A stretch of 64,000 bases of DNA from contig CBDAFS010000012.1 in the NCBI GenBank assembly GCA_965195285.1, forward strand, positions 1-64,000, in the 5' to 3' direction. The DNA comes from an uncultured Aminicenantes bacterium (GTDB lineage Bacteria > Acidobacteriota > Aminicenantia > UBA2199). How positions within the stretch are numbered: position 1 is the first letter of the stretch; every line of letters begins with the position of its first letter. Under the pieces are notes generated by a model that worked only from the letters and a program-made list of their open reading frames with translations, made no database searches and was not told where the DNA came from. The translations under genes were made by a program, and so were the position numbers. This document shows positions 1 to 64,000 of the stretch, in pieces.

Positions 1-137
1 GGGAAACGCTATCCCGGAGCAGAATCATGTTTTACCGTATCGGGTCCTGGTTCGGTTTGACCAACCTGTACTGGAACATGATGTTGAAGAAAAACAACTC
101 CTTCGAAAACCGCTTTGCCCATCCTTTCCGGGATTGA
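1..137 (+). CDS. 3' end of a CDS running in from the left edge; possibly a flavodoxin-like NAD(P)H-dependent oxidoreductase C-terminus
   Basis: Frame from nt 3 reads ETLSRSRIMFYRIGSWFGLTNLYWNMMLKKNNSFENRFAHPFRD* (TGA 135-137). The family guess rests only on the NLYW...KKN...RFAxP tail. Confidence 0.5.
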   Translation, partial: ETLSRSRIMFYRIGSWFGLTNLYWNMMLKKNNSFENRFAHPFRD

Positions 138-202
138 AAAAAAAACGATTCCTCTTATTAAATTTTTGTAAATTGAGTCCCTGGCATTTTCATGAACGTC
201 TA

Positions 203-231
203 TTGAACCAATCCCATTTTTGAGTTAAAAT
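203..231 (+). promoter_or_regulatory. Putative sigma70 promoter for the thioredoxin-like gene
   Basis: TTGAAC-17 bp-TAAAAT; AAAGGAG RBS before ATG 286. Confidence 0.5.
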
Positions 232-285
232 GCACCTTATGGTAAATCCAGAATTTGGAAATAAAATAAACCAAAGGAGATAAAA

Positions 286-789
286 ATGAAAAAAGGAATT
301 TTATGGATAATGTTAATAGGATTAAGCTTGGGGCTATGGGCTGCGGATGACTGGATGGGTTTTGACCAGGGACTCTCACTGAGCCTGAAACAGGGGAAAC
401 CCATGCTGGTTGATTTCTATACCACCTGGTGTCACTGGTGCAAGGTGATGGATGAGAAGACCTTCAATCACCAGGAGGTCAAGGCTTTTCTGCAGGCTCA
501 CTTCGTTGCGGTCCGGATTCTGGCCGAGGACAAAAACACCTATTTAACCTATAAGGGCAAGAAATATAATCATGTTGAGTTTTCAAAGGTATCCGGAGTG
601 AGGGGATATCCGTCCCTGGCGTTTTTTGATAAAAAGGGGGAATTGATTACCATTATTCCCGGTTATGTCCCGGCTGATTCATTTCTGCCTATATTGAAAT
701 ATATCAAACAGGAATGTTACCTGAAGAAAATCAGCTTCAAGGATTTTTTAAAGAAACAGGAAGAATGCGATAAAAAAGAATCCAAATAA
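286..789 (+). CDS. Exported thioredoxin-fold protein (SoxW/DsbD-gamma-like)
   Basis: Signal peptide; DFYTTWCHWC CxxC motif; GYP cis-Pro loop; good RBS. Confidence 0.85.
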   Translation: MKKGILWIMLIGLSLGLWAADDWMGFDQGLSLSLKQGKPMLVDFYTTWCHWCKVMDEKTFNHQEVKAFLQAHFVAVRILAEDKNTYLTYKGKKYNHVEFSKVSGVRGYPSLAFFDKKGELITIIPGYVPADSFLPILKYIKQECYLKKISFKDFLKKQEECDKKESK

Positions 790-801
790 CCGAGACAGTG
801 G

Positions 802-1434
802 TTATTCGGGTTCTCCAGGCGAACAGATTTGTTTTACCTGAACAGCCGTGACAGTTGAGGATTGTTGATTCTGACCGGTATAGAGAGATGAAAAGTTCAG
901 GGTAACCGTGGTTTCACAATCGGTTGAAAAATTCCCGCTACAATTTTCAAAAGCTTCAAGTTGATCCAATCCACTGATGACAGGAGTGCCCGGATCATCC
1001 TTGTCCTGCTCATAGGTATAGCTGACAATCGAAGCTTGATAGGATGTCACCAGGCATTTGCAATTGCTTCCGGTGTTGTTGTATTTCCAGTATATCCAAT
1101 CGATGTAGCGCTGGGTGGCCGTACAGGTGGTCGAATTGATGGTCACGTCAAATGTCATGGGGTCTTCGTAAATTGCTCCCGAGCAGGTTTCACTGCAGCC
1201 ATCGGTTACATTGTACACGAAATAGGTATTGTTCAGTACCTGGCCGTTCATGGTTAACTTGTGGGTCCCCTCTGAGTTGACCCCTCCATAGGTGGCGATA
1301 ATACGAAAGGTGATACTGGTATATTGTCCATAGTCTTTTGAACCGGATAGGTCATCAAAAATATTGCAGCCGGTAAAGGTCATTACGCCGAGAAATGCAA
1401 TAATCACCCATAAATAAAAAAAAGATTTTTTCAT
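802..1434 (-). CDS. Cys-rich lipoprotein, unknown function
   Basis: AAGGAGG RBS; lipobox FTGC; 8 further Cys; T/S/N-rich. Confidence 0.75.
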   Translation of the reverse strand: MKKSFFYLWVIIAFLGVMTFTGCNIFDDLSGSKDYGQYTSITFRIIATYGGVNSEGTHKLTMNGQVLNNTYFVYNVTDGCSETCSGAIYEDPMTFDVTINSTTCTATQRYIDWIYWKYNNTGSNCKCLVTSYQASIVSYTYEQDKDDPGTPVISGLDQLEAFENCSGNFSTDCETTVTLNFSSLYTGQNQQSSTVTAVQVKQICSPGEPE

Positions 1435-1497
1435 GAAACCTCCTTGTTTTGTTTATTTCCTATAACTTAATTGTTTCATTCAATTTTAACCAATCAT

Positions 1498-2634
1498 TCA
1501 GCTCAGATTATGCCAAGGAAAAATATTTGATTTTACCTTTTCCGTTACCCGCCGGATTTCCGAATCGATAAAATCTTTCATCCCGGAAGGCGGAGGTAAA
1601 ATCCGGTCTCTTAATCCTCCGGCCCAATCGGTATTTTCCAGCATCATACCTCCCAGGCCGAGATTCAGGTCCTGGAATTCCATCCCGCTTAGAATACTCC
1701 AGGCCAGGGCCCAGGCCCTTGCCGTATTTTCCAGGTGGTAACCGCCGCCGCCGGTTGCCAGTATGGGTTTGCCCATATCCAGTATTGATTGAAGGATATC
1801 GGCATAGACATTATTGGTAAGATTCAACTGGGCCAACGGGTCATTAGACAGTCCATCCATGCCCAGTTCCAGAATATAAATATCCGACCGGAATTCAGAT
1901 ATCAAAGGCTGAACAATTTCATTGAAAACCTGTTCGTAGGCATCATCGTAAGTACCATCGGGAAGGGGCAGGTTGATATTATAACCGGTTCCGGGTCCAG
2001 TGCCGATCTCATCTTCAAACCCGGTTCCGGGAAAAAGCGTTTTTCCGCACTGATGAAGTGAAATGGTCATGATATCATTTCTTTGGTAAAAAGCATTCTG
2101 AATACCGTCACCGTGATGGACATCCAGATCCAGGATCAATACCCGCCTGGATTCCTCTGCCAGACGCTGGGCGGCCAGTACCACATCATTCAGGTAGCAG
2201 AAACCGGATGCTTTTTCAGGACCCGCATGGTGAAAACCGCCCCATGGATTGAAAGCCACCTTGGTCTCTTGGGAGAGAATCATTCGGGCCCCGGTTAAAG
2301 AGGCTCCGCAGGCCAGTGAGGCATATTCATACATGCCTTTGAAAACCGGGCAATCCGGAGTTCCGATTCCCATGGCAAAGGCAGCCGCGGACAGGTCACC
2401 CGACTCTGCCGCTTGAATGGCATTTAAATATTTCGGTGTATGGAAACTTTCCAGTTCGGTTCTGGATGCAGCGATCGGAGGAACTTCCCTGCTGGATTTT
2501 CCATCCAGGAGGCCCATGGACACTATGGTTTTGTAGGTCAGCCCGGCCCGGTGGGAATTGAAGGGACAATCCGGTGGATAGCCGATTTCATCCAATCGCG
2601 GAGAATAAAGAAATACAGCATCTGATGTTTTCAT
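1498..2634 (-). CDS. acuC: AcuC-type Zn-dependent protein lysine deacetylase (HDAC family)
   Basis: GGFHHA, GFCYLND, DLDVHHGDG, FPGTG, GGGGY motifs; downstream of acs. Confidence 0.85.
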   Translation of the reverse strand: MKTSDAVFLYSPRLDEIGYPPDCPFNSHRAGLTYKTIVSMGLLDGKSSREVPPIAASRTELESFHTPKYLNAIQAAESGDLSAAAFAMGIGTPDCPVFKGMYEYASLACGASLTGARMILSQETKVAFNPWGGFHHAGPEKASGFCYLNDVVLAAQRLAEESRRVLILDLDVHHGDGIQNAFYQRNDIMTISLHQCGKTLFPGTGFEDEIGTGPGTGYNINLPLPDGTYDDAYEQVFNEIVQPLISEFRSDIYILELGMDGLSNDPLAQLNLTNNVYADILQSILDMGKPILATGGGGYHLENTARAWALAWSILSGMEFQDLNLGLGGMMLENTDWAGGLRDRILPPPSGMKDFIDSEIRRVTEKVKSNIFPWHNLS

Positions 2635-2638
2635 CGGG

Positions 2639-2678
2639 AAAAAACGAGACAGCCCGAATTACCGCGGGCTGTCTCGTT
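2639..2678 (-). terminator. Rho-independent terminator after the acs-MFS genes
   Basis: 14-bp perfect stem AACGAGACAGCCCG/CGGGCTGTCTCGTT, 8-nt loop, T-run on the minus strand. Confidence 0.8.
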
Positions 2679-2691
2679 ATGTTTAATATAT

Positions 2692-3954
2692 TTAATTGCC
2701 GGCTAATTTGTTCGGGGTTTTAACCATGGAGATAATTCCGGCAGCGAGCAGGCACAAAATTCCGCAGATGGTAAAGGCCAGGGGGAAATTGTTCATATCA
2801 CCCAGTTTACCGCCAAGTATCGGACCGAAAATTCCTCCGATTCCGTAAGCCAGGAATACCCAGCCGTAATTCTGGCCCACATACCGGGTACCGAAGGTAT
2901 CGGCAGTAATGGTGGGAAACAGGGCAAAATTACCGCCAAAATTAAAACCGATCAGGGTGGCGCCCAGGTATAAGAGAACCGGGGTTCCAGCCATTTTTTG
3001 GAAGGCAATGACAATGATACCCTGGGAGGCCATCATCAGAATGATGGAGAGCTTTCTGCCCAGTTTGTCACTGATTGCGCCCCAGACAATCCGACCGATA
3101 CCGTTGGCCAGGGCGAAGAATATGGCCATGGCTGTGCCGGCTATTGCGCTGGCGGAAACTTCCGAAATGCCATTGGCCATTAAAGCGGTCATGGGGAAGA
3201 GTTTCATCAGACCGATACTCATCAGTCCGGCACTGGCACCGAATACAAAAGTAAGCAGAATCATATAATACTGAGGGGTTCTCAGCATCTCGCTGCTCTT
3301 GAAACCTTCAGCCACTGCTTTGGTAGCGCTGTCCTTGGCTTCGGGCGGATTCCAACCCCGGGGTTTCCAGCCATCGGGGGGAAATACCATCCAGATGCCG
3401 CCGATGATCACGCAGATGAGAAATACAATTCCATAAATAACAAAGGTGGCGCTTAATCCCCGGGAGGCGATCAGGTTACCCCAGTTGCCGGCCAGTTTGA
3501 CCCACAGGGTGGCACCGAATCCAAAGCCGGCAACCGCCAGTCCGGTTATCAGTCCTTTCTTATCCGGAAACCAGCGCATGCCAACGGCAATGGGCACCAC
3601 ATAGGCCAGTCCGATTCCGGCACCGCCAACGATACCGATAAAGAGAAATATGAGGGTGAAATCGGTCTGTCCCAGTAATCCGCCCAGGATATAACCCAGG
3701 CCCAGTACCACTCCGCCCAGCATGGCCAACATTCGGGGGCCCAGTTTGGGCATGATGCGGCCGGCAATCACCATGACAATGGCAAATGTAGCCAGACCCG
3801 CTGCGAAAACCGATTGGGTCTGGGTCTTGGTCCACCCGGCACCTTTCAAATAGGGGGTGAAGACACTCCAGGCATAGATGGCTCCCAGACACAATTGAAT
3901 GAGAATTGCACCCACACATACCAACCATCGATTCATTATTTTCTTTTCAGCCAT
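2692..3954 (-). CDS. OFA-family (oxalate:formate antiporter/monocarboxylate) MFS transporter
   Basis: 12 hydrophobic segments; GAIYAWSVF, WFPDKKGL, NGIGRIVWGAISDKLGR, FGTRYVGQNYG motifs. Confidence 0.9.
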   Translation of the reverse strand: MAEKKIMNRWLVCVGAILIQLCLGAIYAWSVFTPYLKGAGWTKTQTQSVFAAGLATFAIVMVIAGRIMPKLGPRMLAMLGGVVLGLGYILGGLLGQTDFTLIFLFIGIVGGAGIGLAYVVPIAVGMRWFPDKKGLITGLAVAGFGFGATLWVKLAGNWGNLIASRGLSATFVIYGIVFLICVIIGGIWMVFPPDGWKPRGWNPPEAKDSATKAVAEGFKSSEMLRTPQYYMILLTFVFGASAGLMSIGLMKLFPMTALMANGISEVSASAIAGTAMAIFFALANGIGRIVWGAISDKLGRKLSIILMMASQGIIVIAFQKMAGTPVLLYLGATLIGFNFGGNFALFPTITADTFGTRYVGQNYGWVFLAYGIGGIFGPILGGKLGDMNNFPLAFTICGILCLLAAGIISMVKTPNKLAGN

Positions 3955-3980
3955 TTGATCAACCTCCAGGTTTTCCGGAT

Positions 3981-5972
3981 TTATAGATTCTTCGAATCTT
4001 CCACCAGCTTATCCACAACTGCTGGATCTGCCAGGGTTGAAGTGTCACCGATCTGATCGGTGGCGTTTTCGGCAATCTTGCGGAGAATTCTCCTCATGAT
4101 TTTACCGGAACGGGTTTTGGGAAGGGAGGGGGCGAACTGGACTTTGTCTGGAGCGGCAATGGGGCCAATTTCATGACGAACATGTTTAATCAGTTCTTTG
4201 CGAAGTTCATCGCTCTCCACGACATTGTCGACCAGGGTCACAAAGGCGTACAGTCCCTGTCCCTTGATATCGTGAGGCATGGGGGCAACTGCGGCTTCGG
4301 CCACTGAGGCATGACTGACCAGGGCACTCTCAACCTCGGCGGTACCGATTCGGTGTCCGGATACGTTAACCACATCGTCTACTCGGCCCATCAGCCAGTA
4401 GTCTCCGTCACTGTCCTGCCGGCAGCCGTCACCGGTGAAATAGAGGTCGTTGAACATGGTGAAGTAGGTATCGATAAACCGTTCGTGATCTCCCCACATG
4501 GTACGCATCATTCCCGGCCAGGGTTTCTTGATACATAATTTTCCACCCTCGTTGGGATTGCATTCGCTCATGTCATCCCTCAGCACCACGGGCTCCACGC
4601 CAAAATAGGGACGCAGGGCAGAACCGGGTTTAAGGACATGGGCTCCGGGCAGCGGTGTAATCAAAACACCGCCGGTTTCGGTCTGCCACCAGGTATCCAC
4701 AATGGGGCAATTTTCCTTGCCGATGACTTTATGGTACCACATCCAGGCTTCGGGATTAATCGGTTCACCGACCGTCCCCAATACCCTGAGACTGGACAAA
4801 TCGTATTTGTTGGGCCATTCATCGCCCTGACGGATCAGTGCCCGGATAGCGGTGGGGGCGGTATAAAAGACGGTAATCTTGTATTTTTCAACAATCTGCC
4901 AGAATCGGCCCGAGTCCGGATAGGTGGGCACGCCTTCAAACATTACACTGGTGGCCCCATTGGCCAGCGGTCCGTAAACGATGTAGCTGTGACCGGTAAC
5001 CCAGCCGATATCAGCCGTACACCAGTAAATATCATCTTCGTGGATATCAAAGATGTGTTTGTGGGTCAATGCGGTGTGAAGCAGGTATCCGCCGATGGTA
5101 TGGACAACCCCTTTGGGTTTTCCGGTGGAACCGGATGTGTAGAGAATAAACAGGATATCTTCGGCATTCATTCTTTCGGGCGCGCATTCCTCACTGGCGC
5201 TGGCCATTTCTTCGTGGTACCAGAGGTCGCGGCCTTCCTGCATGTTGCAGGGTTCATCGTTTCGCTTGAAAACCACCACCTTCTCGATTGAAGGAGAGTT
5301 TTTCAGGGCTTCATCGGATATACCCTTCAGGGGGATGTGTTTCCCGGCCCGGAGGGACACATTCGAGGTGATCAAAACCTTACATGCCGAGTCATTAATC
5401 CGATCGGCCAGGGAGTCGGCACTGAATCCACCGAAAACAATGGAATGGATGGCACCGATTCTGGCACAGCCCAGCATGACCACGGCCAGTTCGGGAATCA
5501 TGGGCATGTAGATACAAACCCGGTCTCCCTTTTTAACTCCCAAGGATTTCAGCACGTTGGCAAACTTGCAGACTTCTTTGTGTAATTTCTCATAGGTCAG
5601 GGTCAGGGTATCATCTTCCGGTTCTCCCTGCCATACCAGCGCGGGCTTGGTCCGAAGTTCGGTCTTGAGATGGCGATCAAGGCAGTTATAGGTGATATTC
5701 AGTTCACCATCTTCAAACCAGGTGTGTTTGATGTTCCGACCTTTGGTATCCCATGTATACTTTCGGGCTACAGTGGGTTTTTTCATCCAGTCAAGTGTTT
5801 CTGCCTGTTCCAGCCAAAATCCATCCGGATCGTTAACGGATCGTTCGTACATCTCCTTGTACTTATCGGCATTGATGTGGGCGCGTTTGATGACCTCGGC
5901 TGAAGGTGGAAAATTCCTTTCTTCGGTCATCAGCGAATCTGTAGATATCGCATTTTTCTTTTCATCTGTCAT
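3981..5972 (-). CDS. acs: AMP-forming acetyl-CoA synthetase
   Basis: [37 protein letters not shown] (acetylatable Lys); AAGGAG RBS. Confidence 0.95.
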
Positions 5973-6118
5973 CTTAAATCACTCCTTTTTTCAAATTTTT
6001 AGTTTTTAGAAAAACTTATTATTTTAAATTTATTTGACTTAAAGATATGCGCTTATAATTGGAAAATAGGTAAGAATAAGAATAGATTGCGAATTGTCTT
6101 TTTTTTGTTTCAAAAAAA

Positions 6119-6147
6119 ATTTTATCAGAAAATCTTGGGCAGGTCAA
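6119..6147 (-). promoter_or_regulatory. Putative sigma70 promoter for the acs operon
   Basis: Minus strand TTGACC-17 bp-TAAAAT with extended -10 TGn. Confidence 0.55.
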
Positions 6148-6203
6148 GTTATTTTGTTGAAAAAAACTCGAGAATTTGTTATAAAAACACAGGACATATC
6201 CTT

Positions 6204-8456
6204 ATGCTCGGTAAAAAAATATCACATTATCGAATCATTGAAAAAATCGGTGAAGGTGGAATGGGGGTGATCTATCTGGCCGAAGATATCCGGCTTCAGC
6301 GGGAAGTGGCCCTGAAATTCCTGCCACCGGATTTAACCCGTGATCCGGCTGCCCGGGAAAGACTGATCCGGGAAGCCCAGGTCGCTTCGGCTCTGGATCA
6401 CCCGGCCATCTGCACGGTTTTTGAGATTGATCAAACTCCGGATGAACAGATGTATATTGCCATGGCCTACTACCCGGGTCAAACCCTCAAGCAAAAGATT
6501 GAGAGAGGCGGTATAACCTATGAACAGGCGCTGGACCTGACCATCGAAATTGCCAAGGGATTGGAAAAGGCCCATGAAAAGGGGGTTATTCACCGGGATA
6601 TCAAGCCGGCCAATATCATCATCACCCGGGACCATTTCATAAAAATCGTGGATTTTGGGCTGGCCGTGTTAAGCAGTCAGACTCATATTACTACCGAGGG
6701 TATTATGGCGGTGGGTACCGTCAATTACATGTCTCCCGAGCAGGCCCGTAATGACCGGGTTGACCAGAGGACCGATATCTGGTCACTGGGCCTGGTCATG
6801 TATGAGATGATCACCGGTCAATCCGCTTTTCGGGGATCGAATCCCCAGAGTGTTATTTATTCGATTTTAAACGACGAACCTGAACAGGTTCAGACTTTTG
6901 AGCAGGATATTCCGGAAAAATTCACAGTCATTATTGACCGGTGTCTGAAAAAGGATATTGAAGAACGATATGCATCCATGTCCGAGCTGCTTGAAGACTT
7001 GAGTGAATTGCAGGAACGGACCCGGAGCGGTTTCCATCAGGACCTGAGAGTGGAAGCTGAAAAGAAAAGGTCTATTGCGGTTCTTCCCTTTGAGAATCTC
7101 AGTGATGATCGCAACCAGGAATATTTCTGCGATGGCATTACTGATGAGATTATTCATACCCTCGGTCATGTGAATGGCCTGCGGGTGATGGCACGGGCCT
7201 CTGTTTTCACCTTTAAAAATCAGGTGATTGATATTAAAAAAATCGGCCGCCAACTGGGAGTCGTTCATATACTGCAGGGAAGTGTACGGAGTTCCGGAGA
7301 CCGCCTCCGGATATTTGTAGAATTGCTGGCTGTCAAAGACGGCTATACCATCTGGTCTGAAAGGTACGATAAAAAAAGTGAAGATGTATTTGCCATTCAG
7401 GATGATATCAGCCGGTCCATTGTGGAAAACCTGAAGGGGACATTGCTGGCCGAAGAAAAAGATGTTTTGGAAAAGCATCCAACTAAAAGCATCGAGGCCT
7501 ATCACCTGTATCTCCAGGGATATTATTTTTTAAACAAACGAACCTCAGCCGGATTGAAGAAGGGCATGGGATATTTCAACCAGGCGGTTTCCAAAGATCC
7601 CTATTATGCACCGGCCCGGGTCGGTCTGGCCGACGCTTATATTCTATTTGCCGGTTATGAATTGATGCCTCCGGTACAGGCCTACCCCCTGGCCAGGACA
7701 GCGGTTACCCGGGCGCTGGAACAGGATAATTCAATGGCCTGGGGACATTCCATGTTGGCCATTCTTTACTGGGAAGATTCCAGGGATCAGGTATCTGCCG
7801 AACAGGAATTCTGTCAGGCCATTGACCTGGCACCGGGAATGGCGATTTTGCATCATGCATATGCCGAATTTTTATCGATACTGGGGCGTTATGAGCAGGC
7901 ATTCACCGAAGTCAATCTGGCCCTGCAGCTGGATCCGCTTTCGTTGATTTCTCACGTGCTAAAGGGATTTAACTTTTACCTGATGCGGCGGTATGATCAG
8001 GCCATAAAGCATTACCATTCGGTGATTGAAATGGATCCCAATTTTATAACCGCCTGCTGTGAACTGGGAATGACCCTGATTCAATACGGTCAATATAAGG
8101 ATGGGATCAGGGCTCTGGAAAGGGCGGTTGAACTGTCCCAAAACAGCCCCATGTTTCTGTCCCGGCTGGCTTACGGACTGGGTATTTCCGGGAACCGGGG
8201 AAAGGCCCTGAAAATGCTGGATCAATTGACCCGGATATCAGAAGACACCTTTGTCTCACCGTTTTCCATGGCCATCATCCACCTGGGGCTGGGTGATAAT
8301 GAAAAGGCCATCCCGTATCTGGAAAAGGCATTTGCTGAAAAAATGTATCACATGCTGCTGTTGAAGACCGACCCCCTGTTTGAACCGGTCCGATCCGATC
8401 CCCGGATCCGGAAGTTATTATTGAAACTGGGTTTTTCCGAAAATCATTCCGATTGA
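6204..8456 (+). CDS. Hanks-type Ser/Thr protein kinase with TolB_N-like and TPR domains
   Basis: GEGGMGVIY, VALK, HRDIKPAN, DFG, YMSPEQ; SIAVLPFENLS domain; TPRs. Start moved to ATG 6204 (MLGKKISHY). Confidence 0.9.
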   Translation: MLGKKISHYRIIEKIGEGGMGVIYLAEDIRLQREVALKFLPPDLTRDPAARERLIREAQVASALDHPAICTVFEIDQTPDEQMYIAMAYYPGQTLKQKIERGGITYEQALDLTIEIAKGLEKAHEKGVIHRDIKPANIIITRDHFIKIVDFGLAVLSSQTHITTEGIMAVGTVNYMSPEQARNDRVDQRTDIWSLGLVMYEMITGQSAFRGSNPQSVIYSILNDEPEQVQTFEQDIPEKFTVIIDRCLKKDIEERYASMSELLEDLSELQERTRSGFHQDLRVEAEKKRSIAVLPFENLSDDRNQEYFCDGITDEIIHTLGHVNGLRVMARASVFTFKNQVIDIKKIGRQLGVVHILQGSVRSSGDRLRIFVELLAVKDGYTIWSERYDKKSEDVFAIQDDISRSIVENLKGTLLAEEKDVLEKHPTKSIEAYHLYLQGYYFLNKRTSAGLKKGMGYFNQAVSKDPYYAPARVGLADAYILFAGYELMPPVQAYPLARTAVTRALEQDNSMAWGHSMLAILYWEDSRDQVSAEQEFCQAIDLAPGMAILHHAYAEFLSILGRYEQAFTEVNLALQLDPLSLISHVLKGFNFYLMRRYDQAIKHYHSVIEMDPNFITACCELGMTLIQYGQYKDGIRALERAVELSQNSPMFLSRLAYGLGISGNRGKALKMLDQLTRISEDTFVSPFSMAIIHLGLGDNEKAIPYLEKAFAEKMYHMLLLKTDPLFEPVRSDPRIRKLLLKLGFSENHSD

Positions 8457-8635
8457 AATCCAATCGATCAAAGTTTCGGATTTATTCGATATAGGGCTTG
8501 ATGTCCGGGCAATGTATCAGTATCCGGATCAAAAATTAAATTGATTTTTCCGGGGTGTCATTTTTTAAGGTGATAGCTATGAGAAGGGTTGACCAGAGTT
8601 CCATTGAAAATATTGGAAATAGGTTCCATTTTTTA

Positions 8636-8664
8636 TTGAAAAAAAAGTTTTTTTACTATATGAT
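8636..8664 (+). promoter_or_regulatory. Putative sigma70 promoter for the 98-aa ORF
   Basis: TTGAAA-17 bp-TATGAT. Confidence 0.5.
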
Positions 8665-8696
8665 TTAATTTTCAGTCATGAGGTCTAACCAACTAA

Positions 8697-8993
8697 ATGG
8701 CAAGTGCATCTGAACTGAAGTTATCTCCGGGGACCTATTCCCTAACGGTTGAAAACGATCGGATTAATTTTCAGGTAGGGGAAAAAAAATATTCCATCTA
8801 TAAAGATTATCTGATGAACCATGACGATGCTCCCATCAATTGTTTTAAAGAGTGTTCCAAAGCAGGAAAGGTTTATCCCTTGAAACAATATCCTTCCAAC
8901 CGCTTTACCCTGGGGGTTCACGCTGAAATTGAAATTGTCGTTCATTTCAATCATGTTCAAATCCTGCGGAATCATTTTATCTGCCATTGTTAA
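8697..8993 (+). CDS. Small hypothetical protein, His/Cys-rich
   Basis: ATG start, GAGG upstream, own promoter, host-like codon usage; CFKEC and C-terminal HFICHC. Confidence 0.6.
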   Translation: MASASELKLSPGTYSLTVENDRINFQVGEKKYSIYKDYLMNHDDAPINCFKECSKAGKVYPLKQYPSNRFTLGVHAEIEIVVHFNHVQILRNHFICHC

Positions 8994-9060
8994 AAAATAT
9001 TGAAAGTTTGACAAAAAAAATTTAAAATGTAATATTAAATTATATAAAAGGAGGAAATGT

Positions 9061-9828
9061 ATGAAAAAGTCAGTATTTCTAATCGTATTATTCGGTTTAA
9101 TGTTTGTCATGGTTTCATGTCAGAAAGCTCCGGAAGTGACGGTAACAAAATATTTCCAGGCAATGAAGCATAATGACAAAGGTACAATGTCCTCGATGGC
9201 AGTTGAACCCAAGTTTGTGGAGTTCAAATCTTATAAGATTTTACCGGTCAGTGAACCGATAATAGATGAATACAAGCTGCCTGCTATGTTGCAGAAGATG
9301 GAAGATGCCAAAAAGAAAAGAAAGGAACTGGCCATGTATGCAACCGACAAACGGGATGAAGTCGAAGATTTGAAAGACGAACTCAGTGAGACCAGAAGGG
9401 CGAGTCGAAAAAAAGAATTAAAGAAACAAATAGAAGATGCTGAAGTTGTTTTTTACAAAGCAGAACAGGATTTCAAAAATCTGGTAAAGGATATGGGTGA
9501 GCTGAAAAAGAAGATTAATTTCGAAAAGAATTTGGTCAGTGTCTCAACCGGAATTAAGAATAACCCTGAAACCTATTCCGGAAAGGTGGAAAAATCAATA
9601 GTAAGAGTCAATGTGGTTCTTGCTGATGAAAGCGAAAAAGAGTATGTTTTTGTTCTGATCAAGTATGCTTTTGTGGTCAATGAAAAGGAATTGTCCAGCA
9701 GGCTGGTTATTTTAACCATCCAGACCACTGAAGAATTTGAAAAAACTTCCCAGATAGCTGCCGAAGAAGTTCCCACACCGACCGAAGAGGTTTCAGAGGA
9801 GGTCCCGGCCGAAGATAAGAATGAGTAA
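9061..9828 (+). CDS. Lipoprotein with long coiled-coil insert and acidic tail
   Basis: AAAGGAGG RBS; lipobox MVSC; K/E-rich heptad region; EEVPTPTEEVSEE tail. Confidence 0.85.
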   Translation: MKKSVFLIVLFGLMFVMVSCQKAPEVTVTKYFQAMKHNDKGTMSSMAVEPKFVEFKSYKILPVSEPIIDEYKLPAMLQKMEDAKKKRKELAMYATDKRDEVEDLKDELSETRRASRKKELKKQIEDAEVVFYKAEQDFKNLVKDMGELKKKINFEKNLVSVSTGIKNNPETYSGKVEKSIVRVNVVLADESEKEYVFVLIKYAFVVNEKELSSRLVILTIQTTEEFEKTSQIAAEEVPTPTEEVSEEVPAEDKNE

Positions 9829-9979
9829 CCGGGAGAGCCCCGGGTATTCAACCGTTGAATGGCTGATCCGGGACCAGCACAGTTATAAACTGCCTGAAAT
9901 CATTGCCGTGCCCCTGAGTGAAATTGAAGATTCCTATTCCCAGTGGGTATTCCAAGACTCAGTTCATTTGGAAAGTTAA
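9821..9979 (+). pseudogene. cutA: Truncated cutA (C-terminal half only, 52 aa)
   Basis: ORF below the track cut-off: MSNRESPGYSTVEWLIRDQHSYKLPEIIAVPLSEIEDSYSQWVFQDSVHLES*. HSYxxPEIIA.P.....Y..W is the CutA C-terminal signature; the N-terminal LAAC/YxWxG half is absent. ATG overlaps the upstream stop. Confidence 0.7.
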
Positions 9980-9998
9980 TTTCTGGAGGTCACCAGTG

Positions 9999-12035
9999 AT
10001 GAAAAAATTATTTATTGTGTTATTGATATCAGGGGTTTGTTTTTCCCTGAATGCTGAGAACAGGGCTATAAGTTTTGAAGATATGTTCAAAGCCGGTCGG
10101 CTTTCGTCTTTGGCGGTTTCCCCGGATGGCCAATGGATTGCCTTTGCCGTCAAAACCCCCATACTGGAAAAAAACACTTTTGAAATGGATATCTACTGTA
10201 CAGATATCCAGGGGAGAAAACTGAAAAAACTGACCGATTCCCAGGGCAATCATTATGCCCCCCGATTTATTTCAAAAGATGAGATTTCATTTGTCTCGAC
10301 CCGGAGCGGTTCTCCCCAGCTGTACCACCTGTCGGTTTCCGGTTCCGGGCCCGCGGTAAAAATGATGAAGAAAGACATTCCGGAAGGAATCGGTTCCTAT
10401 ATCTGGGACTACGGAAAAACCAGGGTTGCCTTTCAAAAAGATATTTATCCATGTAAGGCCACCATTCAGGACAGTATTGATAAGGACCGGGAAAAACAGA
10501 AATCCGGTCTTGAAGTCAAGGTGCTGACTTCCCTGATGTACCGAGTCTGGAATGAGTGGCGGGACGGGAAGAGAAGCCATGTTTTTCTCTATGATTTTGA
10601 CCGGGGATCCAGCTCGGATTTGACGCCCGGTTATTTCGATACCCCGCCCCTGGATCTCGGGGGTCATCAGGACTTTGTTTTTTCTCCCGATGGACAATGG
10701 TTTGCCTACGTGAAAAACACCGATAAAATGGTGGCCATTTCAACCAATAATGATGTTTTTTTAAAAAACCTGTCCACGGGTGAAGACCAGAACCTCACCG
10801 TTCTCAACCAAGGAACTGATATGAATCCGGTGTTTTCTCCCTCCGGCAAATATCTGGCCTATCTGTCCATGGCCAGAGCCGGATTTGAAGCGGATAAAAA
10901 AAATATCATTCTGTATCACCTGGCCGGAAAAACCCGGACAAATCTAACCGAGAAATTCAAGTTCAATGTGAATGAGATTGTTTTCTCGCCCGATGAAAAA
11001 TATCTCTATTTCAACGTGACAGAAAGTGTGTACCATCCGATTTACCGCTTGAGTTTGAAAACCGGAAAGATCAGGAAACTCCTGCATCGGGTTTATGCAT
11101 CCGACCTGCACATATCACCGGATAACCGGTCCCTGATATTTTTGAACCAGAGGGTCTCCCTGCCCAAAGAGATATTTCGATACGATATCCGCAGCCAGAA
11201 ACTGATCCGGGTTACCCGCATCAATCGGGATGTGTTTGCCGATGTGGCCATGAATGAAATCGAGTTGTTCAAATTCAGGGGAGCCGGGGATGAGGAAGTG
11301 GAAGGCATCCTGTTAAAACCGCCCTTCTTTGATCCACAAAAAAAATATCCCATGGTGTTTCTGATTCACGGGGGACCTCAGGGGGCCTGGGGAGATGATT
11401 TTCATTTCAGGTGGAATTTAAGCCTGTTTGCCAGCCCCGGTTATGTGGTGGTGGCCATTAATTTTCATGGCAGCCGGGGATACGGCCAGCCTTTTACCGA
11501 TGCGGTTTCCAGGGATTGGGGGGGGGCTCCGTTTATTGATCTGGTAAAGGGCCAGGAATATGCTGTTGAAAATTTTAATTTCATTGACGGGAATAAAATA
11601 GTTGCCGCAGGCGCCAGCTATGGTGGCTACATGATCAGCTGGATAGCCGGCCACCACGAACAGTTTAAATATCCCTTTCAATGCCTGGTTTCCCATGATG
11701 GAATATTTGATTCCCGCAGCATGTATTACTCCACCGAGGAACTCTGGTTTGAAGAGTGGGAACATGGGGGAACCCCATGGAACAGTGATTTGTTTGAAAA
11801 ATTCAATCCGGCCCGTTTTGTTGAAAAATTTAAAATTCCGGTACTGATCATTCACGGTGAAAAAGATTTCCGGGTGCCGGTATCCCAGGGATTGATGTTC
11901 TTTACCGCTTTGCAGAGACGGGGTGTGAAATCCAAAATGCTGTATTTCCCGGATGAAGACCACTTTGTTCGAAAACCCAAAAACGCCCGGTTCTGGTGGA
12001 AGTCGGTGCTGGGCTGGTTTGAGGAGCATTTGTAA
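9999..12035 (+). CDS. Exported S9 family (S9C acylaminoacyl/dipeptidyl) peptidase with PD40 beta-propeller
   Basis: Signal peptide MKKLFIV; FSPDG repeats; IHGGPQ, GASYGG, GEKDFRV, DEDH triad; GGAGG RBS. Confidence 0.92.
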   Translation: MKKLFIVLLISGVCFSLNAENRAISFEDMFKAGRLSSLAVSPDGQWIAFAVKTPILEKNTFEMDIYCTDIQGRKLKKLTDSQGNHYAPRFISKDEISFVSTRSGSPQLYHLSVSGSGPAVKMMKKDIPEGIGSYIWDYGKTRVAFQKDIYPCKATIQDSIDKDREKQKSGLEVKVLTSLMYRVWNEWRDGKRSHVFLYDFDRGSSSDLTPGYFDTPPLDLGGHQDFVFSPDGQWFAYVKNTDKMVAISTNNDVFLKNLSTGEDQNLTVLNQGTDMNPVFSPSGKYLAYLSMARAGFEADKKNIILYHLAGKTRTNLTEKFKFNVNEIVFSPDEKYLYFNVTESVYHPIYRLSLKTGKIRKLLHRVYASDLHISPDNRSLIFLNQRVSLPKEIFRYDIRSQKLIRVTRINRDVFADVAMNEIELFKFRGAGDEEVEGILLKPPFFDPQKKYPMVFLIHGGPQGAWGDDFHFRWNLSLFASPGYVVVAINFHGSRGYGQPFTDAVSRDWGGAPFIDLVKGQEYAVENFNFIDGNKIVAAGASYGGYMISWIAGHHEQFKYPFQCLVSHDGIFDSRSMYYSTEELWFEEWEHGGTPWNSDLFEKFNPARFVEKFKIPVLIIHGEKDFRVPVSQGLMFFTALQRRGVKSKMLYFPDEDHFVRKPKNARFWWKSVLGWFEEHL

Positions 12036-12050
12036 ATTATTTAGAAACCA

Positions 12051-12072
12051 GGGGTTCAATATATTGAACCCC
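12051..12072. repeat. Perfect 22-bp palindrome (hairpin or operator)
   Basis: GGGGTTCAATATATTGAACCCC is its own reverse complement; no adjacent U-tract. Confidence 0.7.
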
Positions 12073-12148
12073 ACCATTGCTTTATTCAATTTAACCTGAT
12101 TTGGATTCCCTATAATCTTCCGGAATTTTGTGTTAAAATATTTTTATC

Positions 12149-14602
12149 ATGAAAACAATTCGATTTGAAGTTTTTTTTATTATCCTGACGGTATTTTTTT
12201 TATTGGGTTCGGATACAATAGGTTCTGATTCTTTAAAAGAACACAACCTGATCATCATTTCCCTGGATACTACCCGGGCCGATTATATCGGCTTTTACAA
12301 CCGTGAAAAAAGCAGCCTGACCCCCCACATCAACCAGCTGGCCGGACAGGGGGTCAGTTTCCAAAACTGCTATGCCCCTACACCCCTGACCCTTCCCTCA
12401 CACTGTTCCCTGTTCACCGGCTTATATCCCCTGGCCCATGGCGTGAGAAACAATGCCTCCTATGCACTTGGAGATGCAGAGGTTACCCTGGCTGAAATTT
12501 TTAAAAAAAACGGGTATACCACTCATGCGGTGATTTCGGCTTATGTACTGGCCTCGAAATTCGGTTTGCATCAGGGATTTGATGTCTATGATGACTCTCT
12601 GGATTCCAGCCGGATGATCAATTCCTTTGCCTCGGAAATCCCGGCTAACCGGGTTTATTCCAAGTTCAGCCTGTGGTTTGAAAAGAATTTCAATAAAAAA
12701 TTTTTTTCCTGGATCCACTTCTATGATCCCCACCAGCCCTATATCCCCCCCGCTCCTTTTAAAGAAAAATACCAGGAAGACCTGTATGCCGGAGAGGTTG
12801 CCTATGTGGATCTCTACCTGGGCAAGATCATTTCCGATTTAAAGAGAAAGGGGATTTATGATAGAACCCTGGTGGTCGTTTTCGGGGATCACGGGGAAGA
12901 CCTCGGTGAACATGATGAATACGGCCACGGGACTTTCTGTTACAACCAATCCCTGAAAGTTCCTTTGATTTTTTCCAAAAATCTGGGTTACCGGTCGGGC
13001 ACTCTGGTCAGGCAGAATACACACCTGGTAGATGTCATGCCCTCCCTGCTCGATCTTTTCGGAATGAAGTCCGAAGTGAAATTTCAGGGCGAGTCATTGC
13101 TGGGCATCAACCCGGTTGATTCCGAAAATGACAGCCGGCTGCTCTATTTTGAAAGCATGTATCCCAATGAAGAGATGGGCTGGGCCCCGGTCACCGGTAT
13201 CATTGAAAAGCAATTTAAATATATCCATTTACCCAAAGCCGAACTGTATGACCTTGAAGCCGATGAGGCTGAGAAGGTCAATTTGTATTATAAAAAATTC
13301 AATATTTCCCAGCGATTGAAAAAGAAACTGGAACAGTTTGTTGTTACCCATTCGGAGAAAAAAAATGCCTACCGGAAAACAGTGAGTTCCGAAGACATGA
13401 AACACCTGGAATCGCTGGGGTATATTTCCTCTTTTAAGAAGTCGAAAGAACTGATTGATCCCAAGAGGGGAATAGCATTTAGAAGCCGGTTGAGAACGGT
13501 GAAGCAATTGATTGTTCAGGGACGCCTGGAAACGGCTGAAAACGATCTGGTCAATTTGATAGCCGTTGAACCGGATATCAAAAGCCCGGTCATTTATGAT
13601 TTTTTTGTTGAGATATATATGGGCCAGAAGAACCTGAAAAAACTAATTGATATCCAGAAAAAGGCCATCGATGAGTTTCCCCACAACAATCAGCTGAAGA
13701 TCAACCTGGCCAATACCTATTTTAATTCTTCCGATTTGCCCGCCTCCGAAAAACTCTGCCAAGACATTTTGAAGATTGATCCCGGTTATTCCCGGGCTTT
13801 CATATTATTAGGGAAAATCGCCCTGAATGACCAGCGGTTTGACCGGGCCAAGACCTATTTCAGGGAAGCCCAGAAACTTGAGCCCCGCAATCAGGCACTG
13901 AAAAAAATGATGGCGGAAGTATTGATCCGGTCCGGGGATCTGGTGGCGGCCAAAGAGGCCCTGAAAAAAATCGGCAACAATCCGGCACTGCTGGCCAGCC
14001 GGTTTGATCATGCCCTGCTGGTAAAGGTGGCCGGCCGACTGGCCTCACTCGGGGAACTGGATGCTGCCCAGGCGATTCTGTCCAGGATACTGGAAATCGA
14101 GTCTAAAAATATCCGGGCCCTGAATGGACTGGCCGGATTATACCTGAAAAGGCGGGACCCGGACCGGGCCTCTGAATTGTATGACCGGGCTTATGATCTG
14201 GATCCGGATTCTGCCGTGACCTTATGCAATCTGGGGGTTCTCAATTTGATTAAATTTCAACAATCAAAGGACCGGTCTTTGCTGCCGCAAGCCCTGACCT
14301 GGTTCAATCAATCCATTGATAAAAATTCCTATTATGCACCGGCTGTCAATGGCCGGGCCAGTGTAAAAATGTTTCTCAACCGGATTCCAGAAGCGATTGA
14401 AGATTGGAAGAAGACCATCGAGATCCAGCCGGATTTTATCGATGCTTATTTCAATCTAGGGATCATCCATCTCAGGCTTAAGAGGCCGGCTGAGGCCTTA
14501 ACCTACTTGAATATTTTGAAAGAGCGGTACCAAAACCGGCTGTCCCAAGCCCGACAGAATCAATTGCAGCGGTTGATTCGGGAATCCGAAGCCAACCGGT
14601 GA
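12149..14602 (+). CDS. Exported sulfatase-like (alkaline phosphatase superfamily) protein with C-terminal TPRs; Thr nucleophile
   Basis: LDTTRAD, PLTLPSHCSLFTG, HFYDPH, GDHGE, LESLGY; TPR repeats in the last ~350 aa. Confidence 0.88.
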   Translation: MKTIRFEVFFIILTVFFLLGSDTIGSDSLKEHNLIIISLDTTRADYIGFYNREKSSLTPHINQLAGQGVSFQNCYAPTPLTLPSHCSLFTGLYPLAHGVRNNASYALGDAEVTLAEIFKKNGYTTHAVISAYVLASKFGLHQGFDVYDDSLDSSRMINSFASEIPANRVYSKFSLWFEKNFNKKFFSWIHFYDPHQPYIPPAPFKEKYQEDLYAGEVAYVDLYLGKIISDLKRKGIYDRTLVVVFGDHGEDLGEHDEYGHGTFCYNQSLKVPLIFSKNLGYRSGTLVRQNTHLVDVMPSLLDLFGMKSEVKFQGESLLGINPVDSENDSRLLYFESMYPNEEMGWAPVTGIIEKQFKYIHLPKAELYDLEADEAEKVNLYYKKFNISQRLKKKLEQFVVTHSEKKNAYRKTVSSEDMKHLESLGYISSFKKSKELIDPKRGIAFRSRLRTVKQLIVQGRLETAENDLVNLIAVEPDIKSPVIYDFFVEIYMGQKNLKKLIDIQKKAIDEFPHNNQLKINLANTYFNSSDLPASEKLCQDILKIDPGYSRAFILLGKIALNDQRFDRAKTYFREAQKLEPRNQALKKMMAEVLIRSGDLVAAKEALKKIGNNPALLASRFDHALLVKVAGRLASLGELDAAQAILSRILEIESKNIRALNGLAGLYLKRRDPDRASELYDRAYDLDPDSAVTLCNLGVLNLIKFQQSKDRSLLPQALTWFNQSIDKNSYYAPAVNGRASVKMFLNRIPEAIEDWKKTIEIQPDFIDAYFNLGIIHLRLKRPAEALTYLNILKERYQNRLSQARQNQLQRLIRESEANR

Positions 14603-14638
14603 TCACCCTTACCTGATAAATTGGATGTGTATCTTCCC

Positions 14639-14662
14639 GGGCAAACCGCCGTTTGCCCCTGC
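14639..14662 (-). repeat. Short hairpin between convergent genes; resembles a degenerate GTAG-family REP
   Basis: Minus strand GCAGGGGCAAACGGCGGTTTGCCC; 8-bp stem GGGCAAAC/GTTTGCCC. Confidence 0.4.
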
Positions 14663-14687
14663 ATATTGAGATGATTTGATAAAATAG

Positions 14688-15578
14688 CTAATCCAGGGTT
14701 TTGTAGGAAACAATATATTCATAGTTGTTGGGTAAATTCTCAAGGACCGGGTCGGTATGTATTCTTTTGAACTTCAGCCCGCATTCCCGGGCAGATTGCT
14801 CGAAATGAAACATGGCTATTCCCATATCAATTTTCTGGAGATCGACCCGGGGGGTTAATTTGCCGTATACCTTGTCCCGGTTAAGATAGAAATGAAAACA
14901 ATCGGATACCCGAATGATTCTCCAGGGCTGTTTATTGGAAGCAGAAGGGGCCAGCCTGACATTTTTCAGAGGTATTCGGTAATCCGGAATATCTTCGTGA
15001 TTCAGGGGATGTTCAATGTCCTGATGAAAAAATAATTTTTCCATTGGTTTTCTCCGGTCACCTTTGGCTCCCCAGCGGGTCACTTTATCCCGCAATGTTT
15101 TTTTCGAAGCGGCATAGCCCAGGGCAATGATGGCTGGAATCATTTCATTTTTACGGATATTCAGGACTTTTCCAAAGGTTTTACGGTCAAAAATCCCGCC
15201 GATCCAGCAGGTGTTGATCTCCAGATCCGTGGCCAGTATTACGGCTTGCTGCATTACATAACCGAGTTCCTCCCAGGCCACCGGGTGCTTCTTTTCGATG
15301 ATTCCGGCCATGAAGGTATTGACACCCTTGATCATTCCATATGTGCCGGTGCTGAACAGGTTTTCCTTTTTAATATCTTTTTTATAAATTATTTGCAGCC
15401 GGATGGAGTGGTGATCGGCCGGCGACCGGGGGGAGATAAAATCCGATATGGATTTTAAGGTTGTGGGTTCGATTTTCCGGTTTTCAAAAGTCCGGCAGGA
15501 AAATCTTTGGGCTGCCATTTCACTGAAATCGTGTTTAAAATAGGGTTGTTTTAAATTCATATAAATTTTTTTACCCAT
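14688..15578 (-). CDS. Nitroreductase family protein (two-domain, TM1586-like)
   Basis: RFSCRTF, NTCWIGG, LAPSASNKQPW, DMGIAMFHF. True start may be ATG 15560. Confidence 0.88.
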   Translation of the reverse strand: MGKKIYMNLKQPYFKHDFSEMAAQRFSCRTFENRKIEPTTLKSISDFISPRSPADHHSIRLQIIYKKDIKKENLFSTGTYGMIKGVNTFMAGIIEKKHPVAWEELGYVMQQAVILATDLEINTCWIGGIFDRKTFGKVLNIRKNEMIPAIIALGYAASKKTLRDKVTRWGAKGDRRKPMEKLFFHQDIEHPLNHEDIPDYRIPLKNVRLAPSASNKQPWRIIRVSDCFHFYLNRDKVYGKLTPRVDLQKIDMGIAMFHFEQSARECGLKFKRIHTDPVLENLPNNYEYIVSYKTLD

Positions 15579-15632
15579 ATTTATTTTAACAAAATGGGGC
15601 TGGGTTGAGAAAACATGACCGGAAGATTAAAA

Positions 15633-15705
15633 TGCCGGGACGCGGAATCGAACCACGGACGCAGGGATTTTCAGTCCCTCGCTCTACCTGCTGAGCTATC
15701 CCGGC
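15633..15705 (-). tRNA. tRNA-Phe (GAA), CCA not encoded
   Basis: GCCGGGATAGCTCAGCAGGTAGAGCGAGGGACTGAAAATCCCTGCGTCCGTGGTTCGATTCCGCGTCCCGGCA folds into a full cloverleaf; anticodon loop CT-GAA-AA; TTCGA T-loop. Confidence 0.97.
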
Positions 15706-15718
15706 CGAACGAAATGTA

Positions 15719-15747
15719 ATCATAACTTAAAAAACAAGAACAGTCAA
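15719..15747 (-). promoter_or_regulatory. sigma70 promoter of tRNA-Phe
   Basis: Minus strand TTGACT-17 bp-TATGAT, 13 nt upstream of the tRNA 5' end. Confidence 0.7.
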
Positions 15748-15882
15748 GATTTAAAAACAATATTTTTTTTCCAAATCATGGTTATTAATATAGATATTTC
15801 AATAAATTGAATTGGCTATTCAATAATTTGGATTTTTCAGAACATATTTTAAATAAATCCAGTGTTATCGGTAGTTTTCAGG

Positions 15883-15899
15883 TTGGCATTGATATTGCT
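15883..15899 (+). promoter_or_regulatory. sigma54 (-24/-12) promoter for the TonB-dependent receptor
   Basis: TTGGCATTGATATTGCT: GG(15885-6)-N10-GC(15897-8), matches TGGCA-N-TTGC consensus; AT-rich upstream; AAAGGAGG RBS downstream. Confidence 0.75.
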
Positions 15900-15936
15900 A
15901 TGAATAACATGAAACTAAATCTTAAAGGAGGTTTAT

Positions 15937-18852
15937 ATGAAAAAGTTTCTGTTTGTGCTCATTGCACTAACACTGGTGTCATCATTTGCTTTCGCACAGA
16001 AATCAGATGCTGACATTTACGGAACTGTATTGCTTCCTGATGGTTCTGCCATTCCCGGAGTGGCCCTGACCCTGACCGGTGATCGAATCGGCCAGAAAAC
16101 AGTGGTTACTTCCGAAGAAGGTAACTTTCGTTTCCTGAAACTTCCGCCCGGAAATTACGAGCTGAAGTTTGAATTGGAAGGTTTTAAGACCGTCATTCGG
16201 AAGAACATCCGTCTGTACGCGGGTAAGAATATTACCCTGAATGTACCGATGGAGACTACAACCATCAAGGAAGAGATCATCATCACCGAGAGACCTGGTG
16301 CCATTGACGTGAGAAAAACCACGGTGGGTATCAATATTACCGATGAGATGATCAAGTCGTTGCCCACGGCCCGTAACCCCTGGACCGTAATGAATCTGGT
16401 CCCGGGTATGATGATGGATCGTGAGGACGTCGGTGGCGCGGAATCCGGACAGCAGTCGTCCTATTTCGGACACGGCGGCGACCCGGATGATTCGACCTGG
16501 ACCGTGGACGGTGCCAACATCACCGATCCCTCGGCCATTGGCGCGGCTCCCGCATACCTGAACATCAATAGTTATGAAGAGCTGCAGGTCACCATCGGTG
16601 GAGCCGATATTAGCTCTCAGACCGGTGGCGTTCAGCTGAATTTTGTCAGCAAGAGGGCTGGTAACCGTTTTTCCGGTGACTTTCATCTTTATGTTGAAGA
16701 TGTGGCCTGGGAAATGACTCAGGATCTTCCTGAGTATTACGTTGACCAGGGCTGGGAATCTCCCGGAATCAATCGCCTGTATCAATATGGCGTCAATTTC
16801 GGTGGACCCATCATCAAAGACAAATGGTGGTTTTTCGGATCCTGGGGTGTACAGGATATTCATGCCCGAACCCTGGTAGGTGACGAGGATGCCACCTGGC
16901 TGGTGTCCGGCTATGGAAAGACCAACTTCCAGCTGGGCAACACTTCGGGTGAATTCCATGTTTCCTATGATGCCAAGATGAAATGGGGAAGGACCGTATT
17001 GTCCAGAGCCCAGCAGAATGCCGGCAGTTTACTTGACCAGACCGGACCGGGATACGTGTGGATTGCCCAGTTGCAGCATGTGATGGGTGACCTGATGTTG
17101 AACGGCCGTTTCTGCTATACAAATGGCGGATTTGCGCTGAATCCCAGAGGTTCTGATGTCATGGACAACGAGTTCAACGGTCAGACCATCAACGCTGGAG
17201 GCGAATGGCAGTACATCTATGTTCCCAGAAAGTATCTGGATTCTCTGTATCAATATGATACAGACCGGAACACCATTAACCTGTCTTTGGACGGCAACTA
17301 TTTCATGGAAAACGTGTTGGGTGGAGATCATGAGATTCGTTTCGGTGTGGATTACTATACCGGTGATACCACCACCGTTACCCAGTATCCCAACAACCGG
17401 ATTTGCTTCACCTACCTGGAAGCCGCTCCATCGGTTTATCAGTCAGTATGGTTGATTCCCAACACCAAACTGGATGTGACCTTTAACCGGATATCATTCT
17501 ACCTGTCCGACACGGCCCAGTTTGGCAAATTGACGATCAGCCTGGGAGCCCGTTATGACAAGGAAAGCGGTAGCATCAACTCAACCGTTAACCCGGCTTT
17601 TACCTGGTATGAGCCCGGCAGTCCTTTCCATGGCACCAATCCGTTCCCGAGCCTTTTGGGTGAAATGACCCAGGCCGCCGGTGATTCACCGATGAGCTAT
17701 GCGACCATTTCTCCCAGACTGTCACTGAGTTATGATATTACCGGTGACGGCAAGAACGTGGTGAAATTGACCGCAGCCCGTTACGGGTCCCAGAGTGGAA
17801 ACTCCCTGACCACCCGTTATGCCTATGCGCCCAGAGAGATCGATTTGTATTGGTATGATGATGGTGATTGGGTACCGGAATATAACGAAATCAATTTCGG
17901 TTATACCCTGTGGACCAATACCGACCGGATCGATTATACCACCGGCTGGAGAACAAATTCAGTGGATCCCGATTTTAACTCACCTTTATTGGATGAGCTG
18001 TCCCTGACTTTTGAAAGGGCCTTGGGTGAAGACATCGCGGTTTCCGTTTCCGGTTTTTACAAGAAGAGACACAATCTGGTTCGGACCATTGGTGTGCTGA
18101 GCAGCGGCCAGCTGGAAACCGAGACCAACAACTGGTACCATGCCGGTGATTACACCTTCCTGGATGGATCAACCGCTCCGTATTACCTGAGAACCGAGAA
18201 ACCGGGTGAGTACTATTACACCAACTATGACGGTGATACCAATGAACGGTATATGGCCGTGGTGTTACAGTTCTCCAAGAAGTTCTCCGACAAGTGGATG
18301 TTCGATGCCTCATTTACCTATGCTGACTGGACGGCTTTCAACGATCCGGAAGACTATGGTTATTATGATGACGCGGGTGATCTGACCAACTACGACTATT
18401 TCAACGAAGGCGTGGTTGCCCCGGCTGTGTCGGGTAGTTCGGGTTTGTCCGGGATTTATGTCAATGCGCGTTGGCAGGTTAAGATGTCAGGTCTGTATCA
18501 GCTGCCCTGGGGTCTTAATATAACCGGTGTGCTGCAGGCCCGTGAAGGATATGTCCTGCCGTATCATGAATCCCTTTACAGAAGTGGAATCGGCTGGACC
18601 AACATGTACAGAGCAGGTGAGAAGTTCGGTGACAACCGACTGCCCACCTTCTGGATGTTGAGTCTGGGTCTGGAAAAGACCTTCAAGATTTCCGAGACTG
18701 CTACTGCTACCATATTCGTTGACGGTTACAACATCACCAACAACAACACCACCCTGCTGGTTGAGACCGATTATGCGGCTGACAACTTTGATCAGCCCCT
18801 CAGAATCCTCAACCCCGGAATCTTCCAGTTTGGAGTCCGCGTAAGCTTCTAA
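15937..18852 (+). CDS. Oar-like TonB-dependent outer-membrane receptor with N-terminal carboxypeptidase-regulatory-like domain
   Basis: Signal peptide; DGSAIPGV...EEGNFRF..LPPGNYEL..ELEGFK domain; plug (VDGANITD); beta strands; ends FGVRVSF. Confidence 0.92.
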   Translation: MKKFLFVLIALTLVSSFAFAQKSDADIYGTVLLPDGSAIPGVALTLTGDRIGQKTVVTSEEGNFRFLKLPPGNYELKFELEGFKTVIRKNIRLYAGKNITLNVPMETTTIKEEIIITERPGAIDVRKTTVGINITDEMIKSLPTARNPWTVMNLVPGMMMDREDVGGAESGQQSSYFGHGGDPDDSTWTVDGANITDPSAIGAAPAYLNINSYEELQVTIGGADISSQTGGVQLNFVSKRAGNRFSGDFHLYVEDVAWEMTQDLPEYYVDQGWESPGINRLYQYGVNFGGPIIKDKWWFFGSWGVQDIHARTLVGDEDATWLVSGYGKTNFQLGNTSGEFHVSYDAKMKWGRTVLSRAQQNAGSLLDQTGPGYVWIAQLQHVMGDLMLNGRFCYTNGGFALNPRGSDVMDNEFNGQTINAGGEWQYIYVPRKYLDSLYQYDTDRNTINLSLDGNYFMENVLGGDHEIRFGVDYYTGDTTTVTQYPNNRICFTYLEAAPSVYQSVWLIPNTKLDVTFNRISFYLSDTAQFGKLTISLGARYDKESGSINSTVNPAFTWYEPGSPFHGTNPFPSLLGEMTQAAGDSPMSYATISPRLSLSYDITGDGKNVVKLTAARYGSQSGNSLTTRYAYAPREIDLYWYDDGDWVPEYNEINFGYTLWTNTDRIDYTTGWRTNSVDPDFNSPLLDELSLTFERALGEDIAVSVSGFYKKRHNLVRTIGVLSSGQLETETNNWYHAGDYTFLDGSTAPYYLRTEKPGEYYYTNYDGDTNERYMAVVLQFSKKFSDKWMFDASFTYADWTAFNDPEDYGYYDDAGDLTNYDYFNEGVVAPAVSGSSGLSGIYVNARWQVKMSGLYQLPWGLNITGVLQAREGYVLPYHESLYRSGIGWTNMYRAGEKFGDNRLPTFWMLSLGLEKTFKISETATATIFVDGYNITNNNTTLLVETDYAADNFDQPLRILNPGIFQFGVRVSF

Positions 18853-18881
18853 TTGACGCTGATATAGAAATTCAAGTTGAT

Positions 18882-18921
18882 AAAAACCCCCCGCACCGAA
18901 CGGTGCGGGGGGTTTTTTTTT
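18882..18921 (+). terminator. Strong Rho-independent terminator
   Basis: AAAAACCCCCCGCACCG-AA-CGGTGCGGGGGG followed by T9. Confidence 0.92.
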
Positions 18922-18924
18922 GTA

Positions 18925-18953
18925 TTGACGGGTACGCGTAATTTTTGTATAGT
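18925..18953 (+). promoter_or_regulatory. sigma70 promoter, leaderless geometry
   Basis: TTGACG-17-TATAGT-6 nt-ATG(18960); no SD. Confidence 0.65.
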
Positions 18954-18959
18954 GGTAAG

Positions 18960-21089
18960 ATGAAAATAAAAATATTAATCGCAGTCTTGCTGCTGCTGGT
19001 TGTGGGCACGATCCTGTTTTTAGTATTGGGAGATCATCAAAAAGCCTGGGATGGAAATGTATTGATCATCACCCTGGATACCACCCGGGCCGATGTCCTG
19101 GGTTGCTACGGAAATCAGCAGGTGAAAACCCCCCATCTGGACCGGCTGGGCCAACAGGGAATTCGTTTTGAGAATTGTTATTCGCCGGTTCCCCTGACCC
19201 TTCCTTCCCACTGTACCCTTTTTACCGGAAAGTACCCCATCGGACACGGGGTCCGGAATAACGGAACTTTTTATTTAAATGACAATCATCATACCCTCAC
19301 GGAAATATTCCAAAAACAGGGGTATCATACCTATGCGGTGATTGCGGCATTTGTGCTGTTATCCAAATTCGGGCTTAAACAGGGATTTGATGTGTATGAT
19401 GATTCGCTGGATAGCTATAAAATCGTTAACACTTTCCAATCGGAAATCAGGGCCAATGTGATCTATGAAAAATTCAGCATATGGTTTGCCGAAAACTGGC
19501 AGCAAAAATTTTTCGCCTGGATTCATTTTTATGATCCCCATTCCCCTTACCAGCCTCCCCAGGGGTTTTTCAAAAAGGAAGACATCCGGAACAAGGAGGC
19601 CCTTTACCGGGGAGAGGTTTCCTTCATGGATGTGTATATCGGCAAAATCATGGAGGACCTGAAGAAGAAGGGCATTATGGACAAAACCCTGGTGGTGGTG
19701 GTGGGAGATCACGGCGAGGCTTTCGGTGAACACAAGGAATATGCGGGTCACAGTGTGTTCTGTTATCAGGAGAATATACGGGTGCCCTTTTTCATGTTCA
19801 ATCCGGGGCTATTTAATAATCCGGAAGTGGTGCGGGACCGGGTCAGCACCGCCGATATCATGCCCACCCTGATGGAATTGAGCGGGCTTGAGACTGATGA
19901 AGGAATTCAGGGGAAAAGCCTGGTCTCCTTATTGAAGAAGGGTCATGATCCGGCCCCTGCGCTGATCTACCTAGAAAGCATGTACGGCAAGGAAGAATTG
20001 GGCTGGGCCCCGTTGACCGGTATCATTGAAGGGGATTACAAATATATTTCTCTGCCTGAACCGGAACTATACAATCTAGTGGATGATCCCGGAGAGAAGA
20101 CCAATCTGGCCCGGATCAAATCCAATATTTCCCGGAAAATGGACAAAAAATTAGAAGAACTGGTGATCCGGTATTCCAGCGCAGCCGGGGATTCCAAGCG
20201 GGATCTGTCCGGTACGGATATTCAACATCTGAAATCTCTGGGATATATTTCTTCCTTTTCCGGAAAAACCCAGGGACTGGTGGATCCCAAAAAAGGGATT
20301 ATCTTCAACAACCGGATCAAACGAATCTCCAGAATCATCAAAGTCGGAAAACTGGATGAAGCCGAGGCGGAAATTAACCGGATCATGAAGGAGAATCCGG
20401 AAATGATCAACTATGCCCTGATCAGCCAGTTGTTTAAGGTACATTCGAGCCGGAATCATACTGATAAGGCCCTGGATGCATTGAGAGAGGGGATCCGGCG
20501 ATTTCCCGAGATGATTGCTTTCCGGACCATGATGGGACAGATGTTGTACGATGACAAAAGATATGATGAAGTCCTTACCCAGTGCCAGAACATTCTGGAG
20601 ATCGATTCCCAATGTACCTGGGCCTATATTCTGCAAGGGGACAGCTATGACCGGCTGAACAAACCCCGGGAGGCCCTGGAGAATTACCGCAGGGCCCTGG
20701 AGCTGGAACCGAAAAATATTTCCATGACCATCAAATACGGGGAGTTATTGATCAAAAACAAGCAACTCCAGCAGGCATTAATTGTATTTAACCGGATACT
20801 GGATAATCCGGATGTATGGAACAGTCCGGACATTCTCTATAAAATTTCCCTGTTCAATACCAGCTACGGATCCATGCAGAAAGCCGAGGAATTGATGAGA
20901 AGGGCCGTTTCCCTCCGCCCGGAAGGAAAATATTATTATTCCTATGCCCTGGTGCTTTCCAAAAACAAGAAGATTGGCGAGGCGGTTCGTTATATGGAGA
21001 TTGCCCTCAAGAGATATTCCGGCCAGTTGTCCGAAAAACAGAAGAACACGGCTTCCCGGGCGGTCAGGGTCTGGAAACAGGCGCTCTGA
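18960..21089 (+). CDS. Membrane-anchored sulfatase-like protein with TPRs (paralog of 12149)
   Basis: N-terminal TM/signal; LDTTRAD, PLTLPSHCTLFTG, HFYDPH, GDHGE, LKSLGY; TPRs. Confidence 0.88.
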   Translation: MKIKILIAVLLLLVVGTILFLVLGDHQKAWDGNVLIITLDTTRADVLGCYGNQQVKTPHLDRLGQQGIRFENCYSPVPLTLPSHCTLFTGKYPIGHGVRNNGTFYLNDNHHTLTEIFQKQGYHTYAVIAAFVLLSKFGLKQGFDVYDDSLDSYKIVNTFQSEIRANVIYEKFSIWFAENWQQKFFAWIHFYDPHSPYQPPQGFFKKEDIRNKEALYRGEVSFMDVYIGKIMEDLKKKGIMDKTLVVVVGDHGEAFGEHKEYAGHSVFCYQENIRVPFFMFNPGLFNNPEVVRDRVSTADIMPTLMELSGLETDEGIQGKSLVSLLKKGHDPAPALIYLESMYGKEELGWAPLTGIIEGDYKYISLPEPELYNLVDDPGEKTNLARIKSNISRKMDKKLEELVIRYSSAAGDSKRDLSGTDIQHLKSLGYISSFSGKTQGLVDPKKGIIFNNRIKRISRIIKVGKLDEAEAEINRIMKENPEMINYALISQLFKVHSSRNHTDKALDALREGIRRFPEMIAFRTMMGQMLYDDKRYDEVLTQCQNILEIDSQCTWAYILQGDSYDRLNKPREALENYRRALELEPKNISMTIKYGELLIKNKQLQQALIVFNRILDNPDVWNSPDILYKISLFNTSYGSMQKAEELMRRAVSLRPEGKYYYSYALVLSKNKKIGEAVRYMEIALKRYSGQLSEKQKNTASRAVRVWKQAL

Positions 21090-21097
21090 TTAACAGC

Positions 21098-21424
21098 TTA
21101 GAGTATATCTTCCAGGTAATAACCCTCTTCAACAATTTTGGTTTCACCGTCTTTAATCTCAAAATTATCCGTTTTGCCCACTTCCGGGTGCTGATAGGGG
21201 TAGGTGATCAGATTGATATTCAAGTCGTCATGACCGGGCCAGGACATTTTGAAGGTGTCTTCCTCTCCGGGCTCGATAATGCTGTAACCGGTTTCAATCT
21301 GGGCGTACATGACCAATTCGCCGATATTTCTGACGATTACTTCGGCGTTGCCATTGTAGTCAAATATGAAACAACCGCTTATCATAAACAAACTCAGCAC
21401 ACTGATCAATATTAATTTTTTCAT
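21098..21424 (-). CDS. Small lipoprotein, unknown function
   Basis: GAGG RBS; lipobox ISGC; beta-rich acidic domain. Confidence 0.75.
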   Translation of the reverse strand: MKKLILISVLSLFMISGCFIFDYNGNAEVIVRNIGELVMYAQIETGYSIIEPGEEDTFKMSWPGHDDLNINLITYPYQHPEVGKTDNFEIKDGETKIVEEGYYLEDIL

Positions 21425-21516
21425 TTTACCTCACATTCATTTTTCTATTGTTTTAGACGTGATTTTTTATAATATAGTTTCGGCTTTTTGTCAAGTCTCC
21501 ACTCAATAAGGCCGGG

Positions 21517-22977
21517 TTACTGATTCTGAATATCACGGATCAGTTCATCGGCGAAGAACCATTTTCGGTACTCCTGGTCATGTACATAATTGGTGATCAT
21601 GTTTAAGGCAATGATCCGGTTTCTTTTATACAGGTAGTTAAATTCCCTTTCCTTTTTCTGGATATTTTTCAACACGAAGTTTTCGTAGTTGTTCCAGATT
21701 TTCCGGGCGGATTTGATGCGATCCTTGTAATTGGCATCTACCAACTCGGACAGGCGGGCAAAACAACAGAAGGCAAATTCAGGGCTGGATTTAAAAAACG
21801 TTTTTGGTTTGATGAAATGAGTGGCCAGGGCATCTTCGGAATTGCCCCGGGTATATCCGGATGGCGGATCGGAAATATGGATGTACCAGGGGGAATAGGC
21901 ATTTGAATCCGGCCGATTCAAGCAGAGCCAGATGAGGCTCGAAATCTCCCGGGGCAATTCGACCCTGAGCTGGGCAACGAATGAGTATAAAGTGCTGTGG
22001 GTGCAGATGGTTCTGTATTTGGCGGAATTGGGAGAGCCATTTCTATAATTATCGGTTGAGTCATATTCGGTATCTTCATAGTGGTCACGGAGAACTTTAA
22101 AACAGTCGGTTATCTTTATTTTTCTTCTGGGCTTGAAGGAAAAAGGGAACCTTGCCTCCACCGGGTATTTATCCCGGGCTAATAAATTGGTGGCCCTCCA
22201 CTGCCTCAATATATTACCCTGGGCTTTAAGATTTTGAGGATTTGAATAGGCCCGGGCAAAATCGAACTGGCCATTCTTCTGAGGCCGGTACCATTTTCGC
22301 TTGATGGCATATTCACGGATATCTGGCGAGCCCAGAAAATTATTGGTGTCCTTCAGATTGACCGAGGCAATGGTATAATAGTTGGAGATCACCGCCACTT
22401 CGTCATCCGGCACTCTCTGGGCGATCCAGTGTTTGCCTTTGACCAGGTGAAGTATCCAGCCCTCCCGAGCGTCGGCGATGGCCAGTGTTCTCCCGGAGGA
22501 ATAGTATCCGTAGGTTTCTACCAGATGGCCGGCGATTCGGACTGCCTCCCGGGCAGTCATGGCCCTTTCGGCGATCAGGCGCCGCAGCATGAATCCGATT
22601 CCTCCCTTGTTCAGTTCTGCTTTATCCTCTCTGGATCGACAGGCGTTGGATGTAATTACCACTCCGTTATCATTGAAGTATCCGTCTCCGAATTCATAGC
22701 CGGGCAGTTGAAGCCACAGGTACCCGAAGGTCTTAGGGGTCTGGTCAATCAGGGTTTCATTTTTGAGTGAAATGAAGGAATTCAGGGGGTGAAAACGGGC
22801 CATGAACCGATGGATGTTCAGGAAAGCCGGTTTCCCCCGGTCATCTTCATTGTGGGCAATGATTACCGAACCGTCAGCAGTGGCATCTTTACCGGCAATG
22901 ATGGTAAAACAGTTGAAATCCGATGCCGGTAAATGAACGGCGATCAGTAAAATGAGTATGCATAAAAACGTCCTCAT
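21517..22977 (-). CDS. Exported C69 family dipeptidase (Ntn hydrolase)
   Basis: GAGGAG RBS before MRTFL; signal peptide then CFTIIAGKDATADGSVIIAHNED; LRDHYE; RTIC. Confidence 0.88.
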   Translation of the reverse strand: MRTFLCILILLIAVHLPASDFNCFTIIAGKDATADGSVIIAHNEDDRGKPAFLNIHRFMARFHPLNSFISLKNETLIDQTPKTFGYLWLQLPGYEFGDGYFNDNGVVITSNACRSREDKAELNKGGIGFMLRRLIAERAMTAREAVRIAGHLVETYGYYSSGRTLAIADAREGWILHLVKGKHWIAQRVPDDEVAVISNYYTIASVNLKDTNNFLGSPDIREYAIKRKWYRPQKNGQFDFARAYSNPQNLKAQGNILRQWRATNLLARDKYPVEARFPFSFKPRRKIKITDCFKVLRDHYEDTEYDSTDNYRNGSPNSAKYRTICTHSTLYSFVAQLRVELPREISSLIWLCLNRPDSNAYSPWYIHISDPPSGYTRGNSEDALATHFIKPKTFFKSSPEFAFCCFARLSELVDANYKDRIKSARKIWNNYENFVLKNIQKKEREFNYLYKRNRIIALNMITNYVHDQEYRKWFFADELIRDIQNQ

Positions 22978-23071
22978 GTTTTCTCCTCTACCATTGATAT
23001 TCATTAAATAAACAATATTATACATTATTTTACGGGTAATTTTAAGGAGATCGGAGACAATAATGCAATCT

Positions 23072-25408
23072 TTATTTTTTTTTCAGATTCAGGTGAAACA
23101 GGATTCCGGCAATCAGATAGCAGGCAGCGGCCAGCAGCAGGACAATGGTAAAATTCCAGTTGATGGCCACGATCACGGTGATTATCGAGCCCAGAACCGT
23201 GGCAAAGGCGTTGGCACCCCAGGCCCAGCCAATCATGGTTTTATTTTCTTTCCCCAGTCGCTTCAGGCCGATGGGAAAATAAATCCCCATGGGAATGCCC
23301 GGTATGGAGATCAGTACCAGTGATATGAAAAGCCGAATGATCAGGCCAAAATGAATCAGGGAATAGATGATTTTAAATAAAAACAGGGCGTACAGGCTGA
23401 TCAACGCCACCAGGAAAACGGTGACGAACAGAATGGTGTTTCTCTTGAAGACCTGATTGATTTTTCCGGACAACAGGCTGCCGATTCCGGAGGATATGAG
23501 CAATGAAAAAATGATTACCGAAATGGAATAGGCCGGGTTTCCCAGGTATAACTGAAATATTTTTATCAGTATGATTTCAACGATGATAAAAGCCATGCCG
23601 ATAAAGAAAAAATAGAAAATAGGGTAAAAATTGATCTTTTTGGCTTTGTTTTTAATCTTTAAGGGCAGGTAGATCAACAGGAATGAAAACAGAATGGAAA
23701 TAAAGAAAATGGAGAGATAGACACTGTTGGAACGGGTCATGGCATTGTTGATCATCAATCTGGCCAGGCCGGCAATATAGATGTTTTCAAAGCTGAATTG
23801 CCCGATCTTATTGGGCTGGTTGAAATAGGGCGAATTATCCCGAACCGGGTTGATGTTGACCGAAGATTTTCTGTACAGTTCACGGTAATTGGCCGAAGCG
23901 ATTTGATAGTAGGTGTTTGTTTTTTTCAGATGAGGGGCATAGATGATTTCAACCGGAAACTGGAGCCGTAATTTTTCGAAAAATGTCGTGAGTAATTCTC
24001 GGTCCCGGGGGTTGATATCCCCCTTTTTCATGAAAAAATAGTTGAACCCATTCTTGGCCTGGATCACGAAGAATTTCTTACCCGGATCGTTGACCTGCAG
24101 CTCCCGCAGTGCCTGGTAGGCGGTTGAGAATAACCGTTCACCAAAAACATGAACAATGGACAAAAATCCCTCCGGATTCAGGTGGCTCCAGTAGTCTTTG
24201 AAGCTTTCGACGGTGTAGATATAGGTTTCCGCCACACTGAGCCCTCCGGATAAAAGGGTATCGGTGGGATGGGAGTTAACCATTTGGATGACATCAAATT
24301 GATGGTCTTTCATCCGTTTCAACACGCTCCTCCCCTCATCATTGATCAGGTAGACGCCCTTTCGATTGAAAATATTTCCGATATAATCGGCATATCCGGT
24401 TTTGGCAATGATGTGGCAGATGGCCGGGTCCATTTCCACGGCATAGATGGCTTTGAATTTGTGGGTCAGGGCACAGAGTATTTCGTATCCGCCCGCCGAA
24501 CCGATGATGAAGGCCGAATCCTTTTTGGTCAACTGAAAGGGGATGGATTGATGGAACCAGACGATCGGTTTCTTGTTTTTCTCAATCAGGCGGTTATGGC
24601 GTATCAACCAGGATTGCTGGGTTCCCCCGTTCAACCAGACGTTTTTTTTAAATTTGGATACCGGGGCGATGTCAATTTTATTGATGGGGCTCCATTTGCT
24701 GTATTCGATTCTGTTTTTTTGAACATCGTTTAAATATTCCCTTTTTTTGATTTTGGGAACGACCGGAAATATGCTATCCGAAAATTTGAACATTCCCAAA
24801 AAAAGAACTGAAACCACGATGAATACGGTGAGTTTTTTGGCTCGCCCTAAACCGGAGATAAGATACCATAGAACGGTCATTATCAGAAATATCAGCAGGA
24901 TGATTTTTGATGGTCCCAGGCTGGTGATCAGCGGAATGATGGCAATGCCTCCCAGGGCCGCACCGATCAAATCGATGAAATACAGTTTTCCGATCTGCTC
25001 GGAATAGAGTGAGAAAATCAGGACCAGAGATACCCCGGCAATAAAAAAGGGAATCAGTAGCACCAGAAAGTTCAGCAGCAGAATGATGAAATTGGTCGGG
25101 GGGCTGAAGAGATTGAGAAAATCGATTCTGGCGATCAGGGTTATTTTGTAGATGACCGGAAGCAGCAGGGCATAGGACAGGATGAAGTATTCCAGTTTCT
25201 GGATGGAATTTTCCTTCTTACTCATTTTGCTCATTGATATGAAAACCCCGCTTAATCCGTACCCGAAGAGCGCCAGTGAAATCATCAGGAAGGCGAAAGA
25301 GCTGAAGTATATCATGGAAAAGACTCGTGTATACAGGATTTCAACGATGATGGTTGAAAAGGTTATAAAAAATATAATTAGTAGAAGGTGAAATTTTTTC
25401 ATGGCCAC
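23072..25408 (-). CDS. Integral membrane protein with central spermidine-synthase-like SAM-binding domain
   Basis: ~8 N-terminal TMs (LYFIDLIGAALG), WSPINKIDI, IIGSAGGYEI, VEMDP, DEGRS, YIYTVESF, DNSPYF, ~7 C-terminal TMs (WAWGANAFATVLG). Confidence 0.8.
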   Translation of the reverse strand: MAMKKFHLLLIIFFITFSTIIVEILYTRVFSMIYFSSFAFLMISLALFGYGLSGVFISMSKMSKKENSIQKLEYFILSYALLLPVIYKITLIARIDFLNLFSPPTNFIILLLNFLVLLIPFFIAGVSLVLIFSLYSEQIGKLYFIDLIGAALGGIAIIPLITSLGPSKIILLIFLIMTVLWYLISGLGRAKKLTVFIVVSVLFLGMFKFSDSIFPVVPKIKKREYLNDVQKNRIEYSKWSPINKIDIAPVSKFKKNVWLNGGTQQSWLIRHNRLIEKNKKPIVWFHQSIPFQLTKKDSAFIIGSAGGYEILCALTHKFKAIYAVEMDPAICHIIAKTGYADYIGNIFNRKGVYLINDEGRSVLKRMKDHQFDVIQMVNSHPTDTLLSGGLSVAETYIYTVESFKDYWSHLNPEGFLSIVHVFGERLFSTAYQALRELQVNDPGKKFFVIQAKNGFNYFFMKKGDINPRDRELLTTFFEKLRLQFPVEIIYAPHLKKTNTYYQIASANYRELYRKSSVNINPVRDNSPYFNQPNKIGQFSFENIYIAGLARLMINNAMTRSNSVYLSIFFISILFSFLLIYLPLKIKNKAKKINFYPIFYFFFIGMAFIIVEIILIKIFQLYLGNPAYSISVIIFSLLISSGIGSLLSGKINQVFKRNTILFVTVFLVALISLYALFLFKIIYSLIHFGLIIRLFISLVLISIPGIPMGIYFPIGLKRLGKENKTMIGWAWGANAFATVLGSIITVIVAINWNFTIVLLLAAACYLIAGILFHLNLKKK

Positions 25409-25453
25409 TTCTGTTCGATTTTAATCTGGCCTGTTTTGACCACGATCGATTTT

Positions 25454-26440
25454 TTAGTCCAACATTCCATGGTTTAAATACCATTCGGCGGTTTTCTGGA
25501 GGCCCTCTTCCAAAGAGACCTCGGGCTGGTAGCCTAATTCCTGTCGGGCCTTGCCAATATCAAAAGCCCTGTCCTTGGTGAAAAAATCCAGCCTCCGGCG
25601 GTATAGCGGGGGTTCGATCCCCAGGGGTCGGCACAGGGCTTCGCATGCCAGCGCAGCCAGCTGGACGGGCCACAGGGGGATATGTTTCCCGGGATTCGGC
25701 TTATTGAGGATTCTGGCGATCATTTCCACCAGTTTATTTAGTTCGATATATTCATTGCCCCCCAGGGTGTAAACCTGGCCGGGCGCCTGTTTTTTTTCAC
25801 CGGCCAGTATGATGCCCCGGATGAGATCTTCGACAAAAGTCAGGTGGTATAATACCTTTCCCTTTCCGATCATTCTGAATTTGCCCTGGTAGATGTGTTT
25901 GAATAATTTAAGAAATCGGGTGTCTCCCGGGCCGTAAATCCCCACCGGTCTGACTACCACCACATCCAGTTTGTTGGCCTGAGCATAGGCCAGGGCCAGT
26001 TTTTCCCCTTCCATTTTTGATTCCTGGTAATGATCACCCGGGTTGAAGGGAGCGGTCTCCCGTGCCGGAGGGTCGGTAATTTCTCCCTGAACTCCCACGG
26101 TACTGCAGTGGACAAATCGCTTGACCCCGGCGGTTACGGACTCTTCCAGCAATGCCCGGGTTCCTTCCACATTCACCCGGGAAAACATCTCCCTGGCCAC
26201 TCCTTCCTGCCGGAACAGGGCAGCGATATGAAAGACCAGATCAATACCGTTTAATTTTCCCATCAAAGAGAGCGGGGCCGACAGATCCCCTTCAGTGAGT
26301 TCCAGGTTGAGCTTTTCCAACTGGTTGGTATTGCTGGTCTTTCTGACCATGGCCTGAACCGAATAACCTCTTTCAATCAGGGCTTTACATAGATAGTAGC
26401 CGGTAAATCCGCTGGCACCGGTTACCCATACACGTTTCAT
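25454..26440 (-). CDS. Extended SDR, NAD-dependent epimerase/dehydratase
   Basis: VTGASGFTG, HCST, YQESK, RPVGIYGPG; GAGG RBS before MKRVW. Confidence 0.9.
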   Translation of the reverse strand: MKRVWVTGASGFTGYYLCKALIERGYSVQAMVRKTSNTNQLEKLNLELTEGDLSAPLSLMGKLNGIDLVFHIAALFRQEGVAREMFSRVNVEGTRALLEESVTAGVKRFVHCSTVGVQGEITDPPARETAPFNPGDHYQESKMEGEKLALAYAQANKLDVVVVRPVGIYGPGDTRFLKLFKHIYQGKFRMIGKGKVLYHLTFVEDLIRGIILAGEKKQAPGQVYTLGGNEYIELNKLVEMIARILNKPNPGKHIPLWPVQLAALACEALCRPLGIEPPLYRRRLDFFTKDRAFDIGKARQELGYQPEVSLEEGLQKTAEWYLNHGMLD

Positions 26441-26459
26441 GATTACCTCACTGGTTTTA

Positions 26460-27251
26460 TTATTTCCTGGCAAAAGCCATCAGATGCCAGCCGGTTCGCC
26501 GGGTGACGAATTTTGGAATCAGGTTATAGACCGGGACGAAGAGATTATTGAAAAAAACCGCTTTCAATCCCTTTTGAAGCCGTGACCGTACCGGGAACCG
26601 TTCGGTGACCAGGTTGACTTTCGAAAAATTTTTTAAGAGGCTTGAAAATTCCCGACGGGAATATTGCTTCAAAACAGGTGCATCGGTGTGTTCCATTTTG
26701 ACCTTCAGGGTCCTGGAAAGGAAATTCAGCCAGGAATGACGGTTGTAAACCATCATAATGGCGCTGGCTCCCGGTTTCAAGACCCGGTAAATTTCGTCTA
26801 TCAGGGCCTGATCGTTGGCAGTATACTGGATCACGCCGTGGGCATATACGCAATCAAAGGTTTTGTCGGGAAAATCCAGTTGTTCCCCGTTTCCCTTTTG
26901 AAGCCGGGCGGAGAGTGAATGAAATCCGAAATTTATTTTGGCCAGTTCTATGGATTTGTCGGCCAGATCGATGCCGGTGACCCGGGCTCCTCCCCGGGCA
27001 AACCTTACCAGGTCGGTACCCACACCGCATCCCACTTCCAGTACTTCTTTCCCGGCCCAGGCGTTGAAATCTACCAGACTGGGCAGGTAGTGAAGTTTTT
27101 CAAAACGGTAATTTTCCAGATCATGAAAAAACCCCTGGCTGCCCACCGGGTTTTTAGCGATTTCGAGATCATGAATATGTTCATTCCAGTATTGTTCGAT
27201 TTCCTGAAGCAAGACCTTGTCGGATTTTCTATTTTCTCTTTTGGTTTTCAT
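26460..27251 (-). CDS. Class I SAM-dependent methyltransferase
   Basis: VLEVGCGVGTD, GIDL, FDCVY, RVLKPG. Start uncertain (ATG 27251 or TTG 27284). Confidence 0.9.
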   Translation of the reverse strand: MKTKRENRKSDKVLLQEIEQYWNEHIHDLEIAKNPVGSQGFFHDLENYRFEKLHYLPSLVDFNAWAGKEVLEVGCGVGTDLVRFARGGARVTGIDLADKSIELAKINFGFHSLSARLQKGNGEQLDFPDKTFDCVYAHGVIQYTANDQALIDEIYRVLKPGASAIMMVYNRHSWLNFLSRTLKVKMEHTDAPVLKQYSRREFSSLLKNFSKVNLVTERFPVRSRLQKGLKAVFFNNLFVPVYNLIPKFVTRRTGWHLMAFARK

Positions 27252-27348
27252 TGGCGATTTATTGTTATCCCGGTTAAAAATCAAGTTAGCATGATATTAT
27301 ACCCCGGCAGAAAAGTCAAGCGGATTAAGTCCGAAAGGCCCGGCCGGT

Positions 27349-28902
27349 CTATTGATTGAACTCGATACTGAAGGCAGGTGAAAACACGCTGGCATTGCCA
27401 TCCTGGTCAATTGCCTGGATCCGAAAATAGATTTTTAAATTCAGCGGGTTGGAGGGCAGGTTCAGAAACCTGAAGTCATTGGTACTGGATCGGGTGATGC
27501 GATTCAAGTCATTGGCCTGAAAGCCGAATTCGATTTGACAGTAATCAAAATCAAATTCAACATTTTCCGACCATTGAACCATGATGTAATTGTCATTATC
27601 CTCAATTTCCCGGATATTCTTGGGCTGAGCCGGCGGTAGCTCCAGGATTTTTGGGGCAAACAATCCGGCCATGATTTCGTGTCCCAGGGGACTGGGATGG
27701 TTGCCCTTTATGTCTTCCAGGCAGGCTTCCCAACCTTCTTCATGCTGAAAAAATGCCCGGTAGGTGTCGATATAGGGAATGTTGTTCCGGTTGGCCAGTT
27801 CGATGATTCTGGCATTCAGGGCTTCGGTGTTTTCCTTGAAGACCTGAACTCCCGGTTCCCACAGCTTGGCCGGCGGAACAGTTGAAATAATGGGATACAT
27901 GCCGTATGTGGACCGGGCATTCAAGCAGATCCATTCCAGGTTTTCGGCAGAACTCGCTGCTGAAAATTGATTCCAGCCTATATCATTTGTACCGTACAGT
28001 ATCAGGCAGAAATAGGCGGGACTTATTGAAAAAACCTCATCCATGCGCTCAACGGCATGAAAGGTATTGGTAGCGGTTTTTCCCAGGTTGATGATATAGG
28101 TTTCACCGTATAGATCCAGTAATTCCTGGACTTTGGCCAGATAGGCCAGTTCCGGATGCAGTTCACCTTCCAGATCCTCCATGCGCATTTCACCGCAGGT
28201 GATGCTGTCACCGAATGCAATGATGGTATTCAGGGTGACCGAGTTCCAATCCCAGGGAATCTGTTTCGGGTCCCGGATTATGGGTTCCCTTTCCAGGATA
28301 TAACACTGATCATTTTCCAGGTCAGCCTGGTAACGGTACCGGTGATACAGAGTCCGGGTATCGATATAGACAACCTGGTTTTCCTGGCTGATGCTGAATG
28401 TTTTTTCGTTTTCCGGAGTGCGGGTTAGATTCCGGATCTGGCCGGTTTTTAAATGACACAAAAACAGGTCATCGTTGTCTGAATTGTTTCCTTTGAAAAC
28501 AAAGGCGGATAAGATATCTCCTTGAAAAATCATCTCTGGCCGGGAGATGAAATTGAATCCGGAAGTGGGTATGATTTTGCTTTTTTTTTCCCATGAGTCG
28601 TAATAGCACAGATCTATATTTTTTCTGCTGAACCGGTTCCAGGAAATGATAAAACGGTTGTCCCTGACTTCGATCTTGGGGAAAAGGTTTTCACCCCGGA
28701 ATTCCTGGCTGAGATTTTTCTCTTCGGCCCCGTGAAGCAGAATATCGGTGCCGTCATCCAGTTTGATGATTTCAATCCAGTACCATTGATTGTTAATCTG
28801 AAATTTCAGGGTTAATTCACTGTCAGGTCCATTACTGGCCGGGACGAAAAAAGGAAGCATGACCAGTAAAAAAAGAAGGATAAAAACTGGGTTTTTGATC
28901 AT
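27349..28902 (-). CDS. Exported SGNH/GDSL hydrolase with N-terminal beta-rich region and C-terminal FN3-like domain
   Basis: Signal peptide; AFGDSIT, YGTND, DIKGNHP; C-terminal WSEN...YFRIQAID..GN.S. Confidence 0.82.
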   Translation of the reverse strand: MIKNPVFILLFLLVMLPFFVPASNGPDSELTLKFQINNQWYWIEIIKLDDGTDILLHGAEEKNLSQEFRGENLFPKIEVRDNRFIISWNRFSRKNIDLCYYDSWEKKSKIIPTSGFNFISRPEMIFQGDILSAFVFKGNNSDNDDLFLCHLKTGQIRNLTRTPENEKTFSISQENQVVYIDTRTLYHRYRYQADLENDQCYILEREPIIRDPKQIPWDWNSVTLNTIIAFGDSITCGEMRMEDLEGELHPELAYLAKVQELLDLYGETYIINLGKTATNTFHAVERMDEVFSISPAYFCLILYGTNDIGWNQFSAASSAENLEWICLNARSTYGMYPIISTVPPAKLWEPGVQVFKENTEALNARIIELANRNNIPYIDTYRAFFQHEEGWEACLEDIKGNHPSPLGHEIMAGLFAPKILELPPAQPKNIREIEDNDNYIMVQWSENVEFDFDYCQIEFGFQANDLNRITRSSTNDFRFLNLPSNPLNLKIYFRIQAIDQDGNASVFSPAFSIEFNQ

Positions 28903-28908
28903 GCTGAG

Positions 28909-28937
28909 ATCATATCAGAGAAAGTCGATGGTGTCAA
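28909..28937 (-). promoter_or_regulatory. sigma70 promoter, leaderless; -35 overlaps the upstream stop codon
   Basis: TTGACA-17-(TGn)TATGAT-6 nt-ATG(28902). Confidence 0.7.
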
Positions 28938-30469
28938 AAGGAATGATTCCGGTCAATGGTCCCTGAACGGATTCTGTTTTGATTCATCTCTTTTTTCAAC
29001 AGGATGATTTCCTGTTGCCACTTCTCCTCATTCCACTCAAACAGAGGCCTGATCTTCGCCAGTACCGAATCAATCCTCCGGGGATTGTCTCCGAGGGAGG
29101 TTCGCCTCAGTATCAGGTCACTCAGATGAATGACGGATTCGCTTTCCCGAATTCTTTTCAAAACCTCTGAATTCTCCGTTTCACCCGGCAGCCAGCCGTA
29201 TTCAAAAAAAGCATCCTCGGGTTGAAGGTGTTGGGAGAGTTCGGTGTCATCGGAACGGTTCAACTCCGGAAACATTTGATTCAGGGTTTTCTCAGCCACC
29301 AGACGGGAAGTGGTGTATTTCACACCGGAGATACTGAACAATCCCCGGGGGCCACGGGTAACGGAGTGATCGATGATGGTTTCCTTTACGGCCAGCCTGT
29401 CGTTTTCCCGGGCCGGCAGTATCCCGGCGTATACCCGGAGAATGTCTTTCTGGCTGAGGTCCAATCCCGGCACGGTTGAATTAATATCCCTGAGGAAATT
29501 TTCCAGGGCTGCCGGGGGAACCGTACATTCGCTGTCGCTGGGTTCCACCACCAGTTCACCGGTGCCGACCAGCAACCGGTTTTTCCAGTTATGAAAGAAA
29601 TAGGTGTGTTCCTTACCGTTTGAGCTGGTCAATCCCAGTGAATATTCGGACAGGGATTCCCGGTCAAAGAGGATGTTCCAGTTCAATAAGCGTTTGCGGA
29701 ACAGGTCGGGAAAATCCCGGTCAAAGCGGTTGGCCAACTCCCGGCTCCAGGGACCGGTGGCATTGATTACCACCGGAGCTGTGAACTCGAGCTGGTTACC
29801 CGATACCAGGTCCCGGGCCCGAACTCCCCGAACCTGCTGCTGAACCGTGACCAGGTCGGTTGCCTTCAGATAATTCAGGGCTGTGGCCCCGTTATGGATT
29901 GATATTTTCAGGATTCCCATGAACAAGCGTTGATATTCCTCGATACTGCCATCGTACCAAACCACCCCGCCTTTCAGGCCATTGGGGTCCACTCCGGGAA
30001 ATATTTTTTGAACGGCTTGGGGCCGGATGGTTCGGCTTCCGGGCAGCCGGTTATAGTCGGGCACATTTTTGTTGCGATTGAAAGATAATATGTCATTGAT
30101 CAGGGCTGCGATTTTTAATATACCCACCCGTTTCAATCCCTTCTGGTAAAGGGGCATGAGACAGGGCATGACCTTTACAAATTTCGGGTGATTCTGCATA
30201 AACCATTTTCGTTCACTGATTGATTCCCGGAAGCGCTTTATATCCAGGGTCTGCAGGTATCGAAGCCCGCCGTGGACAGTACGCAGGTGGTTTAAGCTGG
30301 TCTGTCCGCCAAAATCATTTTGCTCGATCAGCAGTGGTTTCAATTTTTTGCGCGTGGCTTCGAACAGTAGCATCAGTCCGTAGATTCCCCCGCCAATAAT
30401 GACCAGATCATACTTTTGGCGGGCCTGCTGCGCCGGGTTTCTCTCGATTTCAACCATTTTCATATCCAT
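28934..30469 (-). CDS. GlpD/GlpA-like FAD-dependent oxidoreductase
   Basis: IIGGGIYG, EQNDFGGQTS...HGGLRYLQ, INATGPW, YAGILP, GVKYTTSR, DLILRRT. Confidence 0.85.
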   Translation of the reverse strand: MDMKMVEIERNPAQQARQKYDLVIIGGGIYGLMLLFEATRKKLKPLLIEQNDFGGQTSLNHLRTVHGGLRYLQTLDIKRFRESISERKWFMQNHPKFVKVMPCLMPLYQKGLKRVGILKIAALINDILSFNRNKNVPDYNRLPGSRTIRPQAVQKIFPGVDPNGLKGGVVWYDGSIEEYQRLFMGILKISIHNGATALNYLKATDLVTVQQQVRGVRARDLVSGNQLEFTAPVVINATGPWSRELANRFDRDFPDLFRKRLLNWNILFDRESLSEYSLGLTSSNGKEHTYFFHNWKNRLLVGTGELVVEPSDSECTVPPAALENFLRDINSTVPGLDLSQKDILRVYAGILPARENDRLAVKETIIDHSVTRGPRGLFSISGVKYTTSRLVAEKTLNQMFPELNRSDDTELSQHLQPEDAFFEYGWLPGETENSEVLKRIRESESVIHLSDLILRRTSLGDNPRRIDSVLAKIRPLFEWNEEKWQQEIILLKKEMNQNRIRSGTIDRNHSF

Positions 30470-30475
30470 TTATTA

Positions 30476-31222
30476 TCACCTTTTTTTAATAACCCTGGCC
30501 GGAGAGCCGGCTGCAACAGAAAAAGACGGAATGGATTTTAATACCAGGGAGGCGGCCCCGATAATTGATCCTTTACCGATTTTAACTCCATCGAGAATGG
30601 TTGTTGAGGCTCCAATCCAGATATCGTCTTCGATGATGATTCCCCCCTTGGAAATGGAGGGTTGAAACCAGATGGGTATATCCCTTTTCTCAAAACTATG
30701 ATTCCCTCCTGCGATCAGGTAGGAATGTCCGGCCGTAAAAACATACTTCCCGATTTTCATGAAACTTTCCGAAATCAGGGTGTTGTTGGGTCCGATATTG
30801 GAAAAATCACCGACCTCGATATCACCGCCCTTGCAGCTGATAATGGTATTTCTACCGATCAGCACATTGTTGCCCACCACGATTCCCCTGTTGTCCTTGC
30901 CTTTGGCATCGAGAACCGTATTGTCGTCGAAAATAACCCCGTTCCCGATTTCAATCTTCCCGGGATGTCTGATGGTCATATGTTTCCCGAATACCACTCC
31001 TTTACCTGTTTTTTTAAACAGGCTGGGGAAAAAGAGTTTTCTGAAAAACAATCCAAGGCTCCCCGGAATTCCCGAGAAGAGGGTGATGATCAATTCATAT
31101 TTCAAAAGGGAAAAAAGGGAAACATCTCCCAGATAGAGGTTCTTGTATTTGGAAATCATTCCCTTTTTCCGGTCCAGTAAAAATTTTTGATCTCCGATGA
31201 ATTTGTCTTCTTTTTTGCTCAT
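30476..31222 (-). CDS. Left-handed beta-helix (hexapeptide) sugar O-acyltransferase
   Basis: Hexapeptide repeats; GNH; IEDDIWIGA..TILDGVKIG..SIIGA..LV; AGSPARVIK. Confidence 0.9.
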   Translation of the reverse strand: MSKKEDKFIGDQKFLLDRKKGMISKYKNLYLGDVSLFSLLKYELIITLFSGIPGSLGLFFRKLFFPSLFKKTGKGVVFGKHMTIRHPGKIEIGNGVIFDDNTVLDAKGKDNRGIVVGNNVLIGRNTIISCKGGDIEVGDFSNIGPNNTLISESFMKIGKYVFTAGHSYLIAGGNHSFEKRDIPIWFQPSISKGGIIIEDDIWIGASTTILDGVKIGKGSIIGAASLVLKSIPSFSVAAGSPARVIKKR

Positions 31223-31228
31223 CGGCAT

Positions 31229-31257
31229 ATTTTAAATCAATTTGAGGTTAAATTCAA
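31229..31257 (-). promoter_or_regulatory. sigma70 promoter, leaderless geometry
   Basis: TTGAAT-17-TAAAAT-6 nt-ATG(31222, MSKKED). Confidence 0.55.
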
Positions 31258-31469
31258 TAATCATTGATAATTATTCCGGTTGATACGGGTTCAAAATTCT
31301 GGTGGCCAGGTCATTTGTACAAGCCAGTGAACCGGGTCAGTCCTGGAGTTTGATTGATTTTTTTGTTTTATGTGGTATAATCTTTTTTTCATTTAATCTG
31401 AGTATTTCATAGCTCCCGGGTATCGGATAATAAAAAAATGAGGATGTTGACCTTTATAATTTGGCAATA

Positions 31470-32828
31470 ATGGTAGATAAAACTGTTGAAAACAAAAAGA
31501 GAAAATCCCTGACCATTCTGGGCGGGGGCCCCGGTGGCCTGGCAGCCGGATATTTTGCCAGAAAAAAGGATGTTCCCTTTGTGATTTATGAAGCGGAAAA
31601 GCGGGCCGGGGGCAACTGTATTACCCTTCAGCACAGTGAATTTTATTTTGATTCCGGAGCTCACCGTTTTCATGATAAAATTCCGGAAATCACCCGGGAA
31701 ATCAAGGCGTTGATGGAAGATGACCTGATTAATATCAGTGTTCCCAGCCAGATCTATTTCAACAAAAAACTGGTGGATTTTCCACTTTCCCCTTTGAATC
31801 TGTTGAAAAACTTGGGGTTGTTTTCCTTTATCAAGGCCGGTTTTGAAGTGATTGGCGGAAAGTTGAAAAAGAAGGATACCGGGGACAATTTTGAAAGTTT
31901 TGCCCTGAAAACCTATGGGAGGACCATTGCCAGTCTTTTTCTCCTGAATTATTCAAAAAAATTGTGGGGGGCTCCCTGTAACCGCTTATCGGCCAATGTC
32001 TCGGGCAAGCGGATGAAGGGCCTGGATTTAAAAACCTTTTTAAAAGAGGCGCTTCATGGAAGTAAGACCAAGACCGAGCATCTGGACGGTTCGTTTTTTT
32101 ATCCCCGCACCCCGGGCATCGGTGCTATTACCGATCGGCTGGAAAGATTTTGCGATTCCGGGAATATCAAAAAAAATGCCCGGATTACCAGGGTTTTTCA
32201 TGCCGCGGACCGTATTCGGGCAGTTGAGATAAACGGGAAACAAAGGATCGATACCGAATACGTAATCAGCACCCTGCCGATCAACCGGTTTATACTGATG
32301 ATGGATCCCCCTCCTGATCCGGAAATCATGGAATTGGCCAAGAGCCTTCGCTTTAGAAATATTATCCTGGTTGCCCTTTTTCTGAACCTGGATTCCATCA
32401 ACCGGGCAGCCACGGTGTATTTCCCGGGTGATGAGTTTCCCTTCACCCGCATGTACGAGGCCAGAAATAGAAATCCTCTCATGTCTCCCCTGGAAAAAAC
32501 ATCGGCTGTGGTTGAGATCCCCTGTCAATTGGGAGACCGCTACTGGAATATGGATGATCAATTGCTGGTGAAGATGGTCAGGGATAAACTGGTTGAAGCG
32601 GGATTGTTTAAAGATAGCCAGGTGATCGATTCAGCCGTCTACCGGATGTCCGATGCCTATCCGATTTTGGAAATCGGTGTGGATGTGAAAATCGAAAAAA
32701 TCTTTGCTTTTTTAAACCGGTTTAAAAATTTGCGGATCTCCGGCCGCAATGGCCGGTTTTTATATACCCATGTTCATGATATGATGCAATTTGGCAAGAA
32801 TATCATGGCAGATTATCCTTTTGAATGA
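31470..32828 (+). CDS. FAD-dependent oxidoreductase of the HemY/UDP-galactopyranose-mutase-like type found in glycan loci
   Basis: ILGGGPGGLAAG, DSGAHRFH, YSKKLWG, AYP, GRNGRFLY. Confidence 0.8.
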   Translation: MVDKTVENKKRKSLTILGGGPGGLAAGYFARKKDVPFVIYEAEKRAGGNCITLQHSEFYFDSGAHRFHDKIPEITREIKALMEDDLINISVPSQIYFNKKLVDFPLSPLNLLKNLGLFSFIKAGFEVIGGKLKKKDTGDNFESFALKTYGRTIASLFLLNYSKKLWGAPCNRLSANVSGKRMKGLDLKTFLKEALHGSKTKTEHLDGSFFYPRTPGIGAITDRLERFCDSGNIKKNARITRVFHAADRIRAVEINGKQRIDTEYVISTLPINRFILMMDPPPDPEIMELAKSLRFRNIILVALFLNLDSINRAATVYFPGDEFPFTRMYEARNRNPLMSPLEKTSAVVEIPCQLGDRYWNMDDQLLVKMVRDKLVEAGLFKDSQVIDSAVYRMSDAYPILEIGVDVKIEKIFAFLNRFKNLRISGRNGRFLYTHVHDMMQFGKNIMADYPFE

Positions 32829-32863
32829 TAAAACGGAGCTGAAAGGTCTCGGCAGGATACAAG

Positions 32864-34780
32864 ATGTGTGGTATTGCTGGTGTTTTAAAATTAGATCAAG
32901 CCAAGTGCAATTTTCCCGATAACATTGTTATCGATATGGTCAATACCATCCGGCACCGGGGACCAGATTATACCGGTACTCACTGGAATGGTCCCTGCGG
33001 GCTGGGCCATTCGCGGTTGAGTATCATTGACTTAAGTCCGGCAGCCCGGCAGCCCATGTCCAATGAAAACGGAACGGTTTTTATTGCCTATAATGGAGAA
33101 GTTTACAATTTCAGGGATCTGCGTGCATCTTTCGGGCTGGACCAAAAGGGGCATCATTTCAAATCCAGTTCGGATACCGAGGTCATTATACATCTGTATG
33201 AGGAAAGGGGCATTGATTGTCTTTCTGAGCTGAACGGGATGTTTGCCTTTGCCCTGTGGGACAGCCGTCAGAAAACCCTTTATCTGGCCCGGGACCCCTT
33301 TGGCATTAAACCGCTGTTTTATACCCAGCATGACGGTGCTTTTTGGTTTGCCAGCGAGATCAAGGCCCTGTTGAAGATCCCCGGATTTTCACCGGGCCCG
33401 AATCTTGAAGCTTTCTATCATTACCTTTCTTTTGATTATATACCGGGTAAACATACGGCTTTTCAAAATATTCATGAGCTGCGGCCCGGACACCTGTTAA
33501 CCGTACAATGCCAGCCGAACCGGGTATCGGAAAGGCGCTATTTCGACATTCAATATGAGGTGAACCACGGCTTAACCGAAAAGGAAGCCGTGGAACGGAC
33601 CCGGCATTTCTGCTATGAGGCGGTTGAACGGCATTTGATATCGGATGTTCCGGTGGGGGTCATGCTGTCAGGTGGGCTTGATTCCAGTTCCTTGACCGTA
33701 TTGATGGCGGAAATCCGGGGGGATGCCGATTTCCACACCTTTTCTCTGGCCTTTGATGAATCAAGCTTTGATGAATCCCATTATGCCCGGTACCTGGCCC
33801 AGAGTGCTGGAACCATCCATCATGAGATACAGGTTACTCCCCAGAAGGTGGCCCGGCTGCTTCCAAAATATTTGACTTTTATCGATGAACCGTATGCAGA
33901 CGGTTCAGCCATCCCCACCTATCTGCTGGCAGAAGAGGCCCGGAAATTTGTGACCGTCCTGCTGTCCGGAGAAGGGGGTGATGAGTTTTTCAGCGGTTAC
34001 GACACCCATATGGCCTTTAAGGTCAGGCGGTTGTACCGCCGGATTCCGGCCCTGGTCAGACAGAAATTAATTGCTCCCCTGGTGAATCGGTTGCCGGTAT
34101 CCCACCGAAAACTGAGCCTTGAGTTCAAGGCAAAACGGTTTATTCAGGGCGCCGAACTGGATATTCCCAATTCTCACTTTTTCTGGAGGCTGGTGTTATC
34201 AGAGGCGGCCAAAAAAAAAATACTGGCTGACGAATCACTGTTCAGCCATATACAGCCATCAGCCGTTTTTTTCGAACAGGCTTATCAACAGTGCGGAGCA
34301 GAGGATGATTTGAACCGGTTGCTATACATTGATTACCGTTACCATCTGCCGGATGATCTGATGATCAAAAATGACCGCATGACCATGGCCCATTCGATGG
34401 AGGCCCGGGTTCCATTCACTGACCGGAACCTGGTCCAGTTTCTTTCAACCGTACCGGTTGATATCAAATTCAAGGGGTGGAACAAGAAGTATCTGTTGAA
34501 GGCAGCTTTAAAAGATAAACTGCCAGCAAAGATATTGAATAAGAAAAAAATCGGTCTGGAAATGCCCTACTCAAAATGGATGCTGACCGAACTTCGAGAC
34601 CTGTTCGAATACGTTCTGTCTCCGCAGAGTCTGAAGATGACCGGATTTATTGATCCGAAAGGGGTAGGGCAACTGTGGGAAGAGCATAAGGCCAAGAAAG
34701 TGGATCATGGACGGGCATTGTGGGGTCTGGCCAATTATATGTTCTGGTACAAGATTTATATGGCCGGGGAGTCCTTTTAA
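32864..34780 (+). CDS. asnB: AsnB-family glutamine amidotransferase (probably glycan amidation)
   Basis: MCGIAG, HRGPD, RLSIID, NGEVYN, SDTE, LSGGLDSS, SGEGGDE, EARVPF. Confidence 0.92.
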   Translation: MCGIAGVLKLDQAKCNFPDNIVIDMVNTIRHRGPDYTGTHWNGPCGLGHSRLSIIDLSPAARQPMSNENGTVFIAYNGEVYNFRDLRASFGLDQKGHHFKSSSDTEVIIHLYEERGIDCLSELNGMFAFALWDSRQKTLYLARDPFGIKPLFYTQHDGAFWFASEIKALLKIPGFSPGPNLEAFYHYLSFDYIPGKHTAFQNIHELRPGHLLTVQCQPNRVSERRYFDIQYEVNHGLTEKEAVERTRHFCYEAVERHLISDVPVGVMLSGGLDSSSLTVLMAEIRGDADFHTFSLAFDESSFDESHYARYLAQSAGTIHHEIQVTPQKVARLLPKYLTFIDEPYADGSAIPTYLLAEEARKFVTVLLSGEGGDEFFSGYDTHMAFKVRRLYRRIPALVRQKLIAPLVNRLPVSHRKLSLEFKAKRFIQGAELDIPNSHFFWRLVLSEAAKKKILADESLFSHIQPSAVFFEQAYQQCGAEDDLNRLLYIDYRYHLPDDLMIKNDRMTMAHSMEARVPFTDRNLVQFLSTVPVDIKFKGWNKKYLLKAALKDKLPAKILNKKKIGLEMPYSKWMLTELRDLFEYVLSPQSLKMTGFIDPKGVGQLWEEHKAKKVDHGRALWGLANYMFWYKIYMAGESF

Positions 34781-34789
34781 GGTGATCTG

Positions 34790-35215
34790 ATGATAAAGAA
34801 CAAAATCAGAAAGGTGCTGATGCTCCAGAAAACCGATAATTTCATTATCCAGTTTTTTCGTTATGGTTTTGCCGGCGGAGTAGCCTTTGTGGTTGACTTC
34901 AGCCTGCTATATTTTCTGACCGAATACCTGCACATCTACTATTTGATTTCAGCGGCCCTGTCTTTCATTCCGGGATTGCTGGTGAATTACCTGCTGAGTG
35001 TTCACTGGGTATTCAATAAACGGGTCCTGAAAAATCGATCCGCGGAATTCATTTTTTTTACCCTGATCGGACTGGGAGGGCTGGGATTCAATGAATTTTT
35101 CATGTGGTTTTTTACCGATGTGGTCGGTTTCTATTACCTGATTTCTAAAATTATTTCAACGGCCCTGGGTTATCTGTGGAATTTTTTTGCAAAAAAATAC
35201 TTCCTTTTCAGATAA
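34790..35215 (+). CDS. GtrA-family lipid-linked sugar flippase
   Basis: 141 aa, 4 TMs; QFFRY..AGG...VDF; NYLLS..WVF; WNFF..K...F. Confidence 0.88.
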   Translation: MIKNKIRKVLMLQKTDNFIIQFFRYGFAGGVAFVVDFSLLYFLTEYLHIYYLISAALSFIPGLLVNYLLSVHWVFNKRVLKNRSAEFIFFTLIGLGGLGFNEFFMWFFTDVVGFYYLISKIISTALGYLWNFFAKKYFLFR

Positions 35216-35239
35216 TCGTCAAATCATACAAAAAGTTTT

Positions 35240-36919
35240 TCAACCTGATTTATTTGCCTTTTGGTCTATGGAATCTGGTTTTAGTAGGATGGGAATTAAG
35301 AATAGGGAGAGGTAGTAGATAAAATCAAGTGGGTAGGATAGTCTGACATCAGAGAAACTGGATATGGAAATCACCACTCCATGGAGCAGAGCGGAGCCGG
35401 TCAGGACAAACATGAAAAATGCTCCCCGGTGATGAAATCGGGTAACCAGTGTTTTAATGGAACTGAAGATAAAAGAGAAAAAAAAGAAGAAAATCCATAG
35501 TTTGTTGTGGAATAGCGGTTGATGAATTTTTAGAAAACCATTATGAACTTTTTGAAGAAAATGTAATTTCAGGGTTTTGAGTCTGAGCTGACTTTTTTGG
35601 GCAGGTGGCAGTATCCTTAAGTCCCAATATTCCTTTAATAGATTTTTAACGTATTCCTGATCAATGGTTTTAATGTATTCGTTTTTATAGTACAACCGAA
35701 GAGTATTAGGAGCCCTGTATTTGTAAAAACGTATATATCTTTCCTTAAGCAGAAGTGTACTTCGGTATCTTCCCAGCAAGCGAGTATAAAAATTGATGTT
35801 TTTCTTTCTTAAAAAGTACCGGTTTAAATTGGCATAAAAAAATTTTAAATAAATATCCGGGTGCTCACGGATGGTGTCCCAGGCGACTTTTTTTAGAACA
35901 GGTCTCCATTTCATGTAGAGGTTGTCGGCATTTTTATCTTCAAAAGATTTCAGGGTTTGAAAAATGATTCTCCGGTTACGATTGTAATGTCTGTGGAGAA
36001 TATGACCCAGTGGTTTGGGATCCCAGGAATTTTTTATGATTTTTTTTTTATACGGACTTATGCGGTTGAGGTTTTTTTCGATTGCCCGGTTTACCTGGGG
36101 GCTGTAGCCGGGATTTTTTTCCAGGAAGGTTGAAGTGAATGAAATTAATGCATGTTCGGTGAATGTGGATATGGCAAACGATCCGATGGTAAAATAATTA
36201 TATATGCATAAAAGAATCAGCGGGGTGACAAATGAGATTGAAAATAACAGAATGAGTTTTTTTTTATAGGCATTGAGAAATAAAAAAAGCAGAATAGCCA
36301 GGAATAATGGCACCAGAAACAAGCCGGAAGGTCGAATAAGAATCACCATTGCCATTGTGATTCCGCAACATACCCAGTACATTCTGTTCTGACAATAAAT
36401 GGCTAAAAGAAGAAAACTGAAGAATAGAAGAATTGTATTGATGTAAATGCTTTCTGTTGCCAGAGCAGTGTCAAGGCAAAGGTGGATGGATAAGGAGATA
36501 AAGGCTCCCAGACCGATGGCGGCCAATAGGGTAAGGTATTTCCATTTTTTTCCGAAGATTTTGTTAATCACGAAAATGAAAAATAAAGAGCTGAATAAGG
36601 TGAATAGATTTTGTACAACAATAACGGCTAAGTTGCTCTTGAAAAAGATAAATATAAATGACAGAAAAAGGGGATAACCGGGAGTTCGAATGTTGAAGGT
36701 GGGCATGAAACCTTTATCGATTTGATCTACAATCATATAGTAGTGTTGGTAATCAGGGGAGAGCAAGTAAATGGAATCATAGAGGAAAAAGGGAAGCCTG
36801 GTGATCAGGAAAAACAAAGAAAAGATAAAATAAGCCAGGAACAGAATCCTGTTTCTACTGAACTGTTCCTTGATATAGTGAATGGCTCCGGCCCGGGTGT
36901 GATTGACGATTTCATTCAT
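35240..36919 (-). CDS. GT-C fold membrane glycosyltransferase-like protein
   Basis: SPDYQHY after TM1, RTPGYPLFL, ATESIY, LIRP, ~12 TMs; AT-rich. Confidence 0.7.
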   Translation of the reverse strand: MNEIVNHTRAGAIHYIKEQFSRNRILFLAYFIFSLFFLITRLPFFLYDSIYLLSPDYQHYYMIVDQIDKGFMPTFNIRTPGYPLFLSFIFIFFKSNLAVIVVQNLFTLFSSLFFIFVINKIFGKKWKYLTLLAAIGLGAFISLSIHLCLDTALATESIYINTILLFFSFLLLAIYCQNRMYWVCCGITMAMVILIRPSGLFLVPLFLAILLFLFLNAYKKKLILLFSISFVTPLILLCIYNYFTIGSFAISTFTEHALISFTSTFLEKNPGYSPQVNRAIEKNLNRISPYKKKIIKNSWDPKPLGHILHRHYNRNRRIIFQTLKSFEDKNADNLYMKWRPVLKKVAWDTIREHPDIYLKFFYANLNRYFLRKKNINFYTRLLGRYRSTLLLKERYIRFYKYRAPNTLRLYYKNEYIKTIDQEYVKNLLKEYWDLRILPPAQKSQLRLKTLKLHFLQKVHNGFLKIHQPLFHNKLWIFFFFFSFIFSSIKTLVTRFHHRGAFFMFVLTGSALLHGVVISISSFSDVRLSYPLDFIYYLSLFLIPILLKPDSIDQKANKSG

Positions 36920-37032
36920 GTTTTTTGTTTTCCAAGTTGAGAAGATTTTAGCATTGGGATTGATAAAGATCAAGTTCGATAACGGTCAAATTAACGATTT
37001 CCGGGAAATGGCCGACAATTTTAATAATAAAA

Positions 37033-37061
37033 TTGACGGCGGTGTTATTTTTTGTTAACAT
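37033..37061 (+). promoter_or_regulatory. sigma70 promoter, very short leader
   Basis: TTGACG-17-(TGn)TAACAT, 13 nt to ATG 37075; no SD. Confidence 0.55.
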
Positions 37062-37074
37062 TTAATCTAATCAC

Positions 37075-38412
37075 ATGAAACGCAGAGATTTTGTTCAAAA
37101 ATCCTTACTGGTTACCTCTGGTCTGGCCGCGGCCCATTGCGGGATCCGGACCACTGAAAAAACCCGGGTGGTGATTCTGGGTTTTGACGGAGCCAACTGG
37201 CCCACCATTGATCCGTTGCTAAAAAAAGGAAAGTTACCCTATCTGGAACAATTAAAAAAAGACAGTGCCTGGGCCTATTTTAAAACCTGTAAACCCGCTA
37301 AATCAAATGTGGTATGGAGCAGTATTGCCTCCGGGAAAAATATGATGAAACATGGGATCATGGATTTTACCTTTCTCAGGAAAAGTGGAATCAAAGTCCC
37401 GTATTCCAAGTCAGAAAGAATGGCTCCCATGATCTGGCAGATTCTCGATGAATTCCGGCGGCGAAGTATGGTGATCAACTGGTGGGTATCCCACCCTCCT
37501 GACCCCATCAACGGAGTGATGATTTCCGATTATTTCCGGCTGGTGTTCAGGCGTAGGCCTGATAAGCTCAATGAGTTTAAAGAATCCATTCACCCGGCCT
37601 CCTATTTCCGGCTTTTCAGAAAAATGGTTGAAAGAAACAACTACAGAGCCATTTTGAAGCAGACCGGATTGGCGGATTTTCCGGCCCTGTTCTATGAAAA
37701 ATATCCCGGGGGAAATATCAAACGGACCGTCACCCTGAAAAACTACCCCGGATTCGTTGAGCAGGACTACCTGATTGAACGGGCATCCTGGTACCTGTAC
37801 AATAAGGAAAAGTTTGATTTTTTTGCTACCTATTTCAGGTTACCGGATATAGCCCAGCATTCGGTGACCCATTTGATGGACAGACAGTTTAAAAAGAAAT
37901 TGATATCGGCATTTAAGACCAATACGGTCACCCAGTCAATGATTGATGAAGCGGTGCTTCAGGTATCGGATATACTTGAATCGGTTTACCGTCATATGGA
38001 AAAAACCATCAAGGATTATATCACCCATGAAAAAAACAGGAATACGACTTTTTTAATCATGTCGGATCATGGATTTTCGTTTTATCCGGGCGGATACAAT
38101 CATTATGGTCTTCCGGATGATTATCCGGCTCCGGACGGCATGCTCATGGTTCACGGTCCTGGAGTGAAAAAAGGCAGAATAGAAGAGGCCTCCATATTTG
38201 ATATCGCTCCTACCATTTTATACCTGCTGAATCACCCGGTAGGCCAGGACATGGATGGCCGGCCTTTAAAAGAGATATTTCAATTTAAACGCCAGGTCAA
38301 ATACAAACGCTATACCCTGAAAAAAGATCCGTCCAAGAGTCGGAATCGAGCCTATGATGAAGAGAGCCTCAGAGAACTTAAATCCCTGGGGTACATTTCC
38401 TCAGAGAAATAA
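37075..38412 (+). CDS. Alkaline phosphatase superfamily (type I phosphodiesterase/NPP-like) protein; Tat (lipo)protein
   Basis: MKRRDFVQK twin-Arg signal, AAAHC; GFDGA, KSNVVWSSIASG (Ser nucleophile), PDIAQH, SDHGF, DIAPT, LKSLGY. Confidence 0.85.
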   Translation: MKRRDFVQKSLLVTSGLAAAHCGIRTTEKTRVVILGFDGANWPTIDPLLKKGKLPYLEQLKKDSAWAYFKTCKPAKSNVVWSSIASGKNMMKHGIMDFTFLRKSGIKVPYSKSERMAPMIWQILDEFRRRSMVINWWVSHPPDPINGVMISDYFRLVFRRRPDKLNEFKESIHPASYFRLFRKMVERNNYRAILKQTGLADFPALFYEKYPGGNIKRTVTLKNYPGFVEQDYLIERASWYLYNKEKFDFFATYFRLPDIAQHSVTHLMDRQFKKKLISAFKTNTVTQSMIDEAVLQVSDILESVYRHMEKTIKDYITHEKNRNTTFLIMSDHGFSFYPGGYNHYGLPDDYPAPDGMLMVHGPGVKKGRIEEASIFDIAPTILYLLNHPVGQDMDGRPLKEIFQFKRQVKYKRYTLKKDPSKSRNRAYDEESLRELKSLGYISSEK

Positions 38413-39226
38413 GCCGAATCGGTTCGGCAAGCCCGGGCGGGTCTCGATTTCTTATTTCCTCATTCCACTCCTGATGCTGAGCATCTGGTCGGGTTGCGGA
38501 AACCCTGATGCTTACCAGATATTAGATACCCCTCATCAGGTCATTGATCAGTGGGGAAAAGCCAGGATTTATACGGTCTACCGGCCACCGGGCCAAAAAA
38601 AACTTCCCCTGATGGTCTATTTTCACGGTGTGATGTCAGAGGGATTCAAAAGCATTCCCGCGCTGAAGAAATACACCGGCAGCCCGGTAGAAGAGACCGG
38701 ATTGATTGAGTTCTGCAAACGCCGGGATATTATTTTGCTGGTTCCCCGATCAGCGTATCACTACACTTTTTTAAATCAAGAGGCCACCGGCTGGTTGCCA
38801 TTTAATAAAGAAATCGATGGAATCGAAAAAATGATTGATCTGGTGGTTGAAAAATACCCGGTTTCTTCAAATGATATTTACCTGGTGGGGATTTCTGCCG
38901 GCGCAGGGATGTGTCACCACCTGGCCAATCATCGACCGGATTTTTATAATACCATCCTCTCTCATTCTCAGGGTTATGTTGGCCAGGATGACATCCTCTT
39001 AAAGCCAAAGCTAAAAGGCCCTCGATTCGGAGTGGTTTTTTGCTTTACCAGAGGAGATTATGATAATTTGATTGATATATGTATCCAATCAGAAAAAATA
39101 TACCGGAAATCTGGCTACCGGACTGTTCTTTTAAAAAATTTACCTCCAAAAAGCCATAGCTGGTCAAGGGAGAGTAATCGCAGATTCTGGAGGTATATGC
39201 AAAATGTTGGAAGAAAACAGAACTAA
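38354..39226 (+). CDS. Alpha/beta hydrolase (PHB depolymerase/esterase-like), probable lipoprotein
   Basis: WSGC lipobox; PLMVYFHG; GISAG elbow; GDYD; HSW. Start uncertain; 59-nt overlap with the upstream gene. Confidence 0.75.
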   Translation: MMKRASENLNPWGTFPQRNKPNRFGKPGRVSISYFLIPLLMLSIWSGCGNPDAYQILDTPHQVIDQWGKARIYTVYRPPGQKKLPLMVYFHGVMSEGFKSIPALKKYTGSPVEETGLIEFCKRRDIILLVPRSAYHYTFLNQEATGWLPFNKEIDGIEKMIDLVVEKYPVSSNDIYLVGISAGAGMCHHLANHRPDFYNTILSHSQGYVGQDDILLKPKLKGPRFGVVFCFTRGDYDNLIDICIQSEKIYRKSGYRTVLLKNLPPKSHSWSRESNRRFWRYMQNVGRKQN

Positions 39227-41649
39227 CGGCTCATGTCAGTTTTAATAATTTCCGGGTAATCCGGGATCAGGGTTATGCGTTTTATAAAAAAATTATTCTC
39301 TCGCAGACCTCTCACATCCACCTCAATAAAATTGATCGGATCATTTATCTCTATTTGAATTGATTCGAATTCCTTATTCAGTTCAAAAGATTTTTTGGAA
39401 ATCCCTGCTGATGTAAAGAGTCGGTATTCCAGAGTATTTTGATATTCTGCTGAAAATTGTTTTGATATTCTGTGTCCGACTATATGGAGTTTGTATTTGC
39501 CCTGTGAAATCGGGAAAAAATCGATATGGATATTTTTCAGGGTATTTTCCGAATTATTGAATATCTCAGCTGTTTGAATAAAGGTGAGCAGTGATAGGTC
39601 AAGACCTGTTTTTTTATAATAATTTTTCATCCAGTATGGAAGTTTTTTATTTGAGAACAGTTCCGGAATTGGTTTGTTTATGGTTTTGGCGTCGGTTTTT
39701 TTTATTTTCAGTACTGATTTTTGAATGCCACTAAAAATCGGGGTAAGAACAAAATAATAGGGCCTGTGTTTGGCATTGGTTTGTATTTCGATATGATAGA
39801 CATAATCTTTATGATACTTTTTTGGTTTGATGTTGCCTATTTCAATCAGGTTGATTGTTGTTTGGTTTTTTTGGTTTATGATTCTTTCTACATTGTTTAT
39901 CTTGAGGTTTAAATCCAGATGCTCATTAAGGGAAAACAGGATCATATTCAATTTATTTATTTTCACTTTGGAATAGAGGTAATGGCAGTATCTGCCCTGT
40001 ATTGTTTTTCCGAATCCCGGGTTTTTTTCATATGCCTGAAGGGGAAAGTATGATGTGTGTTCATTCAGGCAGTATGTTCTGGGTAATTTCATTAACAATT
40101 GTGATCCGGGATTCGAAATTTGTAAAAGCTCTTCTGAAATACGGTATAAAAAAATAAAATCAATGTCCCAGGGTTGAAATCTGGGTTTCTGAATCAGGTA
40201 AAAGGGTTTGTACTTTGAAAAATCAATTGGTAAATCAATTTTTTGCTTTTTATCTCTTTTGGTTAATCCAAGGTATTGTTGATGAACCGCTTGAATGAAA
40301 TGGGGAATTCGATCTAAATGCCTAAACCATCTGATTTGAAATTTGGCATTCAGTTTTATCCCGCCCTTAATCCGCGGGGTAAGGTGTTGAAAGGCAATGT
40401 TATAACGATCTGCCGAGATCCCTTGATGGTGTCGGTAATCCTTAGCCCAGTTGTTTTTTGATTTGGTCTTCAATTGATTGAAGATCGTAATATTTGTTTT
40501 AATATTGGAAAGGGCGAAAACAGATGTACCGATCCAGAAAAAAACAATGAAAATTTGCCAGGCCTTTTTATTACCTCTGAATACTTTTTTTAAATCAACG
40601 AATATTGTTTTTCCAATCAAAATCACAATACTTGAATAGAGGGGGATACAAAAACGGTCACCATAAAATCCCATTAAACCAAATATGGATATATAAATTA
40701 ATATAAAAGAACCAAATATAATTTCCTTTTTCCCTTTTATTATGAAACTGAGCGGAATTGCCAATAGCAAGATAATGACAAAGATCAATCCGAAGTCTTT
40801 AATGAAGTTATTGACGAATTTCATGTAGATATCCATGGGTGAATATATTCGATAGGGTTCAAAAACGGATTCGCTTCCAAAACCATACTTTTGAAGAAAA
40901 TATTTCAGATTTTTTAATGGATGAATCAACCAGTTCGGTGCCCCGATAAAAAATCCGGCTGCCATCACCACAGGCAAAAAAATCAGTGATTTTATTGCTT
41001 TTTTCTTGTTTATTTCCTTTCTGGTTAAAAATATAACCAGCAGAATTATCAAAATAAATATATAAACATTATATTTGGTGGCAACGGCTATGCCGAATAT
41101 AAATGAAGCCCATAGCAGTAATTTGATGTCATGGTTTTTTAAATATTTCAACAGGAAATACAGAGCCAGGGTTATAAAAAGGGATACCAGAATATCGGAT
41201 TTGAAGATATGGGCCTGGAGGATTATAAGATGATTAAAAGCCATCAAAATGGCGGCAAAAAAGGCAACGTTCCGGTTATAAAATTCGTTACCTATTCTAT
41301 ATACCAGATATACCAGCAAAACGGCCAGAAATGCATTGATAACTCTTCCGGCTTCTACCGTAAAATGAAGGCCTATTGATGACATGAATTGAGAAAATGT
41401 GCTGATTAATCCAAGAAAAATCAATATGTTTTTGTACAGAAAGGATAATATGAAATTTAGATACAGGAAAAACGGAGGATATAAGTTTACCGGAAAGGGA
41501 TTTTCATAAAGATCCCAGACAAAGCCGGCAATCATGGTTTCATCTACTGATTTGAAGGGAATGAGTTGTTTTATACTCAGGAGAAACGTGATAAATAGAA
41601 TGGAGATTAATAATATTTTTCTGATAATACGAAAGGCGGAAGCGTTCAT
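39223..41649 (-). CDS. GT-C glycosyltransferase (ArnT/PMT-like) with large C-terminal extracytoplasmic domain
   Basis: SVDE after TM1, YPP, GR, KSD, ATKY, RF..P; ~12 TMs; very AT-rich. Confidence 0.8.
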   Translation of the reverse strand: MNASAFRIIRKILLISILFITFLLSIKQLIPFKSVDETMIAGFVWDLYENPFPVNLYPPFFLYLNFILSFLYKNILIFLGLISTFSQFMSSIGLHFTVEAGRVINAFLAVLLVYLVYRIGNEFYNRNVAFFAAILMAFNHLIILQAHIFKSDILVSLFITLALYFLLKYLKNHDIKLLLWASFIFGIAVATKYNVYIFILIILLVIFLTRKEINKKKAIKSLIFLPVVMAAGFFIGAPNWLIHPLKNLKYFLQKYGFGSESVFEPYRIYSPMDIYMKFVNNFIKDFGLIFVIILLLAIPLSFIIKGKKEIIFGSFILIYISIFGLMGFYGDRFCIPLYSSIVILIGKTIFVDLKKVFRGNKKAWQIFIVFFWIGTSVFALSNIKTNITIFNQLKTKSKNNWAKDYRHHQGISADRYNIAFQHLTPRIKGGIKLNAKFQIRWFRHLDRIPHFIQAVHQQYLGLTKRDKKQKIDLPIDFSKYKPFYLIQKPRFQPWDIDFIFLYRISEELLQISNPGSQLLMKLPRTYCLNEHTSYFPLQAYEKNPGFGKTIQGRYCHYLYSKVKINKLNMILFSLNEHLDLNLKINNVERIINQKNQTTINLIEIGNIKPKKYHKDYVYHIEIQTNAKHRPYYFVLTPIFSGIQKSVLKIKKTDAKTINKPIPELFSNKKLPYWMKNYYKKTGLDLSLLTFIQTAEIFNNSENTLKNIHIDFFPISQGKYKLHIVGHRISKQFSAEYQNTLEYRLFTSAGISKKSFELNKEFESIQIEINDPINFIEVDVRGLRENNFFIKRITLIPDYPEIIKTDMSR

Positions 41650-41655
41650 TTCCCT

Positions 41656-41684
41656 ATTTTAGCAAAGGACATATATGCAGTCAA
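41656..41684 (-). promoter_or_regulatory. sigma70 promoter, leaderless; -35 overlaps the upstream stop codon
   Basis: TTGACT-17-(TGn)TAAAAT-6 nt-ATG(41649). Confidence 0.7.
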
Positions 41685-42661
41685 TTGGTTGATTCAACCC
41701 AGAGATCCGGATCCCAACCGTATCCAATAAATACACGACCTCCCATGCTGATCCGGCGTACATGCATTCGCTGGTTTTCAGCACTGCCAAACATATGAAC
41801 CGCAAAATCAGGGTGATTGGACCAATTCAGTCGATAAATTCCTTCATTTGCCGGTGCCAAAAGTTTTTGTATTGACTTGCCGTTTTCAGCATTAAATATC
41901 TGATAATTGGTGTGGGAGGCGGGCAACCAGGCTACCCGGTTATCCGGAGCGGCACAGGGCCGGCAGCTTTGTCTGCGGGAAATCTTAATGGGTAGAGATC
42001 GGTCTTCAACCGGAGTAACATATATATCATTACCCGTATCATATACCACATATTTTCCGTTTCCCGTGACTTCACACCACCACTTTACATCCCCACCATT
42101 ATATATGGTTTTTGTAATCGAGGGATCGGATATATTGATCATTATAATATTGCCTTCCTTGGAGGGTCCCACTGCCCAATCGATATCATTTCCCCTCCAC
42201 CAACTCCAGCGCGTTTCTTTGGAAGCATCCATAAGGGCGTTTTTTATTTCTATTTTTTCACCTTTTTCATTACTGATATAGATTTTATTTTTAAATCGAT
42301 ATATAAACCTTGTTCCATCCGGGGACCAGAAAGGGCGGGGGGTTAAACCGCGCATTTTTCTTCCGCTTCCTCCTTCCACTTCAATATGAGGGATAATTTT
42401 TCTTTTACCGGATTTCAAATCCAGGATAATCATATGGGGGGGCTGGGCATAGATCACCCTGCCCCGGCGGTTATCTGATAGTCTCTTCCATCCTTCAACC
42501 ATTTCTTTTATCACCACGGTCTCTTGATGGTCGCTGGACTGAATCGGAGAAAAAATCAGCAGAAAGAATCCCCAGAGAGCAGCCATTAAAATCAAAAATG
42601 AAACCATTCCCTTGGCAAGAGTCACCCACAAACCCGGACTGATTGATCGTTGCTGGTTCAT
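41681..42661 (-). CDS. Membrane-anchored TolB-like beta-propeller protein
   Basis: One N-terminal TM; PFWSPDG, TGNGKYVVY, WSNHPD, WDPDLWV blades; start MNQQRS chosen from promoter geometry. Confidence 0.7.
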   Translation of the reverse strand: MNQQRSISPGLWVTLAKGMVSFLILMAALWGFFLLIFSPIQSSDHQETVVIKEMVEGWKRLSDNRRGRVIYAQPPHMIILDLKSGKRKIIPHIEVEGGSGRKMRGLTPRPFWSPDGTRFIYRFKNKIYISNEKGEKIEIKNALMDASKETRWSWWRGNDIDWAVGPSKEGNIIMINISDPSITKTIYNGGDVKWWCEVTGNGKYVVYDTGNDIYVTPVEDRSLPIKISRRQSCRPCAAPDNRVAWLPASHTNYQIFNAENGKSIQKLLAPANEGIYRLNWSNHPDFAVHMFGSAENQRMHVRRISMGGRVFIGYGWDPDLWVESTN

Positions 42662-42668
42662 CGGGGTC

Positions 42669-42697
42669 ATTATATCAAAACTCCGAATCACCGTCAA
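42669..42697 (-). promoter_or_regulatory. sigma70 promoter, leaderless geometry
   Basis: TTGACG-17-(TGn)TATAAT-7 nt-ATG(42661). Confidence 0.7.
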
Positions 42698-42704
42698 TTT
42701 CAAA

Positions 42705-42733
42705 TTGACTGACCCCGCGGGTTGTGTTAAAAT
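42705..42733 (+). promoter_or_regulatory. sigma70 promoter, back-to-back with the previous one
   Basis: TTGACT-17-(TGn)TAAAAT. Confidence 0.6.
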
Positions 42734-42784
42734 ATACAAAAGTCCCGGAACTTCTGGACCGGGATGGTTGATGAGTAAGCGTAC

Positions 42785-44107
42785 ATGAAGACAAAATCGG
42801 TTGACTTGAAAAAAAATGCGGTCCTGGTGTTGATTTTACTGTTTTCCCTGTTGTTCGGTACCTGTTCCCCCCGAAAGGTGGCCGATTTCAATATTGTTTT
42901 GATTGTGATTGACACCCTGAGATCGGATCATCTGTCTTTTTACGGGTATGACAAAAATACAACTCCTTTTTTATCTGAAATTGCAAAAAAATCAATTATT
43001 TTTGAAAATTGCTTTTCTGCTTCATCCTGGACATCTCCTGCAACTGCCTCGATCTTTACTTCCATGTATCCCTTTCAACATGGAGTTCTATTGGGATTGC
43101 TGGCTGTGATAAAGGCGAAAGCTTTAGAACCGGAAATCAAAGTAAATAAAATCCCAGAGAGAATTGAGACCATCACCGAAGTTTTTAAGAAGAATAATTA
43201 TAAGACTTTTGGTATTTCCGATAACCTGAATATTGGAAAGAAACAAGGATTTAATCAGGGTTTTGATCGCCTCCAAACTTTCAATTATAAAGGAGCCCCT
43301 GAAGTAAATAAAATTTTAAAAAAATGGAAAAAGGAAATACTTGAGAATGGGAAATATTTTTTATATCTTCATTATATGGATCCGCATGCGCCATATCATC
43401 ATAGAAAACCCTGGTATAAGCCTCAAGTAGGCAAGAAAAATATCTCACTTGAAGCCTATGACAGTGAAATTTATTATGTTGACCAATACATCCGGGAAGC
43501 CTTTCAGCTATTCAATTGGAAAAAAAACACCCTGGTCATTGTTACCTCTGATCATGGAGAGGGATTATGGGATCACGGAATTATGGGCCATGGTTATACA
43601 TTGTATCGAGAGGAAATACAGGTCCCCTTGTTGATTTATTTACCCGAAAAAAAGATTTTCAGAAGAATAAGTTCAAATGTAAGCACCATTGATATTTTAC
43701 CTACAGTTAGAGAGCTGGTTGGCCTGCCTTCCAGTAAAAATGACGAAGGTATCAGCCTTTTACCCTATATAGAAAATAAAAAGAAAAAACCGGATAAACG
43801 GTTTGTATTTTCCTATTTATGGAAGCTCGGTACTGAAAAAGGCGATCAAATCGAATACAAGTCAGCCATTTACAAGAGGTTGCATTTTATGATGAAGCTC
43901 CCTGCCGAGAGGGAGCTATATGACCTGTATACAGATAAAAAGGAAGAAAACAACCGGTTCAATTCCAACCGGAAGAGTGCCAGGTATTTGGAATCAAAAT
44001 TTAATATATTTATGAAAAAGTGTAAAAAGTTCAACCCCGAATCAGTCCATTATAAAATGAGTAAAAAGAATATCGAGAGATTAAAAACACTGGGATATGT
44101 TAAATAA
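42785..44107 (+). CDS. Sulfatase-like lipoprotein, Thr nucleophile
   Basis: FGTC lipobox; IDTLRSDH, SSWTSPATASIFTS, HYMDPH, SDHGE, LKTLGY; AT-rich. Confidence 0.88.
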   Translation: MKTKSVDLKKNAVLVLILLFSLLFGTCSPRKVADFNIVLIVIDTLRSDHLSFYGYDKNTTPFLSEIAKKSIIFENCFSASSWTSPATASIFTSMYPFQHGVLLGLLAVIKAKALEPEIKVNKIPERIETITEVFKKNNYKTFGISDNLNIGKKQGFNQGFDRLQTFNYKGAPEVNKILKKWKKEILENGKYFLYLHYMDPHAPYHHRKPWYKPQVGKKNISLEAYDSEIYYVDQYIREAFQLFNWKKNTLVIVTSDHGEGLWDHGIMGHGYTLYREEIQVPLLIYLPEKKIFRRISSNVSTIDILPTVRELVGLPSSKNDEGISLLPYIENKKKKPDKRFVFSYLWKLGTEKGDQIEYKSAIYKRLHFMMKLPAERELYDLYTDKKEENNRFNSNRKSARYLESKFNIFMKKCKKFNPESVHYKMSKKNIERLKTLGYVK

Positions 44108-44162
44108 TCATATTCAATGAGTCACGGAGCTATCCCCAATTTGTCATATATACCGATAAATA

Positions 44163-44171
44163 TGGTATAAT
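44163..44171 (+). promoter_or_regulatory. Extended -10 promoter, leaderless geometry
   Basis: TGGTATAAT-6 nt-ATG(44178). Confidence 0.6.
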
Positions 44172-44177
44172 GTTCTC

Positions 44178-45512
44178 ATGAATAAAAGCAAATATTATCA
44201 GTTTATATTGGTCATCATTGCTGTTATGGGTTTATTCACCTGTGGAAAACAAACAGATTCAGGGACTACTATTAAGGTAGTGGTATTGGGATTTGACGGG
44301 GCCAGTTGGGCAACTATTGATCCGCTGATTGACAATGGAAAATTGCCTTTTCTGAAGCAATTGAAAGCGGAGTGTGCCTGGGCGAATTTCAAAACCTTCA
44401 AACCCACCAAATCCAATGTCGTATGGACCAGCATTGCCTCCGGGAAAACCATGTTAAAACACGGGATCATGGATTTTGTCTATCTGAAAAAGAAGGGGAT
44501 CAGGGTTCCCTTTTCCAAATCCAACCGTCTGACGCCCATGCTCTGGCAGATTCTGGATCTGTATCAAAAGAGAAGCATTGTGTTGAACTGGTGGGTTTCT
44601 CATCCCCCGGACAAAATCAACGGGGTCATGATATCGGATCATTTCAGAAAAATTGCCACCACCAGACCGAAATTTCTGGATGAGTACCGGTCCTCGGTTT
44701 ATCCGCCTGAATATTTTGATCGGTTAAAAAAATTCGGGGACATGAATCGGAAATACCTACAGGTTTTGAAAAAGACAGGTCTTCCTGAATATATCAGTTG
44801 GTATTACCGAAGTCAGCCCCGGGGGGATCACCAGAAAGTTCCGGTTTTAAATGTATATCCTCGCTTGATCAAATACGATGCCACCATTGAAAGTGTATCC
44901 GGTTATCTGTACCAGCGGGAAAATTTTGATTTTTTTGCCACTTATTTCCGGTTTCCGGATATCATCCAGCACTTTGTGATTGAATTGATAGAGGAAGACA
45001 TTAAAACCAGGCTGAAGGAGTTGGATTTTGATGCACCCGAATCAACGGATTTTCTCAGCCGGACCACCCGGAAGATTTCCGACCTGATGGAACCGGCCTA
45101 TCAATACATGGAGCGAATTCTCAAGGCCTATATGTCCAATCCGAAATATAAAAATGCCTATTTCTTTATCATGTCCGATCACGGTTTTTCCCTGACCCCG
45201 GAGGGATATGACCACTACCACCTGCCTGTAAAATTCGATCCGCCCGATGGGTTCCTCATCATCAGGGGGCCAACGGTAAAAAAGGGAAAAATTGAGAAGG
45301 CTTCGATTTATGACATTGCCCCGACCATTCTGAATTTATATAATCTTCCGGTCGGGGAAAACATGGACGGCCGGGTATTGCGGGAGGTTTTCAATCTGAA
45401 ACGCAAAACCCGATACCGGCTCTATAAATTGAAAAAAGAGAAAATCCTGCAGGATGAACGTTACAACCGGGAATCCCTAAAAGAACTGGAATCAATGGGT
45501 TATATCGATTGA
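44178..45512 (+). CDS. Phosphodiesterase/NPP-like AP-superfamily lipoprotein (paralog of 37075)
   Basis: Sec lipobox LFTC; GFDGA, KSNVVWTSIASG, PDIIQH, SDHGF, LESMGY. Confidence 0.87.
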   Translation: MNKSKYYQFILVIIAVMGLFTCGKQTDSGTTIKVVVLGFDGASWATIDPLIDNGKLPFLKQLKAECAWANFKTFKPTKSNVVWTSIASGKTMLKHGIMDFVYLKKKGIRVPFSKSNRLTPMLWQILDLYQKRSIVLNWWVSHPPDKINGVMISDHFRKIATTRPKFLDEYRSSVYPPEYFDRLKKFGDMNRKYLQVLKKTGLPEYISWYYRSQPRGDHQKVPVLNVYPRLIKYDATIESVSGYLYQRENFDFFATYFRFPDIIQHFVIELIEEDIKTRLKELDFDAPESTDFLSRTTRKISDLMEPAYQYMERILKAYMSNPKYKNAYFFIMSDHGFSLTPEGYDHYHLPVKFDPPDGFLIIRGPTVKKGKIEKASIYDIAPTILNLYNLPVGENMDGRVLREVFNLKRKTRYRLYKLKKEKILQDERYNRESLKELESMGYID

Positions 45513-45574
45513 TTCACCGGTGAAAATGTGTTGGGCGTCACCGGGGAATCGATTGTCGGTGGAAACCCTTCAAA

Positions 45575-45603
45575 TTGACATAAATCAGTGCATTTGGTAA
45601 CAT
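45575..45603 (+). promoter_or_regulatory. sigma70 promoter, leaderless geometry
   Basis: TTGACA-17-(TGn)TAACAT-7 nt-ATG(45611). Confidence 0.65.
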
Positions 45604-45610
45604 AGCCAGA

Positions 45611-47419
45611 ATGAAAAAATCATTTGTCGCCCTTGTTTTCATCCTGATAGCTGCGGCCTTATTACTGGTATTGATTTCCCGTCCGGACCGCAGCGGATTC
45701 CACCGGCTGGCGTTTTCAGCGCCGGGCCTGAAACCGGTTCTCCAGGAACCCGAGCTCAGCCTGGCCAGAAAAGTCAAAATGGACCGGCATATTACCGATG
45801 GCCAGGTTTTACATTTCAAGGGGAGTGGAATTCTGACCCTGTCACCGGAAATCCGGGGAAAGAAGGGGGTTTTTTTCACCTTTCAGGCAGCAGCCACTGA
45901 TTCCGGAAAAATCAGGACATCCATCTATCTGGACCGAAAGGGCAAACTGGTTAAATTGAAAACCTACCTGGGCCATTCCTATTATCACAGTTTTGTCAGA
46001 GAGATGAAATTAATGAAGCAGGACCGGTTCAGAATAGAGGTCCAGGGAAATGGAATTCTGGTGGCGAACAGGCCGGTCATATACGATATTGTTGATATAG
46101 AGAAGCGTAAATATGTTTTTGTCATAGCCCTGGATACCCTGCGCTACGATAAGGTGGGGGGCACCCGGAACGGTGTGGACCTGACCCCTCATATCAGTGA
46201 ATTCAGAAGGGATTGCTGTGAGTTTACCGAGGCCTTTGCCCAAAGCAACTGGACCCTCCCCTCATTCATGAGCTTTTTTACCGGGCAGTATGAATTCAAT
46301 CATCAAATAACCCGGGATTCCTCTTTATCAGCGGATAACCCTTTTCTGAGCAGAGACCTTTCGAAAAGGTTTTTTACGGTCAATTTTAATGCCGGTTTAT
46401 GGTTGAAGGGCAAATTCGGCTTTTCCAGGGGGTTTGACCTTTTTTCGGTTCTATCCTCTCCCAAAGACAGTCTGGGCGGAAAAGTCATGTTTGCTCAGGC
46501 CCTTGACTTTCTGAAAAGGGTTCAAGCGCCCTCTGTTTTCATGTTCCTGCATACCTATCAGATTCATTCGCCTTATGCGCCTCCGGAAAAGTTTCTCAAA
46601 CAGGTTTCCGAGCAATCCGAATATAAAAAACTGGATTCATTTTTTTATAAAAAACAATTTAAAAACGATGTGGCACCGAATCTTCGCCTGGCCATGGAAA
46701 CGCTTCATGATGCCGAAATTTTAGCTTTTGACAGTTTTTTCGGGGATTTTATCCGCAGCCTCAAGGACCTGAACATCTATGACCGGTCCATGATCGTTTT
46801 TCTATCCGATCACGGTGAAGAATTCTATGAACATCAGGGCTGGGCCCATTGCCATTCCCTGTATAATGAGGTGATTCAGGTACCGCTGTTTATCAAGTTC
46901 CCCGGTTTCCGCTTCAAAGGAAAACAGATCCGGGAAAATGTCGGGTTGATTGATGTGTTGCCCACGGTAATGGATCAGTACCGGATCAACCCGAATCCAC
47001 AGGTTGATGGATTGAGTCTGATGCCGCTTTTAAAGGGGAAGGCCTGGAACCGGGAACAATTGATGTCCTCGACATCGGTGGCCTGGCTGGTCCGGCAAAT
47101 TCCGCCGAAACTGTCCCTGCTGAGAAACCGTTTCAAGCTTATCTATAATTTTAGATTTTCCCCGGAAGACCTGGATTATTTTGCCGAATTCGGAACCCCT
47201 CCGGAAGTCGATGACATACAACTTTTTGACCTGGGCAAGGATCGGTCTGAAGTTTCGGAGCTGACCGGTAAAGAAAAAGTCCGCCAGCTGAACCATTTCA
47301 GGTCAGAACTGACCCGGATGAAAAAAACCATCACTGCGGTCATGAAGAGGAAACGACTGAAAAATGTGACCCTGAGCGATGAAGAAAAAGAAAAACTGAG
47401 ATCGTTGGGGTACTTGTAG
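45611..47419 (+). CDS. Membrane-anchored sulfatase-like protein with extra N-terminal beta domain; Thr nucleophile
   Basis: N-terminal TM; LDTLRYD, SNWTLPSFMSFFTG, HTYQIHSPY, SDHGE, LRSLGYL. Confidence 0.87.
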   Translation: MKKSFVALVFILIAAALLLVLISRPDRSGFHRLAFSAPGLKPVLQEPELSLARKVKMDRHITDGQVLHFKGSGILTLSPEIRGKKGVFFTFQAAATDSGKIRTSIYLDRKGKLVKLKTYLGHSYYHSFVREMKLMKQDRFRIEVQGNGILVANRPVIYDIVDIEKRKYVFVIALDTLRYDKVGGTRNGVDLTPHISEFRRDCCEFTEAFAQSNWTLPSFMSFFTGQYEFNHQITRDSSLSADNPFLSRDLSKRFFTVNFNAGLWLKGKFGFSRGFDLFSVLSSPKDSLGGKVMFAQALDFLKRVQAPSVFMFLHTYQIHSPYAPPEKFLKQVSEQSEYKKLDSFFYKKQFKNDVAPNLRLAMETLHDAEILAFDSFFGDFIRSLKDLNIYDRSMIVFLSDHGEEFYEHQGWAHCHSLYNEVIQVPLFIKFPGFRFKGKQIRENVGLIDVLPTVMDQYRINPNPQVDGLSLMPLLKGKAWNREQLMSSTSVAWLVRQIPPKLSLLRNRFKLIYNFRFSPEDLDYFAEFGTPPEVDDIQLFDLGKDRSEVSELTGKEKVRQLNHFRSELTRMKKTITAVMKRKRLKNVTLSDEEKEKLRSLGYL

Positions 47420-47439
47420 TATTTTTCCATGAAATGGTG

Positions 47440-47468
47440 TTGACTATCCAAATTTTTTTGCATATAAT
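47440..47468 (+). promoter_or_regulatory. sigma70 promoter
   Basis: TTGACT-17-TATAAT; AGGAGG RBS before ATG 47498. Confidence 0.75.
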
Positions 47469-47497
47469 GACATCTTTATTTATTTAGGAGGAATTAG

Positions 47498-49546
47498 ATG
47501 AAATTCAAACTGATGATAATGGTGGCCCTGTTGATCTCGCTCAGCCTGATCGGGTTTGAAAAGGCTGAAGAAAAAGCCACTGCAGATAGTGCCGGTCGCA
47601 TGCCGGCTCAGGCCGAACCGATTACCATCAATCTGGGTATCGATTCCCAGAATTGTATCTTTGACCTGTGCTCGGATAACAACAATAATGTTCATTTTAT
47701 CTGGGAAGGCAATGATGGATCCCTTCATTACGCCCAGATTGTTCAGAATGCAGTTGTGAACGAGGAGGTTGTTCCGGATTCCCATGATGTGTTTCCCCAG
47801 TTTCAACGGCCCAGGATCATGGCCCGGCCCAGCGGAGAGAGTGTTCATATCTCTTGGATGAGTCCAAGACCCGGAGACCATCTGGTTCATGTGTGGAAGG
47901 ATGCCTCCGGCTGGCACCGGGAACATGTCTGGACCGGTTCCGGGGCCCATATATCCCAGCCTGTGGGTGGAGCCGATCTGTCCGGAAAAATGCATTTCAC
48001 CGGTCAGGTCTGGACCCCGCTGCCCAACTTCTGGAGTACGGTGAAGTACTGGACCGGAGAGCCTGGCAGTTATAACAATGGCTGGACCCTGGTTGAGGGT
48101 GCGATCAAGTGGAGAGATACGGCTATGTTTATCGATATGGAAGGCGGTGTCCATGCGGTTTACAAGAGTGGCCAGGATCCGGGTAAGTATGTTTACTGTG
48201 CCAATGGCGGGACCCTTATCGATTCACCGGTTCAGGATATTCCCACCCCGCCGGGAGAGAAATGCGTTTCCTTCGGTGATCTTTTTGTGGACCGAGAACT
48301 GAATGTTCACCATGCCCATATGACCTACAGCTCTATGTCGGTTTATTATGAAGTGAAATATGCCGGCAGCGATGAATGGACCGATCAGTACAATGTCAGC
48401 AATGGTCCGATTGAGCTATGTAATATTCATGAGTATGATAATGCCTGGCCCAGCATCGCAGTCGGTCCCGAAGGCCGGGTTTACGTGGCCTGGGCTGATA
48501 TGCCCTGTCCGGATCAGGAAGCCAACCGGATCAACCTGGCTGTTAAGGAAGACGGGCAGTGGAGCAAAGAAACCCTGACCCTGGATGCCCACATTACCTT
48601 TCACAGCAAACCGGCCATTACCGCCAATGAAAACGGGATTTACCTGATCTGGCGCGACTGGCACGAAGAATTGATCCTCTATTCCATTATCCATAAAGAA
48701 TTGTTTATCTCCACTCCCCATGCCAACCAGAATATCTGTGATGATGTGGAAAAAATTGAAGCCAAGGTTCAGGTTCCTGCCGAGATGACCCGGGTTGAAT
48801 TCTATGTGGATGATGTGTTGCTCGGCGAAGCCACGGCCGAACCCTATGAGATCGATTGGGATATTTCCCTGTATGAAAAGGGAGATCATGACATCAAGGT
48901 TATTGGCTATAAGACCAACACTGAGATCATTGAGGATGAAATCACCGTGGACATGAATTGCCCGCCCACCATTGCCGTTGCCAATTTGATCTGGAACGGT
49001 TCTGTGGCCGGTGTGGTTGATGTGATTGCCAAGACCAGCGATGACAAGGGTCAAGTTGAGAAAGTCGATTTTTATGTGGATGGAAAACTGAAGAGCACGG
49101 CAACCGAGGATCCCTTTACTTATAGCTGGAATACCCAGTCCTATGCCCAGGGATCCGCCCACAAGCTGAATGCGGTGGTCTATGATGAATCTATGGTAAC
49201 CGATGAAGATACTGTCAGGGTAATCACATATCCGATTTACCCCCCCATCTCGCTAACCGGGGAATCCCTGATCAACCGGACCCTTTTTGTGGTCGAATAC
49301 TTTGCCAAGTTGACCTGGCAGACTAATCCCCAGAACACTCTCAATATTGTGGCTTTCCGGATTTATTATGTCGAAGACGGAGAACTGGTACTGGTGGATG
49401 AAGTGGATGGGAACACCTTCGAATACAATCACCGGAATGCCAGTGAGAATGAAGATGAATATGTATATGTGGTGACCTCTGTGGCCGGGAACGGCAAGGA
49501 AAGCCACGGGGCCTATGTCATTCTGGAAAAACCCCAGGATGAGTGA
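47498..49546 (+). CDS. Secreted acidic surface protein: beta-propeller, two Ig-like (Big) domains, C-terminal FN3-like domain
   Basis: Signal peptide; repeated VH(F/I/A)xW blades; two V(E/D)FYVD...P(Y/F)...W(D/N) Ig repeats; LTWQTNP...FRIY...YVVTSV..NG.ES. Confidence 0.8.
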   Translation: MKFKLMIMVALLISLSLIGFEKAEEKATADSAGRMPAQAEPITINLGIDSQNCIFDLCSDNNNNVHFIWEGNDGSLHYAQIVQNAVVNEEVVPDSHDVFPQFQRPRIMARPSGESVHISWMSPRPGDHLVHVWKDASGWHREHVWTGSGAHISQPVGGADLSGKMHFTGQVWTPLPNFWSTVKYWTGEPGSYNNGWTLVEGAIKWRDTAMFIDMEGGVHAVYKSGQDPGKYVYCANGGTLIDSPVQDIPTPPGEKCVSFGDLFVDRELNVHHAHMTYSSMSVYYEVKYAGSDEWTDQYNVSNGPIELCNIHEYDNAWPSIAVGPEGRVYVAWADMPCPDQEANRINLAVKEDGQWSKETLTLDAHITFHSKPAITANENGIYLIWRDWHEELILYSIIHKELFISTPHANQNICDDVEKIEAKVQVPAEMTRVEFYVDDVLLGEATAEPYEIDWDISLYEKGDHDIKVIGYKTNTEIIEDEITVDMNCPPTIAVANLIWNGSVAGVVDVIAKTSDDKGQVEKVDFYVDGKLKSTATEDPFTYSWNTQSYAQGSAHKLNAVVYDESMVTDEDTVRVITYPIYPPISLTGESLINRTLFVVEYFAKLTWQTNPQNTLNIVAFRIYYVEDGELVLVDEVDGNTFEYNHRNASENEDEYVYVVTSVAGNGKESHGAYVILEKPQDE

Positions 49547-49637
49547 TTGAATCCGGATACGACCAATCATTTGTTGAAAACCTCGGACTGAAGTTCTACT
49601 GCGGTTCGAAGTTGAGTTCCTGGAGACGGGGAAAAAT

Positions 49638-52106
49638 GTGAACAGCAGGCCAAAGAATCGATATCAGTCTCCTTTCACAGCCAAGTATCTCCTGATTTTT
49701 CTCATTCTCCTAGTCGCTATTTTAATCAACCGTTTCTGGTTGCTGCCCCATATCGATACCCATGTGTTCCGGGGTGTCCCCAATTTTTATACCTGGATCG
49801 TGCTGTGGAATTGTCATTGCCTGGAAACACTTGATTTCACTGATTATTGGTCCGGTAATGCCATGTATCCCTATCCCTTTGCCCTGGCCTTTTCGGAAAA
49901 CATGCTGGGGGTGACCCCCTTTGCCTTCCCCATATGGATCCTCACCCGGAATCCGGTTTTGACTGCCAATTTGCTTTCCATTCTGATGCTGTGGCTCACC
50001 GCTATCATGACTTTCTGGTTTTTGAGAAAATTAATCGGAGCCGGATGGCCGGCCCTGGCCGGGGCCTTGATTTTTTCCCTGAATCCCTGGATCCTGAAGG
50101 CTTTTTCTCTGGGAAGGTTTCACATGCTGGGCTTGATGTGGCTGCCCCTTATCCTCTACGCCAACCGGGAATTCTGGGAAAGGGGTTTGAAGCGTCATTT
50201 GTGGGTGATAGGAGGTTTCTGGCTCTGGACCTTTGCCATCAATATATATCTCGGTATTTTTCTGGGGATATTTCTGGGAATTTGGAATCTAATCTGGTTT
50301 TTCTATCAGAGGCGAAATTTCAGCAAAAGGAAGATTGTCCAGTGGGTGGTCTGTGTGTTCCTGGTCTGGCTTTTAATGGTTCCGGTATTTTTGAATTACC
50401 AGCAGGCGGCTCGCCATACCGGAATGATCAGAACCCTGGAAAACCAGGTTCAATATACCGGTCCGATCTGGAGCTGGTTTACGGTCAGTGATGAGAACTG
50501 GTTGTGGGGCCAGACCTTAAAGTTTTTGCCCACCGGGAAACGGGATGGAATCGTTGAAAACTATATGTTTCCGGGTTTTTTGGTACTGGGATTTTTTGGT
50601 TTCAGCTTTTTGATCAAAAAAATGCCCGCCTGGCTGAGCAGTTTAAGGCTGACCGGACTATGTCTTTTTATCCTATCCATGGGACCCTATGCCCTTGGCA
50701 TTCCCTGGAAAATCCCGCTTCCCTTCCAGTTGCTATGGTTTGCATACCCACCGCTTCAGGCCACCCGTAATCCCCATCGGCTATCTTTGTTTGTTATACT
50801 GATCATTGCGGTGCTGGCCGCCTATATCATGAAAAACTTTTTTAAACGCAAACCGCTGAAGGGTTTTTTCATTGGATTTATTATTCTGGGGATTTGTGTG
50901 GAATCGATGAGCCTGGTAAATCCTCAACGGGCCCTGGACCGGAACAATAAAGAATTCTATGGTCAGATAGAAGCGGACAAGCAGTCCCGTACCCTCATTG
51001 AACTTCCGGTCAATATTCACACCGATATCCGGGCCATGGTGAGTTCCTCTCATCACTGGAAGCGGCTGGTGAACGGGGTGTCCGGATTGTGGCCGCCTTT
51101 ACAATCCCAGCTGGAAACGGAAATGAGAGAATTTCCCTCCTCTCACTCCATCCGGATTTTACAGTCTCTGGAGGTAGACCGGATTGTGATTCACGAACGA
51201 TACTACGGGAAAGACCGGAGGAGATTATTAATGCGAATCCAGCAATACCCGGAAATCAGGTTGTTGAACCGGAGCGGATATTTATCTCTCTGGTCATTGA
51301 AAGGCGGAGACATTCGCCATGATCTACAGCCTTGCCAAGACCTTGGAATCTCTACACCCTCCCGATTTGTTTCCGGTACCGTGAATTTCTGCCTGGAGGT
51401 CAAACCTGCTGAAAAAGCCATGGTATTCAACCTGAAAGCGCCCTCGAGATTCAGTTTTACACCGTCGCGTTTATGGGAATTGAAAACCCGAATTCAGGGT
51501 TCCGAAATCAGGCCCTTGGCGGAAAGCTGGAGGCCGCCGGCATTATTCCACTGGTTCAACCGGCAAAAGAAAATTGAGCTGGATATATCGGCCGGCTCCC
51601 AGCGGTTGGTGGTTGATATCGATATCATGGGCGAAACACTGCGATTGTCCAAACCGGTTGAGGTGGTCGAAGTCCAGAAATCAGAATATGGACTTCCCGG
51701 TTCACTGAGGCTACCCATGGGATATCATGCCATTGCCTGGGATCAACTGGAAGTGTCTCTGGAAGCCAGTTGGGCCAACCCTAACCTGGCCCGGCTGGAT
51801 GGTTATCTGGAAGGCGTCATCACCGTTGTGAATCCCGGTCCCTATTACTGGGTATCCGGAGAACAGCAGGGGGTGGTCCTGGGAGTTCAACTGGTCGGTC
51901 AGGTCGAAACCAGGGAATCGGAATATTGGCTGCCCCATGACCTTTTTCCCGGCGATCAGGCGACATGTCGGGTCCGGATTCCGCTGCCGGACCGATATCA
52001 AGGCGTGACGGTTTTTTTAAATTGTCTGGTCAGGGGACCCGGTCCGTTCAGGAAATGGTTTCCCGAAAACAACCGGATTCAATGCTGGCGAGACCCATCC
52101 GACTGA
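49638..52106 (+). CDS. YfhO-like GT-C membrane protein with C-terminal extracytoplasmic domains
   Basis: W...W...N.MYPYP..LAFSE, ~12 TMs, R.P.R, ELP...LVNGVSG.WPP. Confidence 0.72.
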   Translation: MNSRPKNRYQSPFTAKYLLIFLILLVAILINRFWLLPHIDTHVFRGVPNFYTWIVLWNCHCLETLDFTDYWSGNAMYPYPFALAFSENMLGVTPFAFPIWILTRNPVLTANLLSILMLWLTAIMTFWFLRKLIGAGWPALAGALIFSLNPWILKAFSLGRFHMLGLMWLPLILYANREFWERGLKRHLWVIGGFWLWTFAINIYLGIFLGIFLGIWNLIWFFYQRRNFSKRKIVQWVVCVFLVWLLMVPVFLNYQQAARHTGMIRTLENQVQYTGPIWSWFTVSDENWLWGQTLKFLPTGKRDGIVENYMFPGFLVLGFFGFSFLIKKMPAWLSSLRLTGLCLFILSMGPYALGIPWKIPLPFQLLWFAYPPLQATRNPHRLSLFVILIIAVLAAYIMKNFFKRKPLKGFFIGFIILGICVESMSLVNPQRALDRNNKEFYGQIEADKQSRTLIELPVNIHTDIRAMVSSSHHWKRLVNGVSGLWPPLQSQLETEMREFPSSHSIRILQSLEVDRIVIHERYYGKDRRRLLMRIQQYPEIRLLNRSGYLSLWSLKGGDIRHDLQPCQDLGISTPSRFVSGTVNFCLEVKPAEKAMVFNLKAPSRFSFTPSRLWELKTRIQGSEIRPLAESWRPPALFHWFNRQKKIELDISAGSQRLVVDIDIMGETLRLSKPVEVVEVQKSEYGLPGSLRLPMGYHAIAWDQLEVSLEASWANPNLARLDGYLEGVITVVNPGPYYWVSGEQQGVVLGVQLVGQVETRESEYWLPHDLFPGDQATCRVRIPLPDRYQGVTVFLNCLVRGPGPFRKWFPENNRIQCWRDPSD

Positions 52107-52131
52107 GATAGTCAATCAGAACTTGAAACCG

Positions 52132-53511
52132 TTAATCCTGAATGTATCCCAGGCTTTTCAGTTTTTCAATGTCTTCCTGTGAGAGTTTTGACGGATTCAG
52201 ATGATATTTCCGGGTTTCTTTGATGCAGTCTTTCACCGACTCTGCATACTGCTTCAGCTCTGACTCAAGGGCCAGAAAATTTTTGTCCTGGAATTTGTAA
52301 ATATTATTGAGTTCGAATCCATCGTTTTTCAAATTGAATACTTCGAATCTTCTCGATCTGTCGGTCAGGATTATTTTTCTTGAATTCCGAACCAGGCCGT
52401 ATTTGATCGGATAAACCCGGGTCTTGAATTTTATTCCCTTTTTAAAAACTGCCCTGCCCTTATAGGTTTCGAAGAAAACCTTTTTTCTGCGGTCGGGCAC
52501 CATTAAATTGATGCCTTCCATTTGGGGGGGCAGGGGGATCTTCAGAATGGAGAGAATGGTAGGTGAAATATCCAAAATGGAGACATAGTCGTTTCGGATA
52601 CGTTTCTCCGGCCGGTTCCCGGGCGGTTTGATAATCAGGGGTACCAGGAGGGTCGAATTGTATAGATTCCTGCCATGCCTAAAATATTTGTGTTCACCGA
52701 AACTCTCGCCATGGTCCGAATTGAAGATGATCAGGGCATCCCGGTACAGTCCAAGGGATTTTATTTTGGCGATCATTTTACCAAAATAAAAATCGGTCAG
52801 GCCGATTTCACTGTCATATTTCTCAATTTTCTGAAACTGGGTGCCAGCCGGGTAGAGGGATTTGTTTTTTTTCTGGAAATCGAACCGGAATTTCCGGTGG
52901 AATATATAGGGGGCATGGGGTTCGGTATAATGAACCCAGAGGAATATTCTTTTACCCTGATTCTTTTCCAGCCAGGTACTGGCCCTTTGGGTAACGTTCC
53001 GGGCTTTCCCTTCCGTATTCAGTATCCCCATCCATCTTTTTTTTCCAAGTACCTCGTCATACAAGTCAAAATCCCTGTCCAGGCCGCAAAGTTTCTTACG
53101 CAGGGACCAGTTGGATATAAAGGCGGCGCAGGCATAACCATGGGACTTTAAAAACCAGGGCAATGTATGAATATTACTGTATATAGACAGTCCGTTCCGC
53201 TTGGATCCGTGTTTGTGGGGAGGGAGCGAGGTCAGCATACTGGCAAAAGCCGGTGAAGTCAACGGGGTAATGGTATAACTCCGGGAGAAAAGCAAGCCAT
53301 CTCTGGAAAAAGCATCAATTTCCGGCGATGTGTTCAGCGGGTATCCGTAACAGCCCAGGTGATCGGCTCTCAACGTATCAACCGATATGATGATGATGTT
53401 TTTTAGATCGGGGGATTCGGCGGGAAGTGAAAGACAGCCCAGGGTCCAGATTAAAATCAGGACGAGTATGCGGTGGGTCGGTCCGACTTTCAAATGGGTT
53501 TTAAGATTCAT
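52132..53511 (-). CDS. Exported sulfatase-like protein, Thr nucleophile
   Basis: Signal peptide; VDTLRADH, PLTSPAFASMLTS, HYTEPH, SDHGE, LKSLGY. Confidence 0.88.
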   Translation of the reverse strand: MNLKTHLKVGPTHRILVLILIWTLGCLSLPAESPDLKNIIIISVDTLRADHLGCYGYPLNTSPEIDAFSRDGLLFSRSYTITPLTSPAFASMLTSLPPHKHGSKRNGLSIYSNIHTLPWFLKSHGYACAAFISNWSLRKKLCGLDRDFDLYDEVLGKKRWMGILNTEGKARNVTQRASTWLEKNQGKRIFLWVHYTEPHAPYIFHRKFRFDFQKKNKSLYPAGTQFQKIEKYDSEIGLTDFYFGKMIAKIKSLGLYRDALIIFNSDHGESFGEHKYFRHGRNLYNSTLLVPLIIKPPGNRPEKRIRNDYVSILDISPTILSILKIPLPPQMEGINLMVPDRRKKVFFETYKGRAVFKKGIKFKTRVYPIKYGLVRNSRKIILTDRSRRFEVFNLKNDGFELNNIYKFQDKNFLALESELKQYAESVKDCIKETRKYHLNPSKLSQEDIEKLKSLGYIQD

Positions 53512-53598
53512 GTTTTTTCTCTCCGCTAATGGCCTTCCTTATTATAATATTTGCGGGTAGAATTGTAAAATCCGGCCAGATTCTGCTGCCAGCCCTGC

Positions 53599-53627
53599 TT
53601 GACACAATACCGGGCATTCAGTATAAT
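53599..53627 (+). promoter_or_regulatory. Perfect-consensus sigma70 promoter heading the 53660-63518 operon
   Basis: TTGACA-17 bp-TATAAT exactly. Confidence 0.85.
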
Positions 53628-53659
53628 AGGGCTTATCTTTTTCCATACACGGAAATATC

Positions 53660-54940
53660 ATGAAACGCACCATAGTAGTTGCCACCGTTCTATTTATTGC
53701 CCTGTTGATCCTGGTGTATTTTATATTCTTTCATACCGGAAATCAAAACTGGATACTGGATGATATCCAATTCAAGGCCCGGGACGGATTTGTCCTGGAT
53801 GCCTACCTGCTCCGGCCCGAAGTACCCCGGAAAAAATACCCGGCTGTGGCCTGCTTCCATCAGTTATGGGGAAACCGGGATGATTTTTTGAAACTCTTTC
53901 CCAAGCTGGCAGAAGCCGGTATCGTGGTCCTGGCTCCGAATTTTCCCAGGCAGCAGCCCACCTATGACCCCAGAAGGATCTCCGATTTGAGAAATACCCT
54001 TGATTTTCTGGAAAACATTGACTATGTGGATGGGCAAAAACTGGGGATGGTCACGGCCAGTTTTTCGGTTGAGACCGGTATGACTGCCATCAACCAGAAA
54101 CCCAATGTGATTGCCAGCGTGATGATTTCCGGACAGATTCTGCGTGAAAATTCCCGAAAGAGGCTGACCCATAATTCAAATCTGGCCATTTTTAATATTG
54201 CCAGTGTTCATGATGGCTCGCATTATCTGATCATGAAGGAATGCCTGGCCAGAAGCCTGAATCCGTTTTCCCGTTCATTCTTCATCGAAAAAAAGGAGGA
54301 TCCTTTTTCAATTCAGGCTCATGGCACCTTTGTCTTTGATGAAATTCCGGACAGTCTGGACCGGATTCAACAATTTTTCATGGATGTTTTCGGAATTTCC
54401 ATCAAAAATGAAAAATTAATCGATAAGGAGGTTTTGAAAAACACCGTTTATTTATCCTCAACCGACGGATTACCGGTAGTGGCAACCCTGAAGCTTCCCG
54501 AAAGTCCTCACCATCCTATGCCCGTAGTCATTCTGTATCCTCCCCAGTTTGAGAGTCGGATGTACTATGATAAACTGGCCGATCGGCTGGCAGAAAACGG
54601 GATTGCGGTTCTGGCTCCCAATACCAAACGAACTTGCCGTGAGCCGGTCAAGCTTCATCTCTGTGATAAGGAAATTCACGGCGCCCTTCAATATATTTTG
54701 AAAGACGGGCGGTTTGATCCCAGCCGCATTGCCCTGGTTTTTCCCTCATTCTACTTCCTGATTGCCCGGCAAATGATCGAAAACCGGGAAATTCCGGTGA
54801 AGATGGTGGTGATGATGGAGGCCGGCACCAAAAATTACGAAATTAATCCACGCAAAATAGACCATGCCGGTTATTGCTTTTATTACCTGAAAAAGCCCAG
54901 TCTGGGCCGGTTGAAATACATATTATTAAATTCATTATGA
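53660..54940 (+). CDS. Membrane-anchored protein with tandem alpha/beta-hydrolase-like repeats
   Basis: N-terminal TM; repeat 1 ARDG..LDAYL.RP..PAV..FH..LAEAGIVVLAPN; repeat 2 STDG..VATL..P..PVV..LAENGIAVLAPN. Confidence 0.72.
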   Translation: MKRTIVVATVLFIALLILVYFIFFHTGNQNWILDDIQFKARDGFVLDAYLLRPEVPRKKYPAVACFHQLWGNRDDFLKLFPKLAEAGIVVLAPNFPRQQPTYDPRRISDLRNTLDFLENIDYVDGQKLGMVTASFSVETGMTAINQKPNVIASVMISGQILRENSRKRLTHNSNLAIFNIASVHDGSHYLIMKECLARSLNPFSRSFFIEKKEDPFSIQAHGTFVFDEIPDSLDRIQQFFMDVFGISIKNEKLIDKEVLKNTVYLSSTDGLPVVATLKLPESPHHPMPVVILYPPQFESRMYYDKLADRLAENGIAVLAPNTKRTCREPVKLHLCDKEIHGALQYILKDGRFDPSRIALVFPSFYFLIARQMIENREIPVKMVVMMEAGTKNYEINPRKIDHAGYCFYYLKKPSLGRLKYILLNSL

Positions 54941-55722
54941 TGAAAATATTCGGATTGCATCGGGCCTGTATTTTGGGTTTTGTCCTGTTTTTGTTCATTC
55001 TATTTTCAGTTGCGGCGGTTCCCCGATTACCCGGGGGTGATGCTGAACCGGATCCCCGAATCGGAGCTCAGGTGTTTATACGTTCCGGGAATTATTATGT
55101 GGGAAACCCGACCGAAACAAACACTCAGTCCCACCGACTGATGGCATTCAGAGATTTTTATATAGATATCCACCCGGTGACCAATTTTCAATATGTGGAG
55201 TTTATTAACCGGAGCCGTTATCATCCACGGGGAAAGTTCAGCATTGAAGAGGCCCGAAAGAATCCCTGGCTGCCGGCCACCGGCCTGATCCATGCTGATG
55301 CCGAGGCCTTTGCCGATTTCCATCAGAAACGCCTGCCCACGGAATGGGAGTGGGAAATTGCGGCGCGTTCTCTGGAAAAGGATGTGTTGTATGCCATCGG
55401 ATCTCTGCCCACTCTGGAAACCGGTAATTTTTACCGTTATAAACAGAAGAACGGGGTCACTCCGGGTTTTTCCTACCCGCCCAATAAACTGGGAATATAC
55501 GGGATGGCCGGAAATGTGTTTGAATGGACATCCAGTTTATATCCGATCGAGAAACTCAAGGGGGCCTATTTTCAGAAATACCGCCTCATGGTTTTAAGAG
55601 GAGGTGCCTGGACCAATATTCCCCATGATGTGCGAGTGACAACCCGGACACCGTTTCCGGCCAGCAGAAGTCTGGAATGGCTGGGATTCAGGTGTGTTTC
55701 TGAGAAACCGGTCCAGCATTGA
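54937..55722 (+). CDS. FGE/SUMF1-fold protein lacking the catalytic cysteines
   Basis: FYID.HPVTN.QY, KRLPTEWEWE.AAR, GMAGNVFEW, RGGAW, GFRC; no CxxxxC after RGG; ATGA overlap with the upstream stop. Confidence 0.85.
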   Translation: MMKIFGLHRACILGFVLFLFILFSVAAVPRLPGGDAEPDPRIGAQVFIRSGNYYVGNPTETNTQSHRLMAFRDFYIDIHPVTNFQYVEFINRSRYHPRGKFSIEEARKNPWLPATGLIHADAEAFADFHQKRLPTEWEWEIAARSLEKDVLYAIGSLPTLETGNFYRYKQKNGVTPGFSYPPNKLGIYGMAGNVFEWTSSLYPIEKLKGAYFQKYRLMVLRGGAWTNIPHDVRVTTRTPFPASRSLEWLGFRCVSEKPVQH

Positions 55723-58211
55723 CAACAATGAAAAAGAACCTGGTTCAAATCATTTTGATAACTCTCATTATTTTGTTTTCATTTGGATTGCGAATTTATT
55801 CGCCCACAGCAGACTTGCCCCCTGATATTTCATTCAGCGGTAGTATCTATACCGATGAAGGCAACCAATGTCACAATTCCAGAAGCAAGGTCCTCTTTGA
55901 TGATTGGTCTCCGGATGACTGGCGTATCAGCAATTACAGCCCGGTTGTTCCGTTCATGAAGTACCTGATTTTTAAAATATTCGGGGTGGGATTGGTTCAG
56001 GAGAGGCTGGTATCCTATATTTTTGCCTTCTTCTCTTTGCTGTTGTTTTACCTGATTCTGAAATCTTATTTCAGTTTTTCCTTTACCCTTCTGGGAACAG
56101 TAGTCATGGGGCTCAATTTCTTTATGGTGATGTATAACCGAATCGGCACTTTTGAAACCCCCATGATGTTCTGGATGATTCTCAGCCTTTATTTTGTCGA
56201 AAAATTCCGGTCCAGTGAAAATCCGCTCTACCTTTCACTTTCTGCTGCCTCTGCTTTTCTGAGCTTTGTGTTTAAAAATATCGCCGCGTATTTTGTTCCG
56301 GTTCCCCTGGCAGCGGTGATCATCTGGTTTTTACTATTTAAAACACCGGGAAAGGAATCCTGGAAGAAAGGTGTCAGGCTTTTTGGTTTTGCCTTTCTGG
56401 GAGCGGCTATTGCCATAGGACTATGGGTTGTCCTTTTTTATATTCCCAACCGGGAATGGATTCTGAGTGTGCCGGGCCAGTATATTTCCAACCAGGTGTT
56501 GCCCAAAACCCTGGATCAGGCCATTCATAATTTTTACGGGTTCAACTGGAAGGAACAGTTTTACAAAATTCCGGTGGTATGGCTGTTGTCACTTTTATCC
56601 GTTCCCTATTTAATCAGAAAAGTGGTGCAGAGAAAAATTGATATAACCGGGATCGGGTTCGGAATGTTGTTTTTCTTACATACCCTGTTTTTCATGTTCA
56701 TGAATCACCGGCCTACCCGGTATTTGATCCCGGTGATCCCGGCCATGATCTTCATGTCTGTTTTGTTTTTGAAGGCCATAACCCGTTTGCCCGGTAGCAG
56801 GCGGTTTGAATATTCATTTTTTCAGAAAGCGGTTATTTTCATATCCGATACCCTCTGGCTGGGACTGGCTGCCAATTTCTGTTTTTTCCCCCTCTGGGAC
56901 CGTTACCTGAAATCCATTCAAATTCCGCCTCTCTCCATCCGTTATGTTGTTTTTTCGGCCTTATTGATCGGATTGCTGATTTTTTTGAAAAAACTCTATA
57001 TTCGATTTATGGCCGGGCGGATCCGTTTGAATTTTAAACCGGTTTCATGGCTGCTGATCATTTTGCTGACAGGCATATCCCTGGCCAGCAATCTGTCCAA
57101 TTACCTGAAATGGAATAGGGACAAGACCCATACGGTCTATCAAATATCTCATGAACTGGGAGAAAAGCTGGATAATGCATATATCGCCGGGTTGACCGCA
57201 CCGGTGGCGGTGCTTGAAAACACCCATCGGTCTCTGTTTTTGTATCCCGATTTTGTAAACTGGGATCAGAAGACATTTGAGCGGTATCCCCTGACTCATG
57301 CCTTACTGGCCAGTTTCAATCAGGAAATAAGCCATTTTTTCAGGCAATGGCCGGAAAGAATGAATCAGGCCCGGCTCCTGAAGGTCTACAATGTGAAAGA
57401 CCAATTCTTGCACTTGTATTCTTTTGTAGATCCATTCATTGTTCAGGCCAGGGAAATCCGGGGTCGGGGAATAGAACTGAGAATTCTGAATCCTTCCGAT
57501 GGCCCGGTGAAAGTCGGCATCGGAAAGATTTTCTTTTTCAATAATGCGGGTGAACGGATCGGGCCTGAGAGTCATTTTATTGAAGAGGCAAATGAGATGG
57601 TTGTATTAAATTCCGGTGAAAATGAGCTGGTTCTGGAAGATGCATTTTCAGATCAGCCAAATCCGGTATCCGTTCTTTTATTTCTGGACCTGAAGGGGTG
57701 GAAGATAAACCACCGCTACGAGGCAGAAAAGTTTCCCGGTAAAGTCGGGGAAAACATCAGAAATGTCCGGGCCTCCGGAGGTTTTACCCGGGGTTTCTTT
57801 CAGAAAAAACACCGGGCCGGCTTTCTGAGTTTCGGCCCCTTCATACCCTATTCGAAAGGCTTTTTAAAGGTTGATTTTTATTTGCAGTGTCGCCGGGTGA
57901 GGTCAAGAATCCGGCCGCTGGCCGAACTGGATATCTTTTCCTACAGTGATAAGCAGTCCCTGGATAAACGGGTATTGAAGCCCAGGGATATCCGGGATGA
58001 TGGTTTTAACCATTACCCGTTAACCGTCGCCCTTTCCGATCGGCATTTTCTGGAATTCCGGGTTTATGCCGAAAGGTTTGCAGATATTGATTTAGACTAT
58101 GTTAACGTGGTATATTATCAGGGGTATTTACTGAATATTAACCATAACAAGGGAAGTTCATTGTTGGCCAAGAGCACCCTTCAAGGAGGAATCTTCGGTG
58201 AAACAAGGTGA
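55719..58211 (+). CDS. GT-C glycosyltransferase (ArnT/PMT-like) with C-terminal carbohydrate-binding-like domain
   Basis: LR...YTDEG, R.V, FET, K, RYLIP; ~13 TMs; C-terminal YEAE...FGPFIP...LEFRV...DY beta sandwich. Confidence 0.8.
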   Translation: MTTMKKNLVQIILITLIILFSFGLRIYSPTADLPPDISFSGSIYTDEGNQCHNSRSKVLFDDWSPDDWRISNYSPVVPFMKYLIFKIFGVGLVQERLVSYIFAFFSLLLFYLILKSYFSFSFTLLGTVVMGLNFFMVMYNRIGTFETPMMFWMILSLYFVEKFRSSENPLYLSLSAASAFLSFVFKNIAAYFVPVPLAAVIIWFLLFKTPGKESWKKGVRLFGFAFLGAAIAIGLWVVLFYIPNREWILSVPGQYISNQVLPKTLDQAIHNFYGFNWKEQFYKIPVVWLLSLLSVPYLIRKVVQRKIDITGIGFGMLFFLHTLFFMFMNHRPTRYLIPVIPAMIFMSVLFLKAITRLPGSRRFEYSFFQKAVIFISDTLWLGLAANFCFFPLWDRYLKSIQIPPLSIRYVVFSALLIGLLIFLKKLYIRFMAGRIRLNFKPVSWLLIILLTGISLASNLSNYLKWNRDKTHTVYQISHELGEKLDNAYIAGLTAPVAVLENTHRSLFLYPDFVNWDQKTFERYPLTHALLASFNQEISHFFRQWPERMNQARLLKVYNVKDQFLHLYSFVDPFIVQAREIRGRGIELRILNPSDGPVKVGIGKIFFFNNAGERIGPESHFIEEANEMVVLNSGENELVLEDAFSDQPNPVSVLLFLDLKGWKINHRYEAEKFPGKVGENIRNVRASGGFTRGFFQKKHRAGFLSFGPFIPYSKGFLKVDFYLQCRRVRSRIRPLAELDIFSYSDKQSLDKRVLKPRDIRDDGFNHYPLTVALSDRHFLEFRVYAERFADIDLDYVNVVYYQGYLLNINHNKGSSLLAKSTLQGGIFGETR

Positions 58212-58935
58212 TCAAAAAAAGGTTTTAACCGATGTGCTGTTACCGGTATATAATGAGGAACATATACTGGAAAAAAGTGTGAACCGGTTGCGGGAATTTC
58301 TGTCCGCTGAATGCAAGCATTTAAACTGGATCATTTCAATAGGGGACAATGCCTCCACTGATAAAACTCTGGAGATTGCCAGAAAATTGGAAAAACAATT
58401 TTCTGATGTCCGGGTATTTCACCTCCCCCGGAAGGGTCGGGGCCGGATGGTTAAACATGCCTGGACCAGAAGCGAGGCGGATGTTTTGTCCTATATGGAT
58501 ATTGACCTGTCAACCGATCTGAAGGCATTTCCTCCCATGATCCAGGCCATTATAGATGGCTATGACATAGCCATCGGCTCACGGCAGTATAAGGGGGCGG
58601 ATGTGGATCGAAGCCTGCGTCGGGAAATCATATCCCGGGGGTATATCTGGGTATTGAAGCTTTTACTGCGTTTTCCCTTTACCGATGCCCAGTGCGGCTT
58701 TAAAGCCATCTCCAAACAGACTGTGTCAGAGTTGTTCTCCCATATTAAAGATGATGAGTGGTTTTTTGATACGGAACTGTTGCATATTGCCCACCAGGAA
58801 GGATACAAGGTAAAAGAAATTCCGGTTCGCTGGATCGAGGACCGGGATTCACGGGTTAAAATAATGAGGACTGCCTGGCTGGATATTCTGGGGGTTCTGC
58901 GTATGATAGGATATCGAAGGGGATCTTTGAAATGA
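58198..58935 (+). CDS. GT2 polyprenol-phosphate sugar synthase (Dol-P-Glc/Man synthase-like)
   Basis: LPVYNEE, DNASTDKT, GRG, YMDIDLST, GSR, DAQCGFKA, WFFDTELL; GTG start with GGAGG. Confidence 0.9.
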   Translation: MKQGDQKKVLTDVLLPVYNEEHILEKSVNRLREFLSAECKHLNWIISIGDNASTDKTLEIARKLEKQFSDVRVFHLPRKGRGRMVKHAWTRSEADVLSYMDIDLSTDLKAFPPMIQAIIDGYDIAIGSRQYKGADVDRSLRREIISRGYIWVLKLLLRFPFTDAQCGFKAISKQTVSELFSHIKDDEWFFDTELLHIAHQEGYKVKEIPVRWIEDRDSRVKIMRTAWLDILGVLRMIGYRRGSLK

Positions 58936-60302
58936 AAAAATCCATATTGATAACCGGCATCACCGGATTCGTGGGCCGCCATCTGCTCGAAAAAATGGAT
59001 TTGTCATCTTATCAGACGGTTTTTGGTTTGAGCCGGGAACCGGAAAAAATTTGTTTCCCGGATAAAGTTCCCAAAAATCTGAAAATGATCCGGGGGGATC
59101 TATTGCATCCCGAGTGCTACCGGTCGATCTTAAACCAGGTGGATACGGTGGTGCATCTGGCAGCGATAACTGGCAAGGCAGGCCGGGCTGAGTATCGAAG
59201 GGTAAATGTCCGGGCCACCCGGGAATTACTGGAAGCCTGCCAGGATTCGGGAGTGAAACATTTCTTATTGGTGAGCTCCATTGCCGTAAAATTCAAACGC
59301 CAACAGCGCTATTTTTATGCCCGTTCCAAACAGCAGGCTGAAGGTGAGGTCAAAAAGAGCGGGCTCAATTATACGATTCTGAGACCTACCATTATCCTGG
59401 GGGCCGGCTCCCCGGTTTTCAGCGGCTTTGCCCGGTTTGCCGGTTTACCGCTGGTTCCGGTATTCGGTAAAGGGGCTGTACAGATTCAACCGGTACATGT
59501 GGCTGATGTGGCCGAGGTGATCCGGGATATACTGAATAAGTCGCTCTTCAAGGGGGACACTATTGAACTGGGGGGGAACCAGACAGTTACTATCAAGGAT
59601 TTCATGAAATTGCTGTCCTCCCGCTGCCAGACCGGCCCGGCCCGCTTCCTGCATGTTCCTCTGGGCCCTATGGTTTTTTTCCTGTTTCTGGCAGAACCCC
59701 TGCTGTACCCGATCCTGCCCTTTACTATGGGGCAGCTGGCCACTTTTCGCAATGATGGGATTGCTGATCCCCATGACGCGGTTGGCAGATTGTCTTCCGG
59801 GTTCCTGGGAATCGAGCGGATGATCGATGACAGTTTTCAGGCTCAGAAGGTTGAACTCCGGAAAAAGGATCTGGAAAAAGAATGCCGGGTTTTCTGTCAA
59901 TACCTGCTCGGGCAAAAGCCCGGTCCCTATGTGATGAAAAAATATTTGGATGTCCATCAAAAAATCGACATGAAGGCCAAAAACAAATTCGATCGGATAT
60001 TGGCCCGCCTGGGGGCCAGGAACCGGATTCTGGTCCGGGCCTGTGATTCGTATTCCCGTTTTTTCTATCCTTGCTCCCTGCTTCGAAAGAAGTTGGTTTA
60101 TCTGTTGGCGATTCTGGAAACCGCCTCTCCCCACGCCCAGATTATCGATCGATCGGATAACCAGGGAAAATTCATGTTGTTGTTTATCATGGGATTGAAG
60201 GGAATGGGGCTTGTCTTTTTTCTGATTGTATCGTTTCCGATTTTATTTCCCCTTCAGGTTGTCCTAAAATCCAAACAGACGGGGGAATTGAACCATGGTT
60301 AA
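58932..60302 (+). CDS. SDR epimerase/reductase fused to a ~150-aa C-terminal membrane-associated domain
   Basis: ITGITGFVG, VSS, YARSK, LRP, QPVHV.DVA; extra domain ECRVFCQYL...LLRKKL..LLAILE plus a terminal TM. Confidence 0.82.
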   Translation: MKKSILITGITGFVGRHLLEKMDLSSYQTVFGLSREPEKICFPDKVPKNLKMIRGDLLHPECYRSILNQVDTVVHLAAITGKAGRAEYRRVNVRATRELLEACQDSGVKHFLLVSSIAVKFKRQQRYFYARSKQQAEGEVKKSGLNYTILRPTIILGAGSPVFSGFARFAGLPLVPVFGKGAVQIQPVHVADVAEVIRDILNKSLFKGDTIELGGNQTVTIKDFMKLLSSRCQTGPARFLHVPLGPMVFFLFLAEPLLYPILPFTMGQLATFRNDGIADPHDAVGRLSSGFLGIERMIDDSFQAQKVELRKKDLEKECRVFCQYLLGQKPGPYVMKKYLDVHQKIDMKAKNKFDRILARLGARNRILVRACDSYSRFFYPCSLLRKKLVYLLAILETASPHAQIIDRSDNQGKFMLLFIMGLKGMGLVFFLIVSFPILFPLQVVLKSKQTGELNHG

Positions 60303-61911
60303 AATAACGGTTGTGGGTTCCGGGGCCAGTGGTGTCCATTTTGCGCTTTCCGCCCTTAAAAAGGGACATCAGGTTGAAATGCTGGATGTGGGGTATTCAG
60401 CTCCCCCCAATGTGAACCCGGAGTTTTCTTTCATTGATATCAAATCCAAACTGGAGGACCCGGTTGCCTATTTTTTAGGTGAAAACTATGAGACCGTAGT
60501 TTCCCCCGATTTTGACAATGAGATCTACGAATTCCCTCCCAATAAGATGTATATATTTAAAGTCCCCCCGGGTTTCAAATCCGACAGCAGGGATTTTGAT
60601 CCGCTGTTTTCTTTTGCCCGGGGCGGGCTGGCCGAGGCCTGGACCGGGGGAAGCTATCCATTTAATGATCAAGATCTGGCCCTCTTTCCCTTTGACTATG
60701 AAACCCTGAAGCCCTATTACGAGGAGATTGCCGAGCGGATTGGTCTGATTGGAGACAGGGATGATATTTCCCGTTTTTTTCCTTGGCATGAGAACCTTCT
60801 CCCTCCCCTGGAACTGGATGAGAATTCAAAAATAATTCTGGAAAAATACCAAAAACGGAGAGAACTACTCAACCGGAAAATGGGTTTTTATTTGGGCAGG
60901 TCCAGGATTGCCACCCTGAGCGTTGATAAGGGGGATCGCAAGGCCTGTGACTATTCGGGAAGGTGTCTCTGGGGATGTCCCAGTGATTCCCTGTATGTTC
61001 CCTCATTGACCCTGGCCGATTGCCAGAAATACGAACATTTCAGCTATAAACCCGGTGTGCTGGTCGAACATTTTAAGGTCAATTCCCGGAAGCGGATCAC
61101 ACACCTGGTTTTCCAGGATCTGGCCCTTCAGAAAAGAGGGGAAATAAAAGTGGATAACCTGGTGTTGGCCGCCGGCACCCTCTCATCATCAAAAATTTTC
61201 CTGGATTCCGTTTACCGGCAAACCGGAAAAATACTGAAACTGGAAGGTCTGATGGACAACCGTCAAATCCTGGTTCCTTTTTTGAACCTCAGTTTAATGG
61301 GAAAATCATATAACCCGGAGTCCTATGTGTATCACCAACTGGCCGTGGGTTTCGAGTGTGAAAAGACTTCCAATTACATTCACGGTCAGATCACCACCCT
61401 GAAAACGGCCTTGATTCACCCGGTGACCCTGCAGATGCCGCTGGACTTTAAAACGGCAACCTACCTGACCCGGAATCTGCATTCGGCACTGGGGGTCATC
61501 AACCTGAATTTCTGCGATACCCGGCGAGCGGATAACCAGCTCACCATTGAGCCGGATTCAACCGGCAAGCAAGACCAGACTACCCTGAAAATTACCTATC
61601 AATCGATTCCCGACGAAAAAACCATCATTTCTTCAGCCACCAAGCGAGTGATGAAATTCCTGAGAAAACTGGGGTCGATTGCACCACCCATGATGATCCA
61701 ATCCCGGCCCATGGGGGCCAGTGTTCACTATTCGGGGACCCTGCCTATGAGCACTACCGATGAACCACTGGGTGTCACACCGGATTGCCGGAGCCGGGAT
61801 TTTGATAACCTGTTCTTTGTTGACGGAACCGTTTTTCCGTTTTTACCGGCAAAGAACCTGACCTTTACCATGATGGCCAATGCGGCCCGAGTTGCAGATA
61901 AAGTCTTTTAA
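60295..61911 (+). CDS. GMC-family FAD oxidoreductase
   Basis: VVGSGASG, GGLAEAW, CDYSGRCLWGCP, LAAGTL, HYSGT, NLFFVDG, NLTFTMMANA.RVA. Confidence 0.88.
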   Translation: MVKITVVGSGASGVHFALSALKKGHQVEMLDVGYSAPPNVNPEFSFIDIKSKLEDPVAYFLGENYETVVSPDFDNEIYEFPPNKMYIFKVPPGFKSDSRDFDPLFSFARGGLAEAWTGGSYPFNDQDLALFPFDYETLKPYYEEIAERIGLIGDRDDISRFFPWHENLLPPLELDENSKIILEKYQKRRELLNRKMGFYLGRSRIATLSVDKGDRKACDYSGRCLWGCPSDSLYVPSLTLADCQKYEHFSYKPGVLVEHFKVNSRKRITHLVFQDLALQKRGEIKVDNLVLAAGTLSSSKIFLDSVYRQTGKILKLEGLMDNRQILVPFLNLSLMGKSYNPESYVYHQLAVGFECEKTSNYIHGQITTLKTALIHPVTLQMPLDFKTATYLTRNLHSALGVINLNFCDTRRADNQLTIEPDSTGKQDQTTLKITYQSIPDEKTIISSATKRVMKFLRKLGSIAPPMMIQSRPMGASVHYSGTLPMSTTDEPLGVTPDCRSRDFDNLFFVDGTVFPFLPAKNLTFTMMANAARVADKVF

Positions 61912-61925
61912 TGAACGAGGAGAAT

Positions 61926-63518
61926 ATGAAGAAAATACTTTTTGGTTTACTGGCTCTCTTTCTGGTACTGAACCTGTTTCCGGAAATTGACAAAAAAAAC
62001 AATCAGAAAAAAACGTTAACATTTGAAAAAGCAGTGGCCTGCCGGGCAGTTCTTGAAATCAGGTCACTGGTCAGCGGATCTGTTTCCGAGGTGCTGGCCG
62101 CCAAGGGGGACCGAGTCACAACCGGCCAAATATTACTCCAGTTTGATGTCTCGGGGCTGGATGAGGAAATCCGGACAGCAGAGCAGAGTCTGGAAATATG
62201 GGAAAAAACACTCTTCAATCGTGAACATTGGAAGGTTCGCAGCCAGCCAGCCGAAAACCAGGCCAAAAGAAAAATAGAGGAGTTTAAAACCGATATTAAA
62301 AAGAAAAAACAGCAGAAATCCCGGCAGCGGATCCATTCGCTGATTGAGGGAAGCGTATTGGATATTGTTGATGAAAAAATGCCGGTGGAAGAGGACCAGG
62401 TAGTGGCCCGGATCGGGGATGATTCGGTGCTCAAAATTGAATTAACCCCGAATGACTCCAACCGGAATGTTCTGGCAGAAATTCAGGATGGAGAAAAAAT
62501 ATCTCTGACCTTTAAGAAAGTCAACCTGGCCTGTTCCGGGGAGATCAAAAAAGTGAATGATCGAATGGTCATTCTTATTCCCAATGACAAATACCTGCTG
62601 AAACCGGGAATGATGGCCAAATTCCAGTTCACTTATGATATCCAACCGGAGATCCAAAAGGTACTGAAACAACCCCAGGTCCGGCCGAAAGATCTTCAGT
62701 ATATAAAAGAGAAAAAGATCGGATTTGAAATTTCAGCCGGGATGTCATGGTCGGATCCCGGCGAATATTACGACCGGGCTTCAGGGATTGACAACCTGAT
62801 GGATCAGTACATCCAAAACTACGGCCTGGAATATACGATCAGCGGTAAATTCGGAAAGAATATTATTTATTTTCCGGTCAATGTCCTGGTCAATTACCGG
62901 ATTTCGGAAAAATGGTATCTGAAAGCCGGCCTTGAGTTCGGTTATGGCAATCAATCCAGCCAGAAAACCTACCATTTAAACTGGACCACCACAACCGAGG
63001 ATCACCGTTACAATCTCTCTTCAAAATTAACCTATTTCATGCCCTTTGTGGGAGCGGAAAGACGGTTCGGAAAATTTGGTGTTTATGCAAATGTGGGATT
63101 GAATTTGCTCAGCTTATCCCACCAGAAAAATCTGGAAATATCAGAATCCACTTACTGGTACAGGCAGGATGAAGACATCTCGGCCACTGGCACCGGTATC
63201 GGAATACTGGTGGGAGGAAAATACAATTTTCTCATTGGTAAAAAAACGAACCTGATTCTAAAGCTGGAATTATGTTATTTGAAAGTGAGCAACCTGTCCG
63301 GGAGCCGGGACGCCTCTATTACAAACTCGCTCGGAGAATCCCTGTCTGAATCCATTCAGGGGACCATTTACAGTTTTGAGATAAATCCCTATGACCTGGG
63401 CTGGTTTTATACCTGGGAAATGTTTGGTTCGGTTCCCGGTGAGTCCTGGATTCGAAATGTGAGCGAGATGGCCATCAATATGTCCAGTATTCGGCTGATG
63501 CTGGGAATTAAATTTTAG
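61926..63518 (+). CDS. Periplasmic adaptor (HlyD/MFP-like) domain fused to a C-terminal outer-membrane beta-barrel
   Basis: GAGGAG RBS, signal peptide; lipoyl half (SLVSGSV..V....GDRV..GQILL), helical hairpin, lipoyl half (SLIEGSV), LKPGM; then amphipathic strands ending LMLGIKF. Confidence 0.7.
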   Translation: MKKILFGLLALFLVLNLFPEIDKKNNQKKTLTFEKAVACRAVLEIRSLVSGSVSEVLAAKGDRVTTGQILLQFDVSGLDEEIRTAEQSLEIWEKTLFNREHWKVRSQPAENQAKRKIEEFKTDIKKKKQQKSRQRIHSLIEGSVLDIVDEKMPVEEDQVVARIGDDSVLKIELTPNDSNRNVLAEIQDGEKISLTFKKVNLACSGEIKKVNDRMVILIPNDKYLLKPGMMAKFQFTYDIQPEIQKVLKQPQVRPKDLQYIKEKKIGFEISAGMSWSDPGEYYDRASGIDNLMDQYIQNYGLEYTISGKFGKNIIYFPVNVLVNYRISEKWYLKAGLEFGYGNQSSQKTYHLNWTTTTEDHRYNLSSKLTYFMPFVGAERRFGKFGVYANVGLNLLSLSHQKNLEISESTYWYRQDEDISATGTGIGILVGGKYNFLIGKKTNLILKLELCYLKVSNLSGSRDASITNSLGESLSESIQGTIYSFEINPYDLGWFYTWEMFGSVPGESWIRNVSEMAINMSSIRLMLGIKF

Positions 63519-63537
63519 AGGCGAGTATATTCTGTAC

Positions 63538-63563
63538 TGAAATGGAAGTATGAAATGGAAGTA
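63538..63563 (+). repeat. 13-bp tandem duplication over the start of the last gene
   Basis: TGAAATGGAAGTA twice. Confidence 0.8.
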
Positions 63564-64000
63564 AAGAACAACGTCAGGCTGTTGATCCTATTGCTGGTTC
63601 TGGGAGTGTCGATGTGCCTGTTGATCGCCCCGGGATGCCGGCCGGACCGCTCCGTCCTGCCCAATGTGGTGGTCATTGTCATTGATACCCTGAGGGCAGA
63701 TCATCTTCCCTTCTATGGTTATCCCAAAAACACGGCCCCTTTTTTGGCTAAACTGGCCTCTCAGGGTGTTCTCTTTGAAAAAGCCTATGCGACTTCTTCC
63801 CTGACCGCCCCTTCCACCGCTTCGTTGTTTACTTCTTTTTATCCGTTTCAACACGGTGTGGTCCTGAATATTGGCGGAACCATCAAACTTCGGAAAATGG
63901 CACCCAAACTGAAGGTGAAATTAAACAAAATACCTCCGGAGATCACCACTCTGGGAGAAATATTCAAACAGGCCGGGTACAGCACATACGGGGTTTCGGA
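63555..64000 (+). CDS. Sulfatase-like lipoprotein, 5' part (runs off the window; not in the ORF track); paralog of 42785
   Basis: MEVKNNVRLLILLLVLGVSMCLLIAPGC lipobox; VIDTLRADHLPFYGY; SSLTAPSTASLFTSFYPFQHGV; open to the end. Confidence 0.88.
   Translation, partial: MEVKNNVRLLILLLVLGVSMCLLIAPGCRPDRSVLPNVVVIVIDTLRADHLPFYGYPKNTAPFLAKLASQGVLFEKAYATSSLTAPSTASLFTSFYPFQHGVVLNIGGTIKLRKMAPKLKVKLNKIPPEITTLGEIFKQAGYSTYGVS

Follow-up and report, generated by a model that had tools for sequence, protein, structure and literature searches.

Threonine and serine relatives of the sulfatases : eight exported Aminicenantes enzymes, six of them in an envelope-glycan island, that probably handle phosphate-linked groups

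Formylglycine-dependent S1 sulfatases carry C/S-x-P-x-R at the catalytic position and a second signature, G-Y-x-[TSCV]-x3-G-K-...-[WMYNLF]-[HLGN], whose Lys and His bind sulfate (PMC5066984). According to SulfAtlas, which already stated in 2016 that the Thr-type members of PF00884 are not sulfatases, Thr cannot yield formylglycine (PMC5066984). Roles have been assigned to the catalytic residues of EfAS and PMH (PMC12421950), and in MCR-1 the Zn1 set is composed of E246, T285, D465 and H466, with two further His at Zn2 (PMC5175174). In Halobacterium salinarum, the available part of one report describes Agl30 (VNG1056C) and Agl31 (VNG1057C) as N-glycan sulfotransferases with a sulfatase fold, encoded in a glycosylation cluster and required for N-glycan sulfation (PMC11980604).

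In this work we analysed a window of 64,000 nucleotides, meaning the whole stretch of DNA under study, from an Aminicenantes-like genome. Residues, fold, export signals, conserved operons and fusions were all computed here. The eight ORFs which an earlier note on this DNA had singled out are all present, and ORF calls together with Pfam place each of them in the alkaline-phosphatase superfamily:

S1, 12149 to 14602, plus strand: exported Thr-type sulfatase-fold enzyme, TLPSH, with C-terminal TPR repeats (PF00884, 9e-43, plus TPR families)
S2, 18945 to 21089, plus strand: 41% identical to its paralogue S1 and likewise an exported Thr-type enzyme of sulfatase fold, TLPSH, with TPR
S3, 37075 to 38412, plus strand: Tat/lipobox-type exported PF01663-like enzyme with a predicted Ser nucleophile, KSNVVW
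S4, 42785 to 44107, plus strand: lipoprotein-type Thr enzyme, TSPAT; the ORF chosen for modelling
S5, 44178 to 45512, plus strand: PF01663-like Ser enzyme of lipoprotein type, 50% identical to its paralogue S3
S6, 45611 to 47419, plus strand: Thr enzyme, TLPSF, extended at the N-terminus by an additional domain of some 130 aa; orthologues in the related genomes L001 and L089
S7, 52132 to 53511, minus strand: Thr enzyme, TSPAF (Pfam and motif)
S8, 63555 to 64000, plus strand: Thr enzyme, TAPST, running past the window end

The ATG of S2 at 18960 is residue 6 of the ORF, and S8 at full length is 443 aa, ending at contig position 64886. PF00884 (Sulfatase) is the best Pfam family for S1, S2, S4, S6, S7 and S8 (E 1e-23 to 4e-48), while for S3 and S5 it is PF01663 (Phosphodiest; 5e-20 and 7e-20), their PF00884 match being partial and C-terminal. 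The proposal of a single family of eight is thus not borne out: there are six Thr-type PF00884 proteins and two PF01663-like Ser-type ones (at 37075 and 44178). The genome has 18 PF00884 matches, 16 of them full-length and the other two the partial ones in S3 and S5; eight of the 18 fall in these 52 kb, 1.6% of 3.28 Mb, so that the clustering is more than chance. The Thr-type clade has 14 paralogs in this 3.3-Mb genome, which score 120-457 bits against each other versus 36.6 bits for the genome's true sulfatase and 27.3 bits for a transmembrane LtaS-like protein. Databases name the proteins of this clade sulfatase, arylsulfatase A-like or choline-sulfatase.

The catalytic motifs read as had been claimed: TLPSH (S1, S2), TSPAT, TLPSF, TSPAF, TAPST and, in S3 and S5, K-S-N-V-V-W. 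In the six PF00884 ORFs T-x-P-[SA]-x stands at the exact site of the sulfatase C/S-x-P-x-R. The placement of Thr or Ser at the nucleophile site was upheld by alignment: phmmer aligns the Thr of S4 with the formylglycine of 4upi and with the Cys-to-Ser residue of 5g2v, with a Thr where CxPxR has its Arg, and the Ser of S3 and S5 falls on Thr64 of PhnA. That none of the eight has C/S-x-P-x-R is correct at the catalytic position only, since elsewhere a C/S-x-P/A-x-R expression matches in four ORFs: S6 has SRPDR at residue 23, S8 has CRPDR at residue 28, starting with the Cys of its lipobox, and the TPR tails of S1 and S2 contain SEANR/SRAVR. As a positive control, the same expression finds CTAGR(79) in the genome's one true sulfatase (C39:131585-133120), which also has signature II; this second signature was not found in any of 16 Thr/Ser paralogues tested, i.e., the eight ORFs and eight other Thr-type proteins. 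A formylglycine-dependent S1 sulfatase was therefore rejected as a candidate, given the Thr or NPP-type Ser at the catalytic site, the replaced Arg and the missing signature II. For the Thr-type ORFs formylglycine maturation is impossible because Thr cannot give formylglycine (SulfAtlas, PMC5066984). Judged by their sequences, the eight ORFs are not formylglycine sulfatases.

The rest of the putative active site is retained. All eight share the first metal Asp, and [SG]DHG occurs in all seven complete ORFs, as the earlier note had it, and also in full-length S8. In S4 numbering the proposed metal site is made up of Asp43, Thr83, Asp256 and His257, together with His201, Glu259, His264 and His269; D43 and D256 are conserved in the S4 family, and in the alignment His269 takes the place of the Lys that is catalytic in EfAS and PMH. 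Loss of the canonical sulfatase nucleophile and of several substrate-binding residues, and TPR fusions that suggest a binding role, would fit catalytically dead pseudoenzymes serving as binding modules for phosphorylated or sulfated glycans. We regard this as highly improbable. Of 120 close homologues of S4, 118 retain T-x-P-x-x, and among 100 ORFs of the family, drawn from 80 genomes across many phyla, the metal ligands and the four surrounding His/Glu are kept in 93-97 (Thr 93, H201 97, D256 97, H257 96, E259 95, H269 95); such conservation of Thr, ligands and His/Glu is typical of active enzymes.

The structure prediction proposed earlier was informative about the scaffold and left the chemistry undecided. 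The AlphaFold2 model of S4 (pLDDT 90.3) has the two-domain sulfatase/PMH fold, with S1 sulfatases (Z 34-41) and PMH heading the fold lists (6hr5: Z 41.2, rmsd 2.2, 344 aligned; 4uph: Z 35.6). The periplasmic domain of PbgA/YejM follows closely (Z 33.7, rmsd 3.0, 324 aligned), and since this lies barely below the sulfatases' 41-34 the fold does not decide the chemistry. The very strong match to S1 sulfatases (Z up to 41.2), an APS kinase encoded in the genome and the need for sulfatase-fold cluster proteins in N-glycan sulfation of Hbt. salinarum, as far as the available part of that report goes (PMC11980604), might all suggest sulfate handling, either by sulfatases using Thr directly or by glycan sulfotransferases like Agl30/Agl31. 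This appears improbable: the residues by which S1 enzymes bind sulfate (Arg of CxPxR, Lys/His of signature II, the catalytic Lys) are absent, the proteins are exported and so kept away from PAPS, and the island holds no sulfate-activation gene, the APS kinase gene being on another contig (C31). The likeness of Agl30/Agl31 to the clade is moreover one of description, taken from the available part of the report.

Export, which the earlier note had also claimed, agrees with an N-terminal hydrophobic segment in six ORFs and lipobox-type starts in S3 (MKRRDFV...AAAHC, Tat-like plus lipobox) and S5 (...GLFTC). All eight have 0-1 N-terminal hydrophobic segment, the two overlapping windows of S7 representing one, and the reported absence of the fused 5-TM domain of LtaS/EptA is thus confirmed. 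With no polytopic domain in any of the eight, a lipid donor would need to be handed over in trans.

S3 and S5 are NPP/PhnA-like relatives which would use Ser as the nucleophile. They score 72.8 and 72.3 bits against PF01663 (cut-off 23), and their Ser aligns with Thr64 of phosphonoacetate hydrolase (T in 3szy, changed to A in mutant 3t02). All five paralogues of this type keep the D...H and D-H ligands; a single-sequence search of solved structures gave no match at E <= 0.01.

The genes between and around the eight ORFs are as follows:

23072 to 34780: upstream tailoring block (Pfam, TM counts) with the polytopic protein M1, an SDR epimerase, a methyltransferase, a GDSL/SGNH hydrolase, an FAD oxidoreductase, a hexapeptide acyltransferase, an amine-oxidase/UGM-like protein and an AsnB-type amidotransferase
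34859 to 35209, plus strand: GtrA-family small membrane protein (PF04138, E 1.2e-20; the genome's only PF04138 match)
35240 to 36973, minus strand: M2, polytopic membrane protein with about 10 TM, no Pfam family matched
38354 to 39226, plus strand: Est, esterase-like, weak PF10503 match; accompanies S4-type genes in relatives (synteny)
39223 to 41649, minus strand: GTC1, PMT_2 GT-C glycosyltransferase (PF13231, 6e-15)
41681 to 42739, minus strand: U, single-TM protein with no family assigned, upstream of same-strand GTC1 and conserved in the related genome L091
47498 to 49546, plus strand: Big_7/DUF4982 Ig-like exported protein (Pfam; synteny)
49638 to 52106, plus strand: M3, polytopic, probably GT-C-like (YfhO/DUF6311-like), closing the S4-S5-S6 run
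53660 to 54940, plus strand: DLH-like alpha/beta hydrolase (Pfam; synteny)
54874 to 55722, plus strand: FGE-domain protein, pFGE/SUMF2-like, without the catalytic Cys pair (PF03781, 3.5e-38, 132 bits)
55719 to 58211, plus strand: GTC2, PMT_2 GT-C glycosyltransferase; orthologues adjoin S4-type genes
58198 to 58935, plus strand: GT2, polyprenyl-phosphate sugar synthase-like (PF00535, 6e-23)
58932 to 60302, plus strand: SDR oxidoreductase with C-terminal TM segments (Pfam, NCBIfam, TM count)
60295 to 61911, plus strand: GMC-type oxidoreductase (Pfam)
61911 to 63518, plus strand: exported protein with a beta-barrel-like C-terminus; its paralogue comes after S8

M3 gave no Pfam hit; its assignment comes from hhalign, which over 91 columns matches it to a PMT_2/YfhO alignment with 96% probability, and its Atlas neighbours agree with this. 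The NCBIfam matches of GT2 (Dol-P-hexose transferase, PpgS, ArnC) are all below cut-off. By gene content S3 to S8 belong to an envelope-glycan island that also encodes both PMT_2 GT-Cs, M3 as a third protein of GT-C-like type, GtrA, GT2, SDR and GMC, which agrees with the reported interleaving of six of the eight with glycan genes. S1 and S2 stand outside this context, beside genes for a prolyl oligopeptidase, a nitroreductase, a TonB-receptor-like OMP and a C69 peptidase.

The FGE-domain gene inside the operon had been overlooked in the earlier note. Its best solved match is 1y4j (SUMF2), a non-catalytic FGE paralogue. As a true FGE it was rejected: after RGGAW the sole Cys is that of GFRC, and there is no Cys pair at the place where we take that of a true FGE to be.

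The conservation of this arrangement was addressed in related genomes. The order Est, S4-type, (S6), DLH, FGE-like, GTC2, YfhO-like, GT2, SDR and GMC recurs in at least six of them (L001, L002, L089, L090, L091, L095, L096), although these counts are not independent because the genomes are kin. In a hand-collated set, six of 15 S4-type orthologues have a PMT_2 match no more than 10 kb away; for the clade as a whole, among the matches listed from 21 related genomes, the figure is 18 out of 150, with about seven expected. A GT-C detectable by phmmer is present in 8/80 loci, and PMT_2 accounts for 11 of 58 multi-TM neighbours. With only a minority of the clade near PMT_2, the glycan link holds for a subfamily and not for the whole family; co-occurrence with GT-C genes was thus seen as conserved operons of the S3-S8 type, most clade members being located away from GT-C.

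These data bear on a further explanation, namely that the proteins are secreted or periplasmic scavenging hydrolases (phosphodiesterases, phosphomonoesterases or phosphonate esterases) that obtain phosphate or carbon by cleaving polymers in the environment, for example those of teichoic type, the head groups of phospholipids, or phosphoglycans, the proximity to GT-C being incidental or reflecting turnover of the cell's own polymer. We consider this possible, if doubtful. In its favour are the hydrolase scaffold (with S1 sulfatases and PMH ranking first among the fold matches), the soluble or lipoprotein forms lacking a lipid-handling domain, and the strong expansion of the clade, which has 5-31 copies per genome in 20/21 related genomes and occurs commonly in Planctomycetota, Hydrogenedentota and Acidobacteriota as well. 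Of the 150 listed matches 132 have no PMT_2 match inside 10 kb, and the position of S1 and S2 beside peptidases and a TonB-receptor-like OMP fits nutrient scavenging. For S3 to S8, however, the genes are biosynthetic, with no transporter, kinase or glycoside hydrolase among them, and the collinear GT-C/GT2/SDR/GMC operons are kept across genera. Hard to reconcile with a free scavenging enzyme, too, are the fusions to membrane domains of the YbhN/LPG_synthase_TM, PMT_2 or HTTM type, which partly answer the question of the missing donor route as they stand in place of the 5-TM domain. Of 74 longer homologues 16 carry PF03706, one PF13231 and one PF05090; the Thr is present in 76/76 checked, and L071:8375-11356 is a GT-C-like N-terminus fused to the Thr domain.

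Taken together, a plain Thr or Ser at the formylglycine site and the location of six of the eight genes in conserved GT-C operons make it probable that the enzymes act on phosphate-linked groups of a surface sugar polymer. The phosphoryl nature of the chemistry, the occurrence of a covalent intermediate, the identity of the substrate as a glycan and the reaction's direction are inferred here; our literature search found no measured activity, metal or intermediate for any clade member. For S3 to S8 we give an even chance to phosphoryl chemistry on a surface glycan or its precursors, in the sense of either transfer or trimming. All eight are predicted to be exported as lipoproteins or membrane-anchored proteins, and the periplasmic substrate of S3 to S8 would be a surface glycan built by the co-operonic GT2, GtrA, SDR plus GMC and GT-C machinery, or polyprenyl-phosphate-linked precursors of it. 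A metal-activated Thr would attack a phosphodiester to give a covalent phospho-Thr intermediate, and the acceptor for the head group would then be either a hydroxyl (transfer) or water (trimming). The part of the membrane domain fused in LtaS/EptA may be played by the polytopic GT-C-type proteins encoded nearby. A more specific version, which we put forward as unlikely, is a split, trans-acting LtaS/EptA design, in which a polytopic GT-C/YfhO/YbhN-type protein presents a polyprenyl-phosphate-linked donor on the outer side of the membrane and the soluble Thr enzyme attacks the donor's phosphodiester and transfers a phospho-head group, possibly sugar-1-phosphate, to an envelope glycan or protein, with the shared L-x-S-L-G-Y-[ILV] tag (LESLGYI at residue 420 of S1) as a docking element.

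Since the clade is named sulfatase and yet cannot make formylglycine, 'sulfatase' counts in metagenomes are inflated in Acidobacteriota, Planctomycetota, Hydrogenedentota and others. If the clade does transfer phospho-groups onto GT-C-built glycans, it would represent a new enzyme class in envelope biogenesis in phyla without cultured models, and a split LtaS/EptA-like design, if true, would be an undescribed route of extracytoplasmic phospho-decoration in many uncultured phyla. The conserved Aminicenantia operon offers a compact gene set of Thr enzyme, GT-C, GT2, SDR and GMC.

With respect to known systems, we propose that the clade combines the sulfatase/PMH scaffold with an active site resembling that of Thr-nucleophile phosphoryl transferases. 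S4 shares with S1 formylglycine sulfatases and PMH (6hr5, 4upl, 4uph, 2vqr, EfAS 9koq) the two-domain fold, the first metal Asp, the His of P-H-x-P-Y and the D-H pair, but its clade has Thr for the Cys/Ser-derived formylglycine, lacks the CxPxR Arg and G-Y-x-T-x3-G-K, and has His in place of the catalytic Lys of EfAS/PMH. S3 and S5 resemble PhnA/NPP-type phosphodiesterases in scoring above the cut-off of the family HMM (PF01663) and in having their Ser in register with PhnA Thr64, and differ in Ser for Thr, in N for P in the motif and in carrying the Thr clade's C-terminal L-x-S-L-G-Y-I tag. Agl30/Agl31, which are likened here by description rather than sequence and from the available part of their report, are alkaline-phosphatase-superfamily proteins that add rather than remove a charged glycan group; unlike the clade they are archaeal, one is cytosolic and the group added is sulfate. 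With EptA/LptA/EptC/MCR-1, LtaS, OpgB and PbgA/YejM the clade shares the extracytoplasmic location and a Thr nucleophile, predicted in its own case. The sequence match to the MCR-1 domain is weak but significant (E 6e-9), the best NCBIfam scores are far below the cut-offs (EptA 51 bits against 561, LtaS 43 against 970, MCR-1 29 against 1100), and the D/T/D-H set of S4 with its extra His resembles Zn1/Zn2 of MCR-1, a one-to-one mapping that we infer from residue lists rather than alignment. The clade differs from LtaS/EptA in its extra sulfatase-type C-terminal subdomain (SGSH_C) and in having no fused 5-TM domain, the membrane partner in its homologues being YbhN, PMT_2 or HTTM.

All eight exported proteins of the window that carry a "sulfatase" label (S1 to S8) exist as open reading frames and read as the earlier note had stated. 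They are listed here with their catalytic motif and with the position of a short tag at which the catalytic module ends.

12149-14602, plus strand: S1, TLPSH; tag 13406-13426
18945-21089, plus strand: S2, TLPSH; tag 20229-20249
37075-38412, plus strand: S3, SNVVW; tag 38377-38397
42785-44107, plus strand: S4, TSPAT; tag 44081-44101
44178-45512, plus strand: S5, SNVVW; tag 45486-45506
45611-47419, plus strand: S6, TLPSF; tag 47396-47416
52132-53511, minus strand: S7, TSPAF; tag 52141-52161, minus strand
63555 to beyond 64000, plus strand: S8, TAPST; tag beyond the window (contig C12:64860-64880)

They had been proposed as one single family. S1, S2, S4, S6, S7 and S8 belong to PF00884 (Pfam, E 1e-23 to 4e-48), whereas S3 and S5 belong to PF01663 and match PF00884 just partially, at the C-terminus; the set therefore splits into two related families. 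When S4 is aligned by phmmer with solved sulfatases, its Thr matches the formylglycine of 4upi and the Cys-to-Ser position of 5g2v, and the Arg of CxPxR is replaced. S3 alone, as a single sequence, gave no match in the PDB at E <= 0.01 and a five-sequence profile (S3, S5 and three paralogues) was needed, in which the Ser that all five share aligns with Thr64, the nucleophile of phosphonoacetate hydrolase. The eight have the first metal Asp without exception, and all of them carry [SG]DHG, full-length S8 among them. The claimed absence of C/S-x-P-x-R holds at the catalytic position and fails elsewhere, as the bare pattern occurs in S1 and S2 within their TPR tails (SEANR, SRAVR) and ahead of the catalytic domain in S6 (SRPDR, residue 23) and S8 (CRPDR, residue 28, which is the lipobox Cys); these last two formal matches are probably coincidence. 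R-P-D-R-S directly follows the signal anchor or lipobox in both S6 (45677-45691) and S8 (63636-63650). All eight have predicted export features, either N-terminal hydrophobic segments or lipobox or Tat-like leaders. The N-terminus of S3 (37075-37150) reads MKRRDFVQKSLL...AAAHC, a twin-arginine-like leader with a lipobox Cys, which suggests that S3 is exported in a folded, metal-loaded state.

The AlphaFold2 model of S4 (mean pLDDT 90.3, pTM 0.89, alignment depth 58 sequences) has as its top fold matches S1 sulfatases and phosphonate monoester hydrolases (PMH) by Foldseek and VIA-align (6hr5, Z 41.2, rmsd 2.2, 344 aligned; 4uph, Z 35.6), with the periplasmic domain of PbgA/YejM close behind (Z 33.7, rmsd 3.0, 324 aligned). 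Since these Z scores are near each other, the modelled fold sets the scaffold, that of a sulfatase or PMH, and does not decide the chemistry. The site itself differs from that of sulfatases in having Thr in place of formylglycine (FGly) and in the loss of the Arg. A pattern search for SulfAtlas signature II (G-Y-x-[TSCV]-x3-G-K..., as given in the available text of PMC5066984) found none in 16 of 16 Thr/Ser paralogues tested from the same genome, and found it in the genome's one CTAGR sulfatase. With respect to EfAS and PMH, His269 (S4 numbering) of the Thr-type PF00884 clade stands at the position of their catalytic Lys (residue roles from the available text of PMC12421950). The manganese-dependent arylsulfatase NF052527 of NCBIfam was considered as a precedent without FGly and was rejected, as the same text describes a Cys61-FGly. 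D43, T83, H201, D256, H257, E259, H264 and H269 are kept in the clade, and this conservation makes it very improbable that these proteins are pseudoenzymes. Sulfate chemistry has a precedent in the sulfatase-fold proteins Agl30/Agl31, required for N-glycan sulfation in Halobacterium according to the available text of PMC11980604; it is nonetheless unlikely here, given that the clade proteins are exported, that the sulfate-binding residues are gone and that a different contig carries the APS kinase gene.

The own genome (3.28 Mb, 95% complete) has 18 PF00884 matches, 16 full-length and two partial (S3, S5). The 16 comprise 14 exported Thr-type proteins, the FGly-type (CTAGR) protein and a protein with TM segments that resembles LtaS/EptA; scores between Thr paralogues are 120-457 bits, against 36.6 bits for the true sulfatase and 27.3 bits for the TM protein. 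T-x-P-x-x is present in 118 of 120 S4 homologues, and the nucleophile position in 100 family ORFs from 80 loci of many phyla is Thr in 93, CxPxR in two, Ala in one and gapped in four. Close homologues are named as Candidatus Aminicenantes or Acidobacteriota, copy numbers are 5-31 in 20 of 21 related genomes within the class, and the source labels are sulfatase, choline-sulfatase or arylsulfatase A-like. The tag, [LMIV][KREQ][SAT][LMIV]GY[ILVM], is kept in 115/120 S4 homologues and was found 16 times among the genome's 3459 ORFs (>=120 aa), 14 of these in the alkaline-phosphatase-superfamily proteins described here, among them the PF01663-like S3 and S5. Its internal position in the TPR fusions rules out a C-terminal carboxylate signal.

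S3 to S8 lie in an island that starts at about 23 kb and extends to contig position 67 kb, in which the GT-Cs, the GtrA (the sole one of the genome) and the polyprenyl-phosphate-sugar-synthase-like GT2 of the earlier note were all found, the GT2 scoring below NCBIfam cut-offs. Its polytopic and GT-C proteins are as follows.

23072-25408: M1, polytopic
35240-36973: M2, polytopic
39223-41649: GTC1, PMT_2 GT-C
49638-52106: M3, polytopic
55719-58211: GTC2, PMT_2 GT-C

M1, M2 and M3 gave nothing in Pfam even at E <= 1; M3, placed by hhalign (96% probability against a PMT_2/YfhO profile) and Atlas leads alone, appears GT-C-like. M1 (778 aa) has a paralogue (G000:C62:191126-193513) 4.7 kb from an S1-type TPR paralogue (C62:184303-186474), and might represent another type of membrane partner. 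The island also holds a membrane-anchored SDR, a GMC oxidoreductase, AsnB, and SGNH, alpha/beta-hydrolase, methyltransferase and acyltransferase genes; no transporters or glycoside hydrolases were found among its genes. Just beyond its end are an IS200-like Y1 transposase gene (L083 3784-4716, contig C12:67784-68716) and then PFOR and MscS genes. The GT2, SDR and GMC genes (58198-61911) are consecutive and adjoin a GT-C gene. DprE1/DprE2 epimerise decaprenyl-phospho-ribose by oxidation and then reduction, ahead of GT-C arabinosyltransferases. The GT2-SDR-GMC set recalls this arrangement with enzymes that are not DprE1 homologues, and by analogy a lipid-linked sugar may be epimerised.

The ORF at 54874-55722 matches PF03781. 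A true formylglycine-generating enzyme (FGE) carries a catalytic Cys pair; this ORF has the GFRC Cys alone after RGGAW and its closest solved relative is SUMF2/pFGE, without the pair, so FGE involvement was rejected. As the genome has eight FGE-domain matches and one CxAxR sulfatase, such genes are uninformative here. In relatives, at least four loci (L001, L089, L091, L096) keep an FGE-like gene directly upstream of the GT-C gene.

The order Est (esterase-like) - S4-type - (S6) - DLH - FGE-like - GTC2 - YfhO-like - GT2 - SDR - GMC - OMP-like is found again, complete or incomplete, in L001, L002, L089 (G011), L090 (G010), L091 and L095 (G002) and L096 (G001). Of the 150 family matches listed, 18, in 10 of 20 genomes with matches, have a PMT_2 match no more than 10 kb away (~7 expected under random placement), as do 6/15 S4-type orthologues; these counts were collated by hand with 71 further family matches outside the 150, the genomes are kin and the figures are indicative only. 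In a wider set of 80 loci (963 ORFs), 58 ORFs were selected for a minimum of six predicted TM segments and a length of at least 350 aa, and these included 11 PMT_2 and three YfhO proteins. The loci thus have 8.8 PMT_2 per Mb, whereas the 21 related genomes, with 126 matches over about 64 Mb, have about 2.0. A phmmer-detectable GT-C was present in 8/80 loci. The proposed GT-C association therefore holds for one subfamily, and most of the clade lacks it. This majority, together with the hydrolase scaffold, the paralogue expansion and the context of S1 and S2 (TPR fusions whose neighbours are S9 and C69 peptidases, a nitroreductase and a TonB-receptor-like OMP), would fit scavenging phosphoesterases, a possible though less likely alternative. 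Upstream of the S1 block there is a Hanks-type Ser/Thr protein kinase fused to TPR repeats (6087-8456).

Among 74 longer homologues, fusions were to TPR (24/74), PF03706 (LPG_synthase_TM/YbhN; 16/74), MopE (9/74), PMT_2 (1/74) and HTTM (1/74). The Thr is present and the Arg absent in every one of the 74, as well as in two fused ORFs of the loci. One ORF, L071:8375-11356, joins a GT-C-like N-terminus to the Thr domain; this N-terminus has no Pfam match and matches the own genome's C39 PMT_2 protein (phmmer 1.7e-12). None of the YbhN genes (six matches in the genome) adjoins the window's genes. The membrane partner of the clade is of another kind than the 5-TM domain, often a separate gene, which in part answers the earlier concern that this domain is missing.

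The reading that we prefer, with about even confidence, is metal-assisted attack on a phosphodiester by the Thr (Ser in S3 and S5) through a covalent intermediate, by which S3 to S8 would attach phospho-linked groups to a glycan from the neighbouring polyprenyl-phosphate/GT-C pathway, or trim them from it. The phospho- or sulfo-decoration first proposed for the eight confirmed ORFs is supported in part, by residues, operons and fusions, which like the fold and export signals were observed or computed; chemistry, substrate and reaction direction we infer. Thr-type LtaS/EptA enzymes are textbook. Our literature search, supplementary files lying outside it, found no characterised member of this soluble sulfatase-fold Thr clade. 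In the available text of the SulfAtlas paper (PMC5066984) many PF00884 members, including 30 of 59 Pfam seed sequences, have Thr, and such members are not countable as sulfatases. The clade site recalls that of MCR-1 (E246/T285/D465/H466 with H395/H478, in the available text of PMC5175174), and we infer that D43/T83/D256/H257 with H201/H269 are its counterparts, H201/H269 falling onto H395/H478.

Follow-up and report, generated by a model that had tools for sequence, protein, structure and literature searches.

A periplasmic-adaptor module fused to a predicted outer-membrane beta-barrel in a putative envelope-glycosylation operon of an uncultured Aminicenantes bacterium

The final gene of a predicted envelope-glycosylation operon in an uncultured Aminicenantes bacterium (GCA_965195285.1, contig CBDAFS010000012.1) encodes a 530-aa protein, P0001, that very probably combines a periplasmic-adaptor module of the MFP type with an anchoring beta-barrel of the outer membrane (OM). 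The gene occupies 61926..63518 (+, stop codon counted in) of the window, by which we mean the whole stretch analyzed here, positions 1-64,000 of the forward strand of that contig. Since it lies in a sugar-modification operon and not beside a pump, P0001 probably fulfils an envelope role that has not been described before. The best explanation overall, one that we favor tentatively, is an OM-anchored, inward-pointing adaptor scaffold that serves the envelope-glycosylation locus. What is new here is an operon-bound barrel in which the adaptor is optional, together with an adaptor clade that has its own tip motif. Our literature searches yielded neither an account of an adaptor joined to an OM barrel nor a characterized protein of such architecture, in agreement with an earlier note on this DNA that had called the architecture unfamiliar.

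A sizeable and conserved clade, pump-free and OM-anchored, with its own invariant tip in place of TolC docking would mean a second use of the adaptor fold, as an OM-borne scaffold. P0001 would be the most testable setting of this clade, given its fixed place in a compact operon of six genes, the natural variants with and without adaptor in sister genera, and the paralogous fusion two genes away. In addition, the analysis defines an unnamed family of OM barrels of ~270 aa, ties it to a GT2/SDR/GMC/GT-C cassette, and bears on envelope decoration in little-known diderm phyla (Aminicenantes, marine sediment, cold seeps).

The fused gene

The reading frame extends unbroken from 61911 or 61926 to 63518 on the forward strand. 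ATG 61926 is the likely start, judging from sequence comparison. A Shine-Dalgarno-like GAGGAG (61917..61922, +) lies 3 nt on its 5' side, and its use is supported by homologs of 530 aa with MKK at their N-termini. Another possible start upstream, ATG 61911, overlaps the stop of the preceding GMC gene and is not conserved, being altered by a G>A change at 61913 in a contig of another sample (run X5).

The fused frame recurs in eight full-length homologs (93-44% identity), and more remote fused forms occur at 31-35% identity. The junction between the two halves (62630-62720) is bridged without indel or joint by contigs of X2, X5, and X10, which come from three other studies and measure 51,992 bp, 1,331 bp, and 165 bp, respectively. 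The single continuous reading frame seen by the earlier note is consequently real, and the check over the junction that had been proposed with it, using sequencing data, found the junction intact. Free-standing barrels exist, as does an adaptor-only fragment of 235 aa (P0024), and both would be compatible with two genes having been joined artificially by misassembly or a frameshift. However, the full-length homologs and the junction-bridging contigs refute such an artefact, the probability of which we regard as negligible.

The N-terminus of P0001, MKKILFGLLALFLVLNLF, is hydrophobic and signal-like, and a signal sequence at residues 1-20 (61926..61985, +) was read from it. There is no lipobox and no Cys within residues 1-38. 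A clear AXA cleavage site is absent from the signal of P0001, and AXA-like sites are present in its aligned relatives. The signal peptide proposed earlier is thus supported by the character of the N-terminus but not by an obvious cleavage site in P0001 itself. Because a clear signal-peptidase site is lacking, retention in the inner membrane is formally possible.

The adaptor module and its hairpin tip

Profile searches, the AF2 model, and Foldseek delimit an MFP-like periplasmic-adaptor module at residues 28-238 (62007..62639, +), composed of two lipoyl halves, an alpha-helical hairpin, and a beta-barrel domain. Secondary structure assigned with DSSP to the model describes this organization: strands at residues 51-73 are followed by an antiparallel hairpin of 26+26 residues (residues 76-132, helices 76-101 and 107-132; 62151..62321, +) and then by more strands, so that the hairpin splits the lipoyl or barrel-sandwich domain, after which a beta-barrel domain is built from strands within residues 159-238.

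All profile matches of P0001 in this region fell below their curated cut-offs. They include TIGR01730 (residues 26-238, 1.7e-8, 33.8 bits versus 94.9), HlyD_D23 (residues 41-231, 17.4 bits versus 30), HlyD_3 (residues 149-212, 17.6 bits versus 22.2), and a weak match to Biotin_lipoyl_2 (8.6e-5). The top Foldseek matches of the full AF2 model were MexA, MacA, ZneB, and EmrA (E 4e-11 to 3e-9), with alignments to MexA and MacA that covered ~230-260 columns. A sequence search of the PDB returned lipoyl-domain matches and weak matches to a MacA/MexA chimera and nothing else, and in the ESM Atlas the whole protein was linked only weakly (0.77) to a cluster of RND adaptors.

The module contains three of the four canonical adaptor domains, the absent one being the membrane-proximal (MP) domain. 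P0001 and its closest relatives are gapped at alignment columns ~419-497, where P0014, P0016, P0017, P0157, and P0058 carry the ~70-90 residues that fill the place of the MP domain. The MFP module was therefore wrongly described as complete in the earlier note. Note however that the MP domain is not universal in adaptors, since EmrA likewise lacks it according to PMC4446572. A complex prediction with four copies of residues 28-240 (score 0.00) gave no verdict for or against oligomerization.

Alignments revealed a motif at the tip of the hairpin, W92-x3-L96-x2-R99-x2-W102-K103-x-R105-S-x2-A109-E110-x2-A113 (62199..62264, +). The pattern that we used to define the clade, W-x3-[LIVY]-x2-[RQ]-x2-W-[KR]-x-R, begins in P0001 at residue 92. 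W92, R105, and E110 are invariant both in an alignment of 23 sequences and in one of 48. The RLS motif (RxxxLxxxxxxS/T), which PMC3391258 places at the hairpin tip as the element of TolC docking, was found in none of 22 clade members, P0001 included.

Among 144 representative matches, 53 carry the tip motif, and 47 of these 53 are at least 450 aa long. By a crude rule, and with clusters taken at 50% identity, 45 of these 47 long proteins have a beta-signal-like C-terminus. Among 48 proteins with the tip motif, HlyD_3 is matched by 38, HlyD_D23 by 36, and OMP_b-brl by 33. The relative P0042 lies above the Pfam cut-offs for HlyD_D23, HlyD_3, Biotin_lipoyl_2, and OMP_b-brl. Some chains hold more than one module, two in P0042 and P0064 and three in P0062. 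The tip motif is degenerate in P0008 (46% identity). These alignments place the P0001 adaptor in an uncharacterized metagenomic clade that is marked by the hairpin-tip motif and in which the adaptor is almost always fused C-terminally to a predicted OM barrel. With at least 47 clusters at 50% identity, the predicted adaptor-barrel architecture is not rare. The barrel of P0001 differs from that of most clade members and exceeds it in size.

The outer-membrane barrel

The two halves are joined by a flexible linker rich in Lys, Pro, and Gln (residues 239-262; 62640..62711, +), the length of which differs between relatives in the alignments. Its pLDDT in the AF2 model is below 50 at residues 239-260, and the linker that had been claimed between the halves can be retained. 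It leads into an OM beta-barrel, probably 8-stranded, at residues 263-530 (62712..63515, +), with a helix at residues 279-299 and long strand extensions, as defined by modeling, superposition, and profiles. Modeled alone, these 268 residues reached a pLDDT of 96.2 and a pTM of 0.88. The model superposes on OprF-N with Z 17.0 and an rmsd of 1.8 Å over 130/135 residues and on a designed 8-strand TMB with Z 16.7 over 116/120 residues, and superpositions on OprF-N, PagL, NspA, OmpA, OmpW, and TtoA all gave Z 15.7-17.0. The strand count of eight comes from superposition; DSSP returned 13 segments, and 10 transmembrane strands are a less likely alternative. The C-terminal strand, SIRLMLGIKF (63486..63515, +), is beta-signal-like in the alignments and ends in a Phe (F530) that is invariant in 12/12 sequences and present in 95% of 40. 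The C-terminal half, expected by the earlier note to form a barrel of ~270 aa and about eight strands ending in Phe and to be open to a check by structure prediction, does model as a barrel of the OM type.

All Foldseek matches of the barrel were OM barrels, with TM values of only 0.3-0.39, and the barrel consequently has no close solved relative. P0001 scored 18-20.5 bits with OMP_b-brl, below the Pfam gathering cut-off of 28.7 bits, and 23 of 40 barrel relatives matched this profile at E <= 0.01 (best 1.3e-10). None of the 40 barrels matched an NCBIfam family over its cut-off, with sub-threshold matches to the TDE1717 family, OMP_myx_plus, PorP, and OmpX. Loops and strands were equally conserved across the 40 sequences. 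One conserved loop, at residues 457-478, is rich in Ser and Thr and is, like lipid A/LPS, a candidate acceptor for the GT-C of the operon. The predicted barrel belongs to an unnamed subfamily of ~270 aa of the OMP_b-brl type that is usually free-standing, as it is in 41 of 61 barrel relatives.

Catalysis by PagL depends on His and Ser. A PagL-like hydrolase role was considered for the barrel, with its Z of 16.9 to PagL, and was rejected, there being no His among the conserved positions.

The operon and its neighbors

Five genes on the forward strand lie upstream of P0001 in the same operon. They encode an FGE-sulfatase-domain protein (54874-55722), a PMT_2 GT-C glycosyltransferase (55719-58211), a GT2 (58198-58935), an SDR epimerase/dehydratase with a membrane tail (58932-60302), and, directly upstream, a GMC oxidoreductase (60295-61911). 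Their starts and stops overlap or abut (54874..61911). The gene content is that of a putative envelope-glycosylation cassette of the polyprenyl-phosphate-sugar type, to which P0001 belongs with good probability.

Related loci were collected by a scan of genome contigs (4 loci) and by an alignment-based search (5 loci); they come from few genera, and L004 represents almost the same species as the window. The GMC gene directly precedes the barrel in 7 of the 8 loci that extend far enough upstream (L004, L005, L007, L010, L027, L034, and L036), and the eighth, L033, has no GMC in 757 bp upstream. The order FGE/PMT_2/GT2/Epimerase/GMC was confirmed by Pfam in L007, at 31% identity, and L034 showed no GT-C match in the 1.8 kb upstream of its GT2. 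According to these comparisons, the predicted barrel is conserved as the final member of an FGE-like/GT-C/GT2/SDR/GMC operon.

In G085, the same operon position is held by a barrel of 296 aa that has its own signal and no adaptor, and the free-standing relatives in general carry their own signals. A quick tree placed the fused forms in two clades, with one barrel-only form nested within a fused clade. Because a close relative has a lone barrel at the same place, the operon link is that of the barrel and not of the adaptor, and given G085 and the fact that most barrel relatives are without adaptor, the link of the adaptor to glycosylation may be incidental. The connection to glycan machinery made in the earlier note thus stands for the gene, which is embedded in a glycan operon with a recurrent GMC-barrel order, but not for its adaptor half.

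Positions 1-80000 of contig C12 contain no match to OEP, to RND over its cut-off, or to an FtsX-type permease, and the absence of a nearby pump or TolC gene noticed earlier is upheld over this range. All matches of this genome to OEP, to ACR_tran (over cut-off), and to FtsX are on other contigs, and there are ~7 TolC-family genes with RND pumps elsewhere in the genome. Neither the operon nor the 7 syntenic loci include a transporter gene.

Downstream of P0001 lies a gene for a sulfatase-fold, lipoprotein-like protein (63555..64000, +) that runs past the end of the window; its full product, as read from the contig, has 443 aa. Beyond it, outside the window and two genes downstream of P0001 (contig C12, ~64977-66956), lies another adaptor-barrel fusion, which shares the tip motif. 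The ~100-aa N-terminal domain of this paralog had no usable match in the ESM Atlas and no match in Pfam. An RNA-library run (X20) gave one contig of 169 nt in the barrel region (62849-63017), which is too little for a claim of transcription and may reflect DNA carry-over.

Interpretation and alternatives

We propose that P0001 would be exported by Sec and its signal cleaved, after which BAM would insert the barrel into the OM. The module would then hang ~10 nm below the OM, inverted when compared to canonical adaptors, with its tip directed towards the peptidoglycan and the inner membrane. The hairpin is expected to point away from the OM because both ends of the module adjoin the short linker of ~24 residues and lie opposite the hairpin. 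Modules would probably pack side by side as in canonical adaptors, a packing with which chains of 1, 2, and 3 modules are consistent, since six is a multiple of each number. With its conserved W/K/R residues, the tip may contact a conserved inner-side partner, and the fusion would in this way tie the OM barrel to the GT-C machinery of the inner membrane, with the barrel as a possible receiver, acceptor, or enzyme for the glycolipid or glycan product of the operon. The role of the fusion would be that of a scaffold, not of a duct.

The strength of these proposals is uneven. The inverted, OM-anchored adaptor of the earlier note is supported in that the adaptor is covalently joined to an OM-type barrel, but its orientation is deduced from the module ends and the linker. 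The mechanism of an inverted scaffold or coupler is accordingly put forward as a possibility that we hold with reserve. A broader formulation, which we find doubtful, envisages an undescribed class of inverted adaptors with their own tip code that would form rings or struts of 6x1, 3x2, or 2x3 modules; here, such an adaptor would couple an OM barrel to a GT-C line that uses an epimerized polyprenyl-phosphate sugar, in a trans-envelope assembly free of pump and TolC for glycosylation or glycolipid delivery. Barrels with 8 strands are normally anchors or small-molecule devices and not ducts. This property and the fold matches make a conduit across the OM unlikely, and the trans-periplasmic conduit suggested in the earlier note finds little support in this respect.

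The fusion could instead be a strut, in which the barrel anchors a rigid rod of ~10 nm and the Trp/Lys/Arg tip binds peptidoglycan or the inner membrane and so sets or holds the spacing between OM and wall. Such a tether would be a functional analog of Lpp or of OmpM-type tethers made of barrel plus stalk, and its operon position would derive from the barrel half only. The same tip is found in at least 47 clusters that differ in their barrels and neighbors, a distribution that points to a universal partner in the envelope and not to one tied to the operon. The gain and loss of the adaptor by the operon barrel, evident from G085 and the tree, and the lack of a pump near P0001 agree with this reading, and in relatives the locus adjoins TamB and BamA. 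Profile searches, however, detected no peptidoglycan-binding domain or motif, and MFP modules are not known to bind the cell wall. We consider the tether unlikely, and less so than a non-canonical export conduit, which is distinctly improbable. The conduit would consist of six OM-anchored adaptors that form a funnel and meet, tip to tip, an inner-membrane pump or a second adaptor ring, replacing the alpha-tunnel of TolC and passing the operon product to or through the OM. Canonical adaptors are indeed hexameric funnels according to PMC4446572 and PMC8277102, chains of 1, 2, and 3 modules suit a six-fold ring, and OmpW, of the lateral-opening type, is among the closest folds. Yet an 8-stranded barrel, as indicated by the matches to OprF-N, OmpA, and NspA, offers no pore of duct size, and the missing RLS motif, the lack of a transporter gene in the operon and syntenic loci, and the TolC-family genes and RND pumps already present elsewhere in the genome all speak against it.

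It is also conceivable that P0001 is an ordinary efflux adaptor of the inner membrane, held by an uncleaved N-terminal helix, whose C-terminal half is soluble or mispredicted. Adaptors of the MacA, HlyD, and EmrA types use such a helix (PMC13328181), and the signal of P0001 lacks a clear signal-peptidase site. This reading has a very low probability when set against a very confident barrel model with top matches to membrane barrels only, the beta-signal with its terminal Phe, the signals that free-standing barrel relatives have of their own, and the absence of an adjacent pump or TolC gene. Furthermore, ~8 plus ~24 linker residues would be too few to span the periplasm with both ends anchored. 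Anchoring in both membranes, by an uncleaved N-terminal helix together with the OM barrel, was rejected for geometric reasons only.

Comparison with known systems

P0001 shares with the adaptors MexA, AcrA, MacA, ZneB, and EmrA a hairpin-split lipoyl domain with a six-stranded beta-barrel domain after it. In contrast to pump adaptors, its predicted anchor is a C-terminal OM barrel instead of an N-terminal lipid or transmembrane helix in the inner membrane. It also departs from pump adaptors in its hairpin, which replaces RLS with an invariant W/R/W-K/R/E tip, and in its neighbors, which are glycosylation and sulfatase-fold genes and not transporter or OMF genes. With the OmpA and OprF N-domains, OmpX/NspA, OmpW/OprG, PagL, and Thermus TtoA, the barrel has in common an 8-stranded core and an aromatic terminal beta-signal. 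Unlike these small barrels of 150-200 aa, it comprises ~270 aa, carries a helix of 21 residues behind strand 1 together with very long or extra strand segments, and has a fixed place as the closing gene of a glycosylation operon.

Similar in architecture are the fusions P0157, P0058, P0042, and P0062 of uncultured Aminicenantes, which share with P0001 the tip motif and the order of adaptor modules, Lys-rich linker, and OM barrel; the fusion encoded two genes downstream of P0001 is a member of this group. They have an MP domain, often an extra N-terminal domain of ~100 aa, and a barrel of ~170 aa, whereas P0001 has no MP domain, a different and larger barrel, and a place in a GT-C/GT2/SDR/GMC operon.

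Periplasmic scaffolds joined to OM barrels are known from sugar-polymer loci, as in PgaA, BcsC, PelB, and AlgK/AlgE, where the scaffolds are made of TPRs and the barrels form pores with 16-18 strands. Alg44, which has an inner-membrane anchor, brings an MFP-like periplasmic domain into a glycan machine. The locus of P0001 differs from those of PgaA, BcsC, PelB, and AlgK/AlgE in having no synthase-type operon.

The multi-module relatives of P0001, itself a single-module protein, resemble DSY0927 of Desulfitobacterium hafniense, a fused dimeric adaptor that the passage on it in PMC4446572 does not describe as fused to a barrel. Natural fused dimeric PAPs support trimer-of-dimer assemblies, according to the same article. 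In three of the double-module relatives that we examined, the gene is adjoined by one for a secreted PD40/Peptidase_S9 protein.

Integrity and predicted architecture of the fusion

The joining of a periplasmic adaptor to an outer membrane (OM) beta-barrel in P0001, the fusion protein under study, is genuine and not an artefact. A word-indexed search recovered eight full-length homologues of 530-557 aa (93, 89, 69, 69, 70, 53, 46 and 44% identity), and an exhaustive one also found P0013 (561 aa) and the remoter fused forms P0014, P0016 and P0017, which are about 615 aa long and have a membrane-proximal (MP) domain. Public contigs from three studies, none of them that of the possible source sample, were compared with window 61800-63600, and no joints were found in them across the fusion. 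The contig of sequencing run X2 (51,992 bp) spans the entire interval with six substitutions and a sole indel, a 13-bp deletion at 63538 in the spacer between the fusion gene and the following sulfatase-fold gene; that of run X5 (1,331 bp) covers 62134-63463 gap-free, and that of run X10 (165 bp) covers 62588-62752 and is identical to the window. The labels of the runs with matching DNA are marine sediment, sediment and cold-seep metagenome. The single continuous ORF described in the earlier note is thus borne out by the homologues and by contigs that cross the junction unbroken. Its remark that the architecture was unfamiliar among characterised proteins likewise holds for the openly searchable full text and the adaptor reviews, in which no such fusion and only inner-membrane anchoring is described. 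The component folds are already known; their joining in one protein appears to be new.

The open frame at window 61911-63518 (+) has 535 aa, and the likely start of P0001 (530 aa) is ATG 61926. This start is favoured because GAGGAG lies ahead of it at 61917-61922 and the nearest homologues, also of 530 aa, begin at the same MKK. The alternative ATG 61911 lies across the stop codon of the GMC gene before it, and a contig of another sample has G>A at 61913. The N-terminus, MKKILFGLLALFLVLNLF, resembles a signal sequence, and since the first Cys comes no earlier than residue 39, the product is not a lipoprotein. No obvious AXA cleavage site can be read in this N-terminal sequence; AXA-like sites are found in several aligned relatives (IHA/T, LNA/I, GAG/Q).

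Sequence models recognise the adaptor half only weakly. TIGR01730 (RND_mfp) matches residues 26-238 at 1.7e-8 (33.8 bits, against a cut-off of 94.9), and the matches to Biotin_lipoyl_2, HlyD_D23 (41-231) and HlyD_3 are all under the Pfam cut-offs. The AlphaFold2 model of the whole protein (mean pLDDT 78; alignment of 12 sequences) has strands at residues 28-73, two helices of 26 residues each (76-101 and 107-132) that form an antiparallel hairpin, further strands up to residue 238, and a stretch with pLDDT <50 at residues 239-260. The top Foldseek matches of this model in the PDB are adaptors only: MexA 1vf7 (3.6e-11), MacA 3fpp, ZneB 3lnn, Spr0693, EmrA and AcrA. Of the complete adaptor module first proposed, the lipoyl, hairpin and beta-barrel domains are supported by the model and by these matches; the fourth domain, MP, is absent. 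In A3, an alignment of adaptor-family proteins, the target and its near relatives are gapped over a stretch of 70-90 residues that has typical MP-domain sequence in P0014, P0016, P0017, the homologue P0058 and the downstream paralogue.

Residues 255-530, folded separately (alignment of 40 sequences), gave a model with pLDDT 96.2 and pTM 0.88. Foldseek returned OM barrels only (OmpW, NalP, EspP, OmpT, OprG, OpcA and TtoA), at low TM-scores of 0.3-0.39. An all-against-all structural scan matched the OprF N-domain (Z 17.0, rmsd 1.8 A, 130/135 residues), PagL and the Legionella Dot/Icm porin III (both Z 16.9), a designed 8-strand transmembrane barrel (Z 16.7, 116/120 residues, 1.7 A), NspA (Z 16.6), OmpA (16.2), OmpW (15.8) and TtoA (15.7). 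This near-complete superposition on 8-stranded barrels at <2 A argues for a core of 8 strands. Despite it, DSSP assigned 13 strand segments to the model, with strands of 23-28 residues and a 21-residue helix after the first strand, a pattern that may reflect a tall barrel bearing a large crown. The chain closes with SIRLMLGIKF, whose final residue, F530, is the same in all 12 aligned sequences. Together, the confident model, the superposition and F530 sustain the earlier proposal of a C-terminal barrel of about eight strands ending in Phe. Pfam OMP_b-brl matched 23 of 40 barrel relatives (E <= 0.01), and an NCBIfam scan of 40 barrels found no family near its cut-off. Conservation in the presumed loops of the barrel alignment is about equal to that in the strands.

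Conserved hairpin tip of the adaptor

The adaptor of the target belongs to a clade of its own. In A3 (23 sequences) and a second adaptor alignment, A4 (48 sequences), W92, R105 and E110 are invariant and L96, R99, W102, K103, A109 and A113 nearly so, all of them in or near the tip of the hairpin (last residue of helix 1, 101; first residue of helix 2, 107). Written as a regular expression, this tip motif matches 53 of 144 representative hits. Forty-seven of the carriers have at least 450 aa, and a crude rule assigns a beta-signal-like C-terminus to 45 of these, 32 of which end in Phe; the tip is degenerate in the homologue P0008. A Pfam scan of 48 motif proteins matched HlyD_3 in 38, HlyD_D23 and Biotin_lipoyl_2 in 36 each, and OMP_b-brl in 33, with the homologue P0042 above the curated cut-offs for all four. 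Source names are generic: 'biotin/lipoyl-binding protein [Candidatus Aminicenantes bacterium]', 'membrane fusion protein' and, once, 'AcrA.../outer membrane protein W'. The RLS motif (RxxxLxxxxxxS/T), described as the TolC-binding interface of MacA, AcrA, MexA and HlyD (PMC3391258), is absent from the hairpin region in 22 of 22 clade members tested.

In a phylum sample of 401 genomes, 20 had a match at 1e-5. These include 8 of the 11 genomes of the window's own family and 3 more in the class; 8 further matches elsewhere are weak, N-terminal only, and look like ordinary adaptors. A second fusion bearing the same tip motif lies just past the window, at ~64893-66956 of the contig (3894-5957 of L003, the stretch of that contig reaching beyond the window end). 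Its 687-aa frame has a probable start at MRKINL and a clear signal site (AYA/Q), followed by an extra N-terminal domain of ~100 aa without known family, a Pro/Glu-rich spacer, a four-domain adaptor (MP included) and an OMP_b-brl barrel of ~170 aa. The pairing of the two fusions is retained in the related loci L004 and L005.

Some homologues carry more than one adaptor module ahead of the barrel, two in P0042 and P0064 and three in P0062. In the small-barrel clade (P0042, P0058, P0061, P0062, P0064 and P0157), each adaptor module follows a conserved K-K-C-P-[RG]-[KR]-V motif, containing one Cys, which is absent from the target. The double-module genes (958-998 aa) of genomes G085, G156 and G297 each adjoin an ORF of 852-873 aa (L030 8746-14262; L031 6236-11978; L032 8320-13911), identified by Pfam in G085 as a secreted PD40 + Peptidase_S9 protein; no such neighbour was seen at the target locus. 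A 574-aa protein with a beta-signal-like end (HIGIKY) and an asparagine-synthase-like gene also lie near these double-module genes.

Operon context and gain and loss of the adaptor

The target is the last gene of a tight row on the plus strand, in which stops and starts overlap or abut. This operon encodes an FGE-sulfatase-domain protein (54874-55722), an 830-aa PMT_2 GT-C glycosyltransferase (55719-58211), a GT2 (58198-58935), an NAD epimerase/dehydratase (SDR) with a hydrophobic C-terminal tail (58932-60302) and a GMC oxidoreductase (60295-61911). When the operon proteins were compared by tblastn with all related loci available, seven of the eight loci with enough upstream DNA had the GMC gene directly ahead of the barrel (L004, L005, L007, L010, L027, L034 and L036). 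The eight are not independent observations, since only a small number of genera are represented and L004 comes from almost the same species as the window. Identities are 94% for L004, 53% for L005 and 31-39% for L007. At L033, GMC gave no hit in the 757 bp upstream, and L035, L037 and L028 end too close to the barrel to inform on it. GT2 and SDR precede GMC wherever the contig extends that far; GT-C is present in L004, L007 and L027, and was not found in 1.8 kb upstream of GT2 in L034. The Pfam order in L007 is FGE-sulfatase, PMT_2, GT2, Epimerase and GMC. In L007 (11680-17590; G156) and L027 (12823-18567; G085), operon and barrel lie ~2 kb upstream of an OM-biogenesis locus, TamB (PF04357) and Omp85/BamA with POTRA repeats, a linkage absent in the window's genome.

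The GT2, the membrane-tailed SDR and the cytoplasmic, FAD-type GMC form a conserved trio (window 58198-61911) beside the GT-C, with 44-75% identity across loci. The trio looks like a line for polyprenyl-phosphate-sugar oxidation and reduction (epimerisation) using a GMC enzyme, of which we know of no description. By analogy, the operon is reminiscent of pathways in which a polyprenyl-phosphate sugar is made, epimerised via a keto intermediate and then transferred at the periplasmic face, presumably with a logic of the DprE1/DprE2 type and akin to ArnC/ArnT.

The operon member proper is the barrel. The same slot is occupied in G085 by an adaptor-less barrel of 296 aa that has a signal peptide of its own, and in its relative G156 by a 621-aa fusion. 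Among 61 proteins with a barrel match of >200 residues, 41 are free-standing, 12 have a motif-bearing adaptor and 8 have other N-terminal extensions. A quick maximum-likelihood tree of 60 barrels (the fragment P0060 omitted) places the fused forms in two well-supported clades, within one of which the barrel-only form of G085 sits beside P0016. The simplest reading of this unrooted tree would be that the free barrel is ancestral and gained an adaptor on one or two occasions, with at least one later loss.

Orientation and possible function

From the observed domain make-up, conserved fusion, operon position and tip motif, we infer the following mechanism. Both chain ends of the module lie opposite the hairpin in known adaptor structures, in agreement with the strand order of the target model. 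The signal and the first strand are only about 8 residues apart, and the linker from the last adaptor strand to the barrel has about 24. With the barrel in the OM, the adaptor module would consequently be suspended below it, with its hairpin towards the cell interior, and the signal would have to be cleaved; from domain sizes, the module would reach ~10 nm. The modules might pack side by side, as in canonical hexamers, an arrangement suggested only by chains of one, two and three modules and by the precedent of DSY0927, reported as a natural fused dimeric adaptor (PMC4446572).

Barrels of 8 strands normally serve as anchors, small enzymes or devices for hydrophobic molecules, and not as ducts. 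A scaffold or coupler is therefore favoured over a conduit on the basis of the modelled barrel, and a conserved partner is suggested by the invariance of the Trp/Lys/Arg/Glu tip. The absence of a pump or TolC partner from the window, remarked on earlier, holds for the TolC-family genes (about seven frames), RND pumps and FtsX-type permeases of the genome, all of which lie on other contigs. The main rival is a general envelope role, in which the adaptor would be a strut from the OM to the wall or to the inner membrane. It gains from the adaptor being optional on the operon barrel, which makes the tie of the adaptor to the glycosylation chemistry weaker than that of the barrel. The linker lengths, the barrel and the GMC synteny speak for part of the original interpretation, an OM-anchored, inverted adaptor tied to a glycan operon; the oligomer and the conduit stay hypothetical.

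Neighbouring genes

Four sulfatase/phosphodiesterase-family genes are clustered with a second PMT_2 GT-C (window 37075-47419 and 39223-41649, -), near two ORFs, of 822 aa (49638-52106) and 352 aa (41681-42739), neither with a Pfam family. The sulfatase-fold protein encoded downstream of the target (63555 to ~64886 of the contig, +; L003 2556-3887) has a lipoprotein-like signal, LLIAPGC, and carries T-A-P-S-T at the site of C/S-x-P-x-R, which we take to be the formylglycine motif of sulfatases. Given this replacement, it is probably a phospho-transferase or hydrolase with a Thr nucleophile, and is unlikely to be a substrate for the operon's FGE-like gene.
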